NCBI GenBank assembly: GCA_951804945.1 | Contig: OX638151.1 | Location: 54,932,001-54,996,000 of the forward strand | Length of the DNA: 64,000 nucleotides | DNA from: Podarcis cretensis | Lineage: Eukaryota | Direction: 5' to 3' | The notes under the pieces: generated by a model | What the model was told of the DNA's origin: nothing | Databases searched by the model: none | The model's input: the letters and a program-made list of their open reading frames with translations, nothing else | Shown: positions 1 through 64,000 of the stretch, one piece after another | Numbering within the stretch: position 1 is the stretch's first letter | Layout: each line of letters begins with the position of its first letter | Translations under genes and position numbers: made by a program

Positions 1-1
1 C

Positions 2-208
2 TGGCATCCAGGAAAAAAACTAAATGGGGCTTTCTTTAATATTTCTTGCATTCTTAGTGTAATCAACGGCAGTATTAATCCTTTTGTGTACTTCCTTGTT
101 GGAAGACGAAAACAACAGAGGTCTCGGGAGACATTCTCTGCTGTGTTTCATCGATCCTGGAAGGATGAGACAGAAGTGGTGGTGACACAACAAACACATG
201 TTCACTGA
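2..208 (+). CDS. 3' end (TM7, helix 8, C-tail) of a MAS1/MRGPR-family GPCR, truncated by the window edge
   Basis: Frame from base 2 reads WHPGKKLNGAFFNISCILSVINGSINPFVYFLVGRRKQQRSRETFSAVFHRSWKDETEVVVTQQTHVH*. It has NPxxY and resembles the MAS1 C-terminus (NSSANPFIYFFVG...RAFKDE). AATAAA at 452-457. Confidence 0.88.
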   Translation, partial: WHPGKKLNGAFFNISCILSVINGSINPFVYFLVGRRKQQRSRETFSAVFHRSWKDETEVVVTQQTHVH

Positions 209-1051
209 ACATTGCCCATATGGGCTGGGGGCTGACGAGTATTGGAATCCAACAGCCTTTGGGAGGCCCCAGGTTCCCCATCTCTGCTCTAGAAGCTATT
301 AGAGCAATGTGACTGAAGTTTTTTTTTTAAGTTCGAATTTCATTATATACATTAAACATATATCTAAACCAATCTTATTACAAATGTATTGTGTTACATG
401 AGCATATTTACAACAGTCTGTAGATGAATGCACCACATTGTGCCAGGGTTCAATAAAGGATTTCCACCCCAACAGAGATCTGTTCCGTTTCTGACTTCAC
501 TCTCACTTAATTTGGTGATTTACATATGACAGTATAATCAGGACCCGCCTTTAAATTTCATGCCAGAGCCCTCCTTCTGCTCCGGAGATGGTAGGCTCTC
601 CTCAGTCCTAAATTCCTCCATCAATCAAAGCTTCCAATAAAACAGTTGATTAAAAATAAGGTATGGAATATAAATGCAGACCAATATCTCAGCAGCATGC
701 TGTTTTCACATGACTGGAAACATACTCCATCAAGCTTAGAGTCATATGAAATTTAATGTCACACTAATATAATCGTTACAACAGCACAAGCATTTCTGCT
801 TTCCAGTGGAACAATCTACCATTTCCCTGCCTGTGTGCTATTCTAGGGGTTCTCCTGACCCTCCCCCCAAAAAGAGCTGATTCAGAGAGAGGAGAGGGGC
901 ATGAGGAGAGGACCAGTTGTGCTGACTCCCACTACTGCAATTATTTTTTGAATCTTGCCCAAAGAAATCAATGAGACTTAAGTTTGTCATGAGCAACTGG
1001 TCCGATTGAGTTCAGTGCATCTTCTTGAAGCATGGCTAAGTCTAGAGTCAA

Positions 1052-1163
1052 ACATGAGTCTGACCAAACTGCGAGAGGCAGTGGAAGTCAGGAGTGCCTG
1101 GTGTGCTCTGGTCCATGGGGTCACGAAGAGTCGGACACGACTAAAAGACTAAACAACAACAAA
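1052..1163 (+). mobile_element. 5'-truncated BovB/RTE-type retroposon 3' end
   Basis: GTCCATGGGGTCACGAAGAGTCGGACACGACT and (CAA)n tail; 14-bp TSD AAGTCTAGAGTCAA at 1038-1051 and 1164-1177. Confidence 0.8.
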
Positions 1164-2072
1164 AAGTCTAGAGTCAATCTATATTGAACAAAAGCAATAA
1201 GAACACTTGGCAGAGCGCAGAGCTCTTAACATCCTGAACCTGTTTCCTCACAGTAGAGCACGACTGATGAATTTTCATAGGGAGCAAATTCTACATTACT
1301 GTATAGGTGCCACCAAAAATAATACGCCCAGAGCTGTATTTCAAGTAGTTGTTAATCATGCACAAGGTGGAAGCAGCAGTTGAAATAACAGCTCTCAAGC
1401 AGATCCCAACTCAAAGAGTTCAGGGAAGAGATTATATTTTATTCTATATCTAGTATGAGATCATTTGGGGCACTGGAAGTTAAAATGAATTGTATTTGGC
1501 CTAGAAATACATTGGTGACCAACAAAGTAAATACAAAATCAGTGTAAAGAGGATATTTTGCAGCTAATACAATAAATAGTAAAGCCAGGCTGCTGCATTC
1601 AGAACAAATTGACATTTCTGAGCTGTCCTAAAAGGCAGTTATACACAGGGCGCATTCTAGAGGTTGTATTCAACCTAGGGCTAAGGCAAACATTCTGCCA
1701 GTGCAAGTTGTCTCTCTCTCTGCACAATTGAACATCCCCTCCCCATAAACCTTGAGTTTGTTCTGGTGTTCCCCACCCCCCAACTTTCAGGATCGGATTT
1801 GTGGACACTGCAGAACACGGATGGTAGAAAATATAGAGGAAAGTCCCTGTGTGCAAGCTGAAGGTGTCCACTCAATGCATTTTTTTTAGTTGAATACTGT
1901 CCTAGTAGTCATTTCAAGAGATTTCCAAAGCGTACAAAACAGTGACCCAGTTCCTTTGTCTTTAGAAAGGGGTACAGCTGATTATGTGGAGCCAGAAATT
2001 ACTGGATGACATCACCCTGTGGCTTCATATTATCATTATTTATTAATCTCAAAGAGATATAAGAGTTGTAAC

Positions 2073-2208
2073 CAGTGCTATTTTTCTAGAAAAAGAGGTT
2101 CCAGAACTTACAATGAATGCCTCCCTTGTTCTCTTATAATGGCAATGGTGCCCACCTGAGAGGTGCCTGAAATGAGTTCCAGTTAGTTTTGACTAAGAAA
2201 AGGCCCTG
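2073..2208. mobile_element. hAT-like MITE
   Basis: CAG…CTG termini; 8-bp TSD GTTGTAAC at 2065-2072 and 2209-2216. Confidence 0.65.
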
Positions 2209-2488
2209 GTTGTAACTTTATAAAGCCACATACGAGAGTTCTAGCATAGAAAGCAGTAGCATAGTACCATATTTTTAATATTTTGTTGGAAGCCGCCCAG
2301 AGTGGCTGTGGAAACCACTTATTATTAAAATTATTATCACCACTTTCAAGTATCTTCCCGCCAGCAGAACCACAATGAGATTGCTAGAAGAAACTATGCT
2401 GATGGTATCAACTATGCTGAGAGGGCCAGGGGGGATGTATCTCCATCTTTGCCCAAGAGCAGGTGATCTATAATTATCATAATCATCA

Positions 2489-2790
2489 TCTACCAGGCTG
2501 ATCAAGAAAGTCTCCATCTGAAACCGGAGTAGGAAGCTGCATCCAGTGTAATGATATTGTGATCTTCACAATACTGCAGCTAACAGTTCTTGTGAGGTCA
2601 TGAAAATCTCATATTGTTTGTTACATAGGGCGCCCATCATCATACTGAGGTGGGCCATACAATTGCAGCAGTACAGTTTTAAGAAGGACAGAAGCATGAA
2701 CACAGGAAGGTGAAAAGAAAACTGGAGAGCGATCACGGTAGTATTCAGATTTCTGTCTTCCAACTGCTCTTACTAATTTTATTAAAAGAA
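2489..2790 (+). promoter_or_regulatory. Conserved upstream module (putative promoter and non-coding exon 1) of gene A
   Basis: TGAGGTCA at 2593-2600, TTGTTACAT, GAAGGTGAAAAGAAAACTGGAG; a homologue lies upstream of every receptor gene. Confidence 0.6.
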
Positions 2791-4130
2791 AGGCCAAGAG
2801 TTTCATTACTCACATGCGTCTGTTTAAAAGGCATCACAGAGGAGAATTTTTAAGGAGCACAGTGTCAAACAGATCACTGCTGTACCTTGAGTGGAAATGG
2901 AGGGATGAGGGAAACAAAGGTAAAGTGAGGATGTCTTATTTCCATCAGGCACTTGCCTCTGAAGCCTTCTCTACAGAAATAAGGTTAACATTTATTTCCA
3001 GTTCACTGGCATAGGGAGATAAATACTTTAGAAGGCACATTTCTAGTCTGGTGTACAGATTTCTAAACCACCAGTCTTAATAGTCAAATATGAGCGGGCC
3101 CCTCAGTTCAATCATCTATTACTTCACAATAGCTAGAGACTTTGCCCAGACTTTTGCTTCACTGGGATGGAGTTGCTTCAATCTACTGATCTTGCCCTTA
3201 GTCTAAGAGGTATGTCTGGTCCAGGAGAAGATAAAACCATGACCACTCAGATATGCCTTCTGGAAAGTCAGACATAGAGCTGAAGTCTTAGAGCTGAGGG
3301 TGTCACATTCCCTTCTCTCATTCTTCTCCTGTTTTGATCCTGAGTAGGGGTTGTCCTGGGGTGCCCTGCTGACATTCATAGGAAAACAGTTGCTCATTTC
3401 CCATTTCCCATTAAGCAAAGAGTGGTGTGCCCATGTTCCCAAATCATAAATATAAGCAAAATTAACAGAGGATTTAAAAGTTAGGCTGTAGAAACCAAGA
3501 CACTTTGGAGGAATGTTGCCTCCTGCCAAATACAAACCTGATACACAAAAAGAAAGGTTCATGAGGATTTAAGGATGGCATGGGAGGTATCTTTTAGCTG
3601 TCTGGTGGGCAAATATGGCATACCATTCATGTTTTCAAGAGAAGCATAACTGCTTTCATGTAAAGTGATGGACAAGTAGTAAATACCTATTCCCAAGTCA
3701 TGAAGGCATTCCAAAATACCCTGAAATAATCGCTTGAAAAACATATTCTGTCATTGCTCAGACAAAAACAGTTGCTTGGATCCCAAATTACCATGAATTC
3801 CCCCTCTACTTTTCTCACAGGATAGGAGAAAGAGTTGGTTTTTGCCAGTTCTCTCTCCCTCCCTTCCCATAGTCCTCCTTGATCCCTTAAAATCTGGGCT
3901 GCCAATAAAAGACATGGAGGTTCACATGAGCCCCTCGGGCTGCATGTCAAACCAAAGCAGTATTATATTTTGATATTCCCATTAACTCATTTCTTCTTTC
4001 ACAATAATTTTATTACATAAAAACTGAATTCCAAATTTGGTACAAGCTAATAAAGTTGCCCAGTCTAGTTACCAATTCAGATATATTGTATTTTATTGCA
4101 GCTATTCATTGCAGGATGCTAGTATTTAGG

Positions 4131-4279
4131 TGAAATTGGGTTAGTGTGAAACTGATAATCTTAGGCTAAGATAATTACACCTATTTCATTGTTTTTCAAC
4201 ATTAGTTGAAATTGGGTTAGTGTGAAACTGATAATCTTAGGCTAAGATAATTACACCTATTTCATTGTTTTTCAACATT
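4131..4279 (+). repeat. Tandem duplication, 73-bp identical core, period 76
   Basis: TGAAATTGGG…TTCAACATT at 4131-4203 and 4207-4279. Confidence 0.9.
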
Positions 4280-4489
4280 TGGTATCAAATATTTCCATGC
4301 AGTAGGGAAAATGTGCTGTGTTGTGACTATTTTCTGTTCTTTATAATTGTCCATGCAACAATTTACTTCACAATAGCAGACGCCATCTGCAGTGAGAAAA
4401 TTAGCTATGTTGTATTTTAAACAGAGGCACCTGCAGGAAATAATAATCAATGACAGCCTTCCTCAACCTGATGCCCACCTGATATTTTT

Positions 4490-5420
4490 GATGATGATGA
4501 TGATATATTTTCACCCTGCCCATCTGGCTGGGTTTCCACAGCCACTCTGGGTGGCTTCCAACAAAATATTAAAAATACAGTGGTACCTCGGGTTACATAC
4601 GCTTCAGGTTACAGACTCCACTAACCCAGAAATAGTGCTTCAGGTTAAGAACTTTGCTTCAGGATGAGAACAAAAATCATGCTCTGGCGGCATGGCAGCA
4701 GCAGGAGGCCCCATTAGCTAAAGTGGTGCTTCAGGTTAAGAACAGTTTCAAGCTAAGTACGGACCTCCGGAATGAATTAAGTACTTAACCCGAGGTACCA
4801 CTGTACAATAAAGCATCAGACATTCAAAACTTCCCTAAACAGGGCTGCCTGCAGATATTTTCTAAAAGTCAGAAAGTTGTTTATTTTCTTGACATCTGAT
4901 GGGAGGGCGTTCCACAGGGCAGGTGCCACTACCAAGAAGGCCCTCTGCCTAGTTCCCTGCAACCTCACTTCTCGCAGGGAGGGAACCACCAGAAGGCCCT
5001 TGGAGCTGGCCCTCAGTGTCTGGGCTGAACGATGGGGGTGGATATGCTCTTTCAGGTATACTGGGCCGAGGCCGTTTAAAGGTCAACACCAACACTTTTA
5101 ATTGTGCTCAGAAACGTACTGGGAACCAATGTAGGTCTTTCAAGACTGGTGTTATGTGGTCTCGGCGGCCGCTCCCAGTCATCAGTCTGGCTGCCGCATT
5201 CTGGATTAGTTGTAGCTTCTGGGACACCTTCAAAGGCAGGCCCATGTAGAGCGCATGGCAGTAGTCCTAGTGGGAGATAACTAGAGCATGCACCACTCTG
5301 GCAGGTAGGGTCTCAGCCTGTGTACCTGATGGAGCTGGTAGACAGTTGCCCTGGACACAGAATTGACCTGCGCCTCCATGGACAGCTGTGAGTCCAAAAT
5401 GACTCCCAGGCTGCGCACCT
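4490..5420 (-). mobile_element. L2/CR1-clade LINE 3' fragment with a nested Tigger-like MITE
   Basis: Minus-strand translation VRSLGVILDSQLSMEAQVNSV…RLRPYL; (ATC)n tail; the same 3' end recurs at about 51400, 60655 and 61100. Confidence 0.8.
4578..4803. mobile_element. Tc1/mariner (Tigger-like) MITE
   Basis: TIR CAGTGGTACCTC…GAGGTACCACTG; TA TSD. Confidence 0.85.
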
Positions 5421-5806
5421 TATTACAACTCCCATGAGCCCCATCCAGCATGGCCAGTGGACAGGGATGATGGAAGTTGCAGTCAAAATGTTTGGAGGGC
5501 ACCAGGTTGTGCAAGGCTGTTTCATTTGGATGAGTTATGCATACTAAGGTTTTCCTGCAGAAACTGATGAAAGGTCATACCAGTTTTTGTAGGCTTGTGC
5601 TCTCTAAAGAAAGACACAAAGTCCAGTATGTAGAAGAAAGCCATGGGAGAAAATTCCAAAGTGGCAAGTGGAATATTGTAATACAAACATTCTTGCCTTG
5701 ACGGTTTCCTACCTCTATCACTACTTCACAACACCATAATAATGACAATCTGTGTTTGATTTTTGGCAGGTTGAAGAGAATTGCTTCATACATTAACAGT
5801 CCCAAG

Positions 5807-6778
5807 ATGGCAGAGTCATACTCCTTGTCTTTCCACACTATTGGTGGAGTCAGAAACCCCGCAGGACAACTGGATACTGGCTACGCCATGCAAAGAACAA
5901 TTATGATAATAACTATTCCAATTTGTGCTTTAGGATTACTTGGCAATGGAATTGTCTTCTGGCTTCTTTGGAACAGGATTCAGAAAACTAACTTCACTGT
6001 GTATTTCCTGAATATGGCAGTTGCTGATCTTACTGTACTCTCCTACTATGTAACAGCTTTCGTTTTATTTTTGAAATCTGTTCCGATCAGCATATACCAT
6101 TTACATATAGTAGAGTTGGTGCATTCATTTGGATTCAATGCCAGCACCTATCTGCTTACAGCTATCGCAGCTGAAAGATACCTCATGGTCTTTTTCCCAG
6201 TTTGGTATCAAGCTAGACGGCCAAAGTATCTCTCTGAAATTATGTGCACCGTTTTATGGGGTCTGTCCGGCCTGATGTCACTGGTGTTGTATTGTGCCTG
6301 CTATCTACAATTTGAGTCCACGGTCAACGAAAAGAATGCAAGTTGTGAGCCTTCAAAAATGTTCAGAGTGATATTCAACCTCCTGGTTTGTCTTCCCATC
6401 ATGGTCTTTTCCACTTTGATCCTTCTGATCAGAATGCTGAGGACAGAGCAAACGCCTCCGGCAAAGCTGGACATCACCATTGTGGCCACAGTTCTCCTCT
6501 TTATTCTGTTTGCTGCTTCCGTGAGGATCATTGATATCATGGCACGTTGGGTTCCAACCATACATGTACCAGTGCTCTTTTTAATCTTACATTTTCTTGA
6601 TTCCATAGACAGCAGTGGAAACCCTTTTGTATATCTTTTTGTTGGATATACAACAAAAGGAGAGGTTGGCAACAAGCCCATCCAGACATATCTTGAGAGA
6701 GCTTTCTTGGATGAAGGAACTGAGAGTGCTCCAATGAATACAGGAAAGGCTGTGACCTGGGCCTCAGACATAAGATAG
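5807..6778 (+). CDS. MAS-related GPCR (MAS1/MRGPRH-like), gene A, 323 aa, single coding exon
   Basis: Seven hydrophobic segments; GLLGNGIVFWLL, NMAVAD, AERY, FFPVWY..RPKYLS, GNPFVYLFVG. Acceptor ttttggcAG at 5768-5769; first ATG after it is 5807. The ORF-track start at 5756 is intronic. Confidence 0.93.
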   Translation: MAESYSLSFHTIGGVRNPAGQLDTGYAMQRTIMIITIPICALGLLGNGIVFWLLWNRIQKTNFTVYFLNMAVADLTVLSYYVTAFVLFLKSVPISIYHLHIVELVHSFGFNASTYLLTAIAAERYLMVFFPVWYQARRPKYLSEIMCTVLWGLSGLMSLVLYCACYLQFESTVNEKNASCEPSKMFRVIFNLLVCLPIMVFSTLILLIRMLRTEQTPPAKLDITIVATVLLFILFAASVRIIDIMARWVPTIHVPVLFLILHFLDSIDSSGNPFVYLFVGYTTKGEVGNKPIQTYLERAFLDEGTESAPMNTGKAVTWASDIR

Positions 6779-6839
6779 AAAGGATTATATATAGAGGTAT
6801 ATTGCAAAATTATTCTACACGTGGGAATACTAGCTCCAG

Positions 6840-6845
6840 AATAAA
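6840..6845 (+). terminator. Polyadenylation signal of gene A; homologous signals at 13872, 19138, 27202, 33253 and 39772
   Basis: Conserved GAATAAAT context 50-100 nt after each stop codon. Confidence 0.7.
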
Positions 6846-7232
6846 TGTATTACAGATACTTTAGATTCTTCCTTAATTCTAATAATTCTCTAGGCTCCTA
6901 TTCCGATTCCTCACCTAGGAGTCTTCCTGGTCCTTAGCCATTTGTGCCTTGTCATGTGATAGAGAATAAGGAAAGTGAGGAAAGGACAAAGGAAAGTAGA
7001 GGTGTAAGAGTACATGAGCCTTGCTGGGGCATAAGTGAGTTGGTTGCTTCTCGAGGTGGTTCATCAACAAGCATCTGGAAGAAAGGAAGTGAATCTTGAA
7101 TACAGAGGCAGACGGTCTGCAGATGACCCAGATAAGAGATCTGTACAGAGGAGTTAATGTAAAAGTGCAGCTTAAAGGTCAATAAAATATAAATTGAAAA
7201 TAAGCTCCAGCTAGTAAGGACTGTTGCTGGGG

Positions 7233-7823
7233 CAGTGGTTCTCAAACTTTTTCCTCTGGGCCACACTTTCAGGAAAAAAAATTGCTTTCAGCACACTGAA
7301 CGTTTTATCAATAATAAATACTTTGGAAAACAAAAAGAAACAACTCTCAGCAGTAATACAATTTATAACATACTGTAGAACACAACTACTTTATAATATG
7401 ACCGTGGGGCATCCAGAAAGTTTAAAACAATGCAGCTACATAAGAACATGAATCATTCATTGCCAAAATGTAATTTTAAACAAGCCCCTTCCATATGTAC
7501 GTTAAGCATGTATACAGACTCAATGAAAGGTGTGGGTTTGCTTTTTCTAGGTAATCTGATTTATATTAGGTCTAGTTTGAAACAAACTCTCATCAACACA
7601 AATAAGCCTTTCTCTTTTGTGATCTTTCATATTTGTCAGAGTTGAAAAAACCCTGTTCACAACAATATGTTGTGGAGAACTGTATAAGAACAGCCAATGC
7701 TCTTGAAGAGAGGTGTGGATGCTATACTATACTACGCTGGAATGTTTAAATGCTTCTTTGCTCGTCCTTAATTTTCCTGCCACACTTGCTATCCTCTCCT
7801 GCCATACCCTCTGAGACCCACTG
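7233..7823. mobile_element. hAT-like non-autonomous DNA transposon
   Basis: CAGTGGTTCTCA…TGAGACCCACTG termini; TSD degenerate. Confidence 0.55.
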
Positions 7824-9329
7824 CTCTAGGGCAAGAATGAGTAGCCTGTAGCATTCCAGAAATTGTTGGACTCCCAACTCCCATCAGCCCCAGTCAGCAC
7901 AGCCAATGGTCAGGGATTATAGGAGTTGTTACCCAACATCTGGAGGGCCATAGGTGCCACACTCCTACTCTAGAGAACATGTAAAATATATGTATTAAGA
8001 AAGCATATTTACCCCATTCTCACTTTATCATTACAATTATTACCAAGTTAAACCTATTTTCTACTTCCTTTGAAATGTATTTAGCCTAAAAAAGACAATT
8101 CCTTTTGCAATGAGCTGATTTTTGAAGTGTTGCCCTTTGAAAGTATTTGCTTTAATCAGTAAGGAATGAAGAGTGGAGAAAGTTGTCTGACTTTTCAAAG
8201 AAGCAAATGTTGCTGCCCTGTGCTCTCGGTATATAATATCCCATGTTCCTGCAAGTCTGTCTATAAGTTATGTCCCTTTAAACCACTTTGTGGGAATGGG
8301 CTGGAGTGGTACTAATACAAAATTGGAGAACAAGTGGGAAATTCTGTTTATCTTGCATAAAGGCATAATTGCAAGAGTCTATAGCCTTTGTTTAAACTTG
8401 GATCAGAACCAGGATACATATATGAGACAATGGGCATGAGATTTGGATCAAAGAGTAACCAGGAAACAATAGAACTGGATTTGGAAAAACTTCTATTCTA
8501 ATATAATTACAGCAGAACTATTTTAAAAACCTTCTGTCAACGAAGCCTCTGGTGTGCAGACAGCATCTTTCCACTCACTGCTGAAACCCTCAATACTTTC
8601 CCTAGCTGCTTTAACCTTCTCCATGTTAGAAATGTAACAACAGGGATCATTCAGTTTGTAATCTAAGGATTAATTCTGTTTTCAGTAAGCCAACTAGGCA
8701 AGAGGGAGGTGTTTGGATGTGCTGCTTAGCAACCAGGTTGGGTGGCATGATGCGTAGAGGTACTGCATGCTCTAATTGATCATGTATTTCTGATATAGTT
8801 TTCCCCCTGTATTTGAAGTTATATGTCTTCCTGTTATGAACAAAGTTTGAATTCAGAACAAGAAGATGTCTATGTTTATTTCTCCTTGTACTAAATACTG
8901 TTTTCGTCAGGTTTCCCTCAGTAAAGTGTTATCAGTTTCTTTTCTCTCTGGACTCCGTCTGCATTATTACCCACCTGCATTTATTACCTTTTTATATATA
9001 ATGGAAGCTGCCCAGAGTGGTTGGGGAAACCCAGTCAGATAAGTGGGGTATAAGTAAAAAATGAAATCCGGAAATCTGGTAGGAACTGTTTATCCCCCTG
9101 CAGAGAACCATGTTTGTGTTTGAATTTTGTTTGTGTGTTTTTTCCCTAACTTACCGCTTCTGAAATAAACTACAGCTTTTTAAAAAATCATAAAATGATT
9201 TTTAAACTGTTGAGGAAGAGAAATTACACTGACATAGAGTACAGTGAAGAGCATGGGCCCCTCAAATGAAATTCTGCCCCTGGGCCTCTGCGAGTCTTAA
9301 AAAAGCCATGTCTGAGGGTGATAAAATTG

Positions 9330-9560
9330 TAGATGTTCCCACACTCCAGAAAACAGTTGCTGTGAGGTCATAAGATTCTTACATTCCATTTATTACATAG
9401 GAACACATCACCACAGTGCTGTGGTTCATACTTTTGCAGTAGTAAGCTCCTGAGAAGAGTAAAAGAGTGGCCTCCTAAGGTTGAAAAGACAACTGGAGGT
9501 TAACTATAATGGTAGCATTTCTTTGTTTATCTTGAAGCTCATTATTTTATGCTTGTTGGT
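9330..9560 (+). promoter_or_regulatory. Upstream module of gene B
   Basis: TGAGGTCA at 9363-9370, TATTACAT, AAGGTTGAAAAGACAACTGGAG. Confidence 0.6.
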
Positions 9561-10410
9561 GTTTTAAAATGTTTTTAATGCTTTAACTATGCTTATATTT
9601 TATTTATCATTTTCATGAGTCACATCATTACATGTCTTTAACAAATGTCCTGGGAATTTGCTAGACTGAATTTGATTCCCACCCCCCCTTCCTAAGAACC
9701 TTCAGTCATAACCATGGTGTTGGGTAGATCACTGTACACCTTTTGTACATGCACCTTTTGTACTGTGATGAGGCCTGGGTATAGCTGTGGCAGTGTCAGA
9801 GGAGAAAGCAATTGATGGAATTACATTTTCATCCAACACCTGTCCCTGACATCTTCTCTCCAGAAGATGCAATTGTGTTACATTACCTTGGAGTCAAACT
9901 CCCACAATCTGGAAACATAGTGGGAACTCCACAGATGAAACAGATGGCAAGAAAATTCCCTTCTGCTCAAACCCCAAAGAAGGACCTCCTCCAACCAGAA
10001 GCCCTTGTGCCACAAGAGCTGCTGGACAACCCTTGCAACCATATTTGCAGCCCCCTTCCAACAACTCCGTTTCAGAATTTGTGAGAGAGTCAAGGTACTC
10101 CTAAAACTTCCAGAGCCAACATGTGAAAAATTACCCAGGCAAGGAGCTAAGCACTCTGTCTGGGCAGCGCAGCCACATTTATAAACCTTCAGTGAGCTCC
10201 AGATCTTTGCTGGATCAACAGATCAGCCTACTCTATTTGGATGACTGCATCTATTTGAAAATGTTGCCTTCTTTCTTGCCTTTTGTGGCAATCACACAGG
10301 GTCCCGGGACGTTTGACGGTCTATTGATCCCTGTGCCACCACTGTGATTGCCTCTTCGCTGCCACCAACCCGTTTCTCATGGGTACGCACGGAGTCCAGA
10401 CAGTTGTTAA

Positions 10411-10675
10411 TGTTATGTAGTGATGTTTCACCCTGGGCCAGCAGGGGGATACTGTATATAGTTTTCACTCAGGTCTGTAGATAGTTTTCACTCAGGTCCA
10501 CGTCAGTTATTTTAGGCGGGAACTCTGGGCTGTTGCTGCTACAATGTTGACAGCCGGCTGCCTATAAAAGCAGGCCGGGTGAGCTGTTTGCAGTCAGTTC
10601 TATTCCAGCTTACAAAATAAAGAGCTACTTGGAGAAATCGCTGTGTCGTCTGCTATGTCAACCCACAACTTAACA
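10411..10675 (+). mobile_element. Solo LTR, nested in a second LTR-like element (about 10284-11038)
   Basis: TGTTA…TAACA ends, TATAAAAG at about 10563, AATAAA at about 10616, flanks GTTAA/ATTAA; host element is bounded by TGTGGC…GCCACA. Confidence 0.6.
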
Positions 10676-11706
10676 ATTAACATTAACAAATAATCAGGTT
10701 TATTGTTTAGCATGAACAAGTTTAAAGTTTCAGTTAATTTTTCTTGTCAGTTTCTTAATCTTAGTTCCTTAACTGACCTATCCGTTCCTAACAACTTCAA
10801 ACTGATTATCCCAACTAACTATCTGATTCCACCTAACAGTTCCTCTCACTCCCTCACAACACAACTCGACCAACCCACAGACTTATCCTCCCTCTTCCTT
10901 CACCAACTCCCAACTCTCAACTGACTTCCACACAACACAGACTCTAACTCTAACTCCTCCTATCAGTTTTTCTCTGGCCAATCACATCACACTCATTTAA
11001 CTCTTTCCTTATGACCCACCTAGGAGGCAAACGCCACACCTGCTAGTCCTGTTTTAGAACGTTGCCTAGGAACCAGATAATGCCTTGTATCCTACTTGTG
11101 TTTTTCTGGCCCTACTAGTGGGGCTTTCACCACATTCAACTGGCTTCTTCATAATAGGCATGCACTTTGCCAAGTGACTCCCTGGGACGGAGTTTGCTTG
11201 ATACAGGCCTTGCAGGTAGTTCAGAGGGCAAGGCCTGGTCTATACATGCAGCACTGTGAGATGATAAAGTCCTGAGATGGCACAACCGACTGCGCCACAA
11301 AAGATTGCTGTGGAGGCAGTAGAAGTCAAGATATGGGGCCCTTAGCGGGAAAAGCCTATAACCAATTGCTGTCACTAGTAAACCCATCTTGGCTGCACAA
11401 ATTGAAAGGTGTGTCAGAGCCCAAGGCTCTTAAGGCACTTTCAGGACTGGCTTGTTTGAAACCTGGTAACTCTCATTTCAGATAAAACAGAAAGCTGTGC
11501 TGGATTGGAGATGCCTGGGTTGGACTGCTGCACATTGTGAAGAGAGGAGGGAAAGAGCTGCATGAGCAAAAGGTGTGTGCACACCTAAGCTTATTAAGAG
11601 AGGAATGATGGTCTGAACTGGGATATTTTGCACATTTAGATATCCTGAATTAACTTCATGAAACAGAAGTTTGGATCATGGAAGTTAGCCAAATGGCATC
11701 ATGTAC

Positions 11707-11743
<37 letters not shown>

Positions 11744-12050
11744 TATGAGGAAATTGCATACCCTGTCATTCACTTCATTAAAAAAACCTGAGGGTGTGAT
11801 TGTTCTAAAATGAGTTCGTTCTTGCGAGTTGCTCAATATGTTTCCAGTGCAAGGTAGGCTGTATTTTCTTACCCGCAACAGCTAGATGACAGAGCACTGG
11901 TACTTGATAGAAACTGAACCACCATAAAGCCTCATTGCTATGTAAAGCAATATTGACTATTTGAATGCTTTTCTGCATATGAGTATATTTGGTACAAAAC
12001 ATTTCCTTGCAGAAGGGTTGTATATGAAACATTCAAATTTGACTCAAAAT

Positions 12051-12237
12051 AAAAAAAAATCCTTCCAGTAGCACCTTAGAGACCAACTAAGTTTGTTATT
12101 GGTATGAGCTTTCGTGTGCATGCACACAAAAGTTCATACCAATAACAAACTTAGTTGGTCTCTAAGGTGCTACTGGAAGGAATTTTTTTTATTTTGTTTC
12201 AACTACGGCAGACCAACACGGCTACCTGCCTGTAACT
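12051..12237. mobile_element. Penelope-like element terminus collapsed into a 120-bp palindrome
   Basis: 12061-12120 and 12121-12180 are inverted repeats with 2 mismatches, followed by CAGACCAACACGGCTACC. Confidence 0.65.
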
Positions 12238-12573
12238 CAGATTTGACTGTTTCCTATTCATCTTTTGCAGATGACTTCTGGAAAAATCCAGTACTGACTG
12301 TAATTTCTGTCTGTACTGAGAAAACAGGTACAGAATCCTTCAAACATGTAGATCTGGGGTGCACTATCTTCTGGAGGTTGTGATATTTTAGGGGGAGTAT
12401 CTGGATGGTTGATACCTGCTAGGGCTTACCATAGAAGCAGCGAAAGGCAACAGAAAATTGTGTAATGATAAAGCACCCCCGTGTCATCTAAATGAATGCA
12501 GAAAGCCCCTGTACCGAGGAAGCAGCCTAGGGAGGAAAATAAATTCCAGTTTAGCCTTTATTAACCAAAGCTT

Positions 12574-12717
12574 TGGAGAAAGAACTTGCAACCCACTCCA
12601 GTATTTTGCCAGGAACACTCCATGCACAAAAGAAGAAGCTTTGAGAAGAAATTCCAAGGCATGCTCTGGTTCATGGGGTCACGGAGAGTTGAGCACGACT
12701 AAAACGACTGAACGACG
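12574..12717 (+). mobile_element. Retroposon fragment with a BovB-type tail
   Basis: CCACTCCAGTATTTTGCC…CATGGGGTCACGGAGAGT…CACGACT; 11-bp TSD AACCAAAGCTT. Confidence 0.7.
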
Positions 12718-12854
12718 AACCAAAGCTTATGGGACTGGAATATTGTCTGTCAAGTGATCTTCTTGGATGTTTTCTACCTCTATCACTACATCATACTAAT
12801 GACAAATTGTGTTTGATTTATAGCAGGTGAAGAATTGGTGGACACATTAAGGCC

Positions 12855-13820
12855 ATGACAGATGCAATTGCTTTGTCTTCCCACACTGCTACAATCAATA
12901 CAATTTATGCACAACTGGAGAACTGGGCAAAGAAGCAATATTTCTTGGAAACAATTATCATTTTATCTATTCCAATTTGCATCTGGGGATTAATTGGGAA
13001 TGGAGTTGACTTCTGGCTTCTTTGCTTCAGGATCAAGAGGACTAGGTTCTCAGTTTATATTCTCAATTTGACAGCTGCTGATCTTATTGTAAACATCTAC
13101 TACATTATGGTTTTTATCACATTTTTGGCACAAATTTATGTCAATCTCTACTTTTCAAGTGTAATGGAGATTATATATTTATTTGGATACAATACCAGCA
13201 TCTACTTGGTAACAGCTCTCACTGCTGAAAGGTACCTCACTGTCTTCTTCCCAGTCTGGTATCAACGTCACAGGCTAAAGTACCTCTCCATCATTGTGTG
13301 TGCCGTGTTGTGGCCCTTGTCCTGCCTGGTGTCACTGGTGGCCTATATTTCCTGCTATCCAAGGTTCCTTTCATCTCACAACGAAGAGAGAGCAGATTGT
13401 ACAGCTGCAACTATATTTGAAATTACAATAACTTTTCTGGTTTTCCAACCCATCATGCTTTTTTCTACCGCAGCTCTTTGTGTCAAAATGCAAAGAGAAG
13501 CCAAGCAAAGCGCTCCAGCAAGACTTGATATCACCATCACCATCTTAGCTGTTGTATTTCTTATCTTTTCTTTCACAGTTCGAACTGTTGATGCCATCGC
13601 ATATTGGCACCAAACACTAGATGCACCAGTCCCATTTCTACTTTCTCTGTTGTTTGATTCCATCAAGAGCAGCATCAACCCTTTCATATATCTTGCTGTT
13701 GGATGTTGGAAGAGAGGGAAGCCCATCCATATGTTTCTTGAGAGAGCTTTGAGTGGCAAAGCAGAGAGAACTCAAGTAGACCAAGAGGAGACTGAGAAGC
13801 ATCCAGAGCCTCAAATGTGA
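12855..13820 (+). CDS. MAS-related GPCR, gene B, 321 aa
   Basis: 7TM; GLIGNG, NLTAAD, GYNTSIYLVTALTAERY, INPFIYLAVG. Acceptor AG at 12825-12826; an in-frame TGA just after it fixes the start at 12855. Confidence 0.93.
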   Translation: MTDAIALSSHTATINTIYAQLENWAKKQYFLETIIILSIPICIWGLIGNGVDFWLLCFRIKRTRFSVYILNLTAADLIVNIYYIMVFITFLAQIYVNLYFSSVMEIIYLFGYNTSIYLVTALTAERYLTVFFPVWYQRHRLKYLSIIVCAVLWPLSCLVSLVAYISCYPRFLSSHNEERADCTAATIFEITITFLVFQPIMLFSTAALCVKMQREAKQSAPARLDITITILAVVFLIFSFTVRTVDAIAYWHQTLDAPVPFLLSLLFDSIKSSINPFIYLAVGCWKRGKPIHMFLERALSGKAERTQVDQEETEKHPEPQM

Positions 13821-14346
13821 ACTGAAAAGGCTTCTAAGTCAAAGAATATAGACTGGCATTTCTGGTTCCTGAATAAATATATTATGACTTGTTTATTTTA
13901 CTGTTTGTTACTTGTAGGCTACAATACTCACCTAGGGACCATGGAAAAGTCATCTGCAGATGGGGTAACAGGGCCCTCAAATCACCAAAGAGGTGTATCT
14001 TTGCAGGATTAAGCTTCTACGAAATGCAGAAGTATGATCAAACAAGGTGGAAAAGAAAACTGGAGAGTAACCCTGGTGATACTGACAACTTTGTTTTGCT
14101 AAATAAATACTAGGCCTGTAATCCTCACTCGACATACCTGGAAGTAAGCCCCATTGAATTCAATAGGACTGACTTCTGAATAGACACAGTTGGGACTGAG
14201 CAGTAACCATGCCTTTTAGATAGGCATTGTGTCTATCTAAAAGGTATCGAAATGCCACAGCCCAGTTAGGGAATGGAGTTAAATAGTGAGCCTTGAACAA
14301 CAGCTTTGCTCTGTGTGCCAAGTTGACCAGGCTTAAGATATGCAGT

Positions 14347-14446
14347 CAGTGCCGGATTTACATATAAGCTAAACAAGTTATAGCTTAGGGCCCCACTCTC
14401 TTGGGGTCCCCCCCAAAAAAATTAAAGGGGAAAAACCTGGATGTAC

Positions 14447-14496
<50 letters not shown>

Positions 14497-15124
14497 AATA
14501 AAATAAAACCTACATACAGCAACAGTGTTTTGTGTTGTGTAGGCTCCAATGATGTAAGTTACTTTAATAAAATACATATTTTGTTATGTGCAAATGGCTT
14601 TAGATGCCTATTAGGTCCATAAATTACCATATAGCATATATTCAACACAAAAAACAGTGACAATTTGTTGTTGACAAAGGACAGCTGGACATATAAAGGG
14701 CCCCATTCCCTTCAGTAGCTTAAAAGGTAAAGGTAAAGGTACCCCTGCCCGTACGAGCCAGTCTTGACAGACTCTGGGGTTGTGCGCCCATCTCACTCAA
14801 GAGGCCAGGGGCCAGCGCTGTCCGGAGACACTTCCGGGTCACGTGGCCAGCGTGACATCGCTGCTCTGGCGAGCCAGAGCCGCACACGGAAACGCCGTTT
14901 ACCTTCCCGCTGGTAAGCGGTCCCTATTTATCTACTTGCACCCGGAGGTGCTTTCGAATTGCTAGGTTGGCAGGCGCTGGGACCGAGCAGCGGGAGCGCA
15001 CCCCGCCGCAGGGATTTGAACCGCCGACCTTTCGATTGGCAAGTCCTAGACGCTGAGGCTTTAACCCACAGCGCCACCTGCGTCTCAGTAGCTTAGGGCC
15101 TCATCAAACCTAAATCCGGCCCTG
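14347..15124. mobile_element. hAT-like element containing (TA)n and a nested Sauria SINE
   Basis: TIR CAGTGCCGGATTTA…TAAATCCGGCCCTG; TSD TATGCAGT/TATGCAAT. Confidence 0.75.
14723..15084 (-). mobile_element. Sauria-type SINE, young and CpG-rich
   Basis: (ACCTTT)n tail; tRNA-like head with B box GGTTCAAATCC; 11-bp TSD TCAGTAGCTTA. Confidence 0.85.
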
Positions 15125-15799
15125 TATGCAATTCAGGAACCCTTCTTTCCAAGAATACTAGGATGAACCACCAGACCACAACCGGGGGTATATCGTTGCA
15201 AGGGAATATAAGGACCAGGCAAAAATGAAGGTTAAAATAGTGAATATATTACCCTACCTAGGTTGAGGGGAAGTTTGGTTTGGTGGAGTTCCCCCTCTGT
15301 GAAGAGGCAGAGGGAGGAGAGTAGCTGAGGGATTTATCACCTACTTCCGACAGTGTGGGATATGTATGGCACTGGGTCTCAGCTTACTATTCTGTAGCCC
15401 AATCCCTCAGCTGTATATTGTGGAATGGGTTTTAATAGATAGGAATGAATATATTAATTGTAATTTACCCCTCCAGGCGCCCACATGTGTGGGTTGAACA
15501 AAGTCCCATTCTTAGCAGCAAAATTGAAGCTGGCTCCCCCTTTTCATTTACCTCACTTAACAAAGAAATCAGACAACAGATGGTGGAAGCAAGCTTAAAA
15601 TAGGATTTACTTGGTAGTCTTGAATTGGTTCTCAGCTACAGCAGCAGTAAAAACTATGCAGGCAAAATACTTATATTTACAGTAGAAAGTCTCAGGCATG
15701 CATTGGATCTGGAGCAAGTGAACATATGTCATCCTGCATGGCTGGTCAAAGAAATTGGGCAGCATTGAGAGAGGGCCTTTCGACCCTCTGACAGCTATG

Positions 15800-16960
15800 T
15801 TATGGGCTGCTGCAGGGGACTATTTTCTCTTCAGTGCTATATAACATCTATATGAAGCTGTTGGGGATGGTCATGAGGAGTTTTAGGGCAAGGTGCCATC
15901 AGTCTGCTGATGACACTCAGCTCTATTTCTCTATAACATCTGAATCAGGAGGGGCCGTGCAATTCCTGAGCCATTTGGCTGGGCACGCTGGTGAAATAGA
16001 TGAGAAAAACAAGCGGAGCTTGCATCCTGGCAAGATGGAGACACTGTGGGTGAGGAGTTCCCATGTCTCAAAAACTGGTCAGCTGCCTACCCTGGATGGG
16101 GTTGCACTCCTCCTGAAGGAGCTGCTTCTGGATCCAGCTGTCACTGGAAGCTCAGGTAGTCTCTGTGGCTAGAAGTACCTTTGACCAGCTGTGACTGGTT
16201 TGACAGCTATTACTGGACCAGGAAAGCCTTGCCACAGTAGTAGTTACTTCAAGGCTGGATTACTGCAATGTGCTGTATGTGGGTCTTCCCGTGTGCTTGA
16301 TTTGGAACCTGCAGCTAGTGCAGAATGCTGCAGCATGATTGCTGACAGGAAAGGGCCTTGTCAGCATATAACACCTGTGCTCAGAGATCTGCACTGTTTG
16401 CCGATTTGCTACCAGTCCAGGTTACTGTTAGTATGCATAAAGGTAAAGGGACCCCTGACCGTTAGGTCCAGTCGTGGAGGACTCTGGGGTTGCGGCGCTC
16501 ATCTCGCTTTGCTGGCCAAGGGAGCCGGCGTACAGCTTCCAGGTCATGTGACCAGCATAACTAAGCCTCTTCTGGCAAACCAAAGCAGTGCACGGAAACG
16601 CCGTTTACCTTCCTACCGGAGTGGTACCTATTTATCTACTTGCACTTTGACGTGCTTTCGAACTGCTAGGTGGGCAGGAGCTGGGACCAAGCAACGGGAG
16701 CTCACCCCGTTGCGGGGATTCGAATCGCTGACCTTCTGATCGGCAAGCCCTAGGTTCTGTGGTTTAGACCACAGCGCCACCCATGTCCCATATATACATA
16801 TGCATAGCCCTTAATAATTTAATAATTTGGGATCAGTTTACCTACAAGATCGCTTTTTCTTACATGTGCCCACTTGACAGCTTTGATTGGCGGAATTGGC
16901 ACCACTACAGGGGACACATAATACCCTTCCTGCATTGGAATGAACTCGGTCATTTAGTGT
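15800..16960 (+). mobile_element. Degenerate L2 LINE RT fragment interrupted by a Sauria SINE
   Basis: LYNIYMKLLG…ADDTQLY and HITPVLRDLH remnants, with frameshifts. Confidence 0.7.
16439..16789 (-). mobile_element. Sauria-type SINE
   Basis: AAAGGTAAAGGGACCCCTGACCGTTAGGTCCAGTCG…; homologous to 14723-15084. Confidence 0.85.
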
Positions 16961-17024
16961 GGCAGGGCAGAAAGAGAACTGAGATAATAAATCAAGTCAC
17001 ACTACCCTATCTCTACAGGTCATA

Positions 17025-17530
17025 TACCAGGGTAATCAAAGCAGTCTCTTTCCTTGATCTGAAGCCAGATTTCAATAGGTACAGAGAAGTATGTGAGTTT
17101 AATCATATTGTGGCTGACAGTCACTATGAGGTCATGAAATTCTTGTATTCAGTTGTTACACAACCAACACTTCATAATAGTGGCACTTGGTCACATCTTT
17201 GCAGAATTCTATTACTGTGAGAGGAAGACGAATGAGAAAAGAAGGTTGAAACGAAAATTGGAGTGCAACTATGTTAGTATTGACTTTTCTGCTTTGCAGC
17301 TGCTTACGTCAGTGTGATTCTCAACATCTATATTCATGTTAGTCTCATCAAGTCTGCTTAACAGGCTTTATAGGAACTTGCCAGAGATAATTTGGGGTAT
17401 CTCTACTTGCTTCTCCCAACAACATCCATTCAGTAATCAAATTGTGAAGCAGATCACTGTATAAAAGTATATGGCCACCCTTCATATTTTGTGATGGTTG
17501 CAAAGGAATGAAAAGGGGAAGAGGCGAGAA
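17025..17530 (+). promoter_or_regulatory. Upstream module of gene C
   Basis: TGAGGTCA at 17127-17134, TTGTTACAC, GAAGGTTGAAACGAAAATTGGAG. Confidence 0.6.
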
Positions 17531-18078
17531 AAGGCAGAAATTCGGACAGCCACTGCCTGTGAATATTTTTCTCCCCCTCCCCCAATATGGCAAAGGGTTA
17601 GTCATAAGAGGCTGTTGCAGCAAAAATAATGAGTCTTGTGCTGCCTTAAAAACTAACAGGTTTATCATAGTAGAAACTCTCATGGTCTAGAGTTGACTTC
17701 ATCAAATCTAAATTATGCCACAATATAAATCTTTAAGTTGCAACAAGACTTTTTGTTTTACTCTCTCCAAAAGCATTGACTTCTTATTCTAATTTGCTTG
17801 AGTATTACTCAGCCCAAGTCTGGCAAAGGGAGCACAGAAATTCAGAGGGAAAGCCTCCTCTTGACCTACAGGTCCCTAGACATCTATGCCCACCAGCCAG
17901 TTACTGGGAAGATCCTTATCCCATTCACTTAATTCTCTCCAGTTGCCAAAAATTGTGGGAGTAGAATCTAATAACAAGAACATCCTTGCCTGACAGGTGA
18001 TCATTTGAAGCTTTCCTACGGCTATTACAAAATCTAGGTACCTTAATAGTAACTGTAAGTTATGTTTGATTTTGACAG

Positions 18079-19051
18079 GTTGAAAGGAATAATAGCTTAT
18101 ATTGATAATGTGATACCAGAAGAAGGCATATCGCCTTCCAGCTCTGCTGGTGTAACCAAGAAACCCTACAGACTTCCCAAGGAGCTTGGAACAATTTTTA
18201 TTGCAACTATTCCAGTCAGCATCTTTGCATTCATAGCGAATGTAATTGTCTTTTGGCTTTTCTGCTACAAGATCAAACACACTAACTTAACCCCCTATTT
18301 TTTAAATCTTACTATTGCAAATCTTCTGACAAGCTTCTGCAGTGCTGAAGTTGCTTTTTTATATTCTATAAATGTACGTCTAGTTTCTCCAATTCAACGT
18401 CTAATCCAGATGCTCTATATATGTGCCTATGACACCAATTTATACATCTTTACAGCTCTCACTGCTGAAAGGTACATCACTGTCTATTTCCCAGTCTGGT
18501 GGCAACATCACCGGCCTGAGTATTTCTCAACCATACTGTGTGTGATTTTATGGATGTTGTCTTGCAATCTGTCACTTCTGTACTTTTTTTTCTGCTTCCC
18601 AAAATTCTTCATAACCGCTAAGGAATTTGAATCTCAATGTGGAACTTCAAGTATAATATCCTTAATAACTGAGGTGGTTCTTGTCCCATCCAGCGTGTTG
18701 TTTTTCTCTTTGGCCATTTGGATCAGAACCCTAAGATCACAGCAAAAGCCCCGAGAAAGACTTGACATTACCATTGTGGCCATAGCAACAGTGATTCTTA
18801 TCTTCAATGTCCCAACCAGAGCTACATTTACTTTTTCATTTTGGAAACTCCCAGTAGATTTGACTACATTGAAAATCATTACTGTGTTACTGGATTCAAT
18901 CTGCTGCAGTGCCATTGCTATTGTGTACCTTATTGTTGGATGCTGGAAGAGGTGGGAAGCCTTAAAGTCCTTCCATATGCTACTTGAGGGAGCACTGGAG
19001 GATACAGAAAACATGCCAGAGTCAACCAAAACAGATGAGGTGCAAGCCTGA
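18079..19051 (+). CDS. MAS-related GPCR, gene C; ORF intact but start codon uncertain (possible pseudogene)
   Basis: 7TM ORF 18062-19051 with AERY, FPVWWQHHRP, RLDITIVAIA. The conserved acceptor tttgacAG is at 18077-18078, and the homologous ATG position reads ATA (18113). The only early in-frame ATG (18062) lies upstream of the acceptor. Confidence 0.8.
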
Positions 19052-19423
19052 AAATATCTCTGGCATCAGAAGCCAACCCCCCCAACCCCCGCATCAGATG
19101 ATTATAGAAAAACAAGGACATTCTTTCACAGTTCCAGAATAAATTTATTACGAATGCTTTGATGTTGTGTTCATTATTTCTAATACACCCATCTCGGCCC
19201 TATACTAGGGCAATCTCCAGTCCGGATGGCTTCTTATGCAGAGCCAGTTGGTGGGCTGAGAGTCAAAATCAGAGGGCAGAGGTGACTGAGCCACCAAACA
19301 CCGAGTTTGACATTTCTCAGTGTGGTCAATAAGCAGGGATCCTACAAAGGATGCAAAAGTGCAGTCAAGGTAACTGAACAGCGGAAAAAGGCAAGCAGAC
19401 AACCACTATGAAAAGGAGGTCAG

Positions 19424-19572
19424 ATAGAATCAGAGAACTGTAGAGTTGGAAGGGACCACGAGGGTCATACAGTCCACCCCCTGCAATGCAAGAATCTTTT
19501 GTTCAACGTGGGGCTTGAACCCATAACCATGAGATTAAGAGTCTCATGCTCTACCAACTGAGCTATCACAGC
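19424..19572 (-). mobile_element. tRNA-Lys(CTT)-derived SINE with CR1-type 3' tail
   Basis: Reverse complement reads TAGCTCAGTTGGTAGAGCATGAGACTCTTAATCTCATGGTTATGGGTTCAAGCCCCACGTTG, then GGTCCCTTCCAACTCT…ATTCTAT. Confidence 0.8.
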
Positions 19573-19972
19573 TTCATGAGGTGGATGGACAATAGAAGAG
19601 GAAAGCGAGAAGCCAGGACGCCCAGAGAAAAGAAGTATGTTGGTGGATATATAAGTATATCTGGAATGACTGAGAACAGCATCCAGTACATACATCTCTG
19701 AGGAAAACCTTTGAAGCAAATGCTAGAGAAGTAGCCTGGTGTTGTCAATGCTGGACGGAACATTTTGAAGTGCAAGAGCTCACCATGGTATCTCCCATAG
19801 GCTAACCATGCTGCCGCCAGATCTGTTCATATAAACATCTGCATGTACATATTTTCCCCAACTCATGCCATCTGTTTTATGTGCCTGAAACTTCTGTATG
19901 CTTGCTTTTATATGACTTTTGTGTTTTTACTGTTGCTTTACTGGCTTTAGGTTTGTGTTTTTGTTTTAATAT

Positions 19973-20064
<92 letters not shown>
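19973..20064 (+). repeat. (GATA)n(GACA)n microsatellite
   Basis: Read directly from the sequence. Confidence 0.95.
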
Positions 20065-20065
<1 letters not shown>

Positions 20066-21418
20066 TGACACTACTTAGAGATTTTCAAAATATTAGGCAG
20101 TACAGTTGATCCACAACATTGGGGGGGTTGCGTTCTGGGGGTTGCACATAAAACTAAAATTATATATAGTTGAAACTACCCCAGAATTATCCCTGCATGA
20201 GCACCCCCAACCTTTCTGAAGCTGGAGGGCCGAGCAGGCTTTGCCTTCCCTATGAAGGTTCTGGTGAGATCTGCTTCCGGTTCCGCTCTGCCTTAATGGA
20301 ACCAGACCCCACAACAGCAGGAGATCATTGGCAAAGGAAAAACAAGGATGATTGAGGGTAATTCTCCTTGCAAATTTCCCCCCCAGGGATGGGGGAAATG
20401 GGCTTCACTCGCAGTCCATCTCAGTACCTGGCTCTTGCTCTGACATGGAATGCGGGGGCAGGGAGGTGCTGAGTGCAAAATCACTTTGCCTGGTGAAAAC
20501 CCTCCAATGCTGCCATTAAGAAGCAGAGGTTCTCCTGTTCATTAGAACTTAATTGGACTAAAGTACAGGAACGTGCTAGAAGAGATGAGATCACAAACTG
20601 TGGAACAAAACCAATTGCAAGGACTTTAAGGTTTGAACTCGAGATAAGACTTCATTAGGTGTAAAAGATGTGGGGAGGGGAGCTTATAGTTCTTTATTTA
20701 AAGTTCTCTACATTAATGATTTGGCAACCTCCTCTGAATGTTAGTTCAAATTATATTTGTACAAGCAAGGATGGAAGAAATTGGATTATACATATGGAAT
20801 ATAACATTAAATGGAACTGTGTGTATTTAATAAAAGGAAAAAGGGAGGGAAGTTCTATTTTGCAAAAGGTTTACAATGGAAACTTAGAGCTGACTCTTCC
20901 TCACCCTTTATTATTTATGGAGTGACTTGGAATTTATTTATAAGAAGACTTGGAATTTAATTTAATTGGAAGTATAATTGCTCATATATCCTCAGTTGGA
21001 CAGAAGGATGAAAGGAGTCTGCAAACTGCCAAGGAATTGATAAGGTTCATTACTGAGTCATCTACAGTTCGACAGACCACTCTTCTTCCCAGGCTGAGAG
21101 GAAAAATGGTGAGAACAGGTTATTTATTGGGACAGAGTGACTTTTGCAGCTGTTGTTAAAGTTGCAAAACAACGAAGCACAGGATGGAGCAATGGAGAAA
21201 TTTCTGGAACAACAGTGGGATATCAGCTCCGTCCAAGGCATGACAGATAACAGCAACAACCGGGGGGGAGGGGTGGAGAAGAGAGACATAACATCTTACA
21301 AGGACGGGAAGAAACACAATGGACAGAACAATTGCCACACACAGGAACAAAAAAGATATAGTCTGAGTTCCTCGCTTGCAGTTTTAGAACTCATTTAATG
21401 TGTCAACATGAATAGAAG

Positions 21419-21530
21419 TTATTAATACTGCAGTTGTTGAATAAGGGGTTGTTATTATGATCAGAATGTAATGGTTATTAATACTCCAGTTGTTGTATAA
21501 GGGATTGTTATTATGATCAGAATGTAATGG
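21419..21530 (+). repeat. 56-bp tandem duplication
   Basis: TTATTAATACT…AGAATGTAATGG twice, with few mismatches. Confidence 0.85.
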
Positions 21531-21698
21531 AAATTAATAAGATTTTGAATGCAGAATTAAAGCAAATTATCAAGCCATCAATCTTTATCTAAATTATCAG
21601 TATTTGAACAATTGGTAATAATGATTGTATTATAAATTGGTATTCTTATAATGAGGCTATTACTGAATTGTAACTGAAAAGTAATAAAAATGTGCGCG

Positions 21699-21748
<50 letters not shown>

Positions 21749-22722
21749 GTTCACCCCAGAGCCTATAGGAAGGCTTCCCAGGATCTGGTTAGCAAGGTGG
21801 AGAACTTAAAAGCTCCTTCTGTGGTGGGAAAACCAGGCACAGAGAGAGCTTTTAAGCTCTCTACCTTGCTTACCATGCTCTGGGAGACTCTCTTGCAGGC
21901 CCTGGAAGTTCTCACAAGATTTCACAAAGCTGTCCAAGATCTTGCCAGAGGCTCCCAGAGCTCATTATCTGCAGCCCTTCCTCATATGCTCCTTCCATGG
22001 GAGGTTTGGAAGGTGGCAAGAAGATAGTAGGCCTTTTCCTGTGATGGCCCCTGCATGGGAAATGCTCTGCCTGGGAAAGCACAACTGAAACCATTCTTAT
22101 CTAGTTCTAGGTGCCAGGCAAAGACTTTTCTCCCCCACTCCTAGGCTTTTGGACCTTAATTTAAAGAATATTGTGGCCTTTTTAGTTGGGCAGGGCTTGT
22201 AACCCTGACTAGGTCTCTGAGCTAGGGCTAAGGACAAATGCTCCACGATGCATCGTTCGCCTGCCTTCTGCTGTGGCTGAGAGGTTAGAGAATTTCCATG
22301 TGCAATATGTGGACCGTAAGAAAGTTGTTTCCTTTCCCTTGGTGGAAATGGAAGCCTTCAAAACTTTTTTAGAAACCATGCAAGGAGTGGCTCCAGTCCC
22401 ACTTTCTAGTATCTCTCCACCATTCAGGAACGGAACCAGTCCAGACATTTGAAGAGGTTACGATGACTGATGATATGAAAAGATCTCCAGAGGACTGAGA
22501 TAACAAACGAGGCAGAGGCGCTGGCTTCTCCAGTGGATGGGGGGGGCGGGGGCGGGCTGGTGTGACATTATGCAATGTGGCGAGGAGCCGGGGTGGGGCC
22601 AAACACCCTGGCCCCCTCAAAATACACATGGGGGGGCTCAAACTGCCTTGGCTCCTAGGAGTCGGTGCCTATGAAATGAGGTAACTCTGTTCTGTGAACT
22701 GCCCTGAGACCTCCGGGTATAG

Positions 22723-22850
22723 NNNNNNNNNNNNNNNNNNNNNNNNNNNNNNNNNNNNNNNNNNNNNNNNNNNNNNNNNNNNNNNNNNNNNNNNNNNNNN
22801 NNNNNNNNNNNNNNNNNNNNNNNNNNNNNNNNNNNNNNNNNNNNNNNNNN
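22723..22850. other. Assembly gap (128 N)
   Basis: Run of N. Confidence 1.
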
Positions 22851-23350
22851 TCTACCAGGGAAATCAAAGCAGTCTCCTTCTCTTCATTTGAAGCTATATG
22901 TATATAGGTACAAGGTGATATCACTGTGAGCGTAACTATATCACACCTGACAGTAGTTGTGAGGTCATGAGATTCTAGTATTCAGTTTGTTACATAAGTC
23001 ACACTTCATAGGAGTGGAACTGATCATATTATGCAGAAGCATGGTCAAAGAAGTTTGAAATGAAAATTGGAGTACAATCACGTTAGTACTGACTCTTCTG
23101 TCTTGCCACTGCTTACGTGAGTTTGATTTTTAAACAGCTACATTTCTGCTAGTTCCCCTCATCTTCTATCTGTTTTGCAGGTCTTGTAGGAACCTGCAGA
23201 ATTAATTCTGACTGTATGTGGTCTATTTCTCCAAAGAGAACCCAAACAGCGATCAGATCTTTAAGCAGTTTGCTACATAAATAATATATACCTAGCCTTT
23301 GTACTTTTGTGATGGGTAGGAATGACAGAGGGGCAATGAGAAAATCTTAT
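22851..23350 (+). promoter_or_regulatory. Upstream module of gene D
   Basis: TGAGGTCA at 22960-22967, TTGTTACATAA, candidate donor CTTAC|GTGAGT. Confidence 0.6.
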
Positions 23351-23667
23351 ATCTGTTATGGCAAAAAAAAAAAAAAACCTGAAGGAAAAGTTACAATATT
23401 TTTGTTATGGGGAAAATAAAATTTCAGTAGCATAATAGAACATAAACTTTATTTTCCCCATAACAAAAATATTAAAATTCTAGTTGCTGCTAACGAGGGA
23501 GAAGGGGTGAAGGCGAAACTTTTATTATTGAACTATTAAACTGCATTTTTGTTGGAATCCATTTTGCTCAGGCAATATATGAAAGGCCTCCAAGTGGAGT
23601 TAGCTTGTTTTTGCAACTGCTCAGCATTTCGTTGAAGTCAGCAGTTGCTAATCTTAAAATACATATA

Positions 23668-23908
23668 CAGTGGTCCCTCAGGTTAAGTACTTAATTCGTT
23701 CCGGAGGTTCGTACTTAACCTGAAACTGTTCTTAACCTGAAGCACCACTTTAGCTAATGGGGCTCCTGCTGCCGCCGTGCCGCCGGAGCACAATTTCTAT
23801 TCTCATCCTGAAGCAAAGTTCTTAACCTGAGGTAATATTTCTGGGTTAGCGGAGTCTGTAACCTGAAGCGTATGTAACCTGAAGCGTATGTAACCCGAGG
23901 TACCACTG
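23668..23908. mobile_element. Tigger-like MITE (same family as 4578-4803)
   Basis: CAGTGGT…ACCACTG; TA TSD. Confidence 0.85.
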
Positions 23909-23974
23909 TACCTTAAAATGCCTTACTGCGGCTGCTGTGAGTGTGGAGGAAGCAAGTGTCCCATCCCTAGGCCA

Positions 23975-25595
23975 GATGGGAAAAGGCCTAGCATCAGGGA
24001 GCGGGGTCCACACTTGCTTCAGGTCGTGGCGGATGTTCTCCTGGAGACACCTAGTTTGGTTCTTCTAGGGGATTTTAACACCCATGCTGACACAACCTTA
24101 CAAGGGGCTGCTCGGGACTTCATGGAAAGCATGGCTTCCATGGGGCTGTCCCTGAATAAGTCTGGCCCAACTTATAACCGCGGACATGCCTTGGACCTGG
24201 TGTTCATCTCTATGGATGTTAGTGATCTGACACTAAGTAAAATCAAAACTAAAGAAGTGCCATGGTCAGATCACTTCCTGGTGCATCTGGACTTCTCCAC
24301 GACCCTTCCCCTCTGCAGGGAGGTGTGACCGATTCAGATGGTCCACCCCCACCACTTAATGGACCCAAATGGTTTCCAGAGAATGTAGGGTATGTTTTAT
24401 CCCATGTTGATGGCATTTCAGCTGATTCCCTGGTGGCCTGCTAGAATGTGGAGTTAACCAGGGCTATTGACTGTCTGGCTATGAAGCGCCCTCTCCAATT
24501 GCATGGAGCCTGGACAGCCCCGTGGTTTTCCCCGGAGCTGAGGGCGATGAAACAGTCGTTGAGATGGCTAGAGAACCGGTGGTGGAAAACTCATTCTGAA
24601 TTGGACCGGAAACAGGTTAGAGCTCAATGTTGAGCCTACCAAGTGGCAATAACGATAGCGTGGAGGACTTTCTTCACCACCTCTACTGCATATGCAGAAA
24701 GTAGCAGCAGGAGACTCTTTCAGGTGGTTCGCAATTTAACAGAACCGCCTTTGGCATCGGGGCCTAGAAAAGACCCCAATATCTCCTGCAATTATTTTGC
24801 AAATTTTCTTGCAGATAAAGTCTCTCAGTTTCGGAAAGAAGTAGACTCCACCGTGGGAGCAGGGCCGGAGTGGGGAAGTGCTAGTCAAGTTGCATGGAAT
24901 CAGTTCCAATCTGTTACCTCTGAGGATGTGAACATGCTGCTTAGACAAGTGAAACCAACCACCTGTCTCCATGATCCTTGCCCATCGTGGCTAATAAAAG
25001 CGGGCCGGGAAGGGCTGAGTGATGGGCTCTGTGGGGTGGTGAATGCTTCCCTCTGTGAGGGAGCCTTCCCAGCCACGCTAAAAGAGGTGGTTATTAAACC
25101 GCTTCTTAAAAAAACATCTTTAGACCCGGCTAATATGGCCAACTATCGCCCAGTCTCAAATCTTCCATTTTTGGGCAAGGTGATTGGGCGGGTGGTTGCT
25201 GAACAACTCCAAGCACGCCTGAAGGATGCGGACCATTTGGATCCCTTCCAATCGGGATTCAGACCTCATCATGGGACTGAAATTGCCTTGGTCACGCTGG
25301 TTGATGATCTCTGGTGGGCTAGGGACAAAGGTGAAAGCTGTTTCCTAGTTCTGCTGGATCTCTCAGCAGCCTTTGATACCATCGATCATAACATCCTTCT
25401 GCACCATCTAGAGAAGCTGGGAGCACTGTTATACAGTGGTTCTCCTCCTTTCTCCTGGGCCGTGTCCAGAAAGTGGTGATGGGGGATGAGTGTTCAAACC
25501 CCTGGGCTCTCACTTGTGGGGTCCCTCAGGGTTCCATCCTCTTCCCCATGCTTTTTAACATCTATATGGAGCTGCTGGGAGAGATCATCAGGGGA
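23975..25595 (+). mobile_element. Disrupted L2-clade LINE ORF2 (APE endonuclease C-terminus and RT) in the intron of gene D
   Basis: LLGDFN, GHALDLVF, WSDH; NYRPVSNLPFLGKV, DPFQSGFRPHHGTE, LLDLSAAFDTIDH, GVPQGS; contains stops and frameshifts. Confidence 0.9.
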
Positions 25596-26135
25596 GAGGT
25601 CTGCACGATGCTAATGAAAGAGAGGAGGTGGACTTAGCATGGCTTTCCCGATCGGGGAAGGGGGCGGCTGCCGGGGACGGAGGGAGGCAAGAAGGAGCCA
25701 TGTCTCTGACAAGGGAAGGCGGAATCAGTATCAGCAACAGCAACAGCTATTTTCAAATTCTTACTTTGAGTATTCTACCATAGGATAGTGCTTTGTCCCA
25801 CTTAAACTAAGCATTCATATGAATTCATCTCTGAATTTTCTAAGATTTTGCTTAAAAAAAATGGTCCCCCCCCCCACTTATATTAACTGAGTCACTTAAG
25901 TCACTCCTTACTCATATTTTTGCTAAACTAGAAAGTCCTGAACGCTGCAACCATTCCTCATGGGGGGTGGGGGATGAATTCTGATATCCGCCTATTACAA
26001 GCAGCCAAACAAGGGAGAGCATAAATAAATTCAAAATTGGCAATTCTCTGCCAGATTTTGGGAAGTGGAATACTGAAAAACTCAATACCTTAATAATTAC
26101 AAATTATATGTGATTTCTATAGGTTGAGAAGAAAA

Positions 26136-27107
26136 ATGGAATACATTGATAATGTCATGATGGCAAAAGCAAACACCTTGTCTTCCCACACTGCTGGTGC
26201 ACCCAAGAAAATGGTCAAATACATGCAAGCTTCATACTATTTCAGATTAAATATGCTGATTGCATCTGTTCCCATCTGCATTGGTGGATTAATAGCTAAT
26301 GCAATTGTCTTGTACCTTTACTGCTGCAAGATCAACAAGCCAAAGTTAGGCCCATATTTTTTAAATGTGACCTTTGCAAATCTTATTATAATCTTGTGCA
26401 ACCTTGAAGTGGCTGCTTTTTTTCTCGGAGACATGAAAACCTCTACAGTAGTCCAACGTGTAATGGAGATGCTTCATATTTTTGCATATGATACCACCTT
26501 ATATATCTTCACAGCTCTCACCGCTGAAAGGTTTCTCACTGTCTATTTCCCAGTCTGGTGGCAACATCACCGGTTCAAAGATTTCTCTGTCTCAATGTGT
26601 GCGATTTTGTGGATGGTTTCTGGCCTGGAGTCACTTATGGCATATTTTTCCTGCTATCCAAGATATGAAATTGTTAATGTTAACACTGCCATCTGTACAA
26701 TTGCAAATATAGTAGAAGTCATCATGGAAGCCATCCTTTTTTTCCCCAGCTTGTTCTTCTTCACTTTGGCCATTTGGATCAGAAGTCGAAGACCACAGCA
26801 AAAGCCTCTAGCAAGACTTGACATCACCATTGTAGTCATAGCTATTCTGATTCTGATTCTCAGTGTCCCAACTAGATTACTTCATGCTATTTCATATTGG
26901 GTGGAATCAATGAACTGGTATCTGTTGACGACCACTGCTCTGTTACTGGATACTTGTACCTGCAGCAGCATTCCTTTTGTATTCCTCATTGTTGGAAGCT
27001 GGAAGGGGCAGAAAGGCTTTGAACCCTTCTGTTTGTTTCTTGAGAGGGCTTTAAAGGATACTGAAGACACAGCAGAGCCAACAGCAGCGAACCAGGAGCA
27101 GGCATGA
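26136..27107 (+). CDS. MAS-related GPCR, gene D, 323 aa
   Basis: 7TM; acceptor AG at 26121-26122, ATG at 26136; AERF, FPVWWQHHR, RLDITIV, SSIPFVFLIVG, FLERALKD. Confidence 0.92.
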   Translation: MEYIDNVMMAKANTLSSHTAGAPKKMVKYMQASYYFRLNMLIASVPICIGGLIANAIVLYLYCCKINKPKLGPYFLNVTFANLIIILCNLEVAAFFLGDMKTSTVVQRVMEMLHIFAYDTTLYIFTALTAERFLTVYFPVWWQHHRFKDFSVSMCAILWMVSGLESLMAYFSCYPRYEIVNVNTAICTIANIVEVIMEAILFFPSLFFFTLAIWIRSRRPQQKPLARLDITIVVIAILILILSVPTRLLHAISYWVESMNWYLLTTTALLLDTCTCSSIPFVFLIVGSWKGQKGFEPFCLFLERALKDTEDTAEPTAANQEQA

Positions 27108-27672
27108 CAATATCCTTGTCCTCAGAAGTAATTTCCTTTTAAAAATAAAATAAAATGTATACGTTTTATGGAGAAAAAACGACATTCCTTCCAAGTTTCA
27201 GAATAAATTTATTTCAAATACTTTAAGGTTGTTCTTTACATTGATTCTAACACACCCACCTAGGTGTGGCACTAGGGCCACTTTCTCCTTTGGATGGCCA
27301 ACTAGGCAGAGGCAGCAGGTGGCCTGAAAGTAGAGGACTATAGTCAAAACTAGAGGGCAAAGGTGACTGAGCCACCAAAGACTGACAGTGATACCATTTC
27401 TCAATGTGGTCATTTAGTAAAGGCCCTCAAGGGAGAGCAAAAGTGTGGACAAGACGATCAGACAGTTGAGAAGGGCAAGCAATCAATACGAAAAAGAGGT
27501 TAGGAGTGGCAACAGAGGATGAAAGTGAAGAGTCTGGAAGCCCAGAGGAAAGAAAGAGACCTCTTGGTGTTATCACTGCTGCAGGGATAAGATCTTAAGT
27601 ACAGGTGCTCACCGTAACACTTCCATTGCCATGCTATGATCAGTTCTGCTCCTGTATCTATACACGCATGTA

Positions 27673-27913
27673 TAGTGGAACCTTGGTTTTCGAAAGTAAT
27701 CCGTTCTGGAAGACCGTTCGACTTCCAAAACATTCAAAACTCGAAAACTGAATACGGAATCCTCAGTACAACAGGGAAACTCAAAATGGAAGCCACGTGG
27801 CATGTTTGGCTTCTGAAAATCATTCAAAAACCGAAGCAGTTACTTCCGGGTTTTCGGCGTTCAAAAGCCGAAACGTTCGACAACGGAGATGTTCGAAAAC
27901 TGAAGTTCAACTG
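27673..27913. mobile_element. Tigger-like MITE (different subfamily)
   Basis: Degenerate TIR AGTGGAACCTT…AAGTTCAACTG; TA flanks. Confidence 0.65.
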
Positions 27914-28402
27914 TAAATGTGTGTTGTCCATGCGTATTCACGAAAAGGCTCATTTTGGGGAATTAGCAATACTACTCTTCAGATATTTGAGACTGTTAAA
28001 AACGTAAGGACATAAATTGAGCCTTCTGAATCAGGCCCACACCCCATCTCGGCCCCTTCTCATGGAAGCCAGCCAGGTGCCTGGGAGAAGCCTTCAAGTT
28101 AAGGCATAAGCACAACAGCATTCTCCCCTACTCGTTTCCAGCTAGTAGCCAGAGGCATAGTGTCTCTTGACAGTGAAGGTAGAACACAGACATGTAGCTA
28201 GGAGCCATGAATAGCCTTATCCTCCATTAATAGCCTTATCCAGCTGCACCTTTAACTCACAGATTAACTCACACCACCTCCTTGGTCACTTCCATTGTCC
28301 TTTTCTGAACTGTTCCTGAACTGTGTCCAATTCCACAATAACCTTTTTGAAGTGAACTGACTGAATTGTACACAGTATTGCAAATGCAGTCACACTATAG
28401 AT

Positions 28403-28532
28403 TAGGATTGCCATGTTTCAAAAAGTGAAAATCCAGACACAAAAGTTGTTGAGCTTATTTTAATCAAATTCATCAAAATTTACACTACCGGCATGGCTAT
28501 GTCCTGAAGATTCTGGACGTGTGGCAATCCTG
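28403..28532. mobile_element. hAT-like MITE
   Basis: TAGGATTGCCA…TGGCAATCCTG; perfect 8-bp TSD CTATAGAT. Confidence 0.8.
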
Positions 28533-28996
28533 CTATAGATTTGTATAACTGCATTATGGTCTCAGCATAATTCCTTTCCATTCCTTTCCCTAGCATGGAA
28601 TTCATTTTTTTTCTTCACAGCAGCAGCACAGCTTTACTGGTACAAAGAAATTATTGCACTGGCTTTAGTAAATCTGCTTCGTTTGATGAATATCTTGTGG
28701 ATTAATATTACTGTACTTTCTTCAGAGAGTTTGCATTAAGCACACAACAGCTACAATTATATTTACTTATAAATATTAAAGGCAGAGCTTCACAAACTAA
28801 GATTCACTGGAAATATAGGTCATCGCTCTGTTTGATTTTGCATTTTGCATTTATTTTTTATTTTAAATTTTTTTGGTTTTGCATTTTAAATGTTTTTAAA
28901 AAATAAAAAAATGAATTAAGTTTTTAAAGTAGTATCATGCTGATACATATTGATTTAGAAGCAACACAAGCAGCTCTTTGGCTTGAAATTCCACTT

Positions 28997-29630
28997 GTGT
29001 AACAAACTGAATGTTGGAATCTCATGACCTCACAGCAATTGTTAGCCAAGGTGAGCATTAGCTCATCTGTGATATCATTCTGTATCCATTCCAACATTCA
29101 GTTTGTTACACTTCACAATAGTGAAGCAAGTCACAACTTTGTAGGAATGTTTTCTGTACAGAGCAGAAGTATGATCAAAGAAGGTTGAAATGAACATTGG
29201 AGTGCATCTACCGGTATTGTCTTTTCTGTCTTGCAGCTGCTTTTGTGAGCTTGATTCGTAACCATTACATTTTTGTTACTGCCATCATTACCTAACTAAT
29301 TAACTTGCCAGACTTAATTCTGATTCTATGTGGCCTATTTATCCTGAGTATCCTGTCCAGATAGTTAAGCACAGGCATAGGCAAACTCGGCCCTCCAGAT
29401 GTTTTGAGACTACAATTCCCATCATCCCTGACCACTGGTCCTGTTAAGCTAGGGATGGTGGGAGTTATAGTCTCAAAACTTCAGGAGGGCCGAGTTTGCC
29501 TATGCCTGGTTAAGCAGATCACTGCACAAATAATATGTCTCCAACTTTGCCCTTTTTTGTTGGTGGAAGTGGCAGAGGGGCAAAGAGAGGAAGATTTAAA
29601 AAGGCAGAAAAACTGATATCTGTTAGTCAT
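28997..29630 (+). promoter_or_regulatory. Upstream module of gene E (5' part inverted, hAT MITE inserted)
   Basis: TGACCTCA at 29025-29032 (reverse orientation); the rest of the module is forward from 29088. Confidence 0.6.
29372..29508. mobile_element. hAT-like hairpin MITE
   Basis: Long TIR CAGGCATAGGCAAACTCGGCCCTCC; 8-bp TSD GTTAAGCA. Confidence 0.85.
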
Positions 29631-31735
29631 TTGCCTATCAGCACTTCTCTCCAAAATTACAATGGGAAAGTCATAAGTCTCTTGAAGCAAAAACGCATCA
29701 TAGCTATGTGCTTTGCTAAGATTGTTTAGTGGGGTGGAGTTCCCTCAGTTCACTTTGATTCCAATCCACGATGTAAGTCAGTTCTGAGAGAAGGTAAAGC
29801 CAGGATCGCTCAGATGTCCTTTAGAGAAGCCTTCCTCGGTGACCTCCCAATGTTGTGTCACCATAACTCCCACCTTCACTGAACTCTGGCCATGTTTCCT
29901 GGGCCAATCTGAAGTTGGAGACCAACATCTGGGGACACCAGGTTGAGGAAGTTTCATGTAAAAGTATCTGTGCTAGGCATCATCCCATGTGACCACATCT
30001 TCCATGGCCTCAATGCCAGTTGTTCCTGCCGATCCCAACAGCTTAACAACAGAAAAGGAATAGTAGTCACATGGACACATAACAGGCCTGTACTGCAGCA
30101 GCAATAATGACTATGCATCCAACTACTACATGAAGGCAACTACACCAGAAACTGGAAAATGTCCTGGTCCAGTGGGGTTACTAGACCTTAGTACCATCTC
30201 TGATGGATTCTACAAGTGGTGTCCTCACTTTGAAATTCCATCCAATTGTGCCACCTTGTGCCTGAACAAGATTTGTCTGAGCAATATTTTGTGATTATCT
30301 TGGGATATGGGATCAATTGACCAGCAGAGGCCAAATTTGTAACTAGATTCTTGAAAAATATCTGCTATCCAATGGGTGTGCAGAATGTCAGAAGCTGCTG
30401 GAATCTGTGGATGGATTAACGTCCAGAGAACTGAAGCAGTAAGTCCAATGTTTCTTGAATCATTACGAGAATAACAAAATCATGGTATTCTTTCTCTCTC
30501 AATTTGATTACAATAGTGCAGAAACCATATCTCTGTTAGTTGCTACCCATGATTGCACACATCAGTCCCCTCCCCAACAGAATATCCAGAGCAAAACAGG
30601 TTATAAAAAAACATCCATGGTACACTATCCAGCATTTATCATTTGAAACACAAACACAATTTAAAAATCTGAAGAATTCTAAAAAAGTCAGTATCAAAAC
30701 TACTGTTATAATATGTTAGATTATAGAGTCCTACAGCAGTCAGGATACAAACAGCAATCTAGATTGCTATGAAATAACACAACTTTTGAATTTTTTTCCA
30801 GTTCTATATACTCAGCCACCTTGGAATTAACCATTCTGGAAATACTATTTACAAAGAAAGAAGTAAAAAAGAATTAAGAATCTCAGGAAAAACAAAGCAC
30901 CTAGTCCAAATTCCCCTCTAAATTTCTAAAGTCTTTGTTGAACAACTGGCTATCCTCTTCAAAACTATGTTAAATGAGTCACTTGAAATTTTGTAAAGAC
31001 CAGATCTGAGGCAGTAATCGCAGTAATATCAAACACAGGTAAATATCAAACAAATCCAAGCTTTTTCTGTCTAATTTCTCCTTCTTAATCAAGACTACTC
31101 ATGAAATAGGGCTGCACTGCATAAATGAGCTGAGCTTCTGAGTACTTTGTGTTAATCTTTTTACATTACCTTTGGGGATGGGGGATAATACACAACAGCG
31201 ATTACTATGTGCCATGAGAATGCATTCTTTATACCAGGCAGCAGGGGGGTCTCTGACGCATGGGCCTTATGATCCCTGTCACAGTTCCCAATTTGGCCCA
31301 CAAGGTCATTTCCCCTCAACCATGCCTACCGTCTCCATTCCTGAAGTCATATGTGACATCAAGTGTGGGCAAGTGGAAATGAGCCCTTAATGTGCTCTCA
31401 ACAATTCTTTGGCAAGGAGTGGCTCACTATCAGCACCTGTTAGCTGGCCTACCAGTGCTTTCAACAGACAAACCTGAAGGGCATGGTCTTCCCAGACAGG
31501 GATGGGGAATGTTTAAGCCTTCGCATTTTGTTTGACCACAGCTTCCATCAGCCCCAGCAAACATGGCCAATGATTAGGGGTGATTTGAGTTGAAATTCAG
31601 CAAGATCTGGAAGGCCATGTGCTCTCCCTCCCTGTTCTAGGGAATATCCATGGGGATGATATGTGCTAGACCTTTCTGTAGAAAGAGTGGGTGGAAGTCC
31701 ACAACAGATTTTGTTGTGGCCAGACATTCTCAATA

Positions 31736-31976
31736 CAGTGGTACCTCTGTTTACGAACTTAATCCATTCCAGAAGTCCGTTTTTAAACGGAAACCGTTCT
31801 TAAACCAAGGTGCACTTTTCCTAATGAGGCCTCCTGCCGCTGGTGCCCTTCCACCGTTCAGCTTCTGTTCGTAAACCAAGGTAACGTTCGCAAACTGGGA
31901 CTCTACTTCCAGTTTTGCGGAGTTCGTAAACTGAATAGTTCGTAAACAGGGCTGTTCTTAAACCGAGGTACCACTG
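31736..31976. mobile_element. Tigger-like MITE
   Basis: CAGTGGTACCTC…GAGGTACCACTG; TA TSD. Confidence 0.85.
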
Positions 31977-32197
31977 TACCTCCAAATGGAGGCTTATATC
32001 CCTCTTTTACAATCCAGTACAAAGCAGCCAGACAAGCGAGATCACAAATTCGAACTGAGCTGTTCTCAGCTGAAACATAGGCAACTAGAATACTGTCAAG
32101 CAGGTGGTCCTTTTCAAAATTTCCTACCTCTGTTACATAAATATCAGCACCTTAATAATTACTAGTTGTATTTGATTTCCACAGGTTGAGAAGGAAA

Positions 32198-33163
32198 ATG
32201 GAAAACATCAATAATGTCATGATGGCAAAGGCAAGCACCTTGTCTTCCCACACTACTGATGCATGCAAGAATACTGTCAAATACATGCAAGCTTCATACT
32301 TCTACAGATTAAACGTGCTGGCTGTATCTATTCCCATCTGCATCATTGGATTAATAGCTAATGCAATTGTCTTGTGCCTTTACTGCTTCAAGATCAACAA
32401 GCCAAAGTTAGGCCCATATTTTTTGAGTGTGACCTTTGCAAACCTTATTGTAATCTTGTCCAACCTTGAAGTGGCTGCTTTTCTTCTCGCAGGAGTGGAA
32501 ACCCCTTTAGTGATTCAACGTCTAATGGAGATACTTCATATATTTGCATATGACACAAATATATACGTCGTAACATTTCTCACTGCTGACAGATTCCTCA
32601 TTGTCTATTTCCCAGTCTGGTGGCAACATCACCGGACCAAGCATTTCACGGTAATGATGTGTGTGATTTTGTGGTTCGTTTCTGGCCTAGAGTCACTGGT
32701 GGAATATTTTTCCTGCTATGCAACAGTCAGTACTTGGGCTTATAACACCTGTAGAACTGCAAGCGTGCTGGCACTCCTCATGGAGGTCATTATTTTTTCC
32801 TCCTGCATTTTCTGTTTCTCTTTTGCCATTTGGATCAGAATGCAAAGATCACAGCAAAAGCATCGAGCAAGACTTGACATAACCATTGTGGCCATAGCAA
32901 TTCTTATTCTTTTGCTTACTGTCCCAGTTAGACTTGTTAATATTATTTCACTTTGGGTAAGTGCAATAGATTATTATATGTTCACTAGCATTAGTCTGTT
33001 ACTGGATACTTGTACCTGCAGCAGCATTCCTTTTGTATTCCTCATTGTTGGAAGCTGGAAGAGGCAGAAAGGCTTTGAACCCTTCTATATGTTTCTTGAG
33101 AGGGCTTTAAAGGATACTGAAGACACATCAGAGCCAACAGCAGCGGACCAGGAGCAGGCATGA
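32198..33163 (+). CDS. MAS-related GPCR, gene E, 321 aa (closest paralogue of D)
   Basis: 7TM; acceptor AG at 32183-32184, ATG at 32198; ADRF, FPVWWQHHR, SSIPFVFLIVG. Confidence 0.92.
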   Translation: MENINNVMMAKASTLSSHTTDACKNTVKYMQASYFYRLNVLAVSIPICIIGLIANAIVLCLYCFKINKPKLGPYFLSVTFANLIVILSNLEVAAFLLAGVETPLVIQRLMEILHIFAYDTNIYVVTFLTADRFLIVYFPVWWQHHRTKHFTVMMCVILWFVSGLESLVEYFSCYATVSTWAYNTCRTASVLALLMEVIIFSSCIFCFSFAIWIRMQRSQQKHRARLDITIVAIAILILLLTVPVRLVNIISLWVSAIDYYMFTSISLLLDTCTCSSIPFVFLIVGSWKRQKGFEPFYMFLERALKDTEDTSEPTAADQEQA

Positions 33164-35628
33164 CAATATCCTTGGCCTCAGAAGTAATTTCTTTTTTAAA
33201 AAAATGTGTATGTTTTATGGAGGAAAAAAACGACGTTCCTTCCAAGTTTCAGAATAAATTTATTTCAAATACTTTAAGGCTGTTCTTTACATTGATTCTA
33301 ACACACCCACCTAGGCATGGCACTAGGGCCACTCTCTCCTTTGGGTGGCTACCTAGGCAGAGGCAGTAGATGGGCTGAAAGTAGAGGACTATAGTCAAAA
33401 CTAGACAGCAGAGGTGACTTATGTTAGGGCAGTTGCCAGGAGGACAGCAATAACTCACATGGTTAACTCTCTTCCAAGAAACCAAAAAGCTCAGGAGGCC
33501 AAGCCTAGTGACCATAGCAACTCTTCCCAGTAAGTCTAACTAAACGTCTCCACCTTCCCCAGGTCCTCCCCAAGCAATCTGAGACTCCAATGCCTTGTCT
33601 TTGTTCCACCCTCTTCATACGTCTTCTGGTTCTTAGTGACCCAGGGGGAGGCAAGCTGGTCACAGAAGGAGGGGGAGACCCCCTGGCTTCTTCAGCAATC
33701 AGCCACATCTCTGCCTCTTGCCCTCCCTTCCTCTCCAGCCTTTGCTTCTGCCTCTGATTCTGGATTGCTCTCTGACATAAGACCCTTCCTGCTCACTAAA
33801 CCATGTTATCTCTTCAGTTTCTGACAACTCCTCCACTCAGTCTTCTCCCTCTGACCACTCTTCCTCGTCCCACAACGAATCCCCTGGATCAGAGTCTTCT
33901 TCCCTTTGGGTTCCCCAGATGGTGCCTCCCACCGTTCCTCTGCATCTAGCCTGTCCATCACAACAGATTAGTGGGGGCAGAAGTGGCTGTGCCGCCAAAA
34001 ACTGAGCGTGACCTTTCTCAATGCAGTCATTCAGTAAGTCCACTTACCTCGTAATAGGTGCAGCAGTGTTGTGGGCCATCCGCCTCCTTCTTTAGATCTG
34101 ACAAGGGGTTGATTCAGACTTGATGTAGTGGAGGGCTCCTGGCAGGCGGGAGGCCAAAAGGGCCTACTCACCAGCAAGAAGTTTGAATCTAAACCTGCTG
34201 CCAAATTGGCCAATGGTGAGCCGGTTTAGGGACAGATGCTCATGCAGTGGGGGATGGGACCCAACTGAACAGCAAGCTTCACTTGGGTCTGCTCCTCACA
34301 TGAGGCCCGCCTCTTCCTTTGCACATAGTTCCTTGTCAGATCTTGCTGCAAATGGAGCTGTGTGGGCCACTGTAAGAGGCCAAAGACAACAGTGCTAGAA
34401 GAGGCTGAAGATCAGCGAGAAACATCCAAGGAGTGGGGAGAGCAAGTGGCAGCAACCAGCAGCTCCAAGCTAAATTGCCACAAAGTCAAATTCACACCCA
34501 GATTTCAGAGTGCCTCCCGGTTGCCAGTTGAGGTTTGCATGTGGATTTGCGTTGGCTCATGAAGGAATCCGAGTGGGACCATTTTGTGTTGGTCCACGTG
34601 TGCCATCCATCACCATGTGGTTTGGTGAAGAGCTCTACTGCAAGCACTATTGTGCTTCAGGTGAACTGAGTGGTCATGTGATGCATTTTCCTGGAACGAG
34701 CTTGGTTAGTTTTTTTAGCATTGCTCAACTAGCCATCTAGGAGCCTGGGTTTATAGCTCCCCCTTTTTTCCTGAGCTTATTATTTTTTCCTGTGTTGAGC
34801 AAGTAGCCATCCGGCAGCCTTGGTTTATAACCCTACCACCACCTTTTCTGTTTCGGCAGAGACTGAATAGCAGGGTGATTGGTTTGTTCGCAGCATAACG
34901 CGGGCTACCATCACTGGCTGCTCCGAAGCAAAACTAAGAAAAATAATGTTTATGGGGGGCAATGAAAGGGTTTTCACCTCATAGGCTTGCCATGGCTGTT
35001 CTGATGTCAGGACTGCTTCAGTTTGTATTGGTGAATACAGATCTCGGGAATTTATGGTGCTTGTTGGATTCTTGCTCAGTTGCTGTGGGGGTGTTTAATC
35101 ATTCTAAGCAAATTTAGTCTGTTGCCATTGAATTTTGAGCAGCACAGTGTTTAAGCAACATGTTTGCAAATGACAAAAATTCTGAAGCGTTGTAATTGAT
35201 TCATCAGGCTACTGTAACTTCCTCTATCTTGAGCAGGGATTGGGATTGGGTGGAGTACAAGCACTGCAGCTGTTGATTGGTGTTTGATGCAAAGGATTTT
35301 TGTGGTCATCCGGTTTCCCCCAATGAATTGTTTGTTTGGTGCAGCACTTGGTTCTCTCCCTTGAATGAAATGGAAATTTGATTGGTAGTTGTTTTCCCCT
35401 CCCCCGCTTGCTCAGTTGCTTGTGTCCAAATTAATTCAACAGTTGATCCTTTGTGCTGCTAGATCTATCAGTTCCCTCATTCATCCTAAAATTAATTTTT
35501 TAAATTTTAAATTTTTAAATTTAATTAACTCACAACTAGTTTCTCTCATACTCCTGTATTCATGCTGTTTGGTGGGTGCGCCTCTTTATAAAATGGTGAT
35601 CAGACACATTGAGGCGAAGTCCCTAGAC

Positions 35629-35859
35629 CCATGGTTCCGAACGTGGGGCACACACCCGCCCCAAAGGGGGGCAATTTGGTTTTTAGGGGGGGGCAATTCA
35701 AGAATGAGTTATGAACAGTGAATGGCCTTTTAGGCTTCCTCCACGTGAATAGGAGTTCACTTTTTGAATAATAAGAATTATATGTCATTGGGGGGGGGGG
35801 GAATCAGGATATCAGAGGTGCTTAGGTGGGCATGGCCAAAAAAAGGTTGGGAGCCACTG
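35629..35859. mobile_element. hAT-like MITE
   Basis: 8-bp TSD CCCTAGAC; degenerate TIRs. Confidence 0.65.
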
Positions 35860-36351
35860 CCCTAGACCCTGAACTATTTAAGTAATAAGCAGCACACTGT
35901 GGCAGTCATCAGTCCTGGACATGGTGTCTGGGATGGAAGATAGGGGAAAGTGATCACTATCACAACGTGGGTCCTGCAAAACCAAGTAATAGCTATGGAA
36001 CAGAGGTACCTCTATCAGCTTTGGCTGATACACTGACTGTACCTACTACTGGAATAAAGAAACCTAGCCATCCATATTTGCAATATAATCCTGGTCATGT
36101 TTATATGGAAGCAAGTCTCGTTCTGCTCAACTGGGTTTGCTCCCCAGTAAATATGTTTAGGGCTGCAGCCCTCATGACTTTCAGATTGTAAAGCATGTAA
36201 CACATTCTACATGAGGCTGCCCCCCAAGATGGTTCAAAAACTTCAGCTACTGCGGAATGCTGATACTTATTTATTAATAAGTATGGAATGTTGTATCACA
36301 TCTATTTTGAGACATCTGTGCTGTTATTGCCTACTAGTCTTCTACCAGTCA

Positions 36352-36790
36352 TCTACCTGGACAATCAAGTCAGGTTCTCTGTCAAACCCAAAGCAGATGC
36401 GAGGTTGAAATGGATCCAGAATGATGCCATGGCGCACATCACCTGACCATGGCTAACAGTTGCTATGAGGTCATGGGATTCTCATATTCTCTTTGTTACA
36501 TACAGCACGCATCATCATAGTGAGGTGGGTCACGCTTTCACAACTCCTACAGTGAGCGGAAATGTAACCAAAGAAAGTTGAAAAGAACCTTGGACTCATA
36601 CTAGCATTTATTTTTATTTCTTGCAGTCATTCACTTCAGTTTGATTTTTTAGATTTTCATTAGTTTCATTAGCTCTTCATTTAGCGGGAATTCTGGGAAC
36701 TTGCCTGTTTCATAATTCTGGCTATATCTGAACTGATCTGTTTTTCCTGTGAACAAGCAGCCAGCACAAATAATATGCCTCAATCACCTG
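36352..36790 (+). promoter_or_regulatory. Upstream module of gene F
   Basis: TGAGGTCA at 36466-36473, TTGTTACAT, GAAAGTTGAAAAGAACCTTGGA. Confidence 0.6.
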
Positions 36791-38761
36791 TCTTATCATC
36801 ATTATCATCATCACCCTTATAATATTTATTTATGTCCCACTTTTTTCTCAGTCCAGGACTCAAGGCAGCATACAAAGGTAAAACAGAACAAGCTACAAAC
36901 AGAAAAGGAAATCATTAAAATGGAATTATAAATACCAATAGTATTAAAATAATATAAAAAGATGCATTAAAATACTATGGCTTAGGCTTTCACAACATGG
37001 TGCCCTCCCAATATTTTTTTTATATTACAGCTTCCATCAGCACCAGCCAGCGTGGGCAATAGTCAGAGATGGCAGTTGTAGTCCAAAACATCTGGAGGGC
37101 ACCAGGTTGGGAAGGTGCCCTGGTCTCTCTGTTAAAAGGGTGTCCATATGATAGCTTCCAAGTGTCTTTTCATTCTTGTAGGGCACAATCGGTCATCTAG
37201 TTTGCTAGGGAGCCAAGGGCGATGAAATGGTTGGTTTGCAAGGGGGAGGGGGAAGTCTCAATGTGAACTTGACAAAACACAGGCAGAGCTTATCAAGTGT
37301 ACTCTGCACACTCTCAAAATGTTTAGCAGTGGTCTGTATAACAAAACTTGAGCAGAGCGCTTCACAGAGGTATCGAGCATGCTGTCAAGTCCTGTTGTGT
37401 GCCACTGTACAGTTCCAGCTGTTCTAGCCTGAGCTTTGAACAAGGTGTCTGAATGGATCCAGCCTACCACAGGGCTGCTCAATTCCTGCCTCTCTTCTCT
37501 TCTCTTCTTACATCTACCAGGGGACTGTGGCTCCAACAATCTTAAAATAAATGGTTCTGAGACCACTACTAAAGAAATTCTTCCCGGACTCTAAGACTGG
37601 CCGGAATCACCACCACCAAGCCTTGTCACTGCGCAGTTCCAGCCTCTGTAGGAAAACACCTATTACATGGATCCATTTTAATTGGCTTTCTTGCCTGTGT
37701 TTGACTCAGAAACTGTTTTGTTTGCCCTGATGAATTAGCTACACCAGTATATGTTGCTAAGATCCACAAATGGAAGTTTGAGTTCCAAGGATATAATGAG
37801 ACATATCATGCAGTTGTCTAGTGGAAAGACCCTGCATAACATCCACAGCTTGACAAAGGAAGTCAAGCATATAACTATTGTGATAGGCAGATTTTTTCAA
37901 GGCCTATCGGAGATTATGTATATTGACTAGGAAATGTGCACAATTCCATCTTCATGGGCAAATCATGTGTACATTCTCCATGATGCTTGATTGTTATGTG
38001 CATTAACTACTCAGCTTACATTCTCCTTAACAAATGCATCAGAGCAGTTAAAATAATTTGTGAGGTATTTTAAAATGCTGCATGAATCTGAAACCCCTCT
38101 TGCTGAAATAATACAATGTTAGTTACAATGTTAAGTTTCAGTTTGTCAACCTGGGGTGGATCTACACAGAGGGGGGGAAATGCTATAAATAAGTCAGAAA
38201 TTAGACCCTTATAACAACAACAACAACAACAACAACAATGGAAAAACACATATATAAATTTCCTGCTCTCTCGCACCATCTCGTGTTGCATGTTTATAGC
38301 ACATTCAAATTGTTGTTTCTTTATTAATGTAGCTGAGTCCCTGGTTTTGTTCCTGAACTGGCTCCAAACTGGTTTACCACATCCACTGCCTCTCTTGCAT
38401 TGGATGACAGGAACAAGAGTTATGAGATATCAGACGTGTCTAAAGAGCCAAGGCTTATTGTAGCAATAGATGGCAATGAAAGGCTACATCACATTTTGTA
38501 GACTTCAACGATATCCCATGTCCCCTAAATTGAAGGTTTATAGGCCCCTGAACAATTGAGTATTAAGCAGCCAGCGAAGAAGAGAAGGGAGATCATTCCC
38601 TGCAAATACTAGTGAACATTATAACACAAATGTCTTTGTCAGACAGGAGATCCTCTTGAAACTTTGCCTCCTCTTTTACAATATTTCAGCACCTAATAAT
38701 CACACAAAATGTGTTTCATGTTGGCAGGTTGAGAAGAGTTACTGAACATACTGATCATCTC

Positions 38762-39697
38762 ATGCTGGAACAGAAAAACAATCTATCTGCCCATGCTGCT
38801 GATGCAGAGAACGAGAATGTCAGCAATGAAGGCAACACGAAGGAAACAATGATCATCATATGCATTCCAATCTGCATTTTGGGATTAGTTGGAAATGGAA
38901 TGGTCATTTTGTTTCTTCGCTATATGATCAAGAAGAATAAGTTTAATGTGTATGTCATGAATATGGCTATGGCTGATTTTGTTGTTGTTCTCTATCTATT
39001 GAGTTATTTTGCATTATTTGTAGAACCAGCTCCTATCAATGCACACACTTCACGTTTTCTAGAGATAACATATATTCTTGGACGCAACTCTAGTTTCTAT
39101 ATATTAACAGCTCTCTGTGCTGAAAGGTATCTGTCACTTTTTTCCCCTGTCTGGTGTCAACGTCACAGACCAGAGAACCTCTCAGCTATTGTGTCTGCTA
39201 TTCTGTGGGCCTTCTCATGCGTAATATCTTTTGTAGAAGAATTTACATGCTATCCAAGATTCTATGCACTTATGAATGAAGACACTTTCCCTTGTGATAT
39301 TGCAAAAACAATTGAAGTTATCACCGACTTCCTGATTTTTGTGCCCATCATGGTCTTTTGTACTGTGGCCATTTTTATCAAAAAGCAGGAGAAAACACAA
39401 ACAATGCTCGACAAGACGATTGCAGCGACAGTTATTCTGTTTCTAATTTTTGATGCGTCAGCTAGACTTTTGGAATATATAGACTACTGGCATGGTGATA
39501 TAGTAGAAATACCAGTGTTTACATTCTCTGTGTTATTTGATTCCATAACCAGCAGCATCAACCCTTTTTTATATTTTGCTATTGGATGGTGGAGCAGGCA
39601 AAACACCTGGGAAGCCTTAGAGATTTTTGTAGAGAGAGCTTTGAATTATGAAACAAACACAGAACAAACAACACAAACAGACGAAGAGGAGACTTGA
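38762..39697 (+). CDS. MAS-related GPCR, gene F, 311 aa
   Basis: 7TM; acceptor AG at 38726-38727, ATG at 38762; GLVGNG, NMAMAD, AERY, INPFLYFAIG; N-terminal sequons NLS and NVS. Confidence 0.93.
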   Translation: MLEQKNNLSAHAADAENENVSNEGNTKETMIIICIPICILGLVGNGMVILFLRYMIKKNKFNVYVMNMAMADFVVVLYLLSYFALFVEPAPINAHTSRFLEITYILGRNSSFYILTALCAERYLSLFSPVWCQRHRPENLSAIVSAILWAFSCVISFVEEFTCYPRFYALMNEDTFPCDIAKTIEVITDFLIFVPIMVFCTVAIFIKKQEKTQTMLDKTIAATVILFLIFDASARLLEYIDYWHGDIVEIPVFTFSVLFDSITSSINPFLYFAIGWWSRQNTWEALEIFVERALNYETNTEQTTQTDEEET

Positions 39698-40434
39698 AAA
39701 TAGCCTCACCTCAGAAACCAAACAACATTCCTCATATAAAGAGGAGTGCTGACTTGCATTCCAATCTCCAGAATAAATGAATTACAGATAATTTATCTTG
39801 CTGTTTGTCACTTCTATCTAACCCACCCAATATCTACAGCAGAGTCAACTGCATCTTTTATTTGAGCCAGAGGATACTTGTCCATTTCTGCTATGTCAGG
39901 GGGTCAAGAACGCTGAAAGAGAGGTAGACCTGTGGAAGGTTAAAAAATGTTAACCTTACCAAAAAAAACTTTGAAGTGTGTTGCAGTGATTGGACGACTA
40001 CAGAATGAGACTGAATTCTCAAATCACGACATAAACTTCGGCAAAAGCCACAGAAAAGAAGGATCAGAGAGTAGCCGATATATACAAAAACCAGAAAGAA
40101 TCATAGTGGAGGAGAGGAAAGGAGGAAGGGAGAAAATTTATGGGCAGGTATCTACTGTCTGAAAGACCACAATTATTCAGATTCAGATGCAGCTGGGAAC
40201 AGAGAATGATGGACTGTCTTCTAGCAAAATCTTAATACAGAAATATACCCCTCCCTATCCGCTACTTTACAATGGCCTACTCTTCCATCGCACTTCCCAC
40301 ATTAGGAACCACACATAGGTTTGGGACTACTAGAGAAATGCAATGTATTTTAATATATTGTAAGTATCGCTTACAGTGATGATGAGGAAGAAAAGGACAC
40401 ACAGCAGATAAAAATGCTTCCAGTAGATGATTGT

Positions 40435-40507
40435 TTACGAAGCATAATTGGCAGATCCTCCAAGGAAGAATGCCAGCAGAGACCAAGTGGTCACAACGCC
40501 ACAAATT
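40435..40507 (-). CDS. PNLDC1: PNLDC1 exon 19 (TM anchor and stop)
   Basis: ICGVVTTWSLLAFFLGGSANYAS-TAA. Confidence 0.93.
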
Positions 40508-43500
40508 CTGAAAAGAGAGAAGAATATCCAGGAGAACATCAGCCACAACAATCAACATTTTGAGCCCTCCCCAACTTTCACAAGCATGACTTCCAATGTC
40601 TATTTTTATACCAAAAATTATATGCTGTTTGATTGTAGTAAAACCTTTAAGCGCTTCACAAGAAATATCAAAACCATCAATAAAAACATTCTTTTTTTTA
40701 AAAAAAAAAAAAGCCCAGAAAATGTACCTTTTCCAGACACCCCTAATCACCACCTCAGATTTTGTCTCCCACCTCCTAAAGTACTGAAAATAAAACTGAG
40801 TACAGATATAGAGTTGCTACATGTACCCAGATCCATGCTTTGCAGCAAACTGTCAAGAATAGGAAGGGATTTATTTCACTCTCTCTTCCCTCACTTTTGG
40901 GTGGGTGGGGGGAGATATAACTTTAAAAAGCTAAGTTTCATCAAGGCCTCTATTAATAATAATAATAAATGAGATTATGTATAAAGTTAACTTTACTTAC
41001 TGAAGGAAGAAATTCACTTGTGGAGAATGCCTCCAGTGGTGGTATGGGGAAATCTGCACGTTGGGATGATTTTTATATTCTCTCAAAACCATTCTGACAC
41101 TGTAATTAAGAAAAGTACAACTTTGACCTACAAAGAAGAAGAATGATCTGATAGCCAAAAATTAGCTTCTGGACCCAAACTGGTGCTGTTTGAAGCTGTA
41201 AATCTGTTGATCCAACTGCTGTTTTCACTGGACAATTCCCTCCCAAAAGAGACTCTACCCACCTGCCATTTATTTATGGACAATACATACTAAACACACC
41301 GTCACTCATCCCTATTCTTGCAGCTCTCATGCCCACATGTTGACTGTCTGCCATGAGGGAGGGCAGGCTCCATCTACCTACACACCCTCTTTCTCCCCCT
41401 ATTTATAGCGGGACTTGACATCTTTCCGCAGGGCCTGCAAGACAGAGCTGTTCCACCAGGTCTTTGGCCGAGGCACAGTCTGACCCCCTCCTTTGGTAAT
41501 CCTCACAGAACTCTACCCCAATGGTTGCCCTTAATTTGATTCTGAATTGATTTTAGAATGAATTGATTTTAGATTGTATTTCTATTAATTGATTGTGATT
41601 TTAGGTAAACTGTGTTACTTTTACTGTTGTTAGCCACTCTGAGCCCAGCTTCGGCTGGGGAGGGTGGGATATGAATAATTTATTATTATTATTATTATTA
41701 AGAAAAAAACAAAACAAAAAGTGCCCTTCTCTTCCCACTTTTGAGCCCACAACCAAAGAGGAGGTGTGTGATGGTTTCGTTTATACGCTTCTACAACTTT
41801 TGGGGGAAATTAAATAAAAAAAATAAAAGAGAATACCTCCCAGCCACTCCCAAGATCAACCCCAATACAAACCCAGGTTAGGGCAATTTGCAATGTCAGC
41901 CTTTCCTGTGCCATCCTGCCCCCCCCCCACTTGAGAGCAAGCAAGCCCTGAGAATATCCTCCTTCAGGCGCTGCTTGAATTTGAAGCAACCATATACTCC
42001 TGTCTGCTGCCATTTAATAATACAGCAAGGGCGGGCAACCTATGGCCCTACAAAACCCCATGAGTGCAAATACAAAAATACTTTTAAAAGTCTAATACAT
42101 ATATGTTTTGATCTTGTAAAAAAAAAAAAAAAGAATCTGAAGAAAAGTTTCTATTTTCTCTGCTTTACTAGCAATCCCTCCAAGATGTCCTGGAAATTGC
42201 ATTAAGCAATTTGAGAGAGCACTACTAGGGAATACTGACAAAGTAATTTCTATAATGTATAAAATGTTGTTAGAATGGGAAACAAAAGATGAGCAGGTGA
42301 AATCTGTGATGATTCAATGGGCAAGAGACATTGGTCACAATATTGAAATGGCTGCATGGGATAAGTTGTGGAATGTTGATTGAAAATTCACAGCATGTTA
42401 TGTACACTGAAAGAAAAATATATGAAAATGATGGATAGATGGTATTTATCTCCTGGTATTTATTTGTGTTGGAAATGTAAAGAAAAGGAAGGTAATTTTT
42501 TTCAGACGTGGTAGTCCTGTAAGCGAACAAAAGCCTTCTGGGAAATGATCTACGTATAATGAATTGAAGACAATGTTCAAAATAACTTTTAGTAAAACAA
42601 AACAAAACCATCAGCTTTTCTTTTAGGGATAGTGAATACTGAAAATTCCAAAGGACCGTAGAAACCTATTTATGTATGCTACAATCGCAGCCAGAATGGT
42701 CTTTGCCCAGAGGTGGAAAGAGGATGTTGTTCCAACCAAGTAAGAGTGGCTGATTAATTTGATGGATTATGCCAAAATGGCAAAATTAACGGTTGTGTTA
42801 AGACCGGGGGGGGGGGGGGCGGGGATGATTAAGGAGTGCAGAATATTTGTGGAATATTTGAAAAATCGTGGTATGCAACTAAGTGCGTTGGTAGGGTTAG
42901 CTTAAGTCAAGCAGTTAAAAGTATTATTAATTATAGAATAATTAAGAAGTGGAGTAAAGTGGAAAATGCAGTGTTAAAAATTTCAGTAAGAGAAGAAACC
43001 ACAAAAGGGGGAAGGGGAGTTTGATCTGTATTTGTATTAGAAGTATGACATTGTAAGATTTGTATTTGTAAATTCTTGAAAACAGCAATATATATATATA
43101 TATGAAATTACATTAAATTTGAAAATACGTGGACACTGGATTTCACCCGCTTCCAAAGGGTATCATTGTGTTTCTTGCACCCTTGGATTTGCAAGCATTT
43201 CAAATACCCAGGAGCATACACGGGTGTGGCAATTGAGCAGAGTATAAGCATATACTTCCCCTGCTGCATGAGGATCACTAAAGTAAAACTGAATCCAGAT
43301 GTTTTGGAATGAGACTCTGTCTGGTCCAACATACAGTATATCAGAGAAAACTGGCAGAATAACAACTGCTTTTTGATCACATACTTTTTAAAATTATTGG
43401 AGAGTAAGAGAAACTGGTTCCTCTTTAGCCGCCGCACATCAAATCTGCAGAAGATTTTAAACTCCCGATAGATCTGCTCTTCATCAACCCCAGGCCATCC

Positions 43501-45592
43501 TCGCACATTAATGATAAGGAGTGGTGGAAGCTTTATAGGGTCATCCATACCGGAAAAATTCTAAGGAAAGAATTAAGTTAACCCTTCAGCTACTGAAGGC
43601 ACCAAGAGGAAGATTCACAAAAGGGTCTAAATATTATGAAACATTTCAATAAACTATGCCAAACACAACACACACAAACACAGTGGTAGGTAAGAATTGG
43701 TGGTTTAACATTAATGCTTAACATCAGGTTTTGGTGGTTATTTTTTTAAAAAATCAGTCACACTGAACATCCCCCAAAATAGTTTTTGCTATTTATTTGT
43801 GGTTTGAGCACCCTGGGGTTACAGCTCTGGGAGGGTGGAAGGGGCAAGTCCACTCACCCTCATTGGCTGTCGCAGCCAGGCCCCAGACCTCACAAGGGAT
43901 CACACTATGAAGAACTGTTAGCTAGGTTGAGGAAGGGAAGAGCCAAGGATGACTTTTTTTTGGAATACAAGTCCTTTTATTGTTTGCTGGTGTCCTCAGC
44001 GGCTAGGAGCCTTTTACCAACAGCTTTTCCTGTTCCTGAATTGGGATAGCTTGACCATGGTTGCCCATGCATTGACAACCTCATGGTTGGATCCTGCAAT
44101 TTGTTCTATGTGGGGCTACCCTTCAGAGGCTGCATCTGGGGCACAACACAGTGGCTAGGGGCAAACTTGTGGGGGCAAACTACTGCCAACCTATAATGCC
44201 TTGCTTGCAGGGTTTGCTCTGGTTGCCTGTTATTATTATTATTAACAACAACGACAACAACAACAATTAATTGCTTAATTAGCCAAAGGCCTGAGAGAGA
44301 AGGAAGGTTCTTGCCCTGGCGCCTAAAAATATGTAATGAAGGCACCAGGCAAAAACATTCCTGTTGCTGATTTTTAGCCTTTAACTTCCTTTTTGTGTGT
44401 TGCCTTGAGACACTGGTTTAGAAGGTGATTAATAAATTAACTGCAATAATAACTATAGTGTTGTGATCCTATATAAAAATGTGCATACATACATATTCAG
44501 TATGCTAAAACTGCATCCACCGGGTATATTTGAACCAAAGTCTGCATCACCATGTACAACAATGCAGTCGCACAATTTTCACCCCAGCTCCAAGATCAAG
44601 AATTATGAACAGGATAAACAGTGTATTGTTGTGAAAATTATGAATATTTGTATTGTCTGTCAGATGACATGGGCATGTGTTTTCTTTCCTCATCATGAAG
44701 AAATACTGTCCTGTCCAGCTTCTGGAAAGTTTGGGGCACTTTAATAAAATGAGCTTACTTTGTGTCCTTGCATGTGTGCAACTGCATGGTTCTATTATAT
44801 TATGAAATATAAAAATTATGTGAAGACTACCTGCTGGAAACTCTTACTCGTGTGGTTCTTAAATGTAAACTATATGCTGATCTCCGTCAGTAGTTTCTCG
44901 ATCTACTCTGCATCCCCAAATGGAAACCAGAGTTGGAGGTCATACATTTTCTATTACTGGGGAACGATCAGAAGCTCACCAAATTAGTGGCTAAATATCT
45001 TTATTTGTTTTTTTGTCGCAGAAACACACTGCAGATGTCTGATCTTCCTGGAGACCTAGAGATGTAACGTTAGACTGTTTTGCCTCTTTTCATTTGACAA
45101 ATGTTCTGTGACATTGGGGAGGTGGTAACTTTGTACTGATTTACTATGGATGTTTGTATGTGATGCCAATAAAAGGTTTGATGATGATGATGACTCCCAT
45201 TATTCCTCACCACTGGTCAGGTACATCTGGAGGCAACACATCTGGAGGGTCCACCTTTTAGCATCACTCTTTGCCTTATCTTCCGTTCTTTAATATCCCA
45301 GGCTTCAGCCATGCAAACTACAAAACTATCTCCAAAACGACAGAGCTCACAAGAGCTCCTGCTCCCTGCTCCCATTCCATCTGAGCTTGTGGAGATGTTA
45401 CACAAGTGGTTTCTCTTGGCAACTGGCTAACTGGAATCTTTTCACATTTCATACTCACTATTTTCCGAACACCAGCTCGGATAATGTTCACTTGATTCAC
45501 ACATGCAGCCAATACATCAAGGTACTGAGAAAACGAGGGAGCAGTCCTTGTTGAATCACTAAATTAAGGAGAAGCAGCGGATTGTAATAAAA

Positions 45593-45623
<31 letters not shown>

Positions 45624-48600
45624 ATGATATACTAGAAGAACTTAGGAATGCCAAGATTGCGCGCGCGCACACACACACACATATACATAACTATTTTTCT
45701 TAGAAAAGGGTAAGGTCTCTTCTACTACCTGCCTCAGAGCAATTCCCTCCGCCCAATAATGCAAACTGAAACTAGAATATCATCACACAACACATTCCAA
45801 TGTTATAAAATACAATAAATTATTTAATTTTTATATTTCATGGAAGTCCATGCCAAAGTAAAGAGTTCCTCAATTTGACCCCTTTCCACTGCTACCTGGT
45901 CCCTTAGAACAGGCTTCCTCAACCTCGGCCCTCCAGATGTTTTGAGACTACAATTCCCACCATCCCTGACCACTGGTCCTGCTAGCTAGGGATCATGGGA
46001 GTTGTACGCCAAAAACATTTGGAGGGCCGAGGTTGAGGAAGCCTGCCTTAGAATGTCTTTAAAGCTTGGTATGATAACTGGGATTTTTTTATTTTATTGA
46101 AGGGATATTTTATACCGTACATTAAGAGAATACTGATATTTACTTTGGGGGTCTTAAGGGTGCTTGATGACAGTTTCTAAGGTCTGTTGCTGACAGGACC
46201 TGTCTATAAATATTAAAATCACCTTTCAGAACCCATCACCAAGCAGCTACTACTAAATACAGTCATAAGTAAAAGAAAGTGCACCCTCATTGAATTCTGT
46301 GGTTTTACATTTCAGGACATAATAGCAATCATTATTAGGTAAATATAACCCCAAATTCGGTAACTACAACCCCAGATGAACAACAACACAATATATTACA
46401 CTGTGTCATTATTTATTTCACAAAAATAAAGCCAAAATGGAGAAAAACTAAGTATACCACTACTGTTTCCATAGGAATTAATAGGCTAAGTAGCGACAGG
46501 GGCTGCTAATCAAATGTCCTTGCTTAATTGATCATCAGCAAGTGCACCCAGCTCTATAAAAGCCGAAGTTTTAGCAGTTTGCTGGTCTGGAGCATTCAGG
46601 TGCGTTTTAACACAATGCGAAGGAGGAAAGACGACACAATGCTCTTAGGGAAGCAAGTGCCACTGCCCATGAAACTGGTAGGGTTCTAGGCCACCTCCAA
46701 CCAATTTTAAGTCCATCAGTGAGAAAGATTATACAGTGAGAAAGATTATTCAGAAGTGGGAAACATTCAAGCTATTTACTTACCAAGAAATTCTGTCAAG
46801 AAGCAAATGGGCTATTTTCAGAAGAACTGGAAAAATAAATAATTCCATTGTTACATCTAACAACTTATAAATGATGACTGCAAAATTGGGGTGGAGAAGG
46901 GAGGCTCCTAGAAAAGCTTTTTGATGCTCAAAAATAGGAATTAGATTGTTCTGAGAGTTGATTAAATAAGACATCAATCTTTTTGGCCTTCAAAACTTTA
47001 CTAAAAAAGACTTAGGAGGGGATTCAGAGTCCCACTCTTCCAGTCGGTCTGTTTCTACAAGCACTCCATAATGCCTCCTCCTTGCACTGTTCTGAGGGTT
47101 CTTCCAAACCAATTTTGAGGGATGCAGGGGCAAACATGAGGAGGGGAGTCCCACTGCGCAAGCGGAAATCTTTGCACGGTACAGTTGTACCTCAGGTTAA
47201 GTACTTAATTCGTTCTGGAGGTCCGTTCTTAACCTGAAACTGTTCTTAACCTGAAGCACCACTTTAGCTAATGGGGCCTCCTGCTGCCGCCACACGATTT
47301 CTGTTCTCATCCTGAAGCAAAGTTCTTAACCCAAGGCACTATTTCTGGGTTAGCAGAATCTGTTACCTGAAGCATATGTAACCTGAGGTACCACTGTAGC
47401 TCTTTGGTTTCATGAAAGGAAAAACAGCAATAACTCCTGGCTGGTTATGTAAACAGCATCCCTGCAGCTTCTAGTTGCCTCTATAAAGGACTGAGGTGAC
47501 CAGCTCCTGGAAGAAGAACTGCTAGCTACCTAAGCCTGCTTAAAACCAATAAAGCAGAAACAAAGAAGACTGCCTTGTAGAGCTTCAAAGAGAAAAGCAC
47601 ATTGGCTTGATTTGGCCTCTTCCGGGAGCCAAATCACTGTATCTTATACTCTAGGTACTTATCACTACTAAAAGGAAATAAAAGTCTTCAAATATTCCGT
47701 AACATTCATGTGCTGAGTAACATTCCGTAACATTCATAGGATCTACAAGAAGTTCCTTTACTAACTTTCAAAAAGGAAAAACTGCACATAAAGAGCTTTT
47801 CCAGCTCTGCTCGTGCCAATTCCCCGCCACCCTTTGCTATGAAAAGAGAAATAACAGGTTAGGAGTTATGATCACAATTATATTTGGCTGCACCTGAGGG
47901 AGAGGACAGGCTGCAAAGCACATTCCACAGGGTCAGCTGGGACAAACTACTATTCCACTGAGAGAGGTAAACAACCTCTCCCAGTGAAATGACCACTTCT
48001 CCCCAGTGGCCATTCTAGCCGGTCAATATTAGATATGTATGTATACGTGGTAGTTTTTTGTCTTGCTTTTCTCTTCCATCTCTATTTCTTTTGTGTCATA
48101 TCCATTTGATTGTAAGCCTGTAGGCAGTGGTTGCTTGTTTGTTTGTTTATTTATTTATTTATTTAAAAAAACTCTGCACAGTGCCTAAATTGTTAGAAAC
48201 TTTAAAATAAGAATAAATATGTCATTCAGGAAGAACATGAGGTTTTGCTCTGAAACCCTCTGTCACAGATGTTCATATCCAAAAGAGGTATTTATGTATG
48301 TATGTATGTATGTATGTATGTATGTATTATTTCTACCCCGCCCATCCGGTTGTACAGTTTCTTTATTAACAAAGTAGACAGACTGCCCCATATGTTGAAC
48401 TAGCACAATGCCGATGGAAGGGGGTATTTTAGACACAAAAAATTACACCCATACCTGATCCGCAGAGAAATGCATCATAGGCTGCCTCGTGAGGAGACTC
48501 CTTTGTAGCTGAAAGGTTTCCAACAAAACAGAAAAGGTAACATCTCCCCAGACAGTCTATAATGATCTGACCCAAAACAACTTCCACAGACAACCTATCG

Positions 48601-51600
48601 TGTTTCTCTTTGTTTTATGTTGCCGTTTTCCTCCCACCTCTAAGAATCTAGAGCATGGCAGTCTCTACAAGGATTCTGAAGCAATATCATCAGATCCCAT
48701 CATTAAATTGTGATCACATCCCACTTGAGTTTGGTCTGGCAGTAGAAGTAGTATCATGCAAAGCCTGTTGGAGGTTCACTGCTGATTTTGGCCTTGCAGA
48801 ATGCCTTAAGCATCTATTTTCCCAGTGTTGTGGAGTGCAGTAGTAGTGCCGTATTTTTCGCCCCATAGGGCGCACCGGCCCATAGGGTGCACCTAGTTTT
48901 TTTTTTTGGGGGGGGGGAATAAAGAAAAAAAATTATTTCCCCCCCCCCCAGGGGGGCTGCGGTGGGGGAAGCCCGAGCTTCCCTCAACCCCAACCCCCAG
49001 AACAGGCTGCTATCCGCAAGTCGTGGGAGAGCTGCGTGAAGCCCGAAGCCTGGGGCGTGCTGAGCTCAGCGTGCCCTAGGCTTCTGGGTGCAGGGAGCTC
49101 TCCGCAAGTCGTGGGAGAGCTGCGTGACTTCGCACAGCTCTCCCACGGCTTGCGGATAGCTTCCTGAAGCCTGGAGAGCGAGAGGGGTCGGTGCGCACCA
49201 ACCCCTCTCGCTCTCCAGGCTTCAGCGAAAGCCTGCATTTGCCCCATAGGACGCACACACATTTCCCCTTCATTTTTGGAGGGGGAAAAGTGCGTCCTAT
49301 AGGGCGAAAAATACGGTAGATAGGGAACAAGGGCAGAACGAACAGTTTGGTGCATGTGTGCTGCAAGGGGTAGAAATGCAAAGCTATGTGCATCACAATC
49401 CTGTTCAAAGCTCCTCGTGACTTTGCTCTGTGATGAAAGCAACTGAAAATGTATCAATCGTAGTACTTATTCAGGTTAATGACTACATGCCAAGAATTTG
49501 TTTCCATAGCCAGACATACCGTATCTGAGGCAGTCGCTTGCATGAAAGATCTCTGGACAAGGCTGGTTTGTGGGATTCATGTCACTGCTGAAAGGTATCA
49601 ATTGTCAAGCTTTCAGTTCTTAAGAAGAGCCCTGCTGGATCAGACCCAAGTCCAGCATCCTGTTCCATCAGTGGCCAACCATGGGAAGCCCGCAAATACA
49701 ACCTGAATGGAATAGCAACTGGTATTCAAAGGTATATTACTTCCAACAGTAGAAGTAGAATATAGCCATTGTGCCTATTTATATAAAAGTTATCATATGT
49801 CCTCCTTGTCTTGCCTTTCCAGTGAAATAGAAACACTGGGCTGTCTTTTTCTTTTAGAAGAGGCAAGGGATGTTTGAATTCTTTAAAAAACCAATTGTGG
49901 TCAGATAGGTGTTAATCACTGTGCAATGCAAAACATTTTCAAAACTGGAGGAAGGCAACAATTTTAATTTTCTCCTATCAGGTGTTAAGCCCCTTCCCCA
50001 ATCTGTAATTATGCTCCCCATGGTCTTAAATTCTACAGAGCAGTTGTCCATTCGCTGCCTCTTAATGTTACCCTGAGATCTGCAGCCTAAGAGGGCCACT
50101 TCACTCAGAAGATACAGGACTACTGGGCAAACAATGTGTAGTTTCTTCAGAGACATTTGACAGAAGAACAAAGTACCATCTACCCTAATCTAAACTGATC
50201 ACGGGGTCAACATCTGCAGGGCATGACCCCCCCTCCAAAAAAAATCCTGATTGAATTATGGAACAACTTGTTATACAGTGGTGCCTCTCAAGACGAAAAG
50301 AAACCGTTCCGCGAGTCTCTTCGTCTAGCGGTTTTTTCGTCTTGCGAAGCAAGCCCATTGACGGCTTAGCGGATTAGCGCTATTAGCGGTTTAGCAGCTT
50401 TTAGCAGCTTAGCGGATAAGCGGCTTAGAAAAAGGGGGGGGAAGGGGAAAAAACCCGCAGGAACTTGCAAGACATTTTCGTCTTGCGAAGCAAGCCCATA
50501 GGAAATTCGTTTTGCGAAGCACCTCCAAAATGGAAAACTCTTTCGTCTAGCGAGTTTTCCGTCTTGCGAGGCATTCGTCTTGCGGGGTACCACTGTAGTT
50601 CTTTTTCAGGCAGGCTAACTTAGTGATAAATCCAATGGCGACACACGCACACACAAATAAAATGGCTCACCCGTTCAGAACTTTATAAAGCTCCAAAAGA
50701 TTTTCAGCTCGAGGAAACTGGAACTCCTGTTTAAAAGAAAGAATTTTTTTAAGCTTTTTGGTGACATGGAAAGAGCTGGAGGTTCACAAAGTAACAATGG
50801 ATTGCAGTGCATAGGACATCAACTACTCTAGTGCAACATGTCTGTTCTTGAAGCTTCCTATACCATTGTTTGTCTTCTAAGGCCCTGACCCCTCCAACAT
50901 CATTATCCTCATAAAGATACAGGATTACTGCACATTTACTGAACAACTGAAACTAGAGGTTCACTGTGGGTCAGTCAGTTGGAGGTACCTGCGTCTCATC
51001 AGTAATCAGCTACTTTGAAATGTTCTGTATGCTATTTCATGTAACTGGGATGCGCACAGGTAGAAATCTTAGCAGCAGCCATACCAGGATTGTAACATGC
51101 AACATGCCCTTAGGAATAGAACATCAAAGCCGTAACCTGAGACTAGAAACTGCTGTCCTATCACCTTCTCATTCACACACTGACTCAAAAGGCAAGGTTT
51201 CCACTTGTTTGGCCATACAATTTCAGCACATCCTCCCACCTCCAATCATTAAGTTTATCATGTTGTTCCCAAGGCATCCAAGTATACAAGCTTGGGAATG
51301 CCAACCACATCAAAGAAAACCTGTCAAGTCCCATAATGCACCCTTCCCCTAAAGCCCTGCTGAATGTGACAATTACAACCACAGTCAGGAATTTAACCAT
51401 AATAATAATAGTAATAATAATAATAATTTATTTCCTGCCTATCTGGCTGGGTTTCCCCAGCCACTCTGGGCGGCTCCCAACAGAATATTAAAAACACAAT
51501 AAAACATCAAACATTAAAAACTTCCCTAAACAGGGCTGCCTGCAGATGTCTTCTAAAAGTCAAATAGTTGTTTATTTCCTTAACATTTGATGGGAGGGCG

Positions 51601-54600
51601 TTCCACAGGGTGAGCGCCACCACTGAAAAGGCCCTCTGCCTGGTTCCTTGTAACCTCACTTCTCACAGTGAGGGAACTGCCAGAAGGCCCTCGGCTCTGG
51701 ACCTCAGTGTCCGGGCAGAATGACAGGGGTGGAGACGCTCCTTCAGGTATACAGAACCTAGGCCGTTTAGGGCTTTAAAGGTCAGCACCAACACTTTGAA
51801 TTGTCCTGTCTGCAGTGCACATTTTGCCTTCATGTGGGAAAAACACTGGTGTTACAAGAGACAAGAGTCACAATCCCAACAACAGGATGGAACTAAGAAC
51901 CCTCAAATACCACTAATGCAGATCGCTGCTCCACTTCTGGGAAGAAATAGTGGACGACAGACAGAAGTTGTCACTGCTCTTTGGGAAGGAGACAAAATTG
52001 GAGTTTCCTTGCTCATTTTCTGAACAAATGGAACTGCCAGGCTTTAAATTATTCTACGCTAGTCTTGTCTACTCTGACCGGCAGTGGCCCACCAATGTTT
52101 TAAGCAAAAGGCATCTTTTAGCTGTAGCCAAGATCCTTTGCTGTGGACTGAACCTGGGACATTCGGCATACAAACTAGGTGCTTATTTGCTGAGCCATGG
52201 ACCCTTGCATTGACACAATGAGAGAGGGGCAAGAGGAGAGGCAATCCTGAGCATCAGCAGCCTATGAGAGTTACCTTCCAGGTGGCCTTTGCTATGTTCT
52301 TTGTGTCCATGACAACAGGAAACAGGGCGTGTATGTTCTTTTTAAATTCATCGTAGTTTTCTTTAAAAGAGAGAGAGAGAGAAGATGGCGATGTTTGCTT
52401 GTTAATGAACAACTAAGCTGCTGACAATAGCTTGACCAATAACCAGAAATAGATCAGTTCCTAAAGCAAAGGTAAGGATCAGGAGCAAGGATCCTACTGG
52501 GGGAAGGATACAAAAGTCTCTTTGTGATTGAAGCTGGAAGTGACATTACCAGGGAGGGGCTTGTAAAAATTCTCATGCAGATGCAGAAGATCCATCAGCA
52601 TATTGTGTCCCACCAGTGGCTGCAGAGAGAAAGGTAAGATTGTCAAAAACACAGATCGCTGAACAGTGGTTAATATGAATATGTTTTATACTAGGCCCTT
52701 TAAGAAAGGAAATGCAATTTACAAAATAAAGGCCTAGCGATGATCAGTTTACTGAGCTTATCACAGATCACCAGCTGAATTTCAATGGCTCTGATCATTC
52801 CATATATAAAAATTCAACCATCACTAGGCCAGTACAATTTTAATTGATATCACCTGTATAAGTATAACTTTATATATACATATTCTGTTAAGCTTTTCAA
52901 AAGTTATTTTGAATTTTCTACCACTGTGCCTTTACAAATGACTTGCTATTCTTTTATTTAAAAAAAAACCCTAAAGAAAGTGGGATCTACCTTCTTTGCT
53001 TTAACTAGTGTCTGGAAAAGGTTGGTGAAACCCCTTGCAGAGAACAGAATTTGCTCTCTCTGACAAGAATCGTAAGAAGTATTTTCCAGCTGCCAGCGAT
53101 GCTGCGGACTTATCTTCTTCACCATCACCTGAAGCAAGACAGGACAGAACCTGTATGTTGGCAAGTGTGCGCTTTGTGCACCACCTATGGATCAGCCCAC
53201 ATGCATAAACTGCTGAGATTTCATCACACCACCCTGGCCTCGGACTGCCAATTATAACTGTTGCATAAATGTACTTTGGTCCAGGAATGGCCATAGCAGT
53301 CAGACCAGCCACAGTTGGTCAACTGAGGCTTCCTGTGCCTCCAGTGACAAAGCTGGATCAAGAAGACCCCAAAACCACAAACTTGCTGCTTCAGATGAAG
53401 TGCAAACCCATCCCAAAGCAGGCAACTAACCAATTTCTCATACACAGGTACGACTCACTCAGAGTGCCTCTGTCTTGCCAGGATTCAAGCTTAGCTTGTT
53501 ATTCTTTATCTATTTCACCACTGCATCCAGGCAATGGCCCAGGGATCGCACAGCCCCTCTTGATTCAGATGTTATGGAGAAATTGAACTGAGTGTCATCA
53601 GTAGACTGGATATAAATAGCACTGGATATAAAATACTCCCTATGGCACCCCATAGCATAGTCGTCAGGGGGGTGAAAGGCACTCTTCCCAAGGCTGCTCT
53701 CTGGACTCGGTCCTGAAGGTAGGATTGGAACCACTGTCGCTAGGGCTGAACCCAGATTGGAATGAGTCCAATTAATGAACAGATGTACCATAAATGGCTA
53801 ACAGGGAGGGAGCCTAGTAAAGTATAACAGAGCCAATTTAGTGTTCTGCCTCCAGTGACCTAAAGACCTTTATTTAGAAAGATCTAACCTCAGGAAAAAT
53901 ACTAGCCAAATTGTTTTTATACACTCCTGCCAAAAGTTTAGAAGAATTCTCAAAGATCTATATATGGAAACCTGCACAATGGTAAAGACAAGATGTCCGT
54001 ATTCCTAGGACTTGGATGCCATGAATGCACCAGTTCCATTTTAAACACGACAATATGAAACTTACTTTTTGACCTCCTAAAGGAATCGTCCAAATATCTT
54101 GAATAGCTCGTCTTAGAATCAGCTGTATTTCAAACACCTGGAAGCCTATAAGAAGCAAAAACATGAACAGCATGATATAGCTTCATTGTACTTCACTAAC
54201 ACTCAGATGGCTGAATTAGAAAAATGGTACAGCATTTTAAGATTGCATTTAAGAAGCAGTTCCCTGCACTGATTTCACTACTGTCCAAGTCTATATCCAA
54301 TTAAGGTGTTACAAGCAGCAAGACACGCTCACACACAGGATCAGGCATTCAGACGGCTTTTATCTCTCAATTCACCACTGTACTATTTTAAAATGCAGTT
54401 TGCAGGAAGAGGATGAATTGTGAGATTCCACTCTCAACACATATGTTTTAAACCCTCCCTACCTGTTGAAAGATAGCTTTCCAGAGAGCAGTGTTCTAAT
54501 CCTGCTTAAACTTCCATCTCAAGGCTAGTTTTCTATGGCAAGCAAGGAAGGTTTTGGGTGTTCTCTAATGTATGCAGTCACATCACCTGCATTTTGCAGT

Positions 54601-57600
54601 GGTTATCCTAGAATCCCATGTTTTTCTGGAACATGTTGAGAGTAGTATACTGTATATCATTTTCAGGAGAGTTGTGGGCATGGAGGAAAAGGATACTGCC
54701 CCTGCAAGGGACACTATCAAGTCCAATTTATTTTCATATCCATTTTCTGTTAAGTGTAGTATTCTCTCTCTCTCTTTCTCTCTCTCTCTCTTTATTGAAG
54801 CTGCATCAGTGAAGGTGCCAGGTCTTGCAATAGTGCTTCCCCACCACCCCAGAATTAAAAAAATGGTACATAGCCTTATGTTCAGACTCACAAATAACAG
54901 GTACAGTGATAACAAAACAAAGGTTCTATTTCTCCAATGGGTGAGAGGGAAAGATACAAAAATTCAAGGTGTGGGGCAAGGAGCAAGTAACAAATTCAGT
55001 CAAGGGCTGTGGGACACGAAATCAAAAGTGCCTAAGCTTAGGCCCCCTACCATATATATCGCGTAGAACCATAGAATCTTTCGCTTCTGCTGATGACACC
55101 CAGCAAGTTACTTCATCAATCACTTTTTTCAGCTTGTCCTTTTCAAAGGTACTGGAGATAGAAGAGCAAGGCAGCTGTTTGAAACTTGTGAGCCAGTTTG
55201 AACCTGGACTTACCAGAACGCTCCACAGACTCTCACAGAAAGATCAGTTTTACCTGTGGACCATCAAGCTCCCGGGCAAAAGTTGTTGCTGAAGTTTCTT
55301 CTCTTGTGCTTCATTCATGTATGGGATTCCATCTTTAAGAAACTTGGGGGTGGGGAGAGAAGGGAGGATAAAAGTTACACCTCAGAAAGTTTCTGTGTTA
55401 AAGGAATATGGGTGCCAGAACTATCCCTTCTGTTCATTTGACTACACCAATCCTGTAAGTGGCTGTACTCCAGTATTAATTTAAAAATTCAAGTGCTTTA
55501 AAATTCTCAAGTGCAAGAAAGCCCCAGCTTCCAGATGGAACGACCCCTCCCTCCTACCACACATGCTGTTCTGGGGAGGTCATCCAACCCACCCACTCAG
55601 GAGGCATGGGAGGTGCATGTGGAGAGAAGAGGGAAAGCCTGCTGTGCAAGTAGAAGACGTAACAGTACTTAAATGGCAAAACAAGTCCAAAAATCCACAT
55701 TTTGTTTGCCTAGTCTATTTGTAACAGAAAACATACCTTGTTGTAGTCAAAACCATAGTGAGACAAGAACTGAATGCTAGATGTTTGGAAACAGACCTCA
55801 GAATCCATTTGGCCAAATGTCATGGGAAGGAGAAAAAAGTTATAGGAATGAGCCACGTACCTGCAAAGAAAGCAGAATGACTAACAAGATTTCTGCTGGG
55901 AAAGGGCTGAAAGGCAGCATTTTTATCCCGTGATCACCAGCTAAATATAACCATTGACAAGAAAACACTATACGTACTTGTTGGATTTTTCATTGGAAAA
56001 TATTGACAAACCTGAAAGAAAAATGTAAAATGTTATCACGCGAAACAGGCACCTGCACACAGTGACATTTCGATGACAAATGTGTGTTCTTCTCTATTCC
56101 TTGGCTAAAGCTATGATAGAACCATTTGCCTATTAGTAAGGATACCACCCATCTAGTCATTTACTGAAAATGACAATAGCAACCTTTCAGGTGGAAAGCT
56201 AAGTTCGCCTTAATTTTAGCACCAAATACTGGCGGACATTGCAAGGAAGCTTAGGTGTTTGTAGAGAGGCTATTTATGAGGGACTTATAGCTATATTGTT
56301 CATAGATGTATTACACTCCCCCATACTGCCCCAAGAATCATATTTGCACAGCAGATATCCAATAATTCCATCTTGACTACTTCCTAGAAGAGCCACAACC
56401 CCCCAAAATACCTAGAGAAAGAGACACATCTGTTCTGGTAACTCTGAACAAATAATGCAGGAAACAGAGTATTCCTCTAAAACAGAGTTGGGGAACCTTT
56501 TCTGGCCAAGAGGCCACATCATTATCTCTTCACCCCTTGGTGGGCCAAACTTGGCAGAGCTTTCTGCCTGTCAGTCGAATGACTTCATGGTAACATTAAC
56601 TGCGTGGACAGGCGGAGTCCCCAGATCCCGAGTGGTCCCCCCCGTCATGTGGAATAACGACTCTAGACAACGTGCTATGGGATTAAATTGGCCACAACTT
56701 TATTAAATTTCAAGTGTGGGTAGACCTTGGCTCAGGCATTGGGCGTTCTCCCTCCCCAGTCCCCAGCTGGGGACTTAGGGAGCTTCAGGGTTATCCAGTG
56801 TGTGGGGGGGGGATGGGCCGGCTCTGGAGAACATATGTTCAAGCAGAGATAGCCGCCCCCGTTACGCTGCCGCAGGGGAGAGCAATGATGACCTTTCGGC
56901 GTACGGCCAAAGCCTCCCTTCAAAAACCCCTTTAACGGGGAACCCTGGTATCGCCGCCGCAAAGAGGAAGATGGACTAAAGGATTCCGCCCAAGGCCTGA
57001 TACCGCCAAAGTTGTGACGTTTTGCTACGGGAAAGGCGAAACCTGCCAATGCAGGGAAATTCCTTTCCGGCCCTTTAACAGCGACCTTATCGTAGCAGTG
57101 CCCGCATACCTGTGGAGAAAGGTTAACCTGCAAAAACCTATGAAGAAAAGTTAACCTGCAAAAGAAGACATTAACTGAGGGTGGGTATGGTGGGAGAAGC
57201 TCTGGAGCCAAGTGAGGATTACCAGGTAAGATCCACCCTCTATTGTGTGGGCAGGTAATCCCTCCCCCTACCTGGCCTGGTTTCCCTGGCAACGCTTCCC
57301 CCAGGTGGGATTGGACAACTCACTGGGGTAGGCGGGGACCTCCAGGTATCCCACCTGAGGGAAGGCAAAGCCTATGCTGATGGGGCCACTCCAGATCCAG
57401 GGCTGCACGCGTCCACACAAAGGGCGCCCCCCGTTTTAAGTGGGGAGCGGTCATTGATGCTGTGTTTTGCAGCCCCAATTATCATGACTTCAAAGCGCAG
57501 TGCTGGTCTGTTTAAAATCCCTTTGGAAACAGTTTCATGCCTTGCTCAAAGAGGGAAAAGAGGTAATCTGGACTTAAGTCCCTTTCAATCTCCCACTGGA

Positions 57601-59777
57601 ACCCAAAACAAGGCAACCACAAGCATTCCCACCCAGATCCTTAATGTCCCTCAGTCTCTCACTCATACTGCATGTATAGGATTTACATTTGAGTTTTAGC
57701 AACTCAAAAAGAACTCACCAAGCTGACTCACTGTAAATTGCTGGACACTCTGTCTGGCTTTTTGATAGCGCTCAGCAGGTGAATCAAAGAGGCTGGGAGG
57801 GGAGGAAGAAAATCATAAAATACTTCCATGTTGTGTATGCACCTTTATAGTACTCCTGTACACATCACCTGAAAATTTGTATGGTTAGACAAACTTACCT
57901 GTGCTGATTACTGGGTGGAAAGGTAGAATGCAAACCTGTGAACTCCATGTCAAGGCCTGCAAAATGCAAAGAACAAATTGAACATAGCAAAGGGCACCAA
58001 ACTAAACTATTTGCCTTCCCCACTACTCCTAAATAGACTGTGAGCATTTTTTGTAATTTTATATTCTGCCGGTTCCATCAATGCTCTCAAGTACTTTGCA
58101 TGAGACACCAGTCCACTATGTTTGGTTGATTTTAAGAAGTTTCATCAGAACTGTAACTATTATAACAATAAAACTTTTGGAATTTAGTTTTACCTTGATT
58201 GTTAGTCCTGGCACAACACTAATGACCAGCTGCAAATACTCACTTTTCCTGACCCAGTTTTGTCACTGGAGGTCCAGGTAGCCAGGAGCACCTTTTTTCA
58301 GCTTTGGCTGGTACAAAACCTCTTGCCGGTCCTGGAATCAGATACCTGAACTATTGTGGACAAGCTACTGATCCTTTCAAGACTGGTTTACTGCAATGCA
58401 CTTTCTGTGGGGCTTCCCTTGTGCTTGCTTCAGAAACTACAGTGAATGCAAAATTCTACATTGTGACTGCCAACAAGAGTGAGATTTTATCAATATATTA
58501 TAGCTCTCCTCAAAGCTCTACACTGGCTGCTGATTTGTTACATGGTCCAAGGCGTTATTAATATATAAAGCCCTCAGCAGCTTGAGAACTGTTGAAGGAT
58601 CACCTTACTCCAACCTCTTCAACCTGCAGAACTGGGACTTTTAAAACACCACATAATACCTCTTTTAAATAGGGATCACTCTTTTAAAGTAGTCAAACCT
58701 ACACTCTACATTCCCTGCCCTTTTATTTATGTAGGTGCCATTTTTGTACTGTTTGTGATGCCTACTAAAAACATTTTGTTTATTAAGTCCTATCCAGACA
58801 TGCAATTTTATTGTGTATTTGTGTGGTTTTATTATGTATATTTGTTTTTTAACTGTTGATTTACTCATATTTTGATAAATTTCAGTACATCTACTTGTTT
58901 TTTAAGTTTGATTTTATTAGGTATTCTGTTTTGCTTCATGTATACCGTTTTGAGACCTTTTTGATTAAGCCATACATAAATATTGGTGTGTGTTTGTTTT
59001 GTTATTTAGACCAGAGCAGGGAGGGAGTGGTGCTCTGGTTCGCCAGAAGCGGCTTAGTCATGCTGGCCACATGACCTGGAAGCTGCCAGTAAAGCGAGAT
59101 GAGCGCCATAACCCCAGAGTCGGCCATGACTGGACCTAATGGTCAGGGGTCCCTTTACCTTTACCTTTAGGGAGGAAAACGGCACCTCCTCAGCTCCTCA
59201 ATACTAAGAAAAATAAAAGATTTTACACTCCGAACAAGATGACCCCATGCAGCTGAAAGAAATGACTGATGAAGTGCCAGGGCGCCTCCGAAGTTGCGAG
59301 GTGGTACCTCAGGTTAAGTACTTAATTCGTTCCGGAGGTCCGTACTTAACCTGAAGCTGTTCTTAACCTGAAGCACCACTTTAGCTAATGGGGCCTCCTG
59401 CTGCTGCCGCACCACCAGAGCCTGATTTCTGTTCTTATCCTGAAGCAAAGTTCTTAACCTGAAGCACTATTTCTGGCTTAGTGGAGTGTGTAACCTGAAG
59501 CGTATGTAACCTGAGGTACCACTGTATTTGTTTTTAAAGCCACCTATCCTCTCAACTCTCCTTCAGTAGCAGTTGAGAGCTCACCCCAGCCACTCCTGCT
59601 ACTCTGAAGCAGATCTGCAAACACTAACCTTGGTTTCCCCTTCCCTAATGAATTCTGGGGACTTAACATGGCACAAGCCGTGTGCATTCTGCTAAGGGAT
59701 CCACTGGCTCTCCCTCCAGAACTAAAATTCCCAGTATGCTTGCAACGATTGCCGTTATATTAGTTTAAAAATACTAA

Positions 59778-59813
<36 letters not shown>

Positions 59814-60351
59814 AAATCAAGCAGGAACCTTCAAGGCCTCCTAAAACACTCTTGTTTAGACAAGCCTACCAGGATGCTTAGAAAGTTGAGGTAATGTTTT
59901 AATATTTTAAAGCACGGTCATGATTTTATTGTGTGTGTTTTTGTAAACTGCTTCCTTTAATATGAAACAGTGTATAAATCTTATGAAATAAATAAAACAA
60001 AATTGTGGCAAAAAATATATATATTAGTTTAAAAATACTAATCCTGGAGACGGTGAGCGGGTTCCCACTGAGTTCAGTGGGGTTTGCTTCCATGCAAGCA
60101 CGTCGAGGCTTGGACTGGGGCAGATCTGCCCAGGGGACCCTTCCCTTCTCCTCCTCCCCGTTACCGCAGCTCGATCAACTAAGCCCAAGACCAGCCGAGG
60201 GCCATCAGGAGATGCCCACCCCCACCCCCCGCCTTCGCAGGGATAGCTTCCCGCCACCCCCCGCATCTCCCTCACCAACAAAGTCGCAGCCGAGGATGAG
60301 CTCCTGCAGCTTCGGCAACTTCTCTTCAAACACCCCGGCTCCCACATCCAT
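40435..60351 (-). CDS. PNLDC1: PARN-like ribonuclease domain-containing 1 (piRNA 3' trimmer), 19 coding exons, 1599 nt, 532 aa
   Basis: All introns are GT-AG and the phases join into one ORF: MDVGAGVFEEKLPKLQELILGCDFVGLDMEFTGL...PLVGHNMLMDL...PHEAAYDAFLCG...ICGVVTTWSLLAFFLGGSANYAS*. DEDDh catalytic residues and the C-terminal TM anchor are present. Matches my recollection of human PNLDC1. Confidence 0.96.
41001..41099 (-). CDS. PNLDC1: PNLDC1 exon 18
   Basis: NVRMVLREYKNHPNVQISPYHHWRHSPQVNFFLQ. Confidence 0.93.
42240..43100 (+). mobile_element. L1/Tx1-like LINE ORF2 3' fragment in PNLDC1 intron 17
   Basis: MIQWARDIGHNIEMAAWDKLW, KMMxRWYLSP and a CWKCKEKEG zinc-knuckle remnant. Confidence 0.7.
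43385..43560 (-). CDS. PNLDC1: PNLDC1 exon 17
   Basis: NFSGMDDPIKLPPLLIINVRGWPGVDEEQIYREFKIFCRFDVRRLKRNQFLLLSNNFK. Confidence 0.94.
45459..45558 (-). CDS. PNLDC1: PNLDC1 exon 16
   Basis: DSTRTAPSFSQYLDVLAACVNQVNIIRAGVRKI. Confidence 0.93.
45910..46045. mobile_element. hAT-like hairpin MITE (same family as 29372-29508)
   Basis: TIR CAGGCTTCCTCAACCTCGGCCCTCC; TSD CCTTAGAA. Confidence 0.85.
46260..46772 (+). mobile_element. Tc1-like transposon 5' fragment
   Basis: TA-CAGT start and a decayed transposase N-terminus (MRRRK…SVRKIIQKWETF). Confidence 0.55.
46784..46826 (-). CDS. PNLDC1: PNLDC1 exon 15
   Basis: VLLKIAHLLLDRISC. Confidence 0.92.
47182..47396. mobile_element. Tigger-like MITE
   Basis: Same family as 4578-4803; TA TSD. 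Confidence 0.85.
48455..48508 (-). CDS. PNLDC1: PNLDC1 exon 14
   Basis: ATKESPHEAAYDAFLCGS (catalytic H and D). Confidence 0.95.
48849..49316. mobile_element. pogo/Tigger-type MITE
   Basis: TIR CCGTATTTTTCGCCC…GGGCGAAAAATACGG. Confidence 0.8.
49520..49587 (-). CDS. PNLDC1: PNLDC1 exon 13 (NAGNAG acceptor; alternative start 49584)
   Basis: (S)DMNPTNQPCPEIFHASDCLRY. Confidence 0.9.
50276..50595. mobile_element. Tigger-like MITE
   Basis: CAGTGGTGCC…GGTACCACTG; TA TSD. Confidence 0.8.
50671..50726 (-). CDS. PNLDC1: PNLDC1 exon 12
   Basis: EFQFPRAENLLELYKVLNG. Confidence 0.92.
51400..51805 (-). mobile_element. L2 LINE 3' end
   Basis: Homologous to 4490-5420; (ATT)n tail. Confidence 0.8.
52275..52360 (-). 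CDS. PNLDC1: PNLDC1 exon 11
   Basis: ENYDEFKKNIHALFPVVMDTKNIAKATWK. Confidence 0.94.
52550..52619 (-). CDS. PNLDC1: PNLDC1 exon 10
   Basis: PLVGHNMLMDLLHLHENFYKPLP. Confidence 0.95.
52991..53128 (-). CDS. PNLDC1: PNLDC1 exon 9
   Basis: VMVKKISPQHRWQLENTSYDSCQREQILFSARGFTNLFQTLVKAKK. Confidence 0.94.
54066..54145 (-). CDS. PNLDC1: PNLDC1 exon 8
   Basis: FQVFEIQLILRRAIQDIWTIPLGGQK. Confidence 0.93.
55051..55151 (-). CDS. PNLDC1: PNLDC1 exon 7
   Basis: TFEKDKLKKVIDEVTCWVSSAEAKDSMVLRDIYG. Confidence 0.92.
55254..55342 (-). CDS. PNLDC1: PNLDC1 exon 6
   Basis: FLKDGIPYMNEAQEKKLQQQLLPGSLMVHS. Confidence 0.92.
55737..55860 (-). CDS. PNLDC1: PNLDC1 exon 5
   Basis: YVAHSYNFFLLPMTFGQMDSEVCFQTSSIQFLSHYGFDYNK. 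Confidence 0.94.
55978..56011 (-). CDS. PNLDC1: PNLDC1 exon 4
   Basis: LSIFSNEKSNK; 34 nt, phases fit. Confidence 0.88.
57719..57792 (-). CDS. PNLDC1: PNLDC1 exon 3
   Basis: LFDSPAERYQKARQSVQQFTVSQLG. Confidence 0.93.
57899..57956 (-). CDS. PNLDC1: PNLDC1 exon 2
   Basis: GLDMEFTGLHSTFPPSNQHS (catalytic D and E); AG/GTAAG. Confidence 0.93.
59040..59168 (+). mobile_element. Sauria SINE 3' part
   Basis: …GACCTAATGGTCAGGGGTCCCTTTACCTTTACCTTT. Confidence 0.75.
59301..59524. mobile_element. Tigger-like MITE
   Basis: Same family as 4578-4803. Confidence 0.8.
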
Positions 60352-60540
60352 CCTGCTTCCAGACACACGTGCGGATCGAGACTATTCCCGCCCCACAAGA
60401 AGAGCCGGGAGGAAGCCACGCCCATCGCCTTGAAACAACGAGGAGCGACGCGAATTGCCGACGCTAATTGGATGCGAGTCTTGGTTTTGCCTCCCTTGAG
60501 CTTTTAAAGGCGGTCGACTCATGGGCTGCCCCCTCCCCAG
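60090..60540 (-). promoter_or_regulatory. CpG-rich promoter and first-exon region of PNLDC1
   Basis: Locally GC- and CpG-dense island around the ATG; CCAAT on the minus strand at about 60466-60470. Confidence 0.6.
60276..60351 (-). CDS. PNLDC1: PNLDC1 coding exon 1
   Basis: ATG at 60351; MDVGAGVFEEKLPKLQELILGCDFV-G; donor GTGAG. Confidence 0.92.
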
Positions 60541-60650
60541 ATCCACAGAAACTATGACCCTAGCAGGTGCCTCCCCGCCCCCCGAAGGCTTGCTCCTCGC
60601 ATTGGGGGTGTTTTTACCCATGATTTTCCCCCAAAGGCTCAACAACTTTA

Positions 60651-60702
<52 letters not shown>

Positions 60703-61099
60703 CCAGCCACTCTGGGCGGCTTACAGCACATATAAAAGCATAGTAAAACGTCAAACATTAAAAACTTCCCTAAACGGCTGCCTTCAGATATCTTCTAAAA
60801 GTTGAGTAGTTCTTTATCTCCTCAACACCTGATAATCTTAGGCTAAGATAATTACCAGTATGCCTATTTCATTGTTTTCCAACATTTGGTATCAAATATT
60901 TCCATGCAGTAGGGCTATATAGGCAAAACATGCTGGTGTTGTGACTATTTTGTTTTTTATAATTGTCCATGCAACAATTTACTTCACAATAGCAGACGCC
61001 ATCTGCAGTGAGAAAATTAGCTATGTTATATTTTAAACAGGCACCCACAGGAAATAATAACAGCCTTCCTCAGCCTGATGCCCGCCTGCTATTTTTTTT

Positions 61100-61460
61100 T
61101 TATAATAAGAATAATGACTATTATTAATAATAATAATGTATTTATACCCTGCCCATCTGGCCGGGTTTCCCCAGCCACTCTGGGCAGCTTCCAACAAAAT
61201 ATTAAAAATATAATAAAGCATCAGACATTAAAGACATCCCTAAACAGGGCTGCCTTCAGATGTCTTCTAAAAATCAGATAGTTGTTTATTTCCTTGACAT
61301 TTGATAGGAGGGCGTTTCACAGGGAGAGTGCCACTACCGAGAAGACCCTCTGCCTAGTCCCCTGTAACTTCATTTCTTGTAGTGTGGGAACCGCCAGAAG
61401 ACCCTCAGAGGAGGACCTCTGTGTCCAGGCTGAACGATAGGGGTGGAGACGTTTCTTCAG
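61100..61460 (-). mobile_element. L2 LINE 3' end
   Basis: Homologous to the L2 at 4490-5420 but without the MITE. Confidence 0.8.
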
Positions 61461-62677
61461 AGTTAATAACGGATCTCCTTAAAAAAGCTGTCCCAACAAA
61501 AATTCATGGGGCACCTCACCCATCATTTCCCACAAAACTCCTTTCTCCTTGAACACCCACTTTCTTCCCAACTAGGGCTGCAGGAACTTTTAACACCGGC
61601 GTAGTCATCTGGAAAAACAAGCAACCAAAACTTTCCCTCATACCACTTGATAATGGGAAATGGCATCTGACTTATTTGTGTCACACGGTGGCTAAATGGA
61701 CAGGAGTCATCCTTCGCGGAAATGGACAGCAGCGATACTGTATTAAAAAGTGAAGGGTCTGGGGGGCCCTTTTAAACTTTATTTAAATGTTTATAAATAA
61801 AATGTGGAAGTATTTAAGCCCTGATCCTAAATGTAATCAGGACTGTTTAAAAATTGGGCCTTACCCCATATAAACAGAATTGCCAATAAAACAAGAAAAT
61901 CCTGTGTATGTAGTACTCAGAAATAAACCATAGCACATGTAAACTTTCAAATACTCACTTTGAAAGATCAAATTGCAATGTAACCATTAATCTCCAGACT
62001 CAAAACACTTTGGTTTGGGTAATACACCTCACCAATATACCGGGAGAAAGGTTGCCTGATGTATTGGATAACTGACACAGTTGTTCAGAATCTGGGATAA
62101 TAGATAAACAGTGAGAACTTTAATTAAATACAACATTTCTGACTATGGGCCTGGTGACAGAATTAGATGTTAAATCAACCGTTCTAGTTTGATTTTCTGA
62201 CCTTAACAAACTGAGCAGAATAAATTAGGCTAATAGGTAATTCAAAGATCAAGGCTCATTAGTGCAAATGGCATGTTTAAATGCAAATGAGATCGACCAT
62301 AAACTTATTGTTAGCCTAACTTCTCCCAACTGACTTTCAGCTGTAAGGGTGACTATGGGGCCTACTTGATTGTGGTATAGACGCTATTGTCACAGTAGGG
62401 CAGGCATGTCCAAAGTCCGTTTTGAGGGCCTAATCCAGCTTTGGTTGGCCCTCACGCATGTTCACTTCATCAAATCTGGCCCTATTTGAAAAAAGTTTGG
62501 GCACCCCAGCTGGACGGTGACTGAAACCAGTGCAAATGAATAGGGCAAATATGAACCACTGCTGTCACAGACCCTCATTGTATATTTAAATTGTAGTCTC
62601 AGAGACAAATTGCACCCATTAGATTTTCTTGTCAAAGCGGGTATGAAGCTTATCACAGCAAAACAACATAACTAGTT

Positions 62678-62910
62678 TAGGTAAAGGACCCCTGGATGGT
62701 TAAGTCCAGTCAAACTAAACTATGAGGTGCAGTGCTTATCTTGCTTCAGGCCGAGAAAGCCGGCATTTGTCTGCCCATAACTTTTCGCATCATGTGGCCA
62801 GCATGATTGACCACTTCTGGCGCAACAAGACACTGTGACGAGTGCCAGAATGCACGGAAACACTGTTTACCTTCCCACCGCAGCGGTACCTATTTATCTA
62901 CTTGCACTAC
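62678..62910 (-). mobile_element. Older Sauria SINE fragment
   Basis: AGGTAAAGGACCCCTGGATGGTTAAGTCCAGTC…CCTATTTATCTACTTGCAC. Confidence 0.7.
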
Positions 62911-63441
62911 TTGAACACAACTACGTATTCCTGTGCTGAAACAGTCCAAATTGGCCAGTCTGTTCATCTTGCTGAATAGTTTTTTGGCAAGAATAGCTGC
63001 AAAATACTAAACTGTACATGCAGTAGTAGCAAACAATAACTTTTTTCACTGTTACCACAGGCTAATTAATTTCTGTTTTGTTTAATCACTCTCTGATCCT
63101 TTTTATATGGGGGTAGTTTTGATAGAAAAGCAGCAAGAGCGCCCTAATCAAGCTTGTTTCATAGATCAGGACCAATGACCAAGAAGCTGTAAAAGGCAGC
63201 AGGATTATACTGCTCTGAAATTATTTCTAAGAGGTTTCAGCTGCAGCCCAATTTGTGTAAAACTATATTTTTTAAAAAAAAATCACCAACAATTGCCACC
63301 AACATCATTTTATTAGATCTTTATTTAACATAAAATGTTTCAATACCATTCTAACATAGGAAGAAAGTGTGTTTCCCCTAAAAATACAGAATTGCAGGTT
63401 TTTCTAAAGTATTTCTCAGCATCTTCTTATGAATTTTCAAC

Positions 63442-63513
63442 TTATTCATAAATTCTTTGCAGTTCTTTCAGTACAACACCGCCCTCTGCCATAGCATTTT
63501 GGAATCTCTGGAC
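63442..63513 (-). CDS. MRPL18: Last coding exon of mitochondrial ribosomal protein L18
   Basis: VQRFQNAMAEGGVVLKELQRIYE* matches the MRPL18 C-terminus (…AMTEGGVVLREPQRIYE). Acceptor at 63514-63515; AATAAA on the minus strand at 63309-63314 and 63320-63325; expected synteny with PNLDC1. Confidence 0.9.
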   Translation of the reverse strand, partial: VQRFQNAMAEGGVVLKELQRIYE

Positions 63514-64000
63514 CTTTTTTTAAAAAAGAGAAAACAATTAAATCACAACCTTTAGTATATAATTTGTGTTATTATATTCAACATACAGAATGTTGCAATT
63601 CTTAGATCCCACTGGATAGATCAAAGTGACCAACCAGGTGCCTCTGAGGGTATCATGACTAATACCTGTTGAAAGCATTGACTTCCCCATTCTGCTCTGA
63701 AAGCCACCCAAGCCAGTGGCTATTACTACATCCTGTGGTGGCAAATGCCATAGGTTCAGTATTCACTGTGTGAAGTACTTCCTCTTCACTGTCCTGAATC
63801 TTCCAACATTTATTGGATGGCCCCAAGTTCTAATACAATGAGAGATGGAAAAGACCCTCTCTAACTGCTTTCTCCACCCCGTGCATAATAATGTATCCCA
63901 TTACTTTTCTTTAACCTCCCCCCTTTGCACAACCCCCCCCCCCAAGCTGTAACCTTTCATCATAGGGGAGCTGTCCTTTTCCTATCCTTTGGCAGCTCTA

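Follow-up and report, generated by a model that had tools for sequence, protein, structure and literature searches.

The interval between IGF2R and PNLDC1 in the lizard Podarcis cretensis raises the question of what its row of MAS/MRGPR-like genes represents: MAS1 itself, a counterpart of Mrgprh, or a repertoire of sensory or immune receptors, as the initial annotation of the 64,000-nucleotide stretch analysed here (the window) had suggested. Within 224 kb around the window we found exactly seven MAS-like loci (g1-g7), all on the forward strand and none on the reverse, with CDS starts 5.2-8.1 kb apart, which bears out the tandem same-strand arrangement first described beside PNLDC1. The six intact ORFs counted initially are confirmed (ATG to stop on the forward strand, 311-329 aa, starting at 5807, 12855, 18062, 26136, 32198 and 38762), and the total of intact genes rises to seven of seven. 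The first gene is merely clipped by the window edge; in the flanking assembly its ORF is complete, with the start 766 nt beyond the left edge and the end at window position 208. No broken copy of these genes was seen in the 224 kb. The features are as follows.

1..208, forward: 3' end of g1, an intact MAS-like CDS of 324 aa with orthologues from gecko to snake
2593..2737, forward: g2 upstream module with the TGAGGTCAT motif and a first exon that is not coding, followed by a GT donor at 2738; run X3 has the joint 2736-5769 (GT..AG)
5807..6778, forward: g2 CDS, 323 aa; Ser in place of P6.50; AATAAA at 6840
9363..9511, forward: g3 upstream module and first exon; joint 9510-11481 in runs X1 and X3
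11482..11572, forward: g3 second exon, non-coding; joints in X1 and X3
12855..13820, forward: g3 CDS, 321 aa; has one-to-one orthologues throughout lizards, with a conserved outer and a relaxed inner half
13950..14100, forward: incomplete additional upstream module, attached to no CDS
17127..17272, forward: g4 upstream module plus first exon, whose last two letters are the AT of the split start codon; joint 17272-18079 (GT..AG) in X3
18079..19051, forward: g4 coding exon; D2.50N; NPxxY reads IAIVY; ATG at 18062 intronic
22853..23081, forward: g5 upstream module; GT donor assigned by homology, not from RNA
26136..27107, forward: g5 CDS, 323 aa; D2.50N; NPxxY reads IPFVF
28995..29257, forward: g6 upstream module, with an altered donor and with the part that bears the motif in inverted orientation
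32198..33163, forward: g6 CDS, 321 aa; recently duplicated from g5 (69% aa identity); intact Lacerta orthologue at 85%
36450..36620, forward: g7 upstream module; homologous donor is AC instead of GT
38762..39697, forward: g7 CDS, 311 aa; Ser in place of P6.50; the most acidic of the outer halves (16 D/E)
52539..55859, reverse: two exons of the CAF1 family, belonging to the PARN-like neighbor, a landmark outside the array; PNLDC1 by synteny

Pfam 7tm_1 matched all six ORFs of the window (g5 and g6 below the curated cut-off), MAS1 was the best sequence match among solved structures (183 bits vs 118 for MRGPRD), and a structure model, made for g3 only (pLDDT 88.5), had MAS1 as its top fold match, followed by MRGPRX1 and MRGPRD. 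These matches place the array in the class A 7TM fold, nearest to MAS1/MRGPR structures; the ORF at 54572-55066 matched no Pfam family. As first reported, the copies are strongly divergent (29-46% pairwise identity among g2-g7, except for g5/g6 at 69%), and the cysteine pattern attributed to them holds throughout: seven of seven have a Cys at the end of TM4 and another at the start of TM5, and none has one at 3.25, a position occupied by Cys in both outgroup receptors compared. The pair is found in every counted row of the g2-g7 clade and is labile among g1 orthologues. MRGPRs carry a TM4-TM5 disulfide instead of the TM3-ECL2 one (PMC9287403), and by analogy with structure work on MRGPRD the pair may form such a bond here, holding a shallow pocket. 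The W6.48 toggle switch is missing from the TM6 segments of the array, as in the MAS/MRGPR family.

Duplication as whole genomic units, also proposed initially, stands for g2-g7, which share a homologous upstream module, a homologous acceptor and an AATAAA 37-90 nt past the stop, and does not extend to g1, for which no upstream module of this type was found. Their modules carry the TGAGGTCAT motif in five forward copies and one inverted copy (g6). Transcript evidence comes from a close relative and spans the first 19.5 kb of the window, from the end of g1 to g4, in runs without tissue label. Spliced contigs of g2, g3 and g4 occur in runs X1/X3, and CDS depth for the same three genes is about zero in runs X14 and X12. 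The g4 ORF is intact as stated, with a corrected start: in run X3 the spliced ATG is split across the intron 17272/18079. Counting listed differences only, g2 differs from the relative's contigs by five silent changes and one replacement (pN/pS 0.06), and g3 by six silent changes and nine replacements (pN/pS 0.43).

The later copies could be surplus duplicates, with g4-g7 under relaxed selection and drifting toward pseudogenes and only g1-g3 of consequence. Their eroded motifs, the dN/dS of g5/g6 (0.83-1.17, in a range of 0.6-1.2 for g4-g6), the Pfam scores of these two genes, the altered donor of g7 and the inverted module of g6 would all fit. However, g4 is spliced in run X3, the inner half of g5/g6 shows pN 0.11 vs pS 0.20, intact relatives of g6, g7 and the D2.50N clade exist in other squamates, and when the g5/g6 distance was simulated neutrally 5000 times, with indels ignored, the frame stayed free of stops in only 0.28% of cases. 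Such decay appears very improbable to us. The earlier concern that the genes might be untranscribed with dN/dS near 1 applies in part, namely to the ratio of g5/g6, whereas g2-g4 are transcribed. Separately, an excess of changes in the outer half of g5/g6 (53/119 vs 32/146, p=1e-4) was considered as a sign of positive selection and rejected, MAS1 and MRGPRH having an outer-half excess too, as is usual in the family, and the Nd/Sd Fisher test giving p=0.18.

Synteny provides clues on the origin of the array. The lizard order is IGF2R(-), array(+), CAF1 gene(-), TCP1(+), and in mouse it is Igf2r(-), Mas1(-), Mrgprh(+), Pnldc1(-), Tcp1(+) (PMC3850781); the array thus sits where mouse Mrgprh does and points the same way. 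By sequence the neighbor is a PARN-like CAF1 gene, called PNLDC1 because of its synteny with IGF2R and TCP1, and this gene order confirms the antisense position initially assigned to the array. The accompanying notion that MRGPRH is confined to rodents does not hold, since marsupial, afrotherian and tarsier MRGPRH rows exist.

The search of the Podarcis cretensis genome yielded neither a MAS1 orthologue nor a remnant of one. When a 14-protein MAS1 profile was run against 2988 six-frame tiles covering both strands of the 224 kb in search of a decayed MAS1, only the seven array genes matched. The best genome match to alligator and monkey MAS1 reaches 40%, whereas true amniote MAS1 orthologues share 55-60% among themselves; genome copy counts are lower bounds. 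A named squamate appeared in none of 90 rows for the MAS1 clade, in a word-based search that gave no turtle MAS1 either. MAS1 was thus likely lost from this lizard, and the data hint weakly at its absence beyond this genome. One published account (PMC3354321) regards MAS1 as present in all tetrapods examined.

Phylogenetic trees were built from subsets of 130, 82, 51 and 441/444 rows, chosen by us to leave out near-duplicates, fragments and surplus rows from amphibians, turtles, birds and a second lizard array on C7 (see below). In the 82-row tree, 35 squamate rows fall together in a single clade (99/94), the g2-g7 clade is supported at 100/100, and a ratite Mas-like gene (Apteryx, Struthio) is sister to the array (100/100). 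MAS1 from tuatara, alligator, birds, mammals and two amphibians groups apart (100/99), as does MRGPRH (100/99); all three share a larger clade (99/94), and the array is separate from the MRGPRA/X/D/F clades. Against a complement-receptor-like outgroup, made up of C3.25-bearing genes from this genome, the array is monophyletic with MAS1/MRGPRs (100/100). The independence from the rodent MrgprA/B and primate MRGPRX expansions claimed at the outset is therefore upheld, and one-to-one orthology of the copies to distinct amniote MRGPRs, looked for in the tree, was not found. AU tests, which are affected by long branches, rejected nesting of the array in amniote MAS1 (p=0.010) or sauropsid MAS1 (p=0.001) and its grouping with tuatara MAS1, the p values for such placements going down to 3e-5, and likewise a g2-g7 clade restricted to lacertids (p=2e-66); they rejected neither the array with MRGPRH (p=0.27, absent from the best tree) nor the array as sister to MAS1 (p=0.44).

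These results support a squamate-specific expansion at the Mrgprh position, as initially proposed; the array lineage may be orthologous to mammalian MRGPRH, a relationship with which the trees are compatible. Both lie between Igf2r and Pnldc1 in matching slot and orientation, belong to the larger clade with MAS1, lack C3.25 and have the Cys pair. In contrast, MRGPRH is single copy in mouse, only 32% identical to g1, has G3.39 where the array has Ser, and retains every switch lost in g2-g7. Alternatively, the array might be the squamate form of MAS1, which would have undergone inversion, duplication and fast evolution there while keeping its role. Its best match among solved structures, the lack of another MAS1 in the genome and the unrejected sisterhood to the whole MAS1 clade point that way, and annotation gives the MAS1 name to different array members in different lizards and snakes. 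Fold, locus and R6.52 are further features in common with MAS1. Yet the nested placements are rejected, and the array lies on the strand opposite to IGF2R and PNLDC1, which mouse Mas1 shares. MAS1 also differs in being conserved (80-91% within mammals and birds) and single-copy, and it forms a separate clade, whose signatures E1.49 (10/12 MAS1 rows) and G3.39 (11/12) occur in none of the seven genes. Ratites, furthermore, have both MAS1 (Rhea) and the array sister, here from different species. We hold an identity with MAS1 to be very unlikely.

As to timing, the duplications are old, g1 and g3 each being matched one-to-one by orthologues throughout lizards, and only g5/g6 look recent; g4-g6 originated within or near lacertids. 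An orthologue of g2 outside lacertids is represented by one named row, from Vipera (67%, above expectation), plus unnamed rows, and other squamates carry their own members of the array lineage.

The activation switches distinguish the copies further. As a conservative parent copy, g1 keeps all class A switches (D2.50, S3.39, ERC, P6.50, NPxxY). In g2, g3 and g7 P6.50 is gone and D7.42 gained (the latter in 10/10 g3 rows), while g4-g6 combine D2.50N, seen in 10/11 rows of one squamate subclade, with an eroded NPxxY. Variability of the outer and inner halves over nine matched species is 0.52/0.28 in g1, 0.48/0.26 in MAS1 and 0.54/0.26 in MRGPRH, against 0.42/0.44 in g3; the outer/inner ratio is 0.86 in g3 and 1.0 in g2 vs 2.4-3.3 in MAS1, MRGPRH, g1 and C7. 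Orthologues of g3 thus conserve the outer half while the half facing the G protein is relaxed, contrary to what is normal in the family. Judging from these residues, the six copies g2-g7 likely have weakened or biased signaling. Nevertheless, R3.50 is kept in all array rows alongside the eroded motifs and relaxed inner half, and g2 retains NPxxY, so that ordinary G-protein coupling may persist; MRGPRD couples to Gi despite non-canonical motifs (PMC9287403).

Could the array be a sensory or mast-cell repertoire with fast turnover, comparable to rodent MrgprA/B or primate MRGPRX, that detects many external irritants or cationic peptides? Its tandem divergent copies, the origin of g4-g6 within or near lacertids and their dN/dS, the acidic outer halves of g3 and g5-g7, the restricted expression of g2-g4 (two runs spliced, two silent) and the members particular to other squamates would agree with this. 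Tandem expansion as such is ordinary for the family, MrgprA/B/X being known for it, and intronless CDS and the TM4-TM5 Cys pair are likewise shared with MrgprA/B, MRGPRX and MRGPRD. However, those receptors belong to another clade and locus, pseudogenes are missing from the array, orthologues of g1 and g3 have been retained for a long time, and the outer half of g3 and g2 is not the faster one. A better fit to such a repertoire is the separate MRGPR-like array on C7, with 28 long ORFs, 7 short pieces and an outer/inner ratio of 3.3. The sensory or immune role first suggested is thus not supported, several copies being long kept and the constraint on g3 running opposite to fast turnover, and we consider it unlikely.

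We lean, with modest confidence, toward an old squamate tandem duplication of a MAS1 paralogue in the Mrgprh slot, which would have produced the seven intact receptor genes, with MAS1 itself absent here and likely lost. Under this scenario g1, with all its switches, would signal conventionally, while g2-g7 would likely be receptors of restricted tissue range, each answering to a peptide or metabolite ligand of its own with G-protein output that is weakened or biased. Their activation path may have changed through the P6.50 and D7.42 replacements in g2/g3/g7 and through D2.50N and NPxxY erosion in g4-g6, and every old copy may retain its own ligand. A bolder scenario, which we regard as decidedly unlikely, is that all squamates lost MAS1 and turned a third MAS paralogue, otherwise kept in ratites only, into an atypical receptor bank, where g3- and D2.50N-types would keep the ligand face, be uncoupled from G proteins and bind squamate peptides as scavengers or as arrestin-only receptors, which would make them the first atypical MAS/MRGPR members. 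C5aR2, a duplicate with ligand anchors kept and G-protein coupling gone (PMC9937529), is comparable in its way of working only: it belongs to another family, and the array receptors keep R3.50, their uncoupling being putative.

The array genes already carry a 'Mas-like' annotation in NCBI. In our literature search on this array or squamate MAS1 loss only a 2019 GPCR cartography (PMC6504862) was relevant; a 2014 Pharmacol Rev review of MAS/Mrgpr may treat reptile copies. One sentence of the cartography mentions a reptile gene cluster near MRGPRH, maybe orthologous or a new subtype, and its supplement lists small groups 'MAS3/MAS4' that "may be orthologous to MAS1"; that sentence gives no synteny, copy number, MAS1 loss or motifs, and its Anolis id is a candidate member of the clade described here. 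If squamates are without MAS1, work on the reptile angiotensin-(1-7) axis would target the wrong gene, and these animals would offer a natural knockout of a still-orphan receptor, the proto-oncogene Mas being so listed in Table 2 of PMC13494238. The array itself amounts to a set of natural single-switch variants on one scaffold, which would make structure-function tests in the MAS/MRGPR family easy to design.

Exactly seven MAS-like receptor loci, all on the plus strand (g1 to g7, from left to right), were found in the 224 kb searched with 135 relatives as queries and then with a MAS1 profile. This agrees with the initial annotation, which had also anticipated their spacing (about 5-8 kb; start-to-start distances are 5.2-8.1 kb) and strong mutual divergence (identities of 29-46%, g5/g6 at 69% being the exception). 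The window holds six plus-strand single-exon ORFs of 311-329 aa, all with Pfam 7tm_1 matches; the proposed number of six intact ORFs stands for these but not as a total, given that g1, whose 3' end is at window 208, has an intact 324-aa ORF once the flanking assembly is added. Similarly, duplication as whole units holds for g2-g7, with their common upstream module (a motif plus first exon 5' of each CDS), acceptor and nearby AATAAA, but not for g1, where the module was not seen. As initially noted, all seven receptors have a Cys at the TM4 end and another at the TM5 start, and lack C3.25 (generic residue numbers are our assignment from the alignment); cysteines so placed form a disulfide in MRGPRD, as described in PMC9287403. 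W6.48 is missing from all seven. The source is a lacertid, with g3 sharing 95-96% identity with Podarcis proteins. A retroelement RVT_1 (reverse-transcriptase) fragment lies inside the predicted g5 intron (window 24934-25479).

The array is flanked as follows (C3, contig OX638151.1):
C3 54.855-54.895 Mb, minus strand, IGF2R repeats
Window 52.5-56 kb, minus strand, PARN-like CAF1 gene
C3 55.003-55.011 Mb, plus strand, TCP1

The mouse order is Igf2r(-), Mas1(-), Mrgprh(+), Pnldc1(-), Tcp1(+) according to a table in PMC3850781, and the Igf2r cluster is described as including Mas1, Mrgprh and Pnldc1 (PMC4666383). Compared with mouse, gene order and strands thus place the array, lying between IGF2R and the CAF1 gene, in the Mrgprh slot and strand, antisense to Pnldc1 as previously suggested, with the Mas1 slot empty. 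When the genome was searched with MAS1 of alligator and monkey, full-length matches reached at most 40% identity; true amniote MAS1 orthologs share 55-60%. The MAS1 profile retrieved only the seven array loci in the 224 kb around the window. Mas orthologs have been reported for all tetrapods analyzed in PMC3354321, and Mas1 is listed among orphans in PMC13494238.

In the main phylogenetic tree (IQ-TREE, mixture model, 82 rows), g1-g7 and 28 other squamate rows form one clade (support 99/94), with a ratite Mas-like pair as sister (100/100). MAS1 from mammals, birds, alligator, tuatara and two amphibians is a separate clade (100/99), as is therian MRGPRH (100/99), and the array, MAS1, MRGPRH and amphibian genes make up one larger group (99/94). 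The array group is apart from MRGPRD/F/X/A, supporting the suggested independence from the MrgprA and MRGPRX expansions, and also from sauropsid genes annotated "MRGPRH-like". MRGPRH is not confined to rodents, as had been assumed, being present also in marsupials, afrotherians and tarsier. Both ECL2-flanking cysteines are missing from the ratite Mas-like proteins P0043, P0045 and P0053.

Orthologs of g1 range from geckos through snakes and those of g3 from Hemicordylus through Anolis; g7 clusters with rows from Elgaria and Salvator, g2 with a single row from Vipera, and g4-g6 together inside a wider subclade. Since gecko genes occur in the g1 clade as well as in the g2-g7 clade, the first duplication is older than the gecko split. 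AU topology tests (51 rows) gave p=0.27 for the array with MRGPRH, p=0.44 for the array as sister to all MAS1, p=3e-5 for the array with tuatara MAS1 and p=2e-66 for g2-g7 alone as a clade. Nesting within amniote MAS1 (p=0.010) or sauropsid MAS1 (p=0.001) was rejected. In a 441-row tree the array clade comprises 71 rows, ratites being the only non-squamates among named rows and a few rows carrying no name. No named squamate occurs among the 90 MAS1-clade rows, an absence that carries little weight because the search behind the rows did not list turtle MAS1 either. Several squamates have 2-4 members on equal-sized contigs, some with adjacent accessions, and may thus carry the same array. Seven proteins with Mas-like names from one caecilian (P0016, P0017, P0042, P0054, P0096, P0366, P0391), on equal-sized contigs, hint at a separate amphibian expansion. 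NCBI annotates the array genes as "proto-oncogene Mas-like" or MAS1, and a reptile cluster near MRGPRH was named as a possible new subtype in PMC6504862; our literature search, which the main 2014 review lay outside, returned no account of the array synteny, MAS1 loss or motif pattern.

Four sequencing runs, all of unlabeled tissue, were aligned to the first 19.5 kb of the window. X1 and X3 are contigs of a close relative from one study; their RNA status is presumed, but the joints are GT..AG introns. Splice joints were found at 2736-5769 in g2 and 17272-18079 in g4 (X3), and at 9510-11481 and 11570-12822 in g3 (both runs). Contig depth (X1/X3) is about 40-125 over the g2, g3 and g4 CDSs and 5 over the g1 tail. 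Raw RNA reads from runs X14 and X12 (other organism label; 1.9 and 1.7 Gb read) left almost no coverage on the CDSs in this stretch. The g4 joint makes the ATG of its ORF intronic, so that the true start is AT|G, split across the intron. The start and the motif of the upstream modules are:
Window 17271-17272 and 18079, plus strand, split start codon of g4 (spliced contig joint)
Window 2593, 9363, 17127, 22960 and 36466, and inverted at 29024, TGAGGTCAT, found only in the six upstream modules

The acceptor-to-ATG stretch is open and in frame also in g2, g5, g6 and g7, and thus the split start may be the ancestral design of these genes. In g7 the donor at the homologous site is not GT, and the g6 module is partly inverted. 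TGAGGTCAT, 120-150 nt 5' of the donor, includes AGGTCA, which we take to resemble a nuclear-receptor half-site; it is a candidate promoter element common to the modules. An orphan partial module copy lies just 3' of g3 (window 13950-14100) and is not followed by a coding exon belonging to it.

Listed differences from the relative's contigs are 5 silent and 1 replacement in g2, and 6 silent and 9 replacement in g3. Paralog dN/dS is 0.3-0.8, and 0.83-1.17 for g5/g6 (three methods). Yet for this pair only 0.28% of 5000 neutral simulations remained stop-free, and the inner, G-protein-facing half has pN 0.11 versus pS 0.20. Overall, the array is real, old and functional at least in part.

The receptors differ in their activation switches. 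D2.50, S3.39, ERC, P6.50 and NPxxY are retained in g1, near-uniformly across 22 g1 rows, and we predict conventional receptor behavior for g1. P6.50 is lost and D7.42 present in g2, g3 and g7; g4-g6 have D2.50N (seen in 10/11 rows of the subclade) together with D3.37, and their NPxxY is eroded. The g3 model has MAS1, MRGPRX1 and MRGPRD as top fold matches. With halves drawn by us from this model, outer (ligand-facing)/inner variability over nine matched species is 0.52/0.28 in g1 and 0.42/0.44 in g3, the g3-g1 difference being -0.11 in the outer half (95% column bootstrap -0.17 to -0.04) and +0.17 in the inner (0.11 to 0.21), tree structure ignored in both. MAS1 and MRGPRH have a pattern like g1.

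A larger MRGPR-like tandem array is located at G000:C7:86,462,000-86,756,000 of this genome (L056-L085), with 28 long ORFs (each matching 220 or more of the 321 profile positions) plus 7 shorter pieces within 350 kb. It clusters with the sauropsid "MRGPRH-like" genes, apart from mammalian MRGPRH. In most copies the TM4-TM5 Cys pair is apparently missing (none in 24/28, trimmed columns) and the DRY motif apparently reads DRC-like. With an outer/inner ratio of 3.3, it looks more like a sensory/immune repertoire than the MAS-like array does. A lone long-branch MRGPR-like gene (L027, G000:C1:85.63 Mb) lies outside both arrays.

The ancestral locus likely held MAS1(-) plus a (+) paralog; in squamates, MAS1 was likely lost and the (+) paralog multiplied. 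From g3, where the outer face is conserved and the inner one relaxed, and from the switch losses in the other copies, we infer that the copies would each keep a ligand, with weakened or biased G-protein output. Coupling may nevertheless be ordinary, as R3.50 is retained throughout the array and MRGPRD couples well despite odd motifs, as described in PMC9287403. The proposed condition parallels C5aR2 beside C5aR1, where ligand anchors are kept and G-protein coupling is absent, as described in PMC9937529. A sensory or immune role of the array is possible but less probable, and the array is a further variant of an already known type of gene expansion.

Follow-up and report, generated by a model that had tools for sequence, protein, structure and literature searches.

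A lacertid branch of MAS1/MRGPR-like receptors with a lost sodium-pocket aspartate and an altered NPxxY motif

The closest relatives of the receptors described here, by sequence and by fold, are MAS1 and the MRGPRs, a family that includes human receptors for itch and of mast cells. Typical of it are signaling through Gi/Gq and expression in sensory neurons or mast cells. Members of this family lack C3.25 and carry a cysteine pair atop TM4 and TM5. MAS1, MRGPRD and MRGPRX1-4 have a single coding exon without W6.48 or Y5.58, and the family shows tandem expansion and fast evolution. Positive selection has been reported for MRGPRX (PMC3221663), and MrgD is described as missing the TM3 sodium residue and having high basal activity (PMC9287403). 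The human members reportedly keep D2.50, N or S at 7.45, N7.49 and Y7.53, and MRGPRX2 needs them: D75N (2.50) is reported to give low surface expression and no activity and N275T (7.49) to be highly deleterious (PMC13266011), and Y279A (7.53) is reported to abolish G-protein and arrestin responses (PMC8158387). In reptiles, a cluster close to MRGPRH that may be a new subtype has also been described (PMC6504862).

Three more distant systems depart from the canonical class A core. KSHV ORF74 is reported to carry S2.50 and V7.49 and to signal constitutively, and its authors read both residues as destabilising the inactive state (PMC12462484). C5aR2 is described as having an altered NPxxY in a paralogue that adjoins a canonical receptor, and as having R3.50 replaced by Leu (PMC5494583). 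Among chemokine receptors, sodium-pocket positions are reported to vary between paralogue lineages, with changes at 2.49, 3.35, 3.39 and 7.45; the receptors modelled there bind Na+ through D2.50, and R7.45 is proposed to form a salt bridge with it (PMC6037435).

An ORF scan of the window, which is the whole 64-kb stretch of Podarcis cretensis DNA analyzed here, gives six single-exon open reading frames, A to F, all on the + strand (Table 1). Judged by sequence, C, D and E together with A, B and F are MAS1/MRGPR-like receptors of one lizard tandem array. The best solved-structure sequence matches of D are MAS1, MRGPRD and MRGPRX1, and the top fold matches of its predicted model (pLDDT 87.9) are MRGPRX1, MrgD and MAS1, with only 19-25% identity to structures of this type. 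The predicted model of C (pLDDT 87.3) also has seven TM helices, with a TM7 that runs on without a helix-8 break. These models place C and D in the class A 7TM fold with a partly eroded Pfam profile: against PF00001, C scores 36.2, above the cut-off of 30.5, E scores 20.2, below it, and D has no match. Among the x.50 anchors (N1.50, D2.50, R3.50, W4.50, P5.50, P6.50, P7.50), D keeps six of seven and lacks D2.50, E lacks D2.50 and P5.50, and C lacks D2.50, P5.50 and P7.50, which weakens the label "canonical" and not the family descent. Position 3.25 is Q107 in C, D and E; C173 and C187 are invariant and may form a disulfide. Residue 6.48 is N/S/T and 5.58 is A, so that W6.48 and Y5.58 are missing as in the human members, and Y5.58 occurs in 0/124 outgroup rows.

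Table 1. Features of the receptor array, in window coordinates
Feature	Position	Strand	Details or basis
Gene A (comparison)	5807-6778	+	D2.50, S3.39, D7.45, NPFVY, without P6.50
Gene B (comparison)	12855-13820	+	D2.50, S3.39, K7.45, NPFIY, without P6.50
Gene C upstream homologous block, predicted 5' exon	17025..17518	+	donor after 17307; inferred from donor consensus and P. lilfordi model P0162
Gene C ORF	18062-19051	+	ORF scan
Gene C coding exon, MAS-like GPCR	18079..19051	+	sequence, splice acceptor, 7TM model
Gene C sites	N2.50 18320, E2.59 18347, D3.37 18431, N3.39 18437; TM7: C7.45 18902, I7.49 18914, A7.50 18917, Y7.53 18926
Gene D upstream homologous block, predicted 5' exon	22853..23333	+	GTGAGT donor after 23116; matches P. 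lilfordi P0162 N-terminal extension
Gene D ORF	26136-27107	+	ORF scan
Gene D coding exon	26123..27107	+	ATG 26136; sequence, orthologues, model
Gene D sites	N2.50 26379, E2.59 26406, D3.37 26490, T3.39 26496; TM7: T7.45 26958, I7.49 26970, F7.53 26982
D/E gene-conversion tract	26939..27118 (in D)	+	TM7 from ~7.39, helix 8, C-tail; spans IPFVF; mismatch pattern
Gene E upstream homologous block, predicted 5' exon	29108..29344	+	donor after 29244; cross-gene homology
Gene E ORF	32198-33163	+	ORF scan
Gene E coding exon	32185..33163	+	ATG 32198; sequence, orthologues
Gene E sites	N2.50 32441, E2.59 32468, D3.37 32552, N3.39 32558; TM7: T7.45 33014, I7.49 33026, F7.53 33038
Gene F (comparison)	38762-39697	+	D2.50, S3.39, T7.45, NPFLY, R3.36, without P6.50

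Residues were numbered from the anchors D2.50, R3.50 and P7.50, and the numbering was verified on human MAS1 and MRGPRD; the family outgroup comprises about 121-125 rows, the denominator varying by site. The motif changes that a sequence-only reading of this locus had listed for C, D and E were all found. Residue 2.50 is N in all three and D in A, B and F; 3.39 is N/T/N as against S/S/S; NPxxY reads IAIVY in C and IPFVF in D and E as against NPFVY, NPFIY and NPFLY; DRY reads ERY, ERF and DRF, although A, B and F also have ERY; and the acidic residues E2.59 and D3.37 have both been gained, the latter as an N-to-D change relative to the MAS1 GYNT motif. Y7.53F is limited to D and E, and P7.50A to C. 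These states are rare in the outgroup: N2.50 is seen in 3/122 rows, D3.37 in 2/124, F7.53 in 1/123, I7.49 in 0/124 and E2.59 in 0/121. Serine is not the usual residue of the family at 3.39: among 125 outgroup rows it is found in 52, and glycine, which human MAS1 and MRGPRD also have, in 59. Further changes in C, D and E, which the reading had not listed, are G1.49A, L3.43F/V, S5.55F, F6.44I and S7.46C. Its statement that A, B and F keep D2.50, S3.39 and NPF[VIL]Y stands; N7.45 and P6.50, however, are missing from all three, and they are therefore not a canonical control. None of the six genes has N7.45 (it is C/T/T in C, D and E), and P6.50 is kept in C, D and E and replaced by S/T/S in A, B and F. 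Of 40 family-conserved residues, C, D and E retain 19-21 and A, B and F 26-34.

Since the D2.50 and NPxxY of the human members are not retained, C, D and E are a variant of the MAS1/MRGPR family, and they do not show the signature of Na+-modulated class A receptors (D2.50, S3.39, N7.45/N7.49). They share with KSHV ORF74, as reported, a neutral residue at 2.50 and a beta-branched hydrophobic one at 7.49, but that receptor derives from a chemokine receptor, retains Y7.53 and carries VRY; its origin is unrelated and the likeness is one of analogy only. Unlike the chemokine receptors, they have lost both D2.50 itself and NPxxY.

In a tree built with the MAS-like outgroup, C, D and E are monophyletic (support 100/99), so the "three paralogues" of the sequence-only reading do not represent three events. 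N2.50 is a single change on this tree, common to skink, anguimorph, iguanian and snake genes, although support for one N2.50 clade is only 74/39 once the trait columns are left out. Squamate proteins annotated, automatically only, as "proto-oncogene Mas-like" carry N2.50 wherever TM2 is present. Outside lacertids such genes occur in Elgaria, Varanus, Pogona, Phrynocephalus, Tiliqua, Laticauda and Anolis, with Phrynosoma counted as an eighth genus despite its lack of TM2. Elgaria P0005, Varanus P0009 and Pogona P0010 share D3.37 with C, D and E, but P0005 and P0009 keep N7.45 and an intact NPxxY. The changes thus did not arise "together", as had been proposed, since D2.50N and D3.37 predate those in NPxxY; the stem of C, D and E is marked by G1.49A, E2.59, F6.44I and N7.49I. 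A second N2.50 sub-clade, which has arginine at 3.39 (P0017, P0026, P0038, P0013; IPFxF in three members), differs from C, D and E in its arginine in the pocket and its lack of E2.59 and D3.37. Joining the two clades was rejected (AU test, p=0.012), suggesting that the R3.39 clade probably reached IPFIF independently. In all, the tree has 2 changes at 2.50, including the one to E in Salvator, 9 at 7.49 and 7 at 7.53. Y7.53 is retained in 3/9 non-lacertid N2.50 rows versus 11/12 squamate D/E2.50 rows, a contrast that amounts to only one independent pair, and N7.49 is also absent from 3/12 D/E2.50 rows.

Intact orthologues of D occur in P. lilfordi (96% identity), P. raffonei, Zootoca and Lacerta (79-81% for the last two), and of E in P. 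raffonei (94%) and Lacerta (86%); in P. muralis the annotation gives E as a 212-aa fragment that begins in TM3. The intact orthologues of D and E all carry N2.50, E2.59, D3.37 and I7.49, which are invariant in 9/9 lacertid rows. D6.34, R6.52 and D7.42 are further invariant additions of the lizard clade relative to the human MAS-related receptors. Over 180 nt from TM7, D and E have 5 mismatches, compared with ~20 per 100 upstream. D/E-diagnostic sites number 42/42 at residues <=268, and residues 288 and 294 within the tract are shared by species. This pattern indicates that D and E have been homogenized from TM7 onward by gene conversion.

The invariance of these four residues, the presence of G1.49A, E2.59, F6.44I and N7.49I on one stem, and the probably twofold origin of IPFxF could all be taken to favor the sequence-only reading, in which the pocket and NPxxY changes were co-selected with E2.59 and D3.37 as a single set of compensating changes serving a new mode of activation. 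We consider this quite improbable. Elgaria and Varanus combine N2.50 and D3.37 with an intact NPxxY, the IPFIF clade has neither acid, and 2.59 and 3.37 presumably lie two to three turns above the sodium site or face away from it. Among family-conserved sites in six orthologues, derived states are invariant at 11/17, below the 17/18 of retained ones. Nor is change significantly focused on the pocket: in D it affects 9/13 pocket sites versus 10/26 equally conserved other sites (p=0.07), and for C and E p=0.15.

The same distribution of changes would fit relaxed selection in a birth-and-death array, in which marginal copies lose motifs by tolerated drift. Whole-gene dN/dS is 0.96 for C, D and E, not different from 1, and 0.65 for A, B and F. 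At family-conserved sites, however, dN/dS is 0.54 (p=0.039), and amino-acid change differs strongly by topology: D and E differ at 55/123 extracellular and 34/154 cytoplasmic positions (p=9e-5). On a shared synonymous scale, dN/dS in C, D and E is 1.80 in the extracellular half and 0.64 in the cytoplasmic half (1.76 and 0.61 with the conversion tract removed). Giving each half a synonymous scale of its own yields 1.40-1.49 and 0.73 (contrast p 0.015-0.038), neither half alone differing from 1. In A, B and F the contrast has the same direction (0.86 vs 0.46). The simulated neutral chance of a stop-free branch, indels uncounted, is 0.0005 for C, 0.07 for D and 0.06 for E, whereas the aligned C/D flanks carry 8 gap openings in 342 nt. 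N2.50 genes also persist in the eight non-lacertid genera. Long-term decay of C, D and E thus appears unlikely from these sequences, as had been claimed, and we regard relaxation as an improbable account overall. The fragmentary P. muralis E annotation would fit it, as would gene C in particular and two related squamate rows that look degraded, Pogona P0021 and Rhineura P0022.

Gene C could be a young pseudogene or encode a truncated product after start-codon loss. All three genes are free of stops and frameshifts, with open frames of 321-329 codons, yet the description "ORF-intact" does not extend to the start of C, which lacks an in-frame ATG from the conserved splice acceptor (18078|18079) as far as TM3 and reads ATA, ATA and CCA at the three D/E Met positions. 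The ATG at 18062 sits inside the splice-acceptor tract and is usable only through an alternative acceptor, such as one near 17998 that is also present in E and F, or a retained intron. The C branch is the longest (0.63), and no C orthologue was found among the annotated proteins searched. C is therefore a doubtful member of the trio and may be a recently impaired copy.

The explanation that we favor, at about an even chance and from sequence comparison, is that C, D and E are a lacertid branch of the squamate MAS1/MRGPR-like array in which the sodium aspartate was lost first and the NPxxY residues followed stepwise, and that they are likely still working as Na+-insensitive G-protein-coupled receptors. 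It fits D and E best and C less well. Loss of D2.50 would have come first, ending Na+ binding and depriving N7.49 and Y7.53 of their polar partners; with Y5.58 absent from the family, the water-filled core would then be free to re-pack with hydrophobic residues. Activation would pass by way of the packing of TM3 against TM6 and reach R3.50, ICL2, the basic ICL3 and helix 8, all of them retained; basal activity might be raised, and the extracellular half would be diversifying toward new ligands.

By analogy, the reported loss of function on single changes at 2.50, 7.49 and 7.53 in MRGPRX2 counts against signaling by C, D and E. It would suit a non-signaling or arrestin-only decoy or scavenger like C5aR2, whose ligand face diversifies for peptide binding while an unused activation core erodes, and so would the loss of about half of the family-conserved residues and the fast evolution of the extracellular half. 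Decoys of this type give no G-protein signal, recycle constitutively and degrade their ligand. We think such a role unlikely. R3.50, reportedly lost in C5aR2, is present in C, D and E, their orthologues and every lacertid row, which makes a scavenger less likely among the mechanisms first proposed (a Na+-insensitive, constitutive, biased or scavenger receptor). ICL2, helix 8 and a basic ICL3 persist as well, and among eight D/E-lineage proteins 91/154 cytoplasmic positions are invariant versus 45/123 extracellular ones. Loss of Y7.53 in MRGPRX2 is also reported to stop arrestin recruitment and internalization, which a scavenger needs.

More tentatively, the old squamate branch that lost the sodium aspartate may have turned NPxxY into hydrophobic IPFxF at least twice while still activating G proteins, with its ligand face under positive selection. 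It would then be a natural replicated series (NPxxY, NPxxF and IPxxF on N2.50) of class A receptors whose activation dispenses with the sodium/water network. D2.50, N7.49 and Y7.53 are regarded as near-obligatory in class A activation, so C, D and E, if they signal as is likely, would be natural test cases for switching on without them. Intermediates are ready-made (NPxxY in Elgaria and Varanus, NPFVF in Pogona, IPFVF in lacertids), and the series could show whether activation depends on the network or is just tuned by it, and which second-site changes allow a receptor to do without it. Should the receptors be silent, the MAS family would instead have in them a candidate branch of decoys. With the variation at 7.45 in A, B and F and the R3.39 sister clade, acidic, self-neutralized and empty pockets occur on one scaffold; K7.45 of gene B could form a salt bridge with D2.50, as proposed for the chemokine-receptor R7.45. 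D7.45 of gene A is also found in agamid and viper orthologues, and K7.45 of gene B in a Rhineura orthologue.

We found six intact single-exon GPCR reading frames in the window, A to F, all on the forward strand, and the tail of a partial seventh gene. The best solved-structure matches of D are human MAS1 (E 1e-26), MRGPRD and MRGPRX1, and its identity to a 'Mas-like' protein of Podarcis lilfordi is 96%, which marks these genes as a lacertid MAS/MRGPR array. The protein collection searched contains no exact-sequence match to any of the six proteins. AlphaFold produced seven-transmembrane models of D (pLDDT 87.9) and C (pLDDT 87.3), with a confidence that cannot tell functional receptors from recently dead ones, and the top Foldseek matches of the D model are MRGPRX1, MrgD and MAS1. 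In the C model, TM7 runs unbroken into the helix-8 region, where confidence drops; this feature of the model is consistent with A7.50.

The sequence-only reading held that C, D and E had jointly remodelled the sodium pocket (D2.50, S3.39; Ballesteros-Weinstein numbers) and the NPxxY motif (7.49-7.53). Every residue it listed is present, and we assigned the codon positions. These motif states are rare in the family outgroup (121-125 rows from the 150 best representatives), and C/D/E carry additional core changes that it had not listed, namely G1.49A, L3.43F/V, S5.55F, F6.44I and S7.46C. As a control, A/B/F do retain D2.50 and NPxxY but are weaker than had been assumed, since P6.50 is missing from all three. 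It is replaced by S, T and S, respectively, removing the TM6 proline kink where D2.50 and NPxxY stay; C/D/E, unlike A/B/F, retain P6.50. At 3.39, G (59/125 outgroup rows) is about as common as S (52/125). MrgD is described in a passage of PMC9287403 as being without the TM3 sodium residue, and the part of PMC13266011 consulted gives G116 at the 3.39 position of MRGPRX2. N7.45 occurs in none of the 12 squamate-clade rows with D or E at 2.50 and, in the window, is kept only by the seventh-gene tail. Gene B has Lys at 7.45, in common with Rhineura P0014 and Erythrolamprus P0031 (P numbers label fetched relatives, chiefly annotated squamate 'Mas-like' proteins), and this Lys could form a salt bridge with D2.50 in place of Na+. 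Gene A has Asp there, a second acid in the pocket, in common with agamid and viper orthologues. D6.34, R6.52 and D7.42 are invariant in A-F and in almost every squamate-clade row displayed. Among outgroup rows, D7.42 occurs in 0/124, and a clade-specific R6.52-D7.42 salt bridge is possible.

To place these states in order, we used a tree of 35 rows with nine trait columns removed, comprising the proteins of A-F plus 29 chosen from 167 fetched ones (the named squamate matches and three outgroup rows; fragments and near-duplicates omitted). C, D and E form one clade with six lacertid orthologues (100/99), which groups (93/88) with Elgaria P0005, Varanus P0009, Pogona P0010 and Laticauda P0019. 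P0005 and P0009 have N2.50, D3.37, S3.39 and N7.45 with NPxxY intact, P0010 has N2.50, D3.37 and NPFVF, and P0019 has N2.50 and SPFIY. Simultaneous change of pocket and NPxxY is therefore rejected, since N2.50 and D3.37 occur with an intact NPxxY in P0005 and P0009. A second squamate clade (100/99), with no member among the genes of the window, carries R3.39 on an N2.50 background (P0013, P0017, P0021, P0026, P0038). Its motifs are IPFIF in Elgaria P0017, Anolis P0026 and Phrynosoma P0038 (a fragment without TM2), NPLIF in Phrynocephalus P0013 and SALIL in Pogona P0021. All N2.50 rows fall on one side of the best tree (74/39; 93 SH-aLRT with trait columns kept). Forcing the two IPFxF-bearing clades together was rejected by the AU test (p=0.012), suggesting that I7.49/F7.53 probably arose twice, although paralogue conversion or reversals may have contributed. 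A correlated-evolution comparison of N2.50 with Y7.53 loss has one independent pair on the tree. From the tree, D2.50N came first and D3.37 second. The lacertid stem then gained N7.49I together with E2.59, G1.49A and F6.44I, and Y7.53F in D/E and P7.50A in C came last. The lacertid-toxicoferan split lies well above 150 million years ago. Rhineura P0022 has a non-GPCR N-terminus resembling sepiapterin reductase, followed by a segment spanning TM3-TM7 that carries D3.37 and I7.49, and is probably a chimeric annotation of a degraded relative.

D and E differ at about 20 positions per 100 upstream of window position 26939 and at only 5/180 nt from it onward. D-type and E-type sequences of three species are told apart by 42 sites, all at residues <=268, and two sites after residue 268 group by species, not gene type. 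D and E have thus evolved in concert across IPFVF, helix 8 and the C-tail, and their TM7 states are not independent. Three independent origins of the C/D/E states are ruled out by the single C/D/E clade and the D/E conversion in TM7. The changes are real, with a looser linkage and a wider taxonomic reach than first read. Passages of earlier papers already report rapid MRGPR evolution (PMC3221663), sodium-site change among paralogues (PMC6037435) and reptile MAS-like clusters (PMC6504862); in the open-licence literature searched, we found no description of a squamate N2.50/IPFxF clade.

We estimated dN/dS from the window sequences only, with our own NG86 and GY94 scripts and low power. Whole-gene values are 0.96 for C/D/E (p=0.75 versus 1) and 0.65 for A/B/F (p=0.0005). 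The C/D/E value near 1 does not mean neutrality, because the frames stayed stop-free (chance under neutral substitution 0.0005 on the C branch, 0.06-0.07 for D and E) and conserved sites were constrained (0.54 at family-conserved sites, p=0.039). At variable sites, D versus E gives 1.88 (p=0.037), and D and E differ at 55/123 positions in the extracellular half versus 34/154 in the cytoplasmic half (p=9e-5). With one synonymous scale, C/D/E dN/dS is 1.80 extracellular and 0.64 cytoplasmic, a contrast that survives conversion-tract removal and three-residue boundary shifts (1.62-1.95 versus 0.56-0.65). With separate scales the values are 1.40-1.49 versus 0.73 (contrast p 0.015-0.038), and neither half differs from 1. 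A/B/F give 0.86 and 0.46, respectively. The pocket shows no significant concentration of change (D, 9/13 versus 10/26, p=0.07; p=0.15 for both C and E). The lowest value over C, D and E at three conservation thresholds is p=0.07, for a pocket list of 16 positions, 13 of which passed the conservation filter. At conserved sites, derived states are stable in orthologues at 11/17 and retained states at 17/18. Both results argue against the selected remodelling proposed earlier, and we consider a single selected package of changes very improbable.

Relaxation or decay is an unlikely explanation overall, and likelier for C than for D or E. A splice acceptor directly precedes the coding sequence in all six genes. 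In C, ATA, ATA and CCA stand where D/E have three Met codons, the exon has no in-frame ATG before one in TM3 (213 aa), and the predicted upstream exon has an open frame with no ATG. An ATG within the acceptor tract would be usable only via a retained intron or a putative upstream acceptor; E and F have a similar CAG/G. Among annotated proteins we found no C orthologue, where the four matches are all of D/E type (45-49%). In a sequencing-run search, 19 of 24 listed rows contain at least half of the C-region words. They come from 8 studies, or 7 when the possible source is set aside, and no RNA run is among the matches listed. C DNA thus occurs in related organisms, which says nothing on an intact frame there. 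C was long conserved, and its present status is uncertain.

Class A receptors without D2.50 lose the allosteric Na+ site. N7.49 and Y7.53 would then be left without partners, and Y5.58 is found in 0/124 outgroup rows. The C/D/E core may re-pack with I, F and C residues, and coupling may depend on R3.50, ICL2, basic ICL3 and helix 8, which are all retained. We give even chances to C/D/E being signalling, Na+-insensitive receptors. KSHV ORF74 has S2.50 and V7.49 (a passage of PMC12462484) and, with MrgD, indicates that receptors of such kind can be basally active. The chief counter-evidence comes from MRGPRX2 mutants, for which the parts of the sources consulted describe D75N as poorly expressed and inactive, N275T as highly deleterious (PMC13266011) and Y279A as abolishing G-protein and arrestin responses (PMC8158387). 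These are limited as an analogy, being single changes in a distant background, with Y-to-A harsher than Y-to-F. That C/D/E are instead decoy receptors is rather doubtful, since C5aR2 loses R3.50 (a passage of PMC5494583) and C/D/E keep it.

Positions of features in the window
Feature	Position	Strand	Remark
Partial seventh MAS/MRGPR gene (tail)	2-208	+	canonical N7.45, NPFVY
Gene A residue 7.45	6608		Asp
Gene B residue 7.45	13665		Lys
Gene C putative upstream acceptor	near 17998		CAG/G
Gene C ATG	18062		within acceptor tract
Gene C splice acceptor	18078/18079		directly before coding sequence
D/E low-divergence stretch	from 26939
Match to P0162 N-terminus	19226-19261		3' flank of C
Five-codon upstream ORFs	~17231, 23040, 29170		predicted 5' exons of C, D, E
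Weaker upstream-block copies	2552-2768, 9353-9399, 14024-14065, 36453-36515		before A, B, F and one after B
LINE fragment	23894-25479	+	endonuclease and reverse transcriptase domains; predicted intron of D
Assembly gap	22723-22850		128 N, immediately before the upstream block of D
Short palindromic elements	12039-12202, 29368-29508, 45906-46045		self inverted repeats

In P. lilfordi, the D model P0162 has an N-terminus that matches the 3' flank of C, and in P. raffonei the annotation lists D and E as isoforms X1 and X2; these automatic gene models hint at shared or read-through transcripts. The five-codon upstream ORFs of C, D and E lie in the same place in their predicted 5' exons. A Pfam search of 16 long ORFs or frames (the LINE reverse transcriptase frame and 15 others) matched two LINE pieces only. 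The palindromic elements are MITE-like, and the second and third are related to one another.
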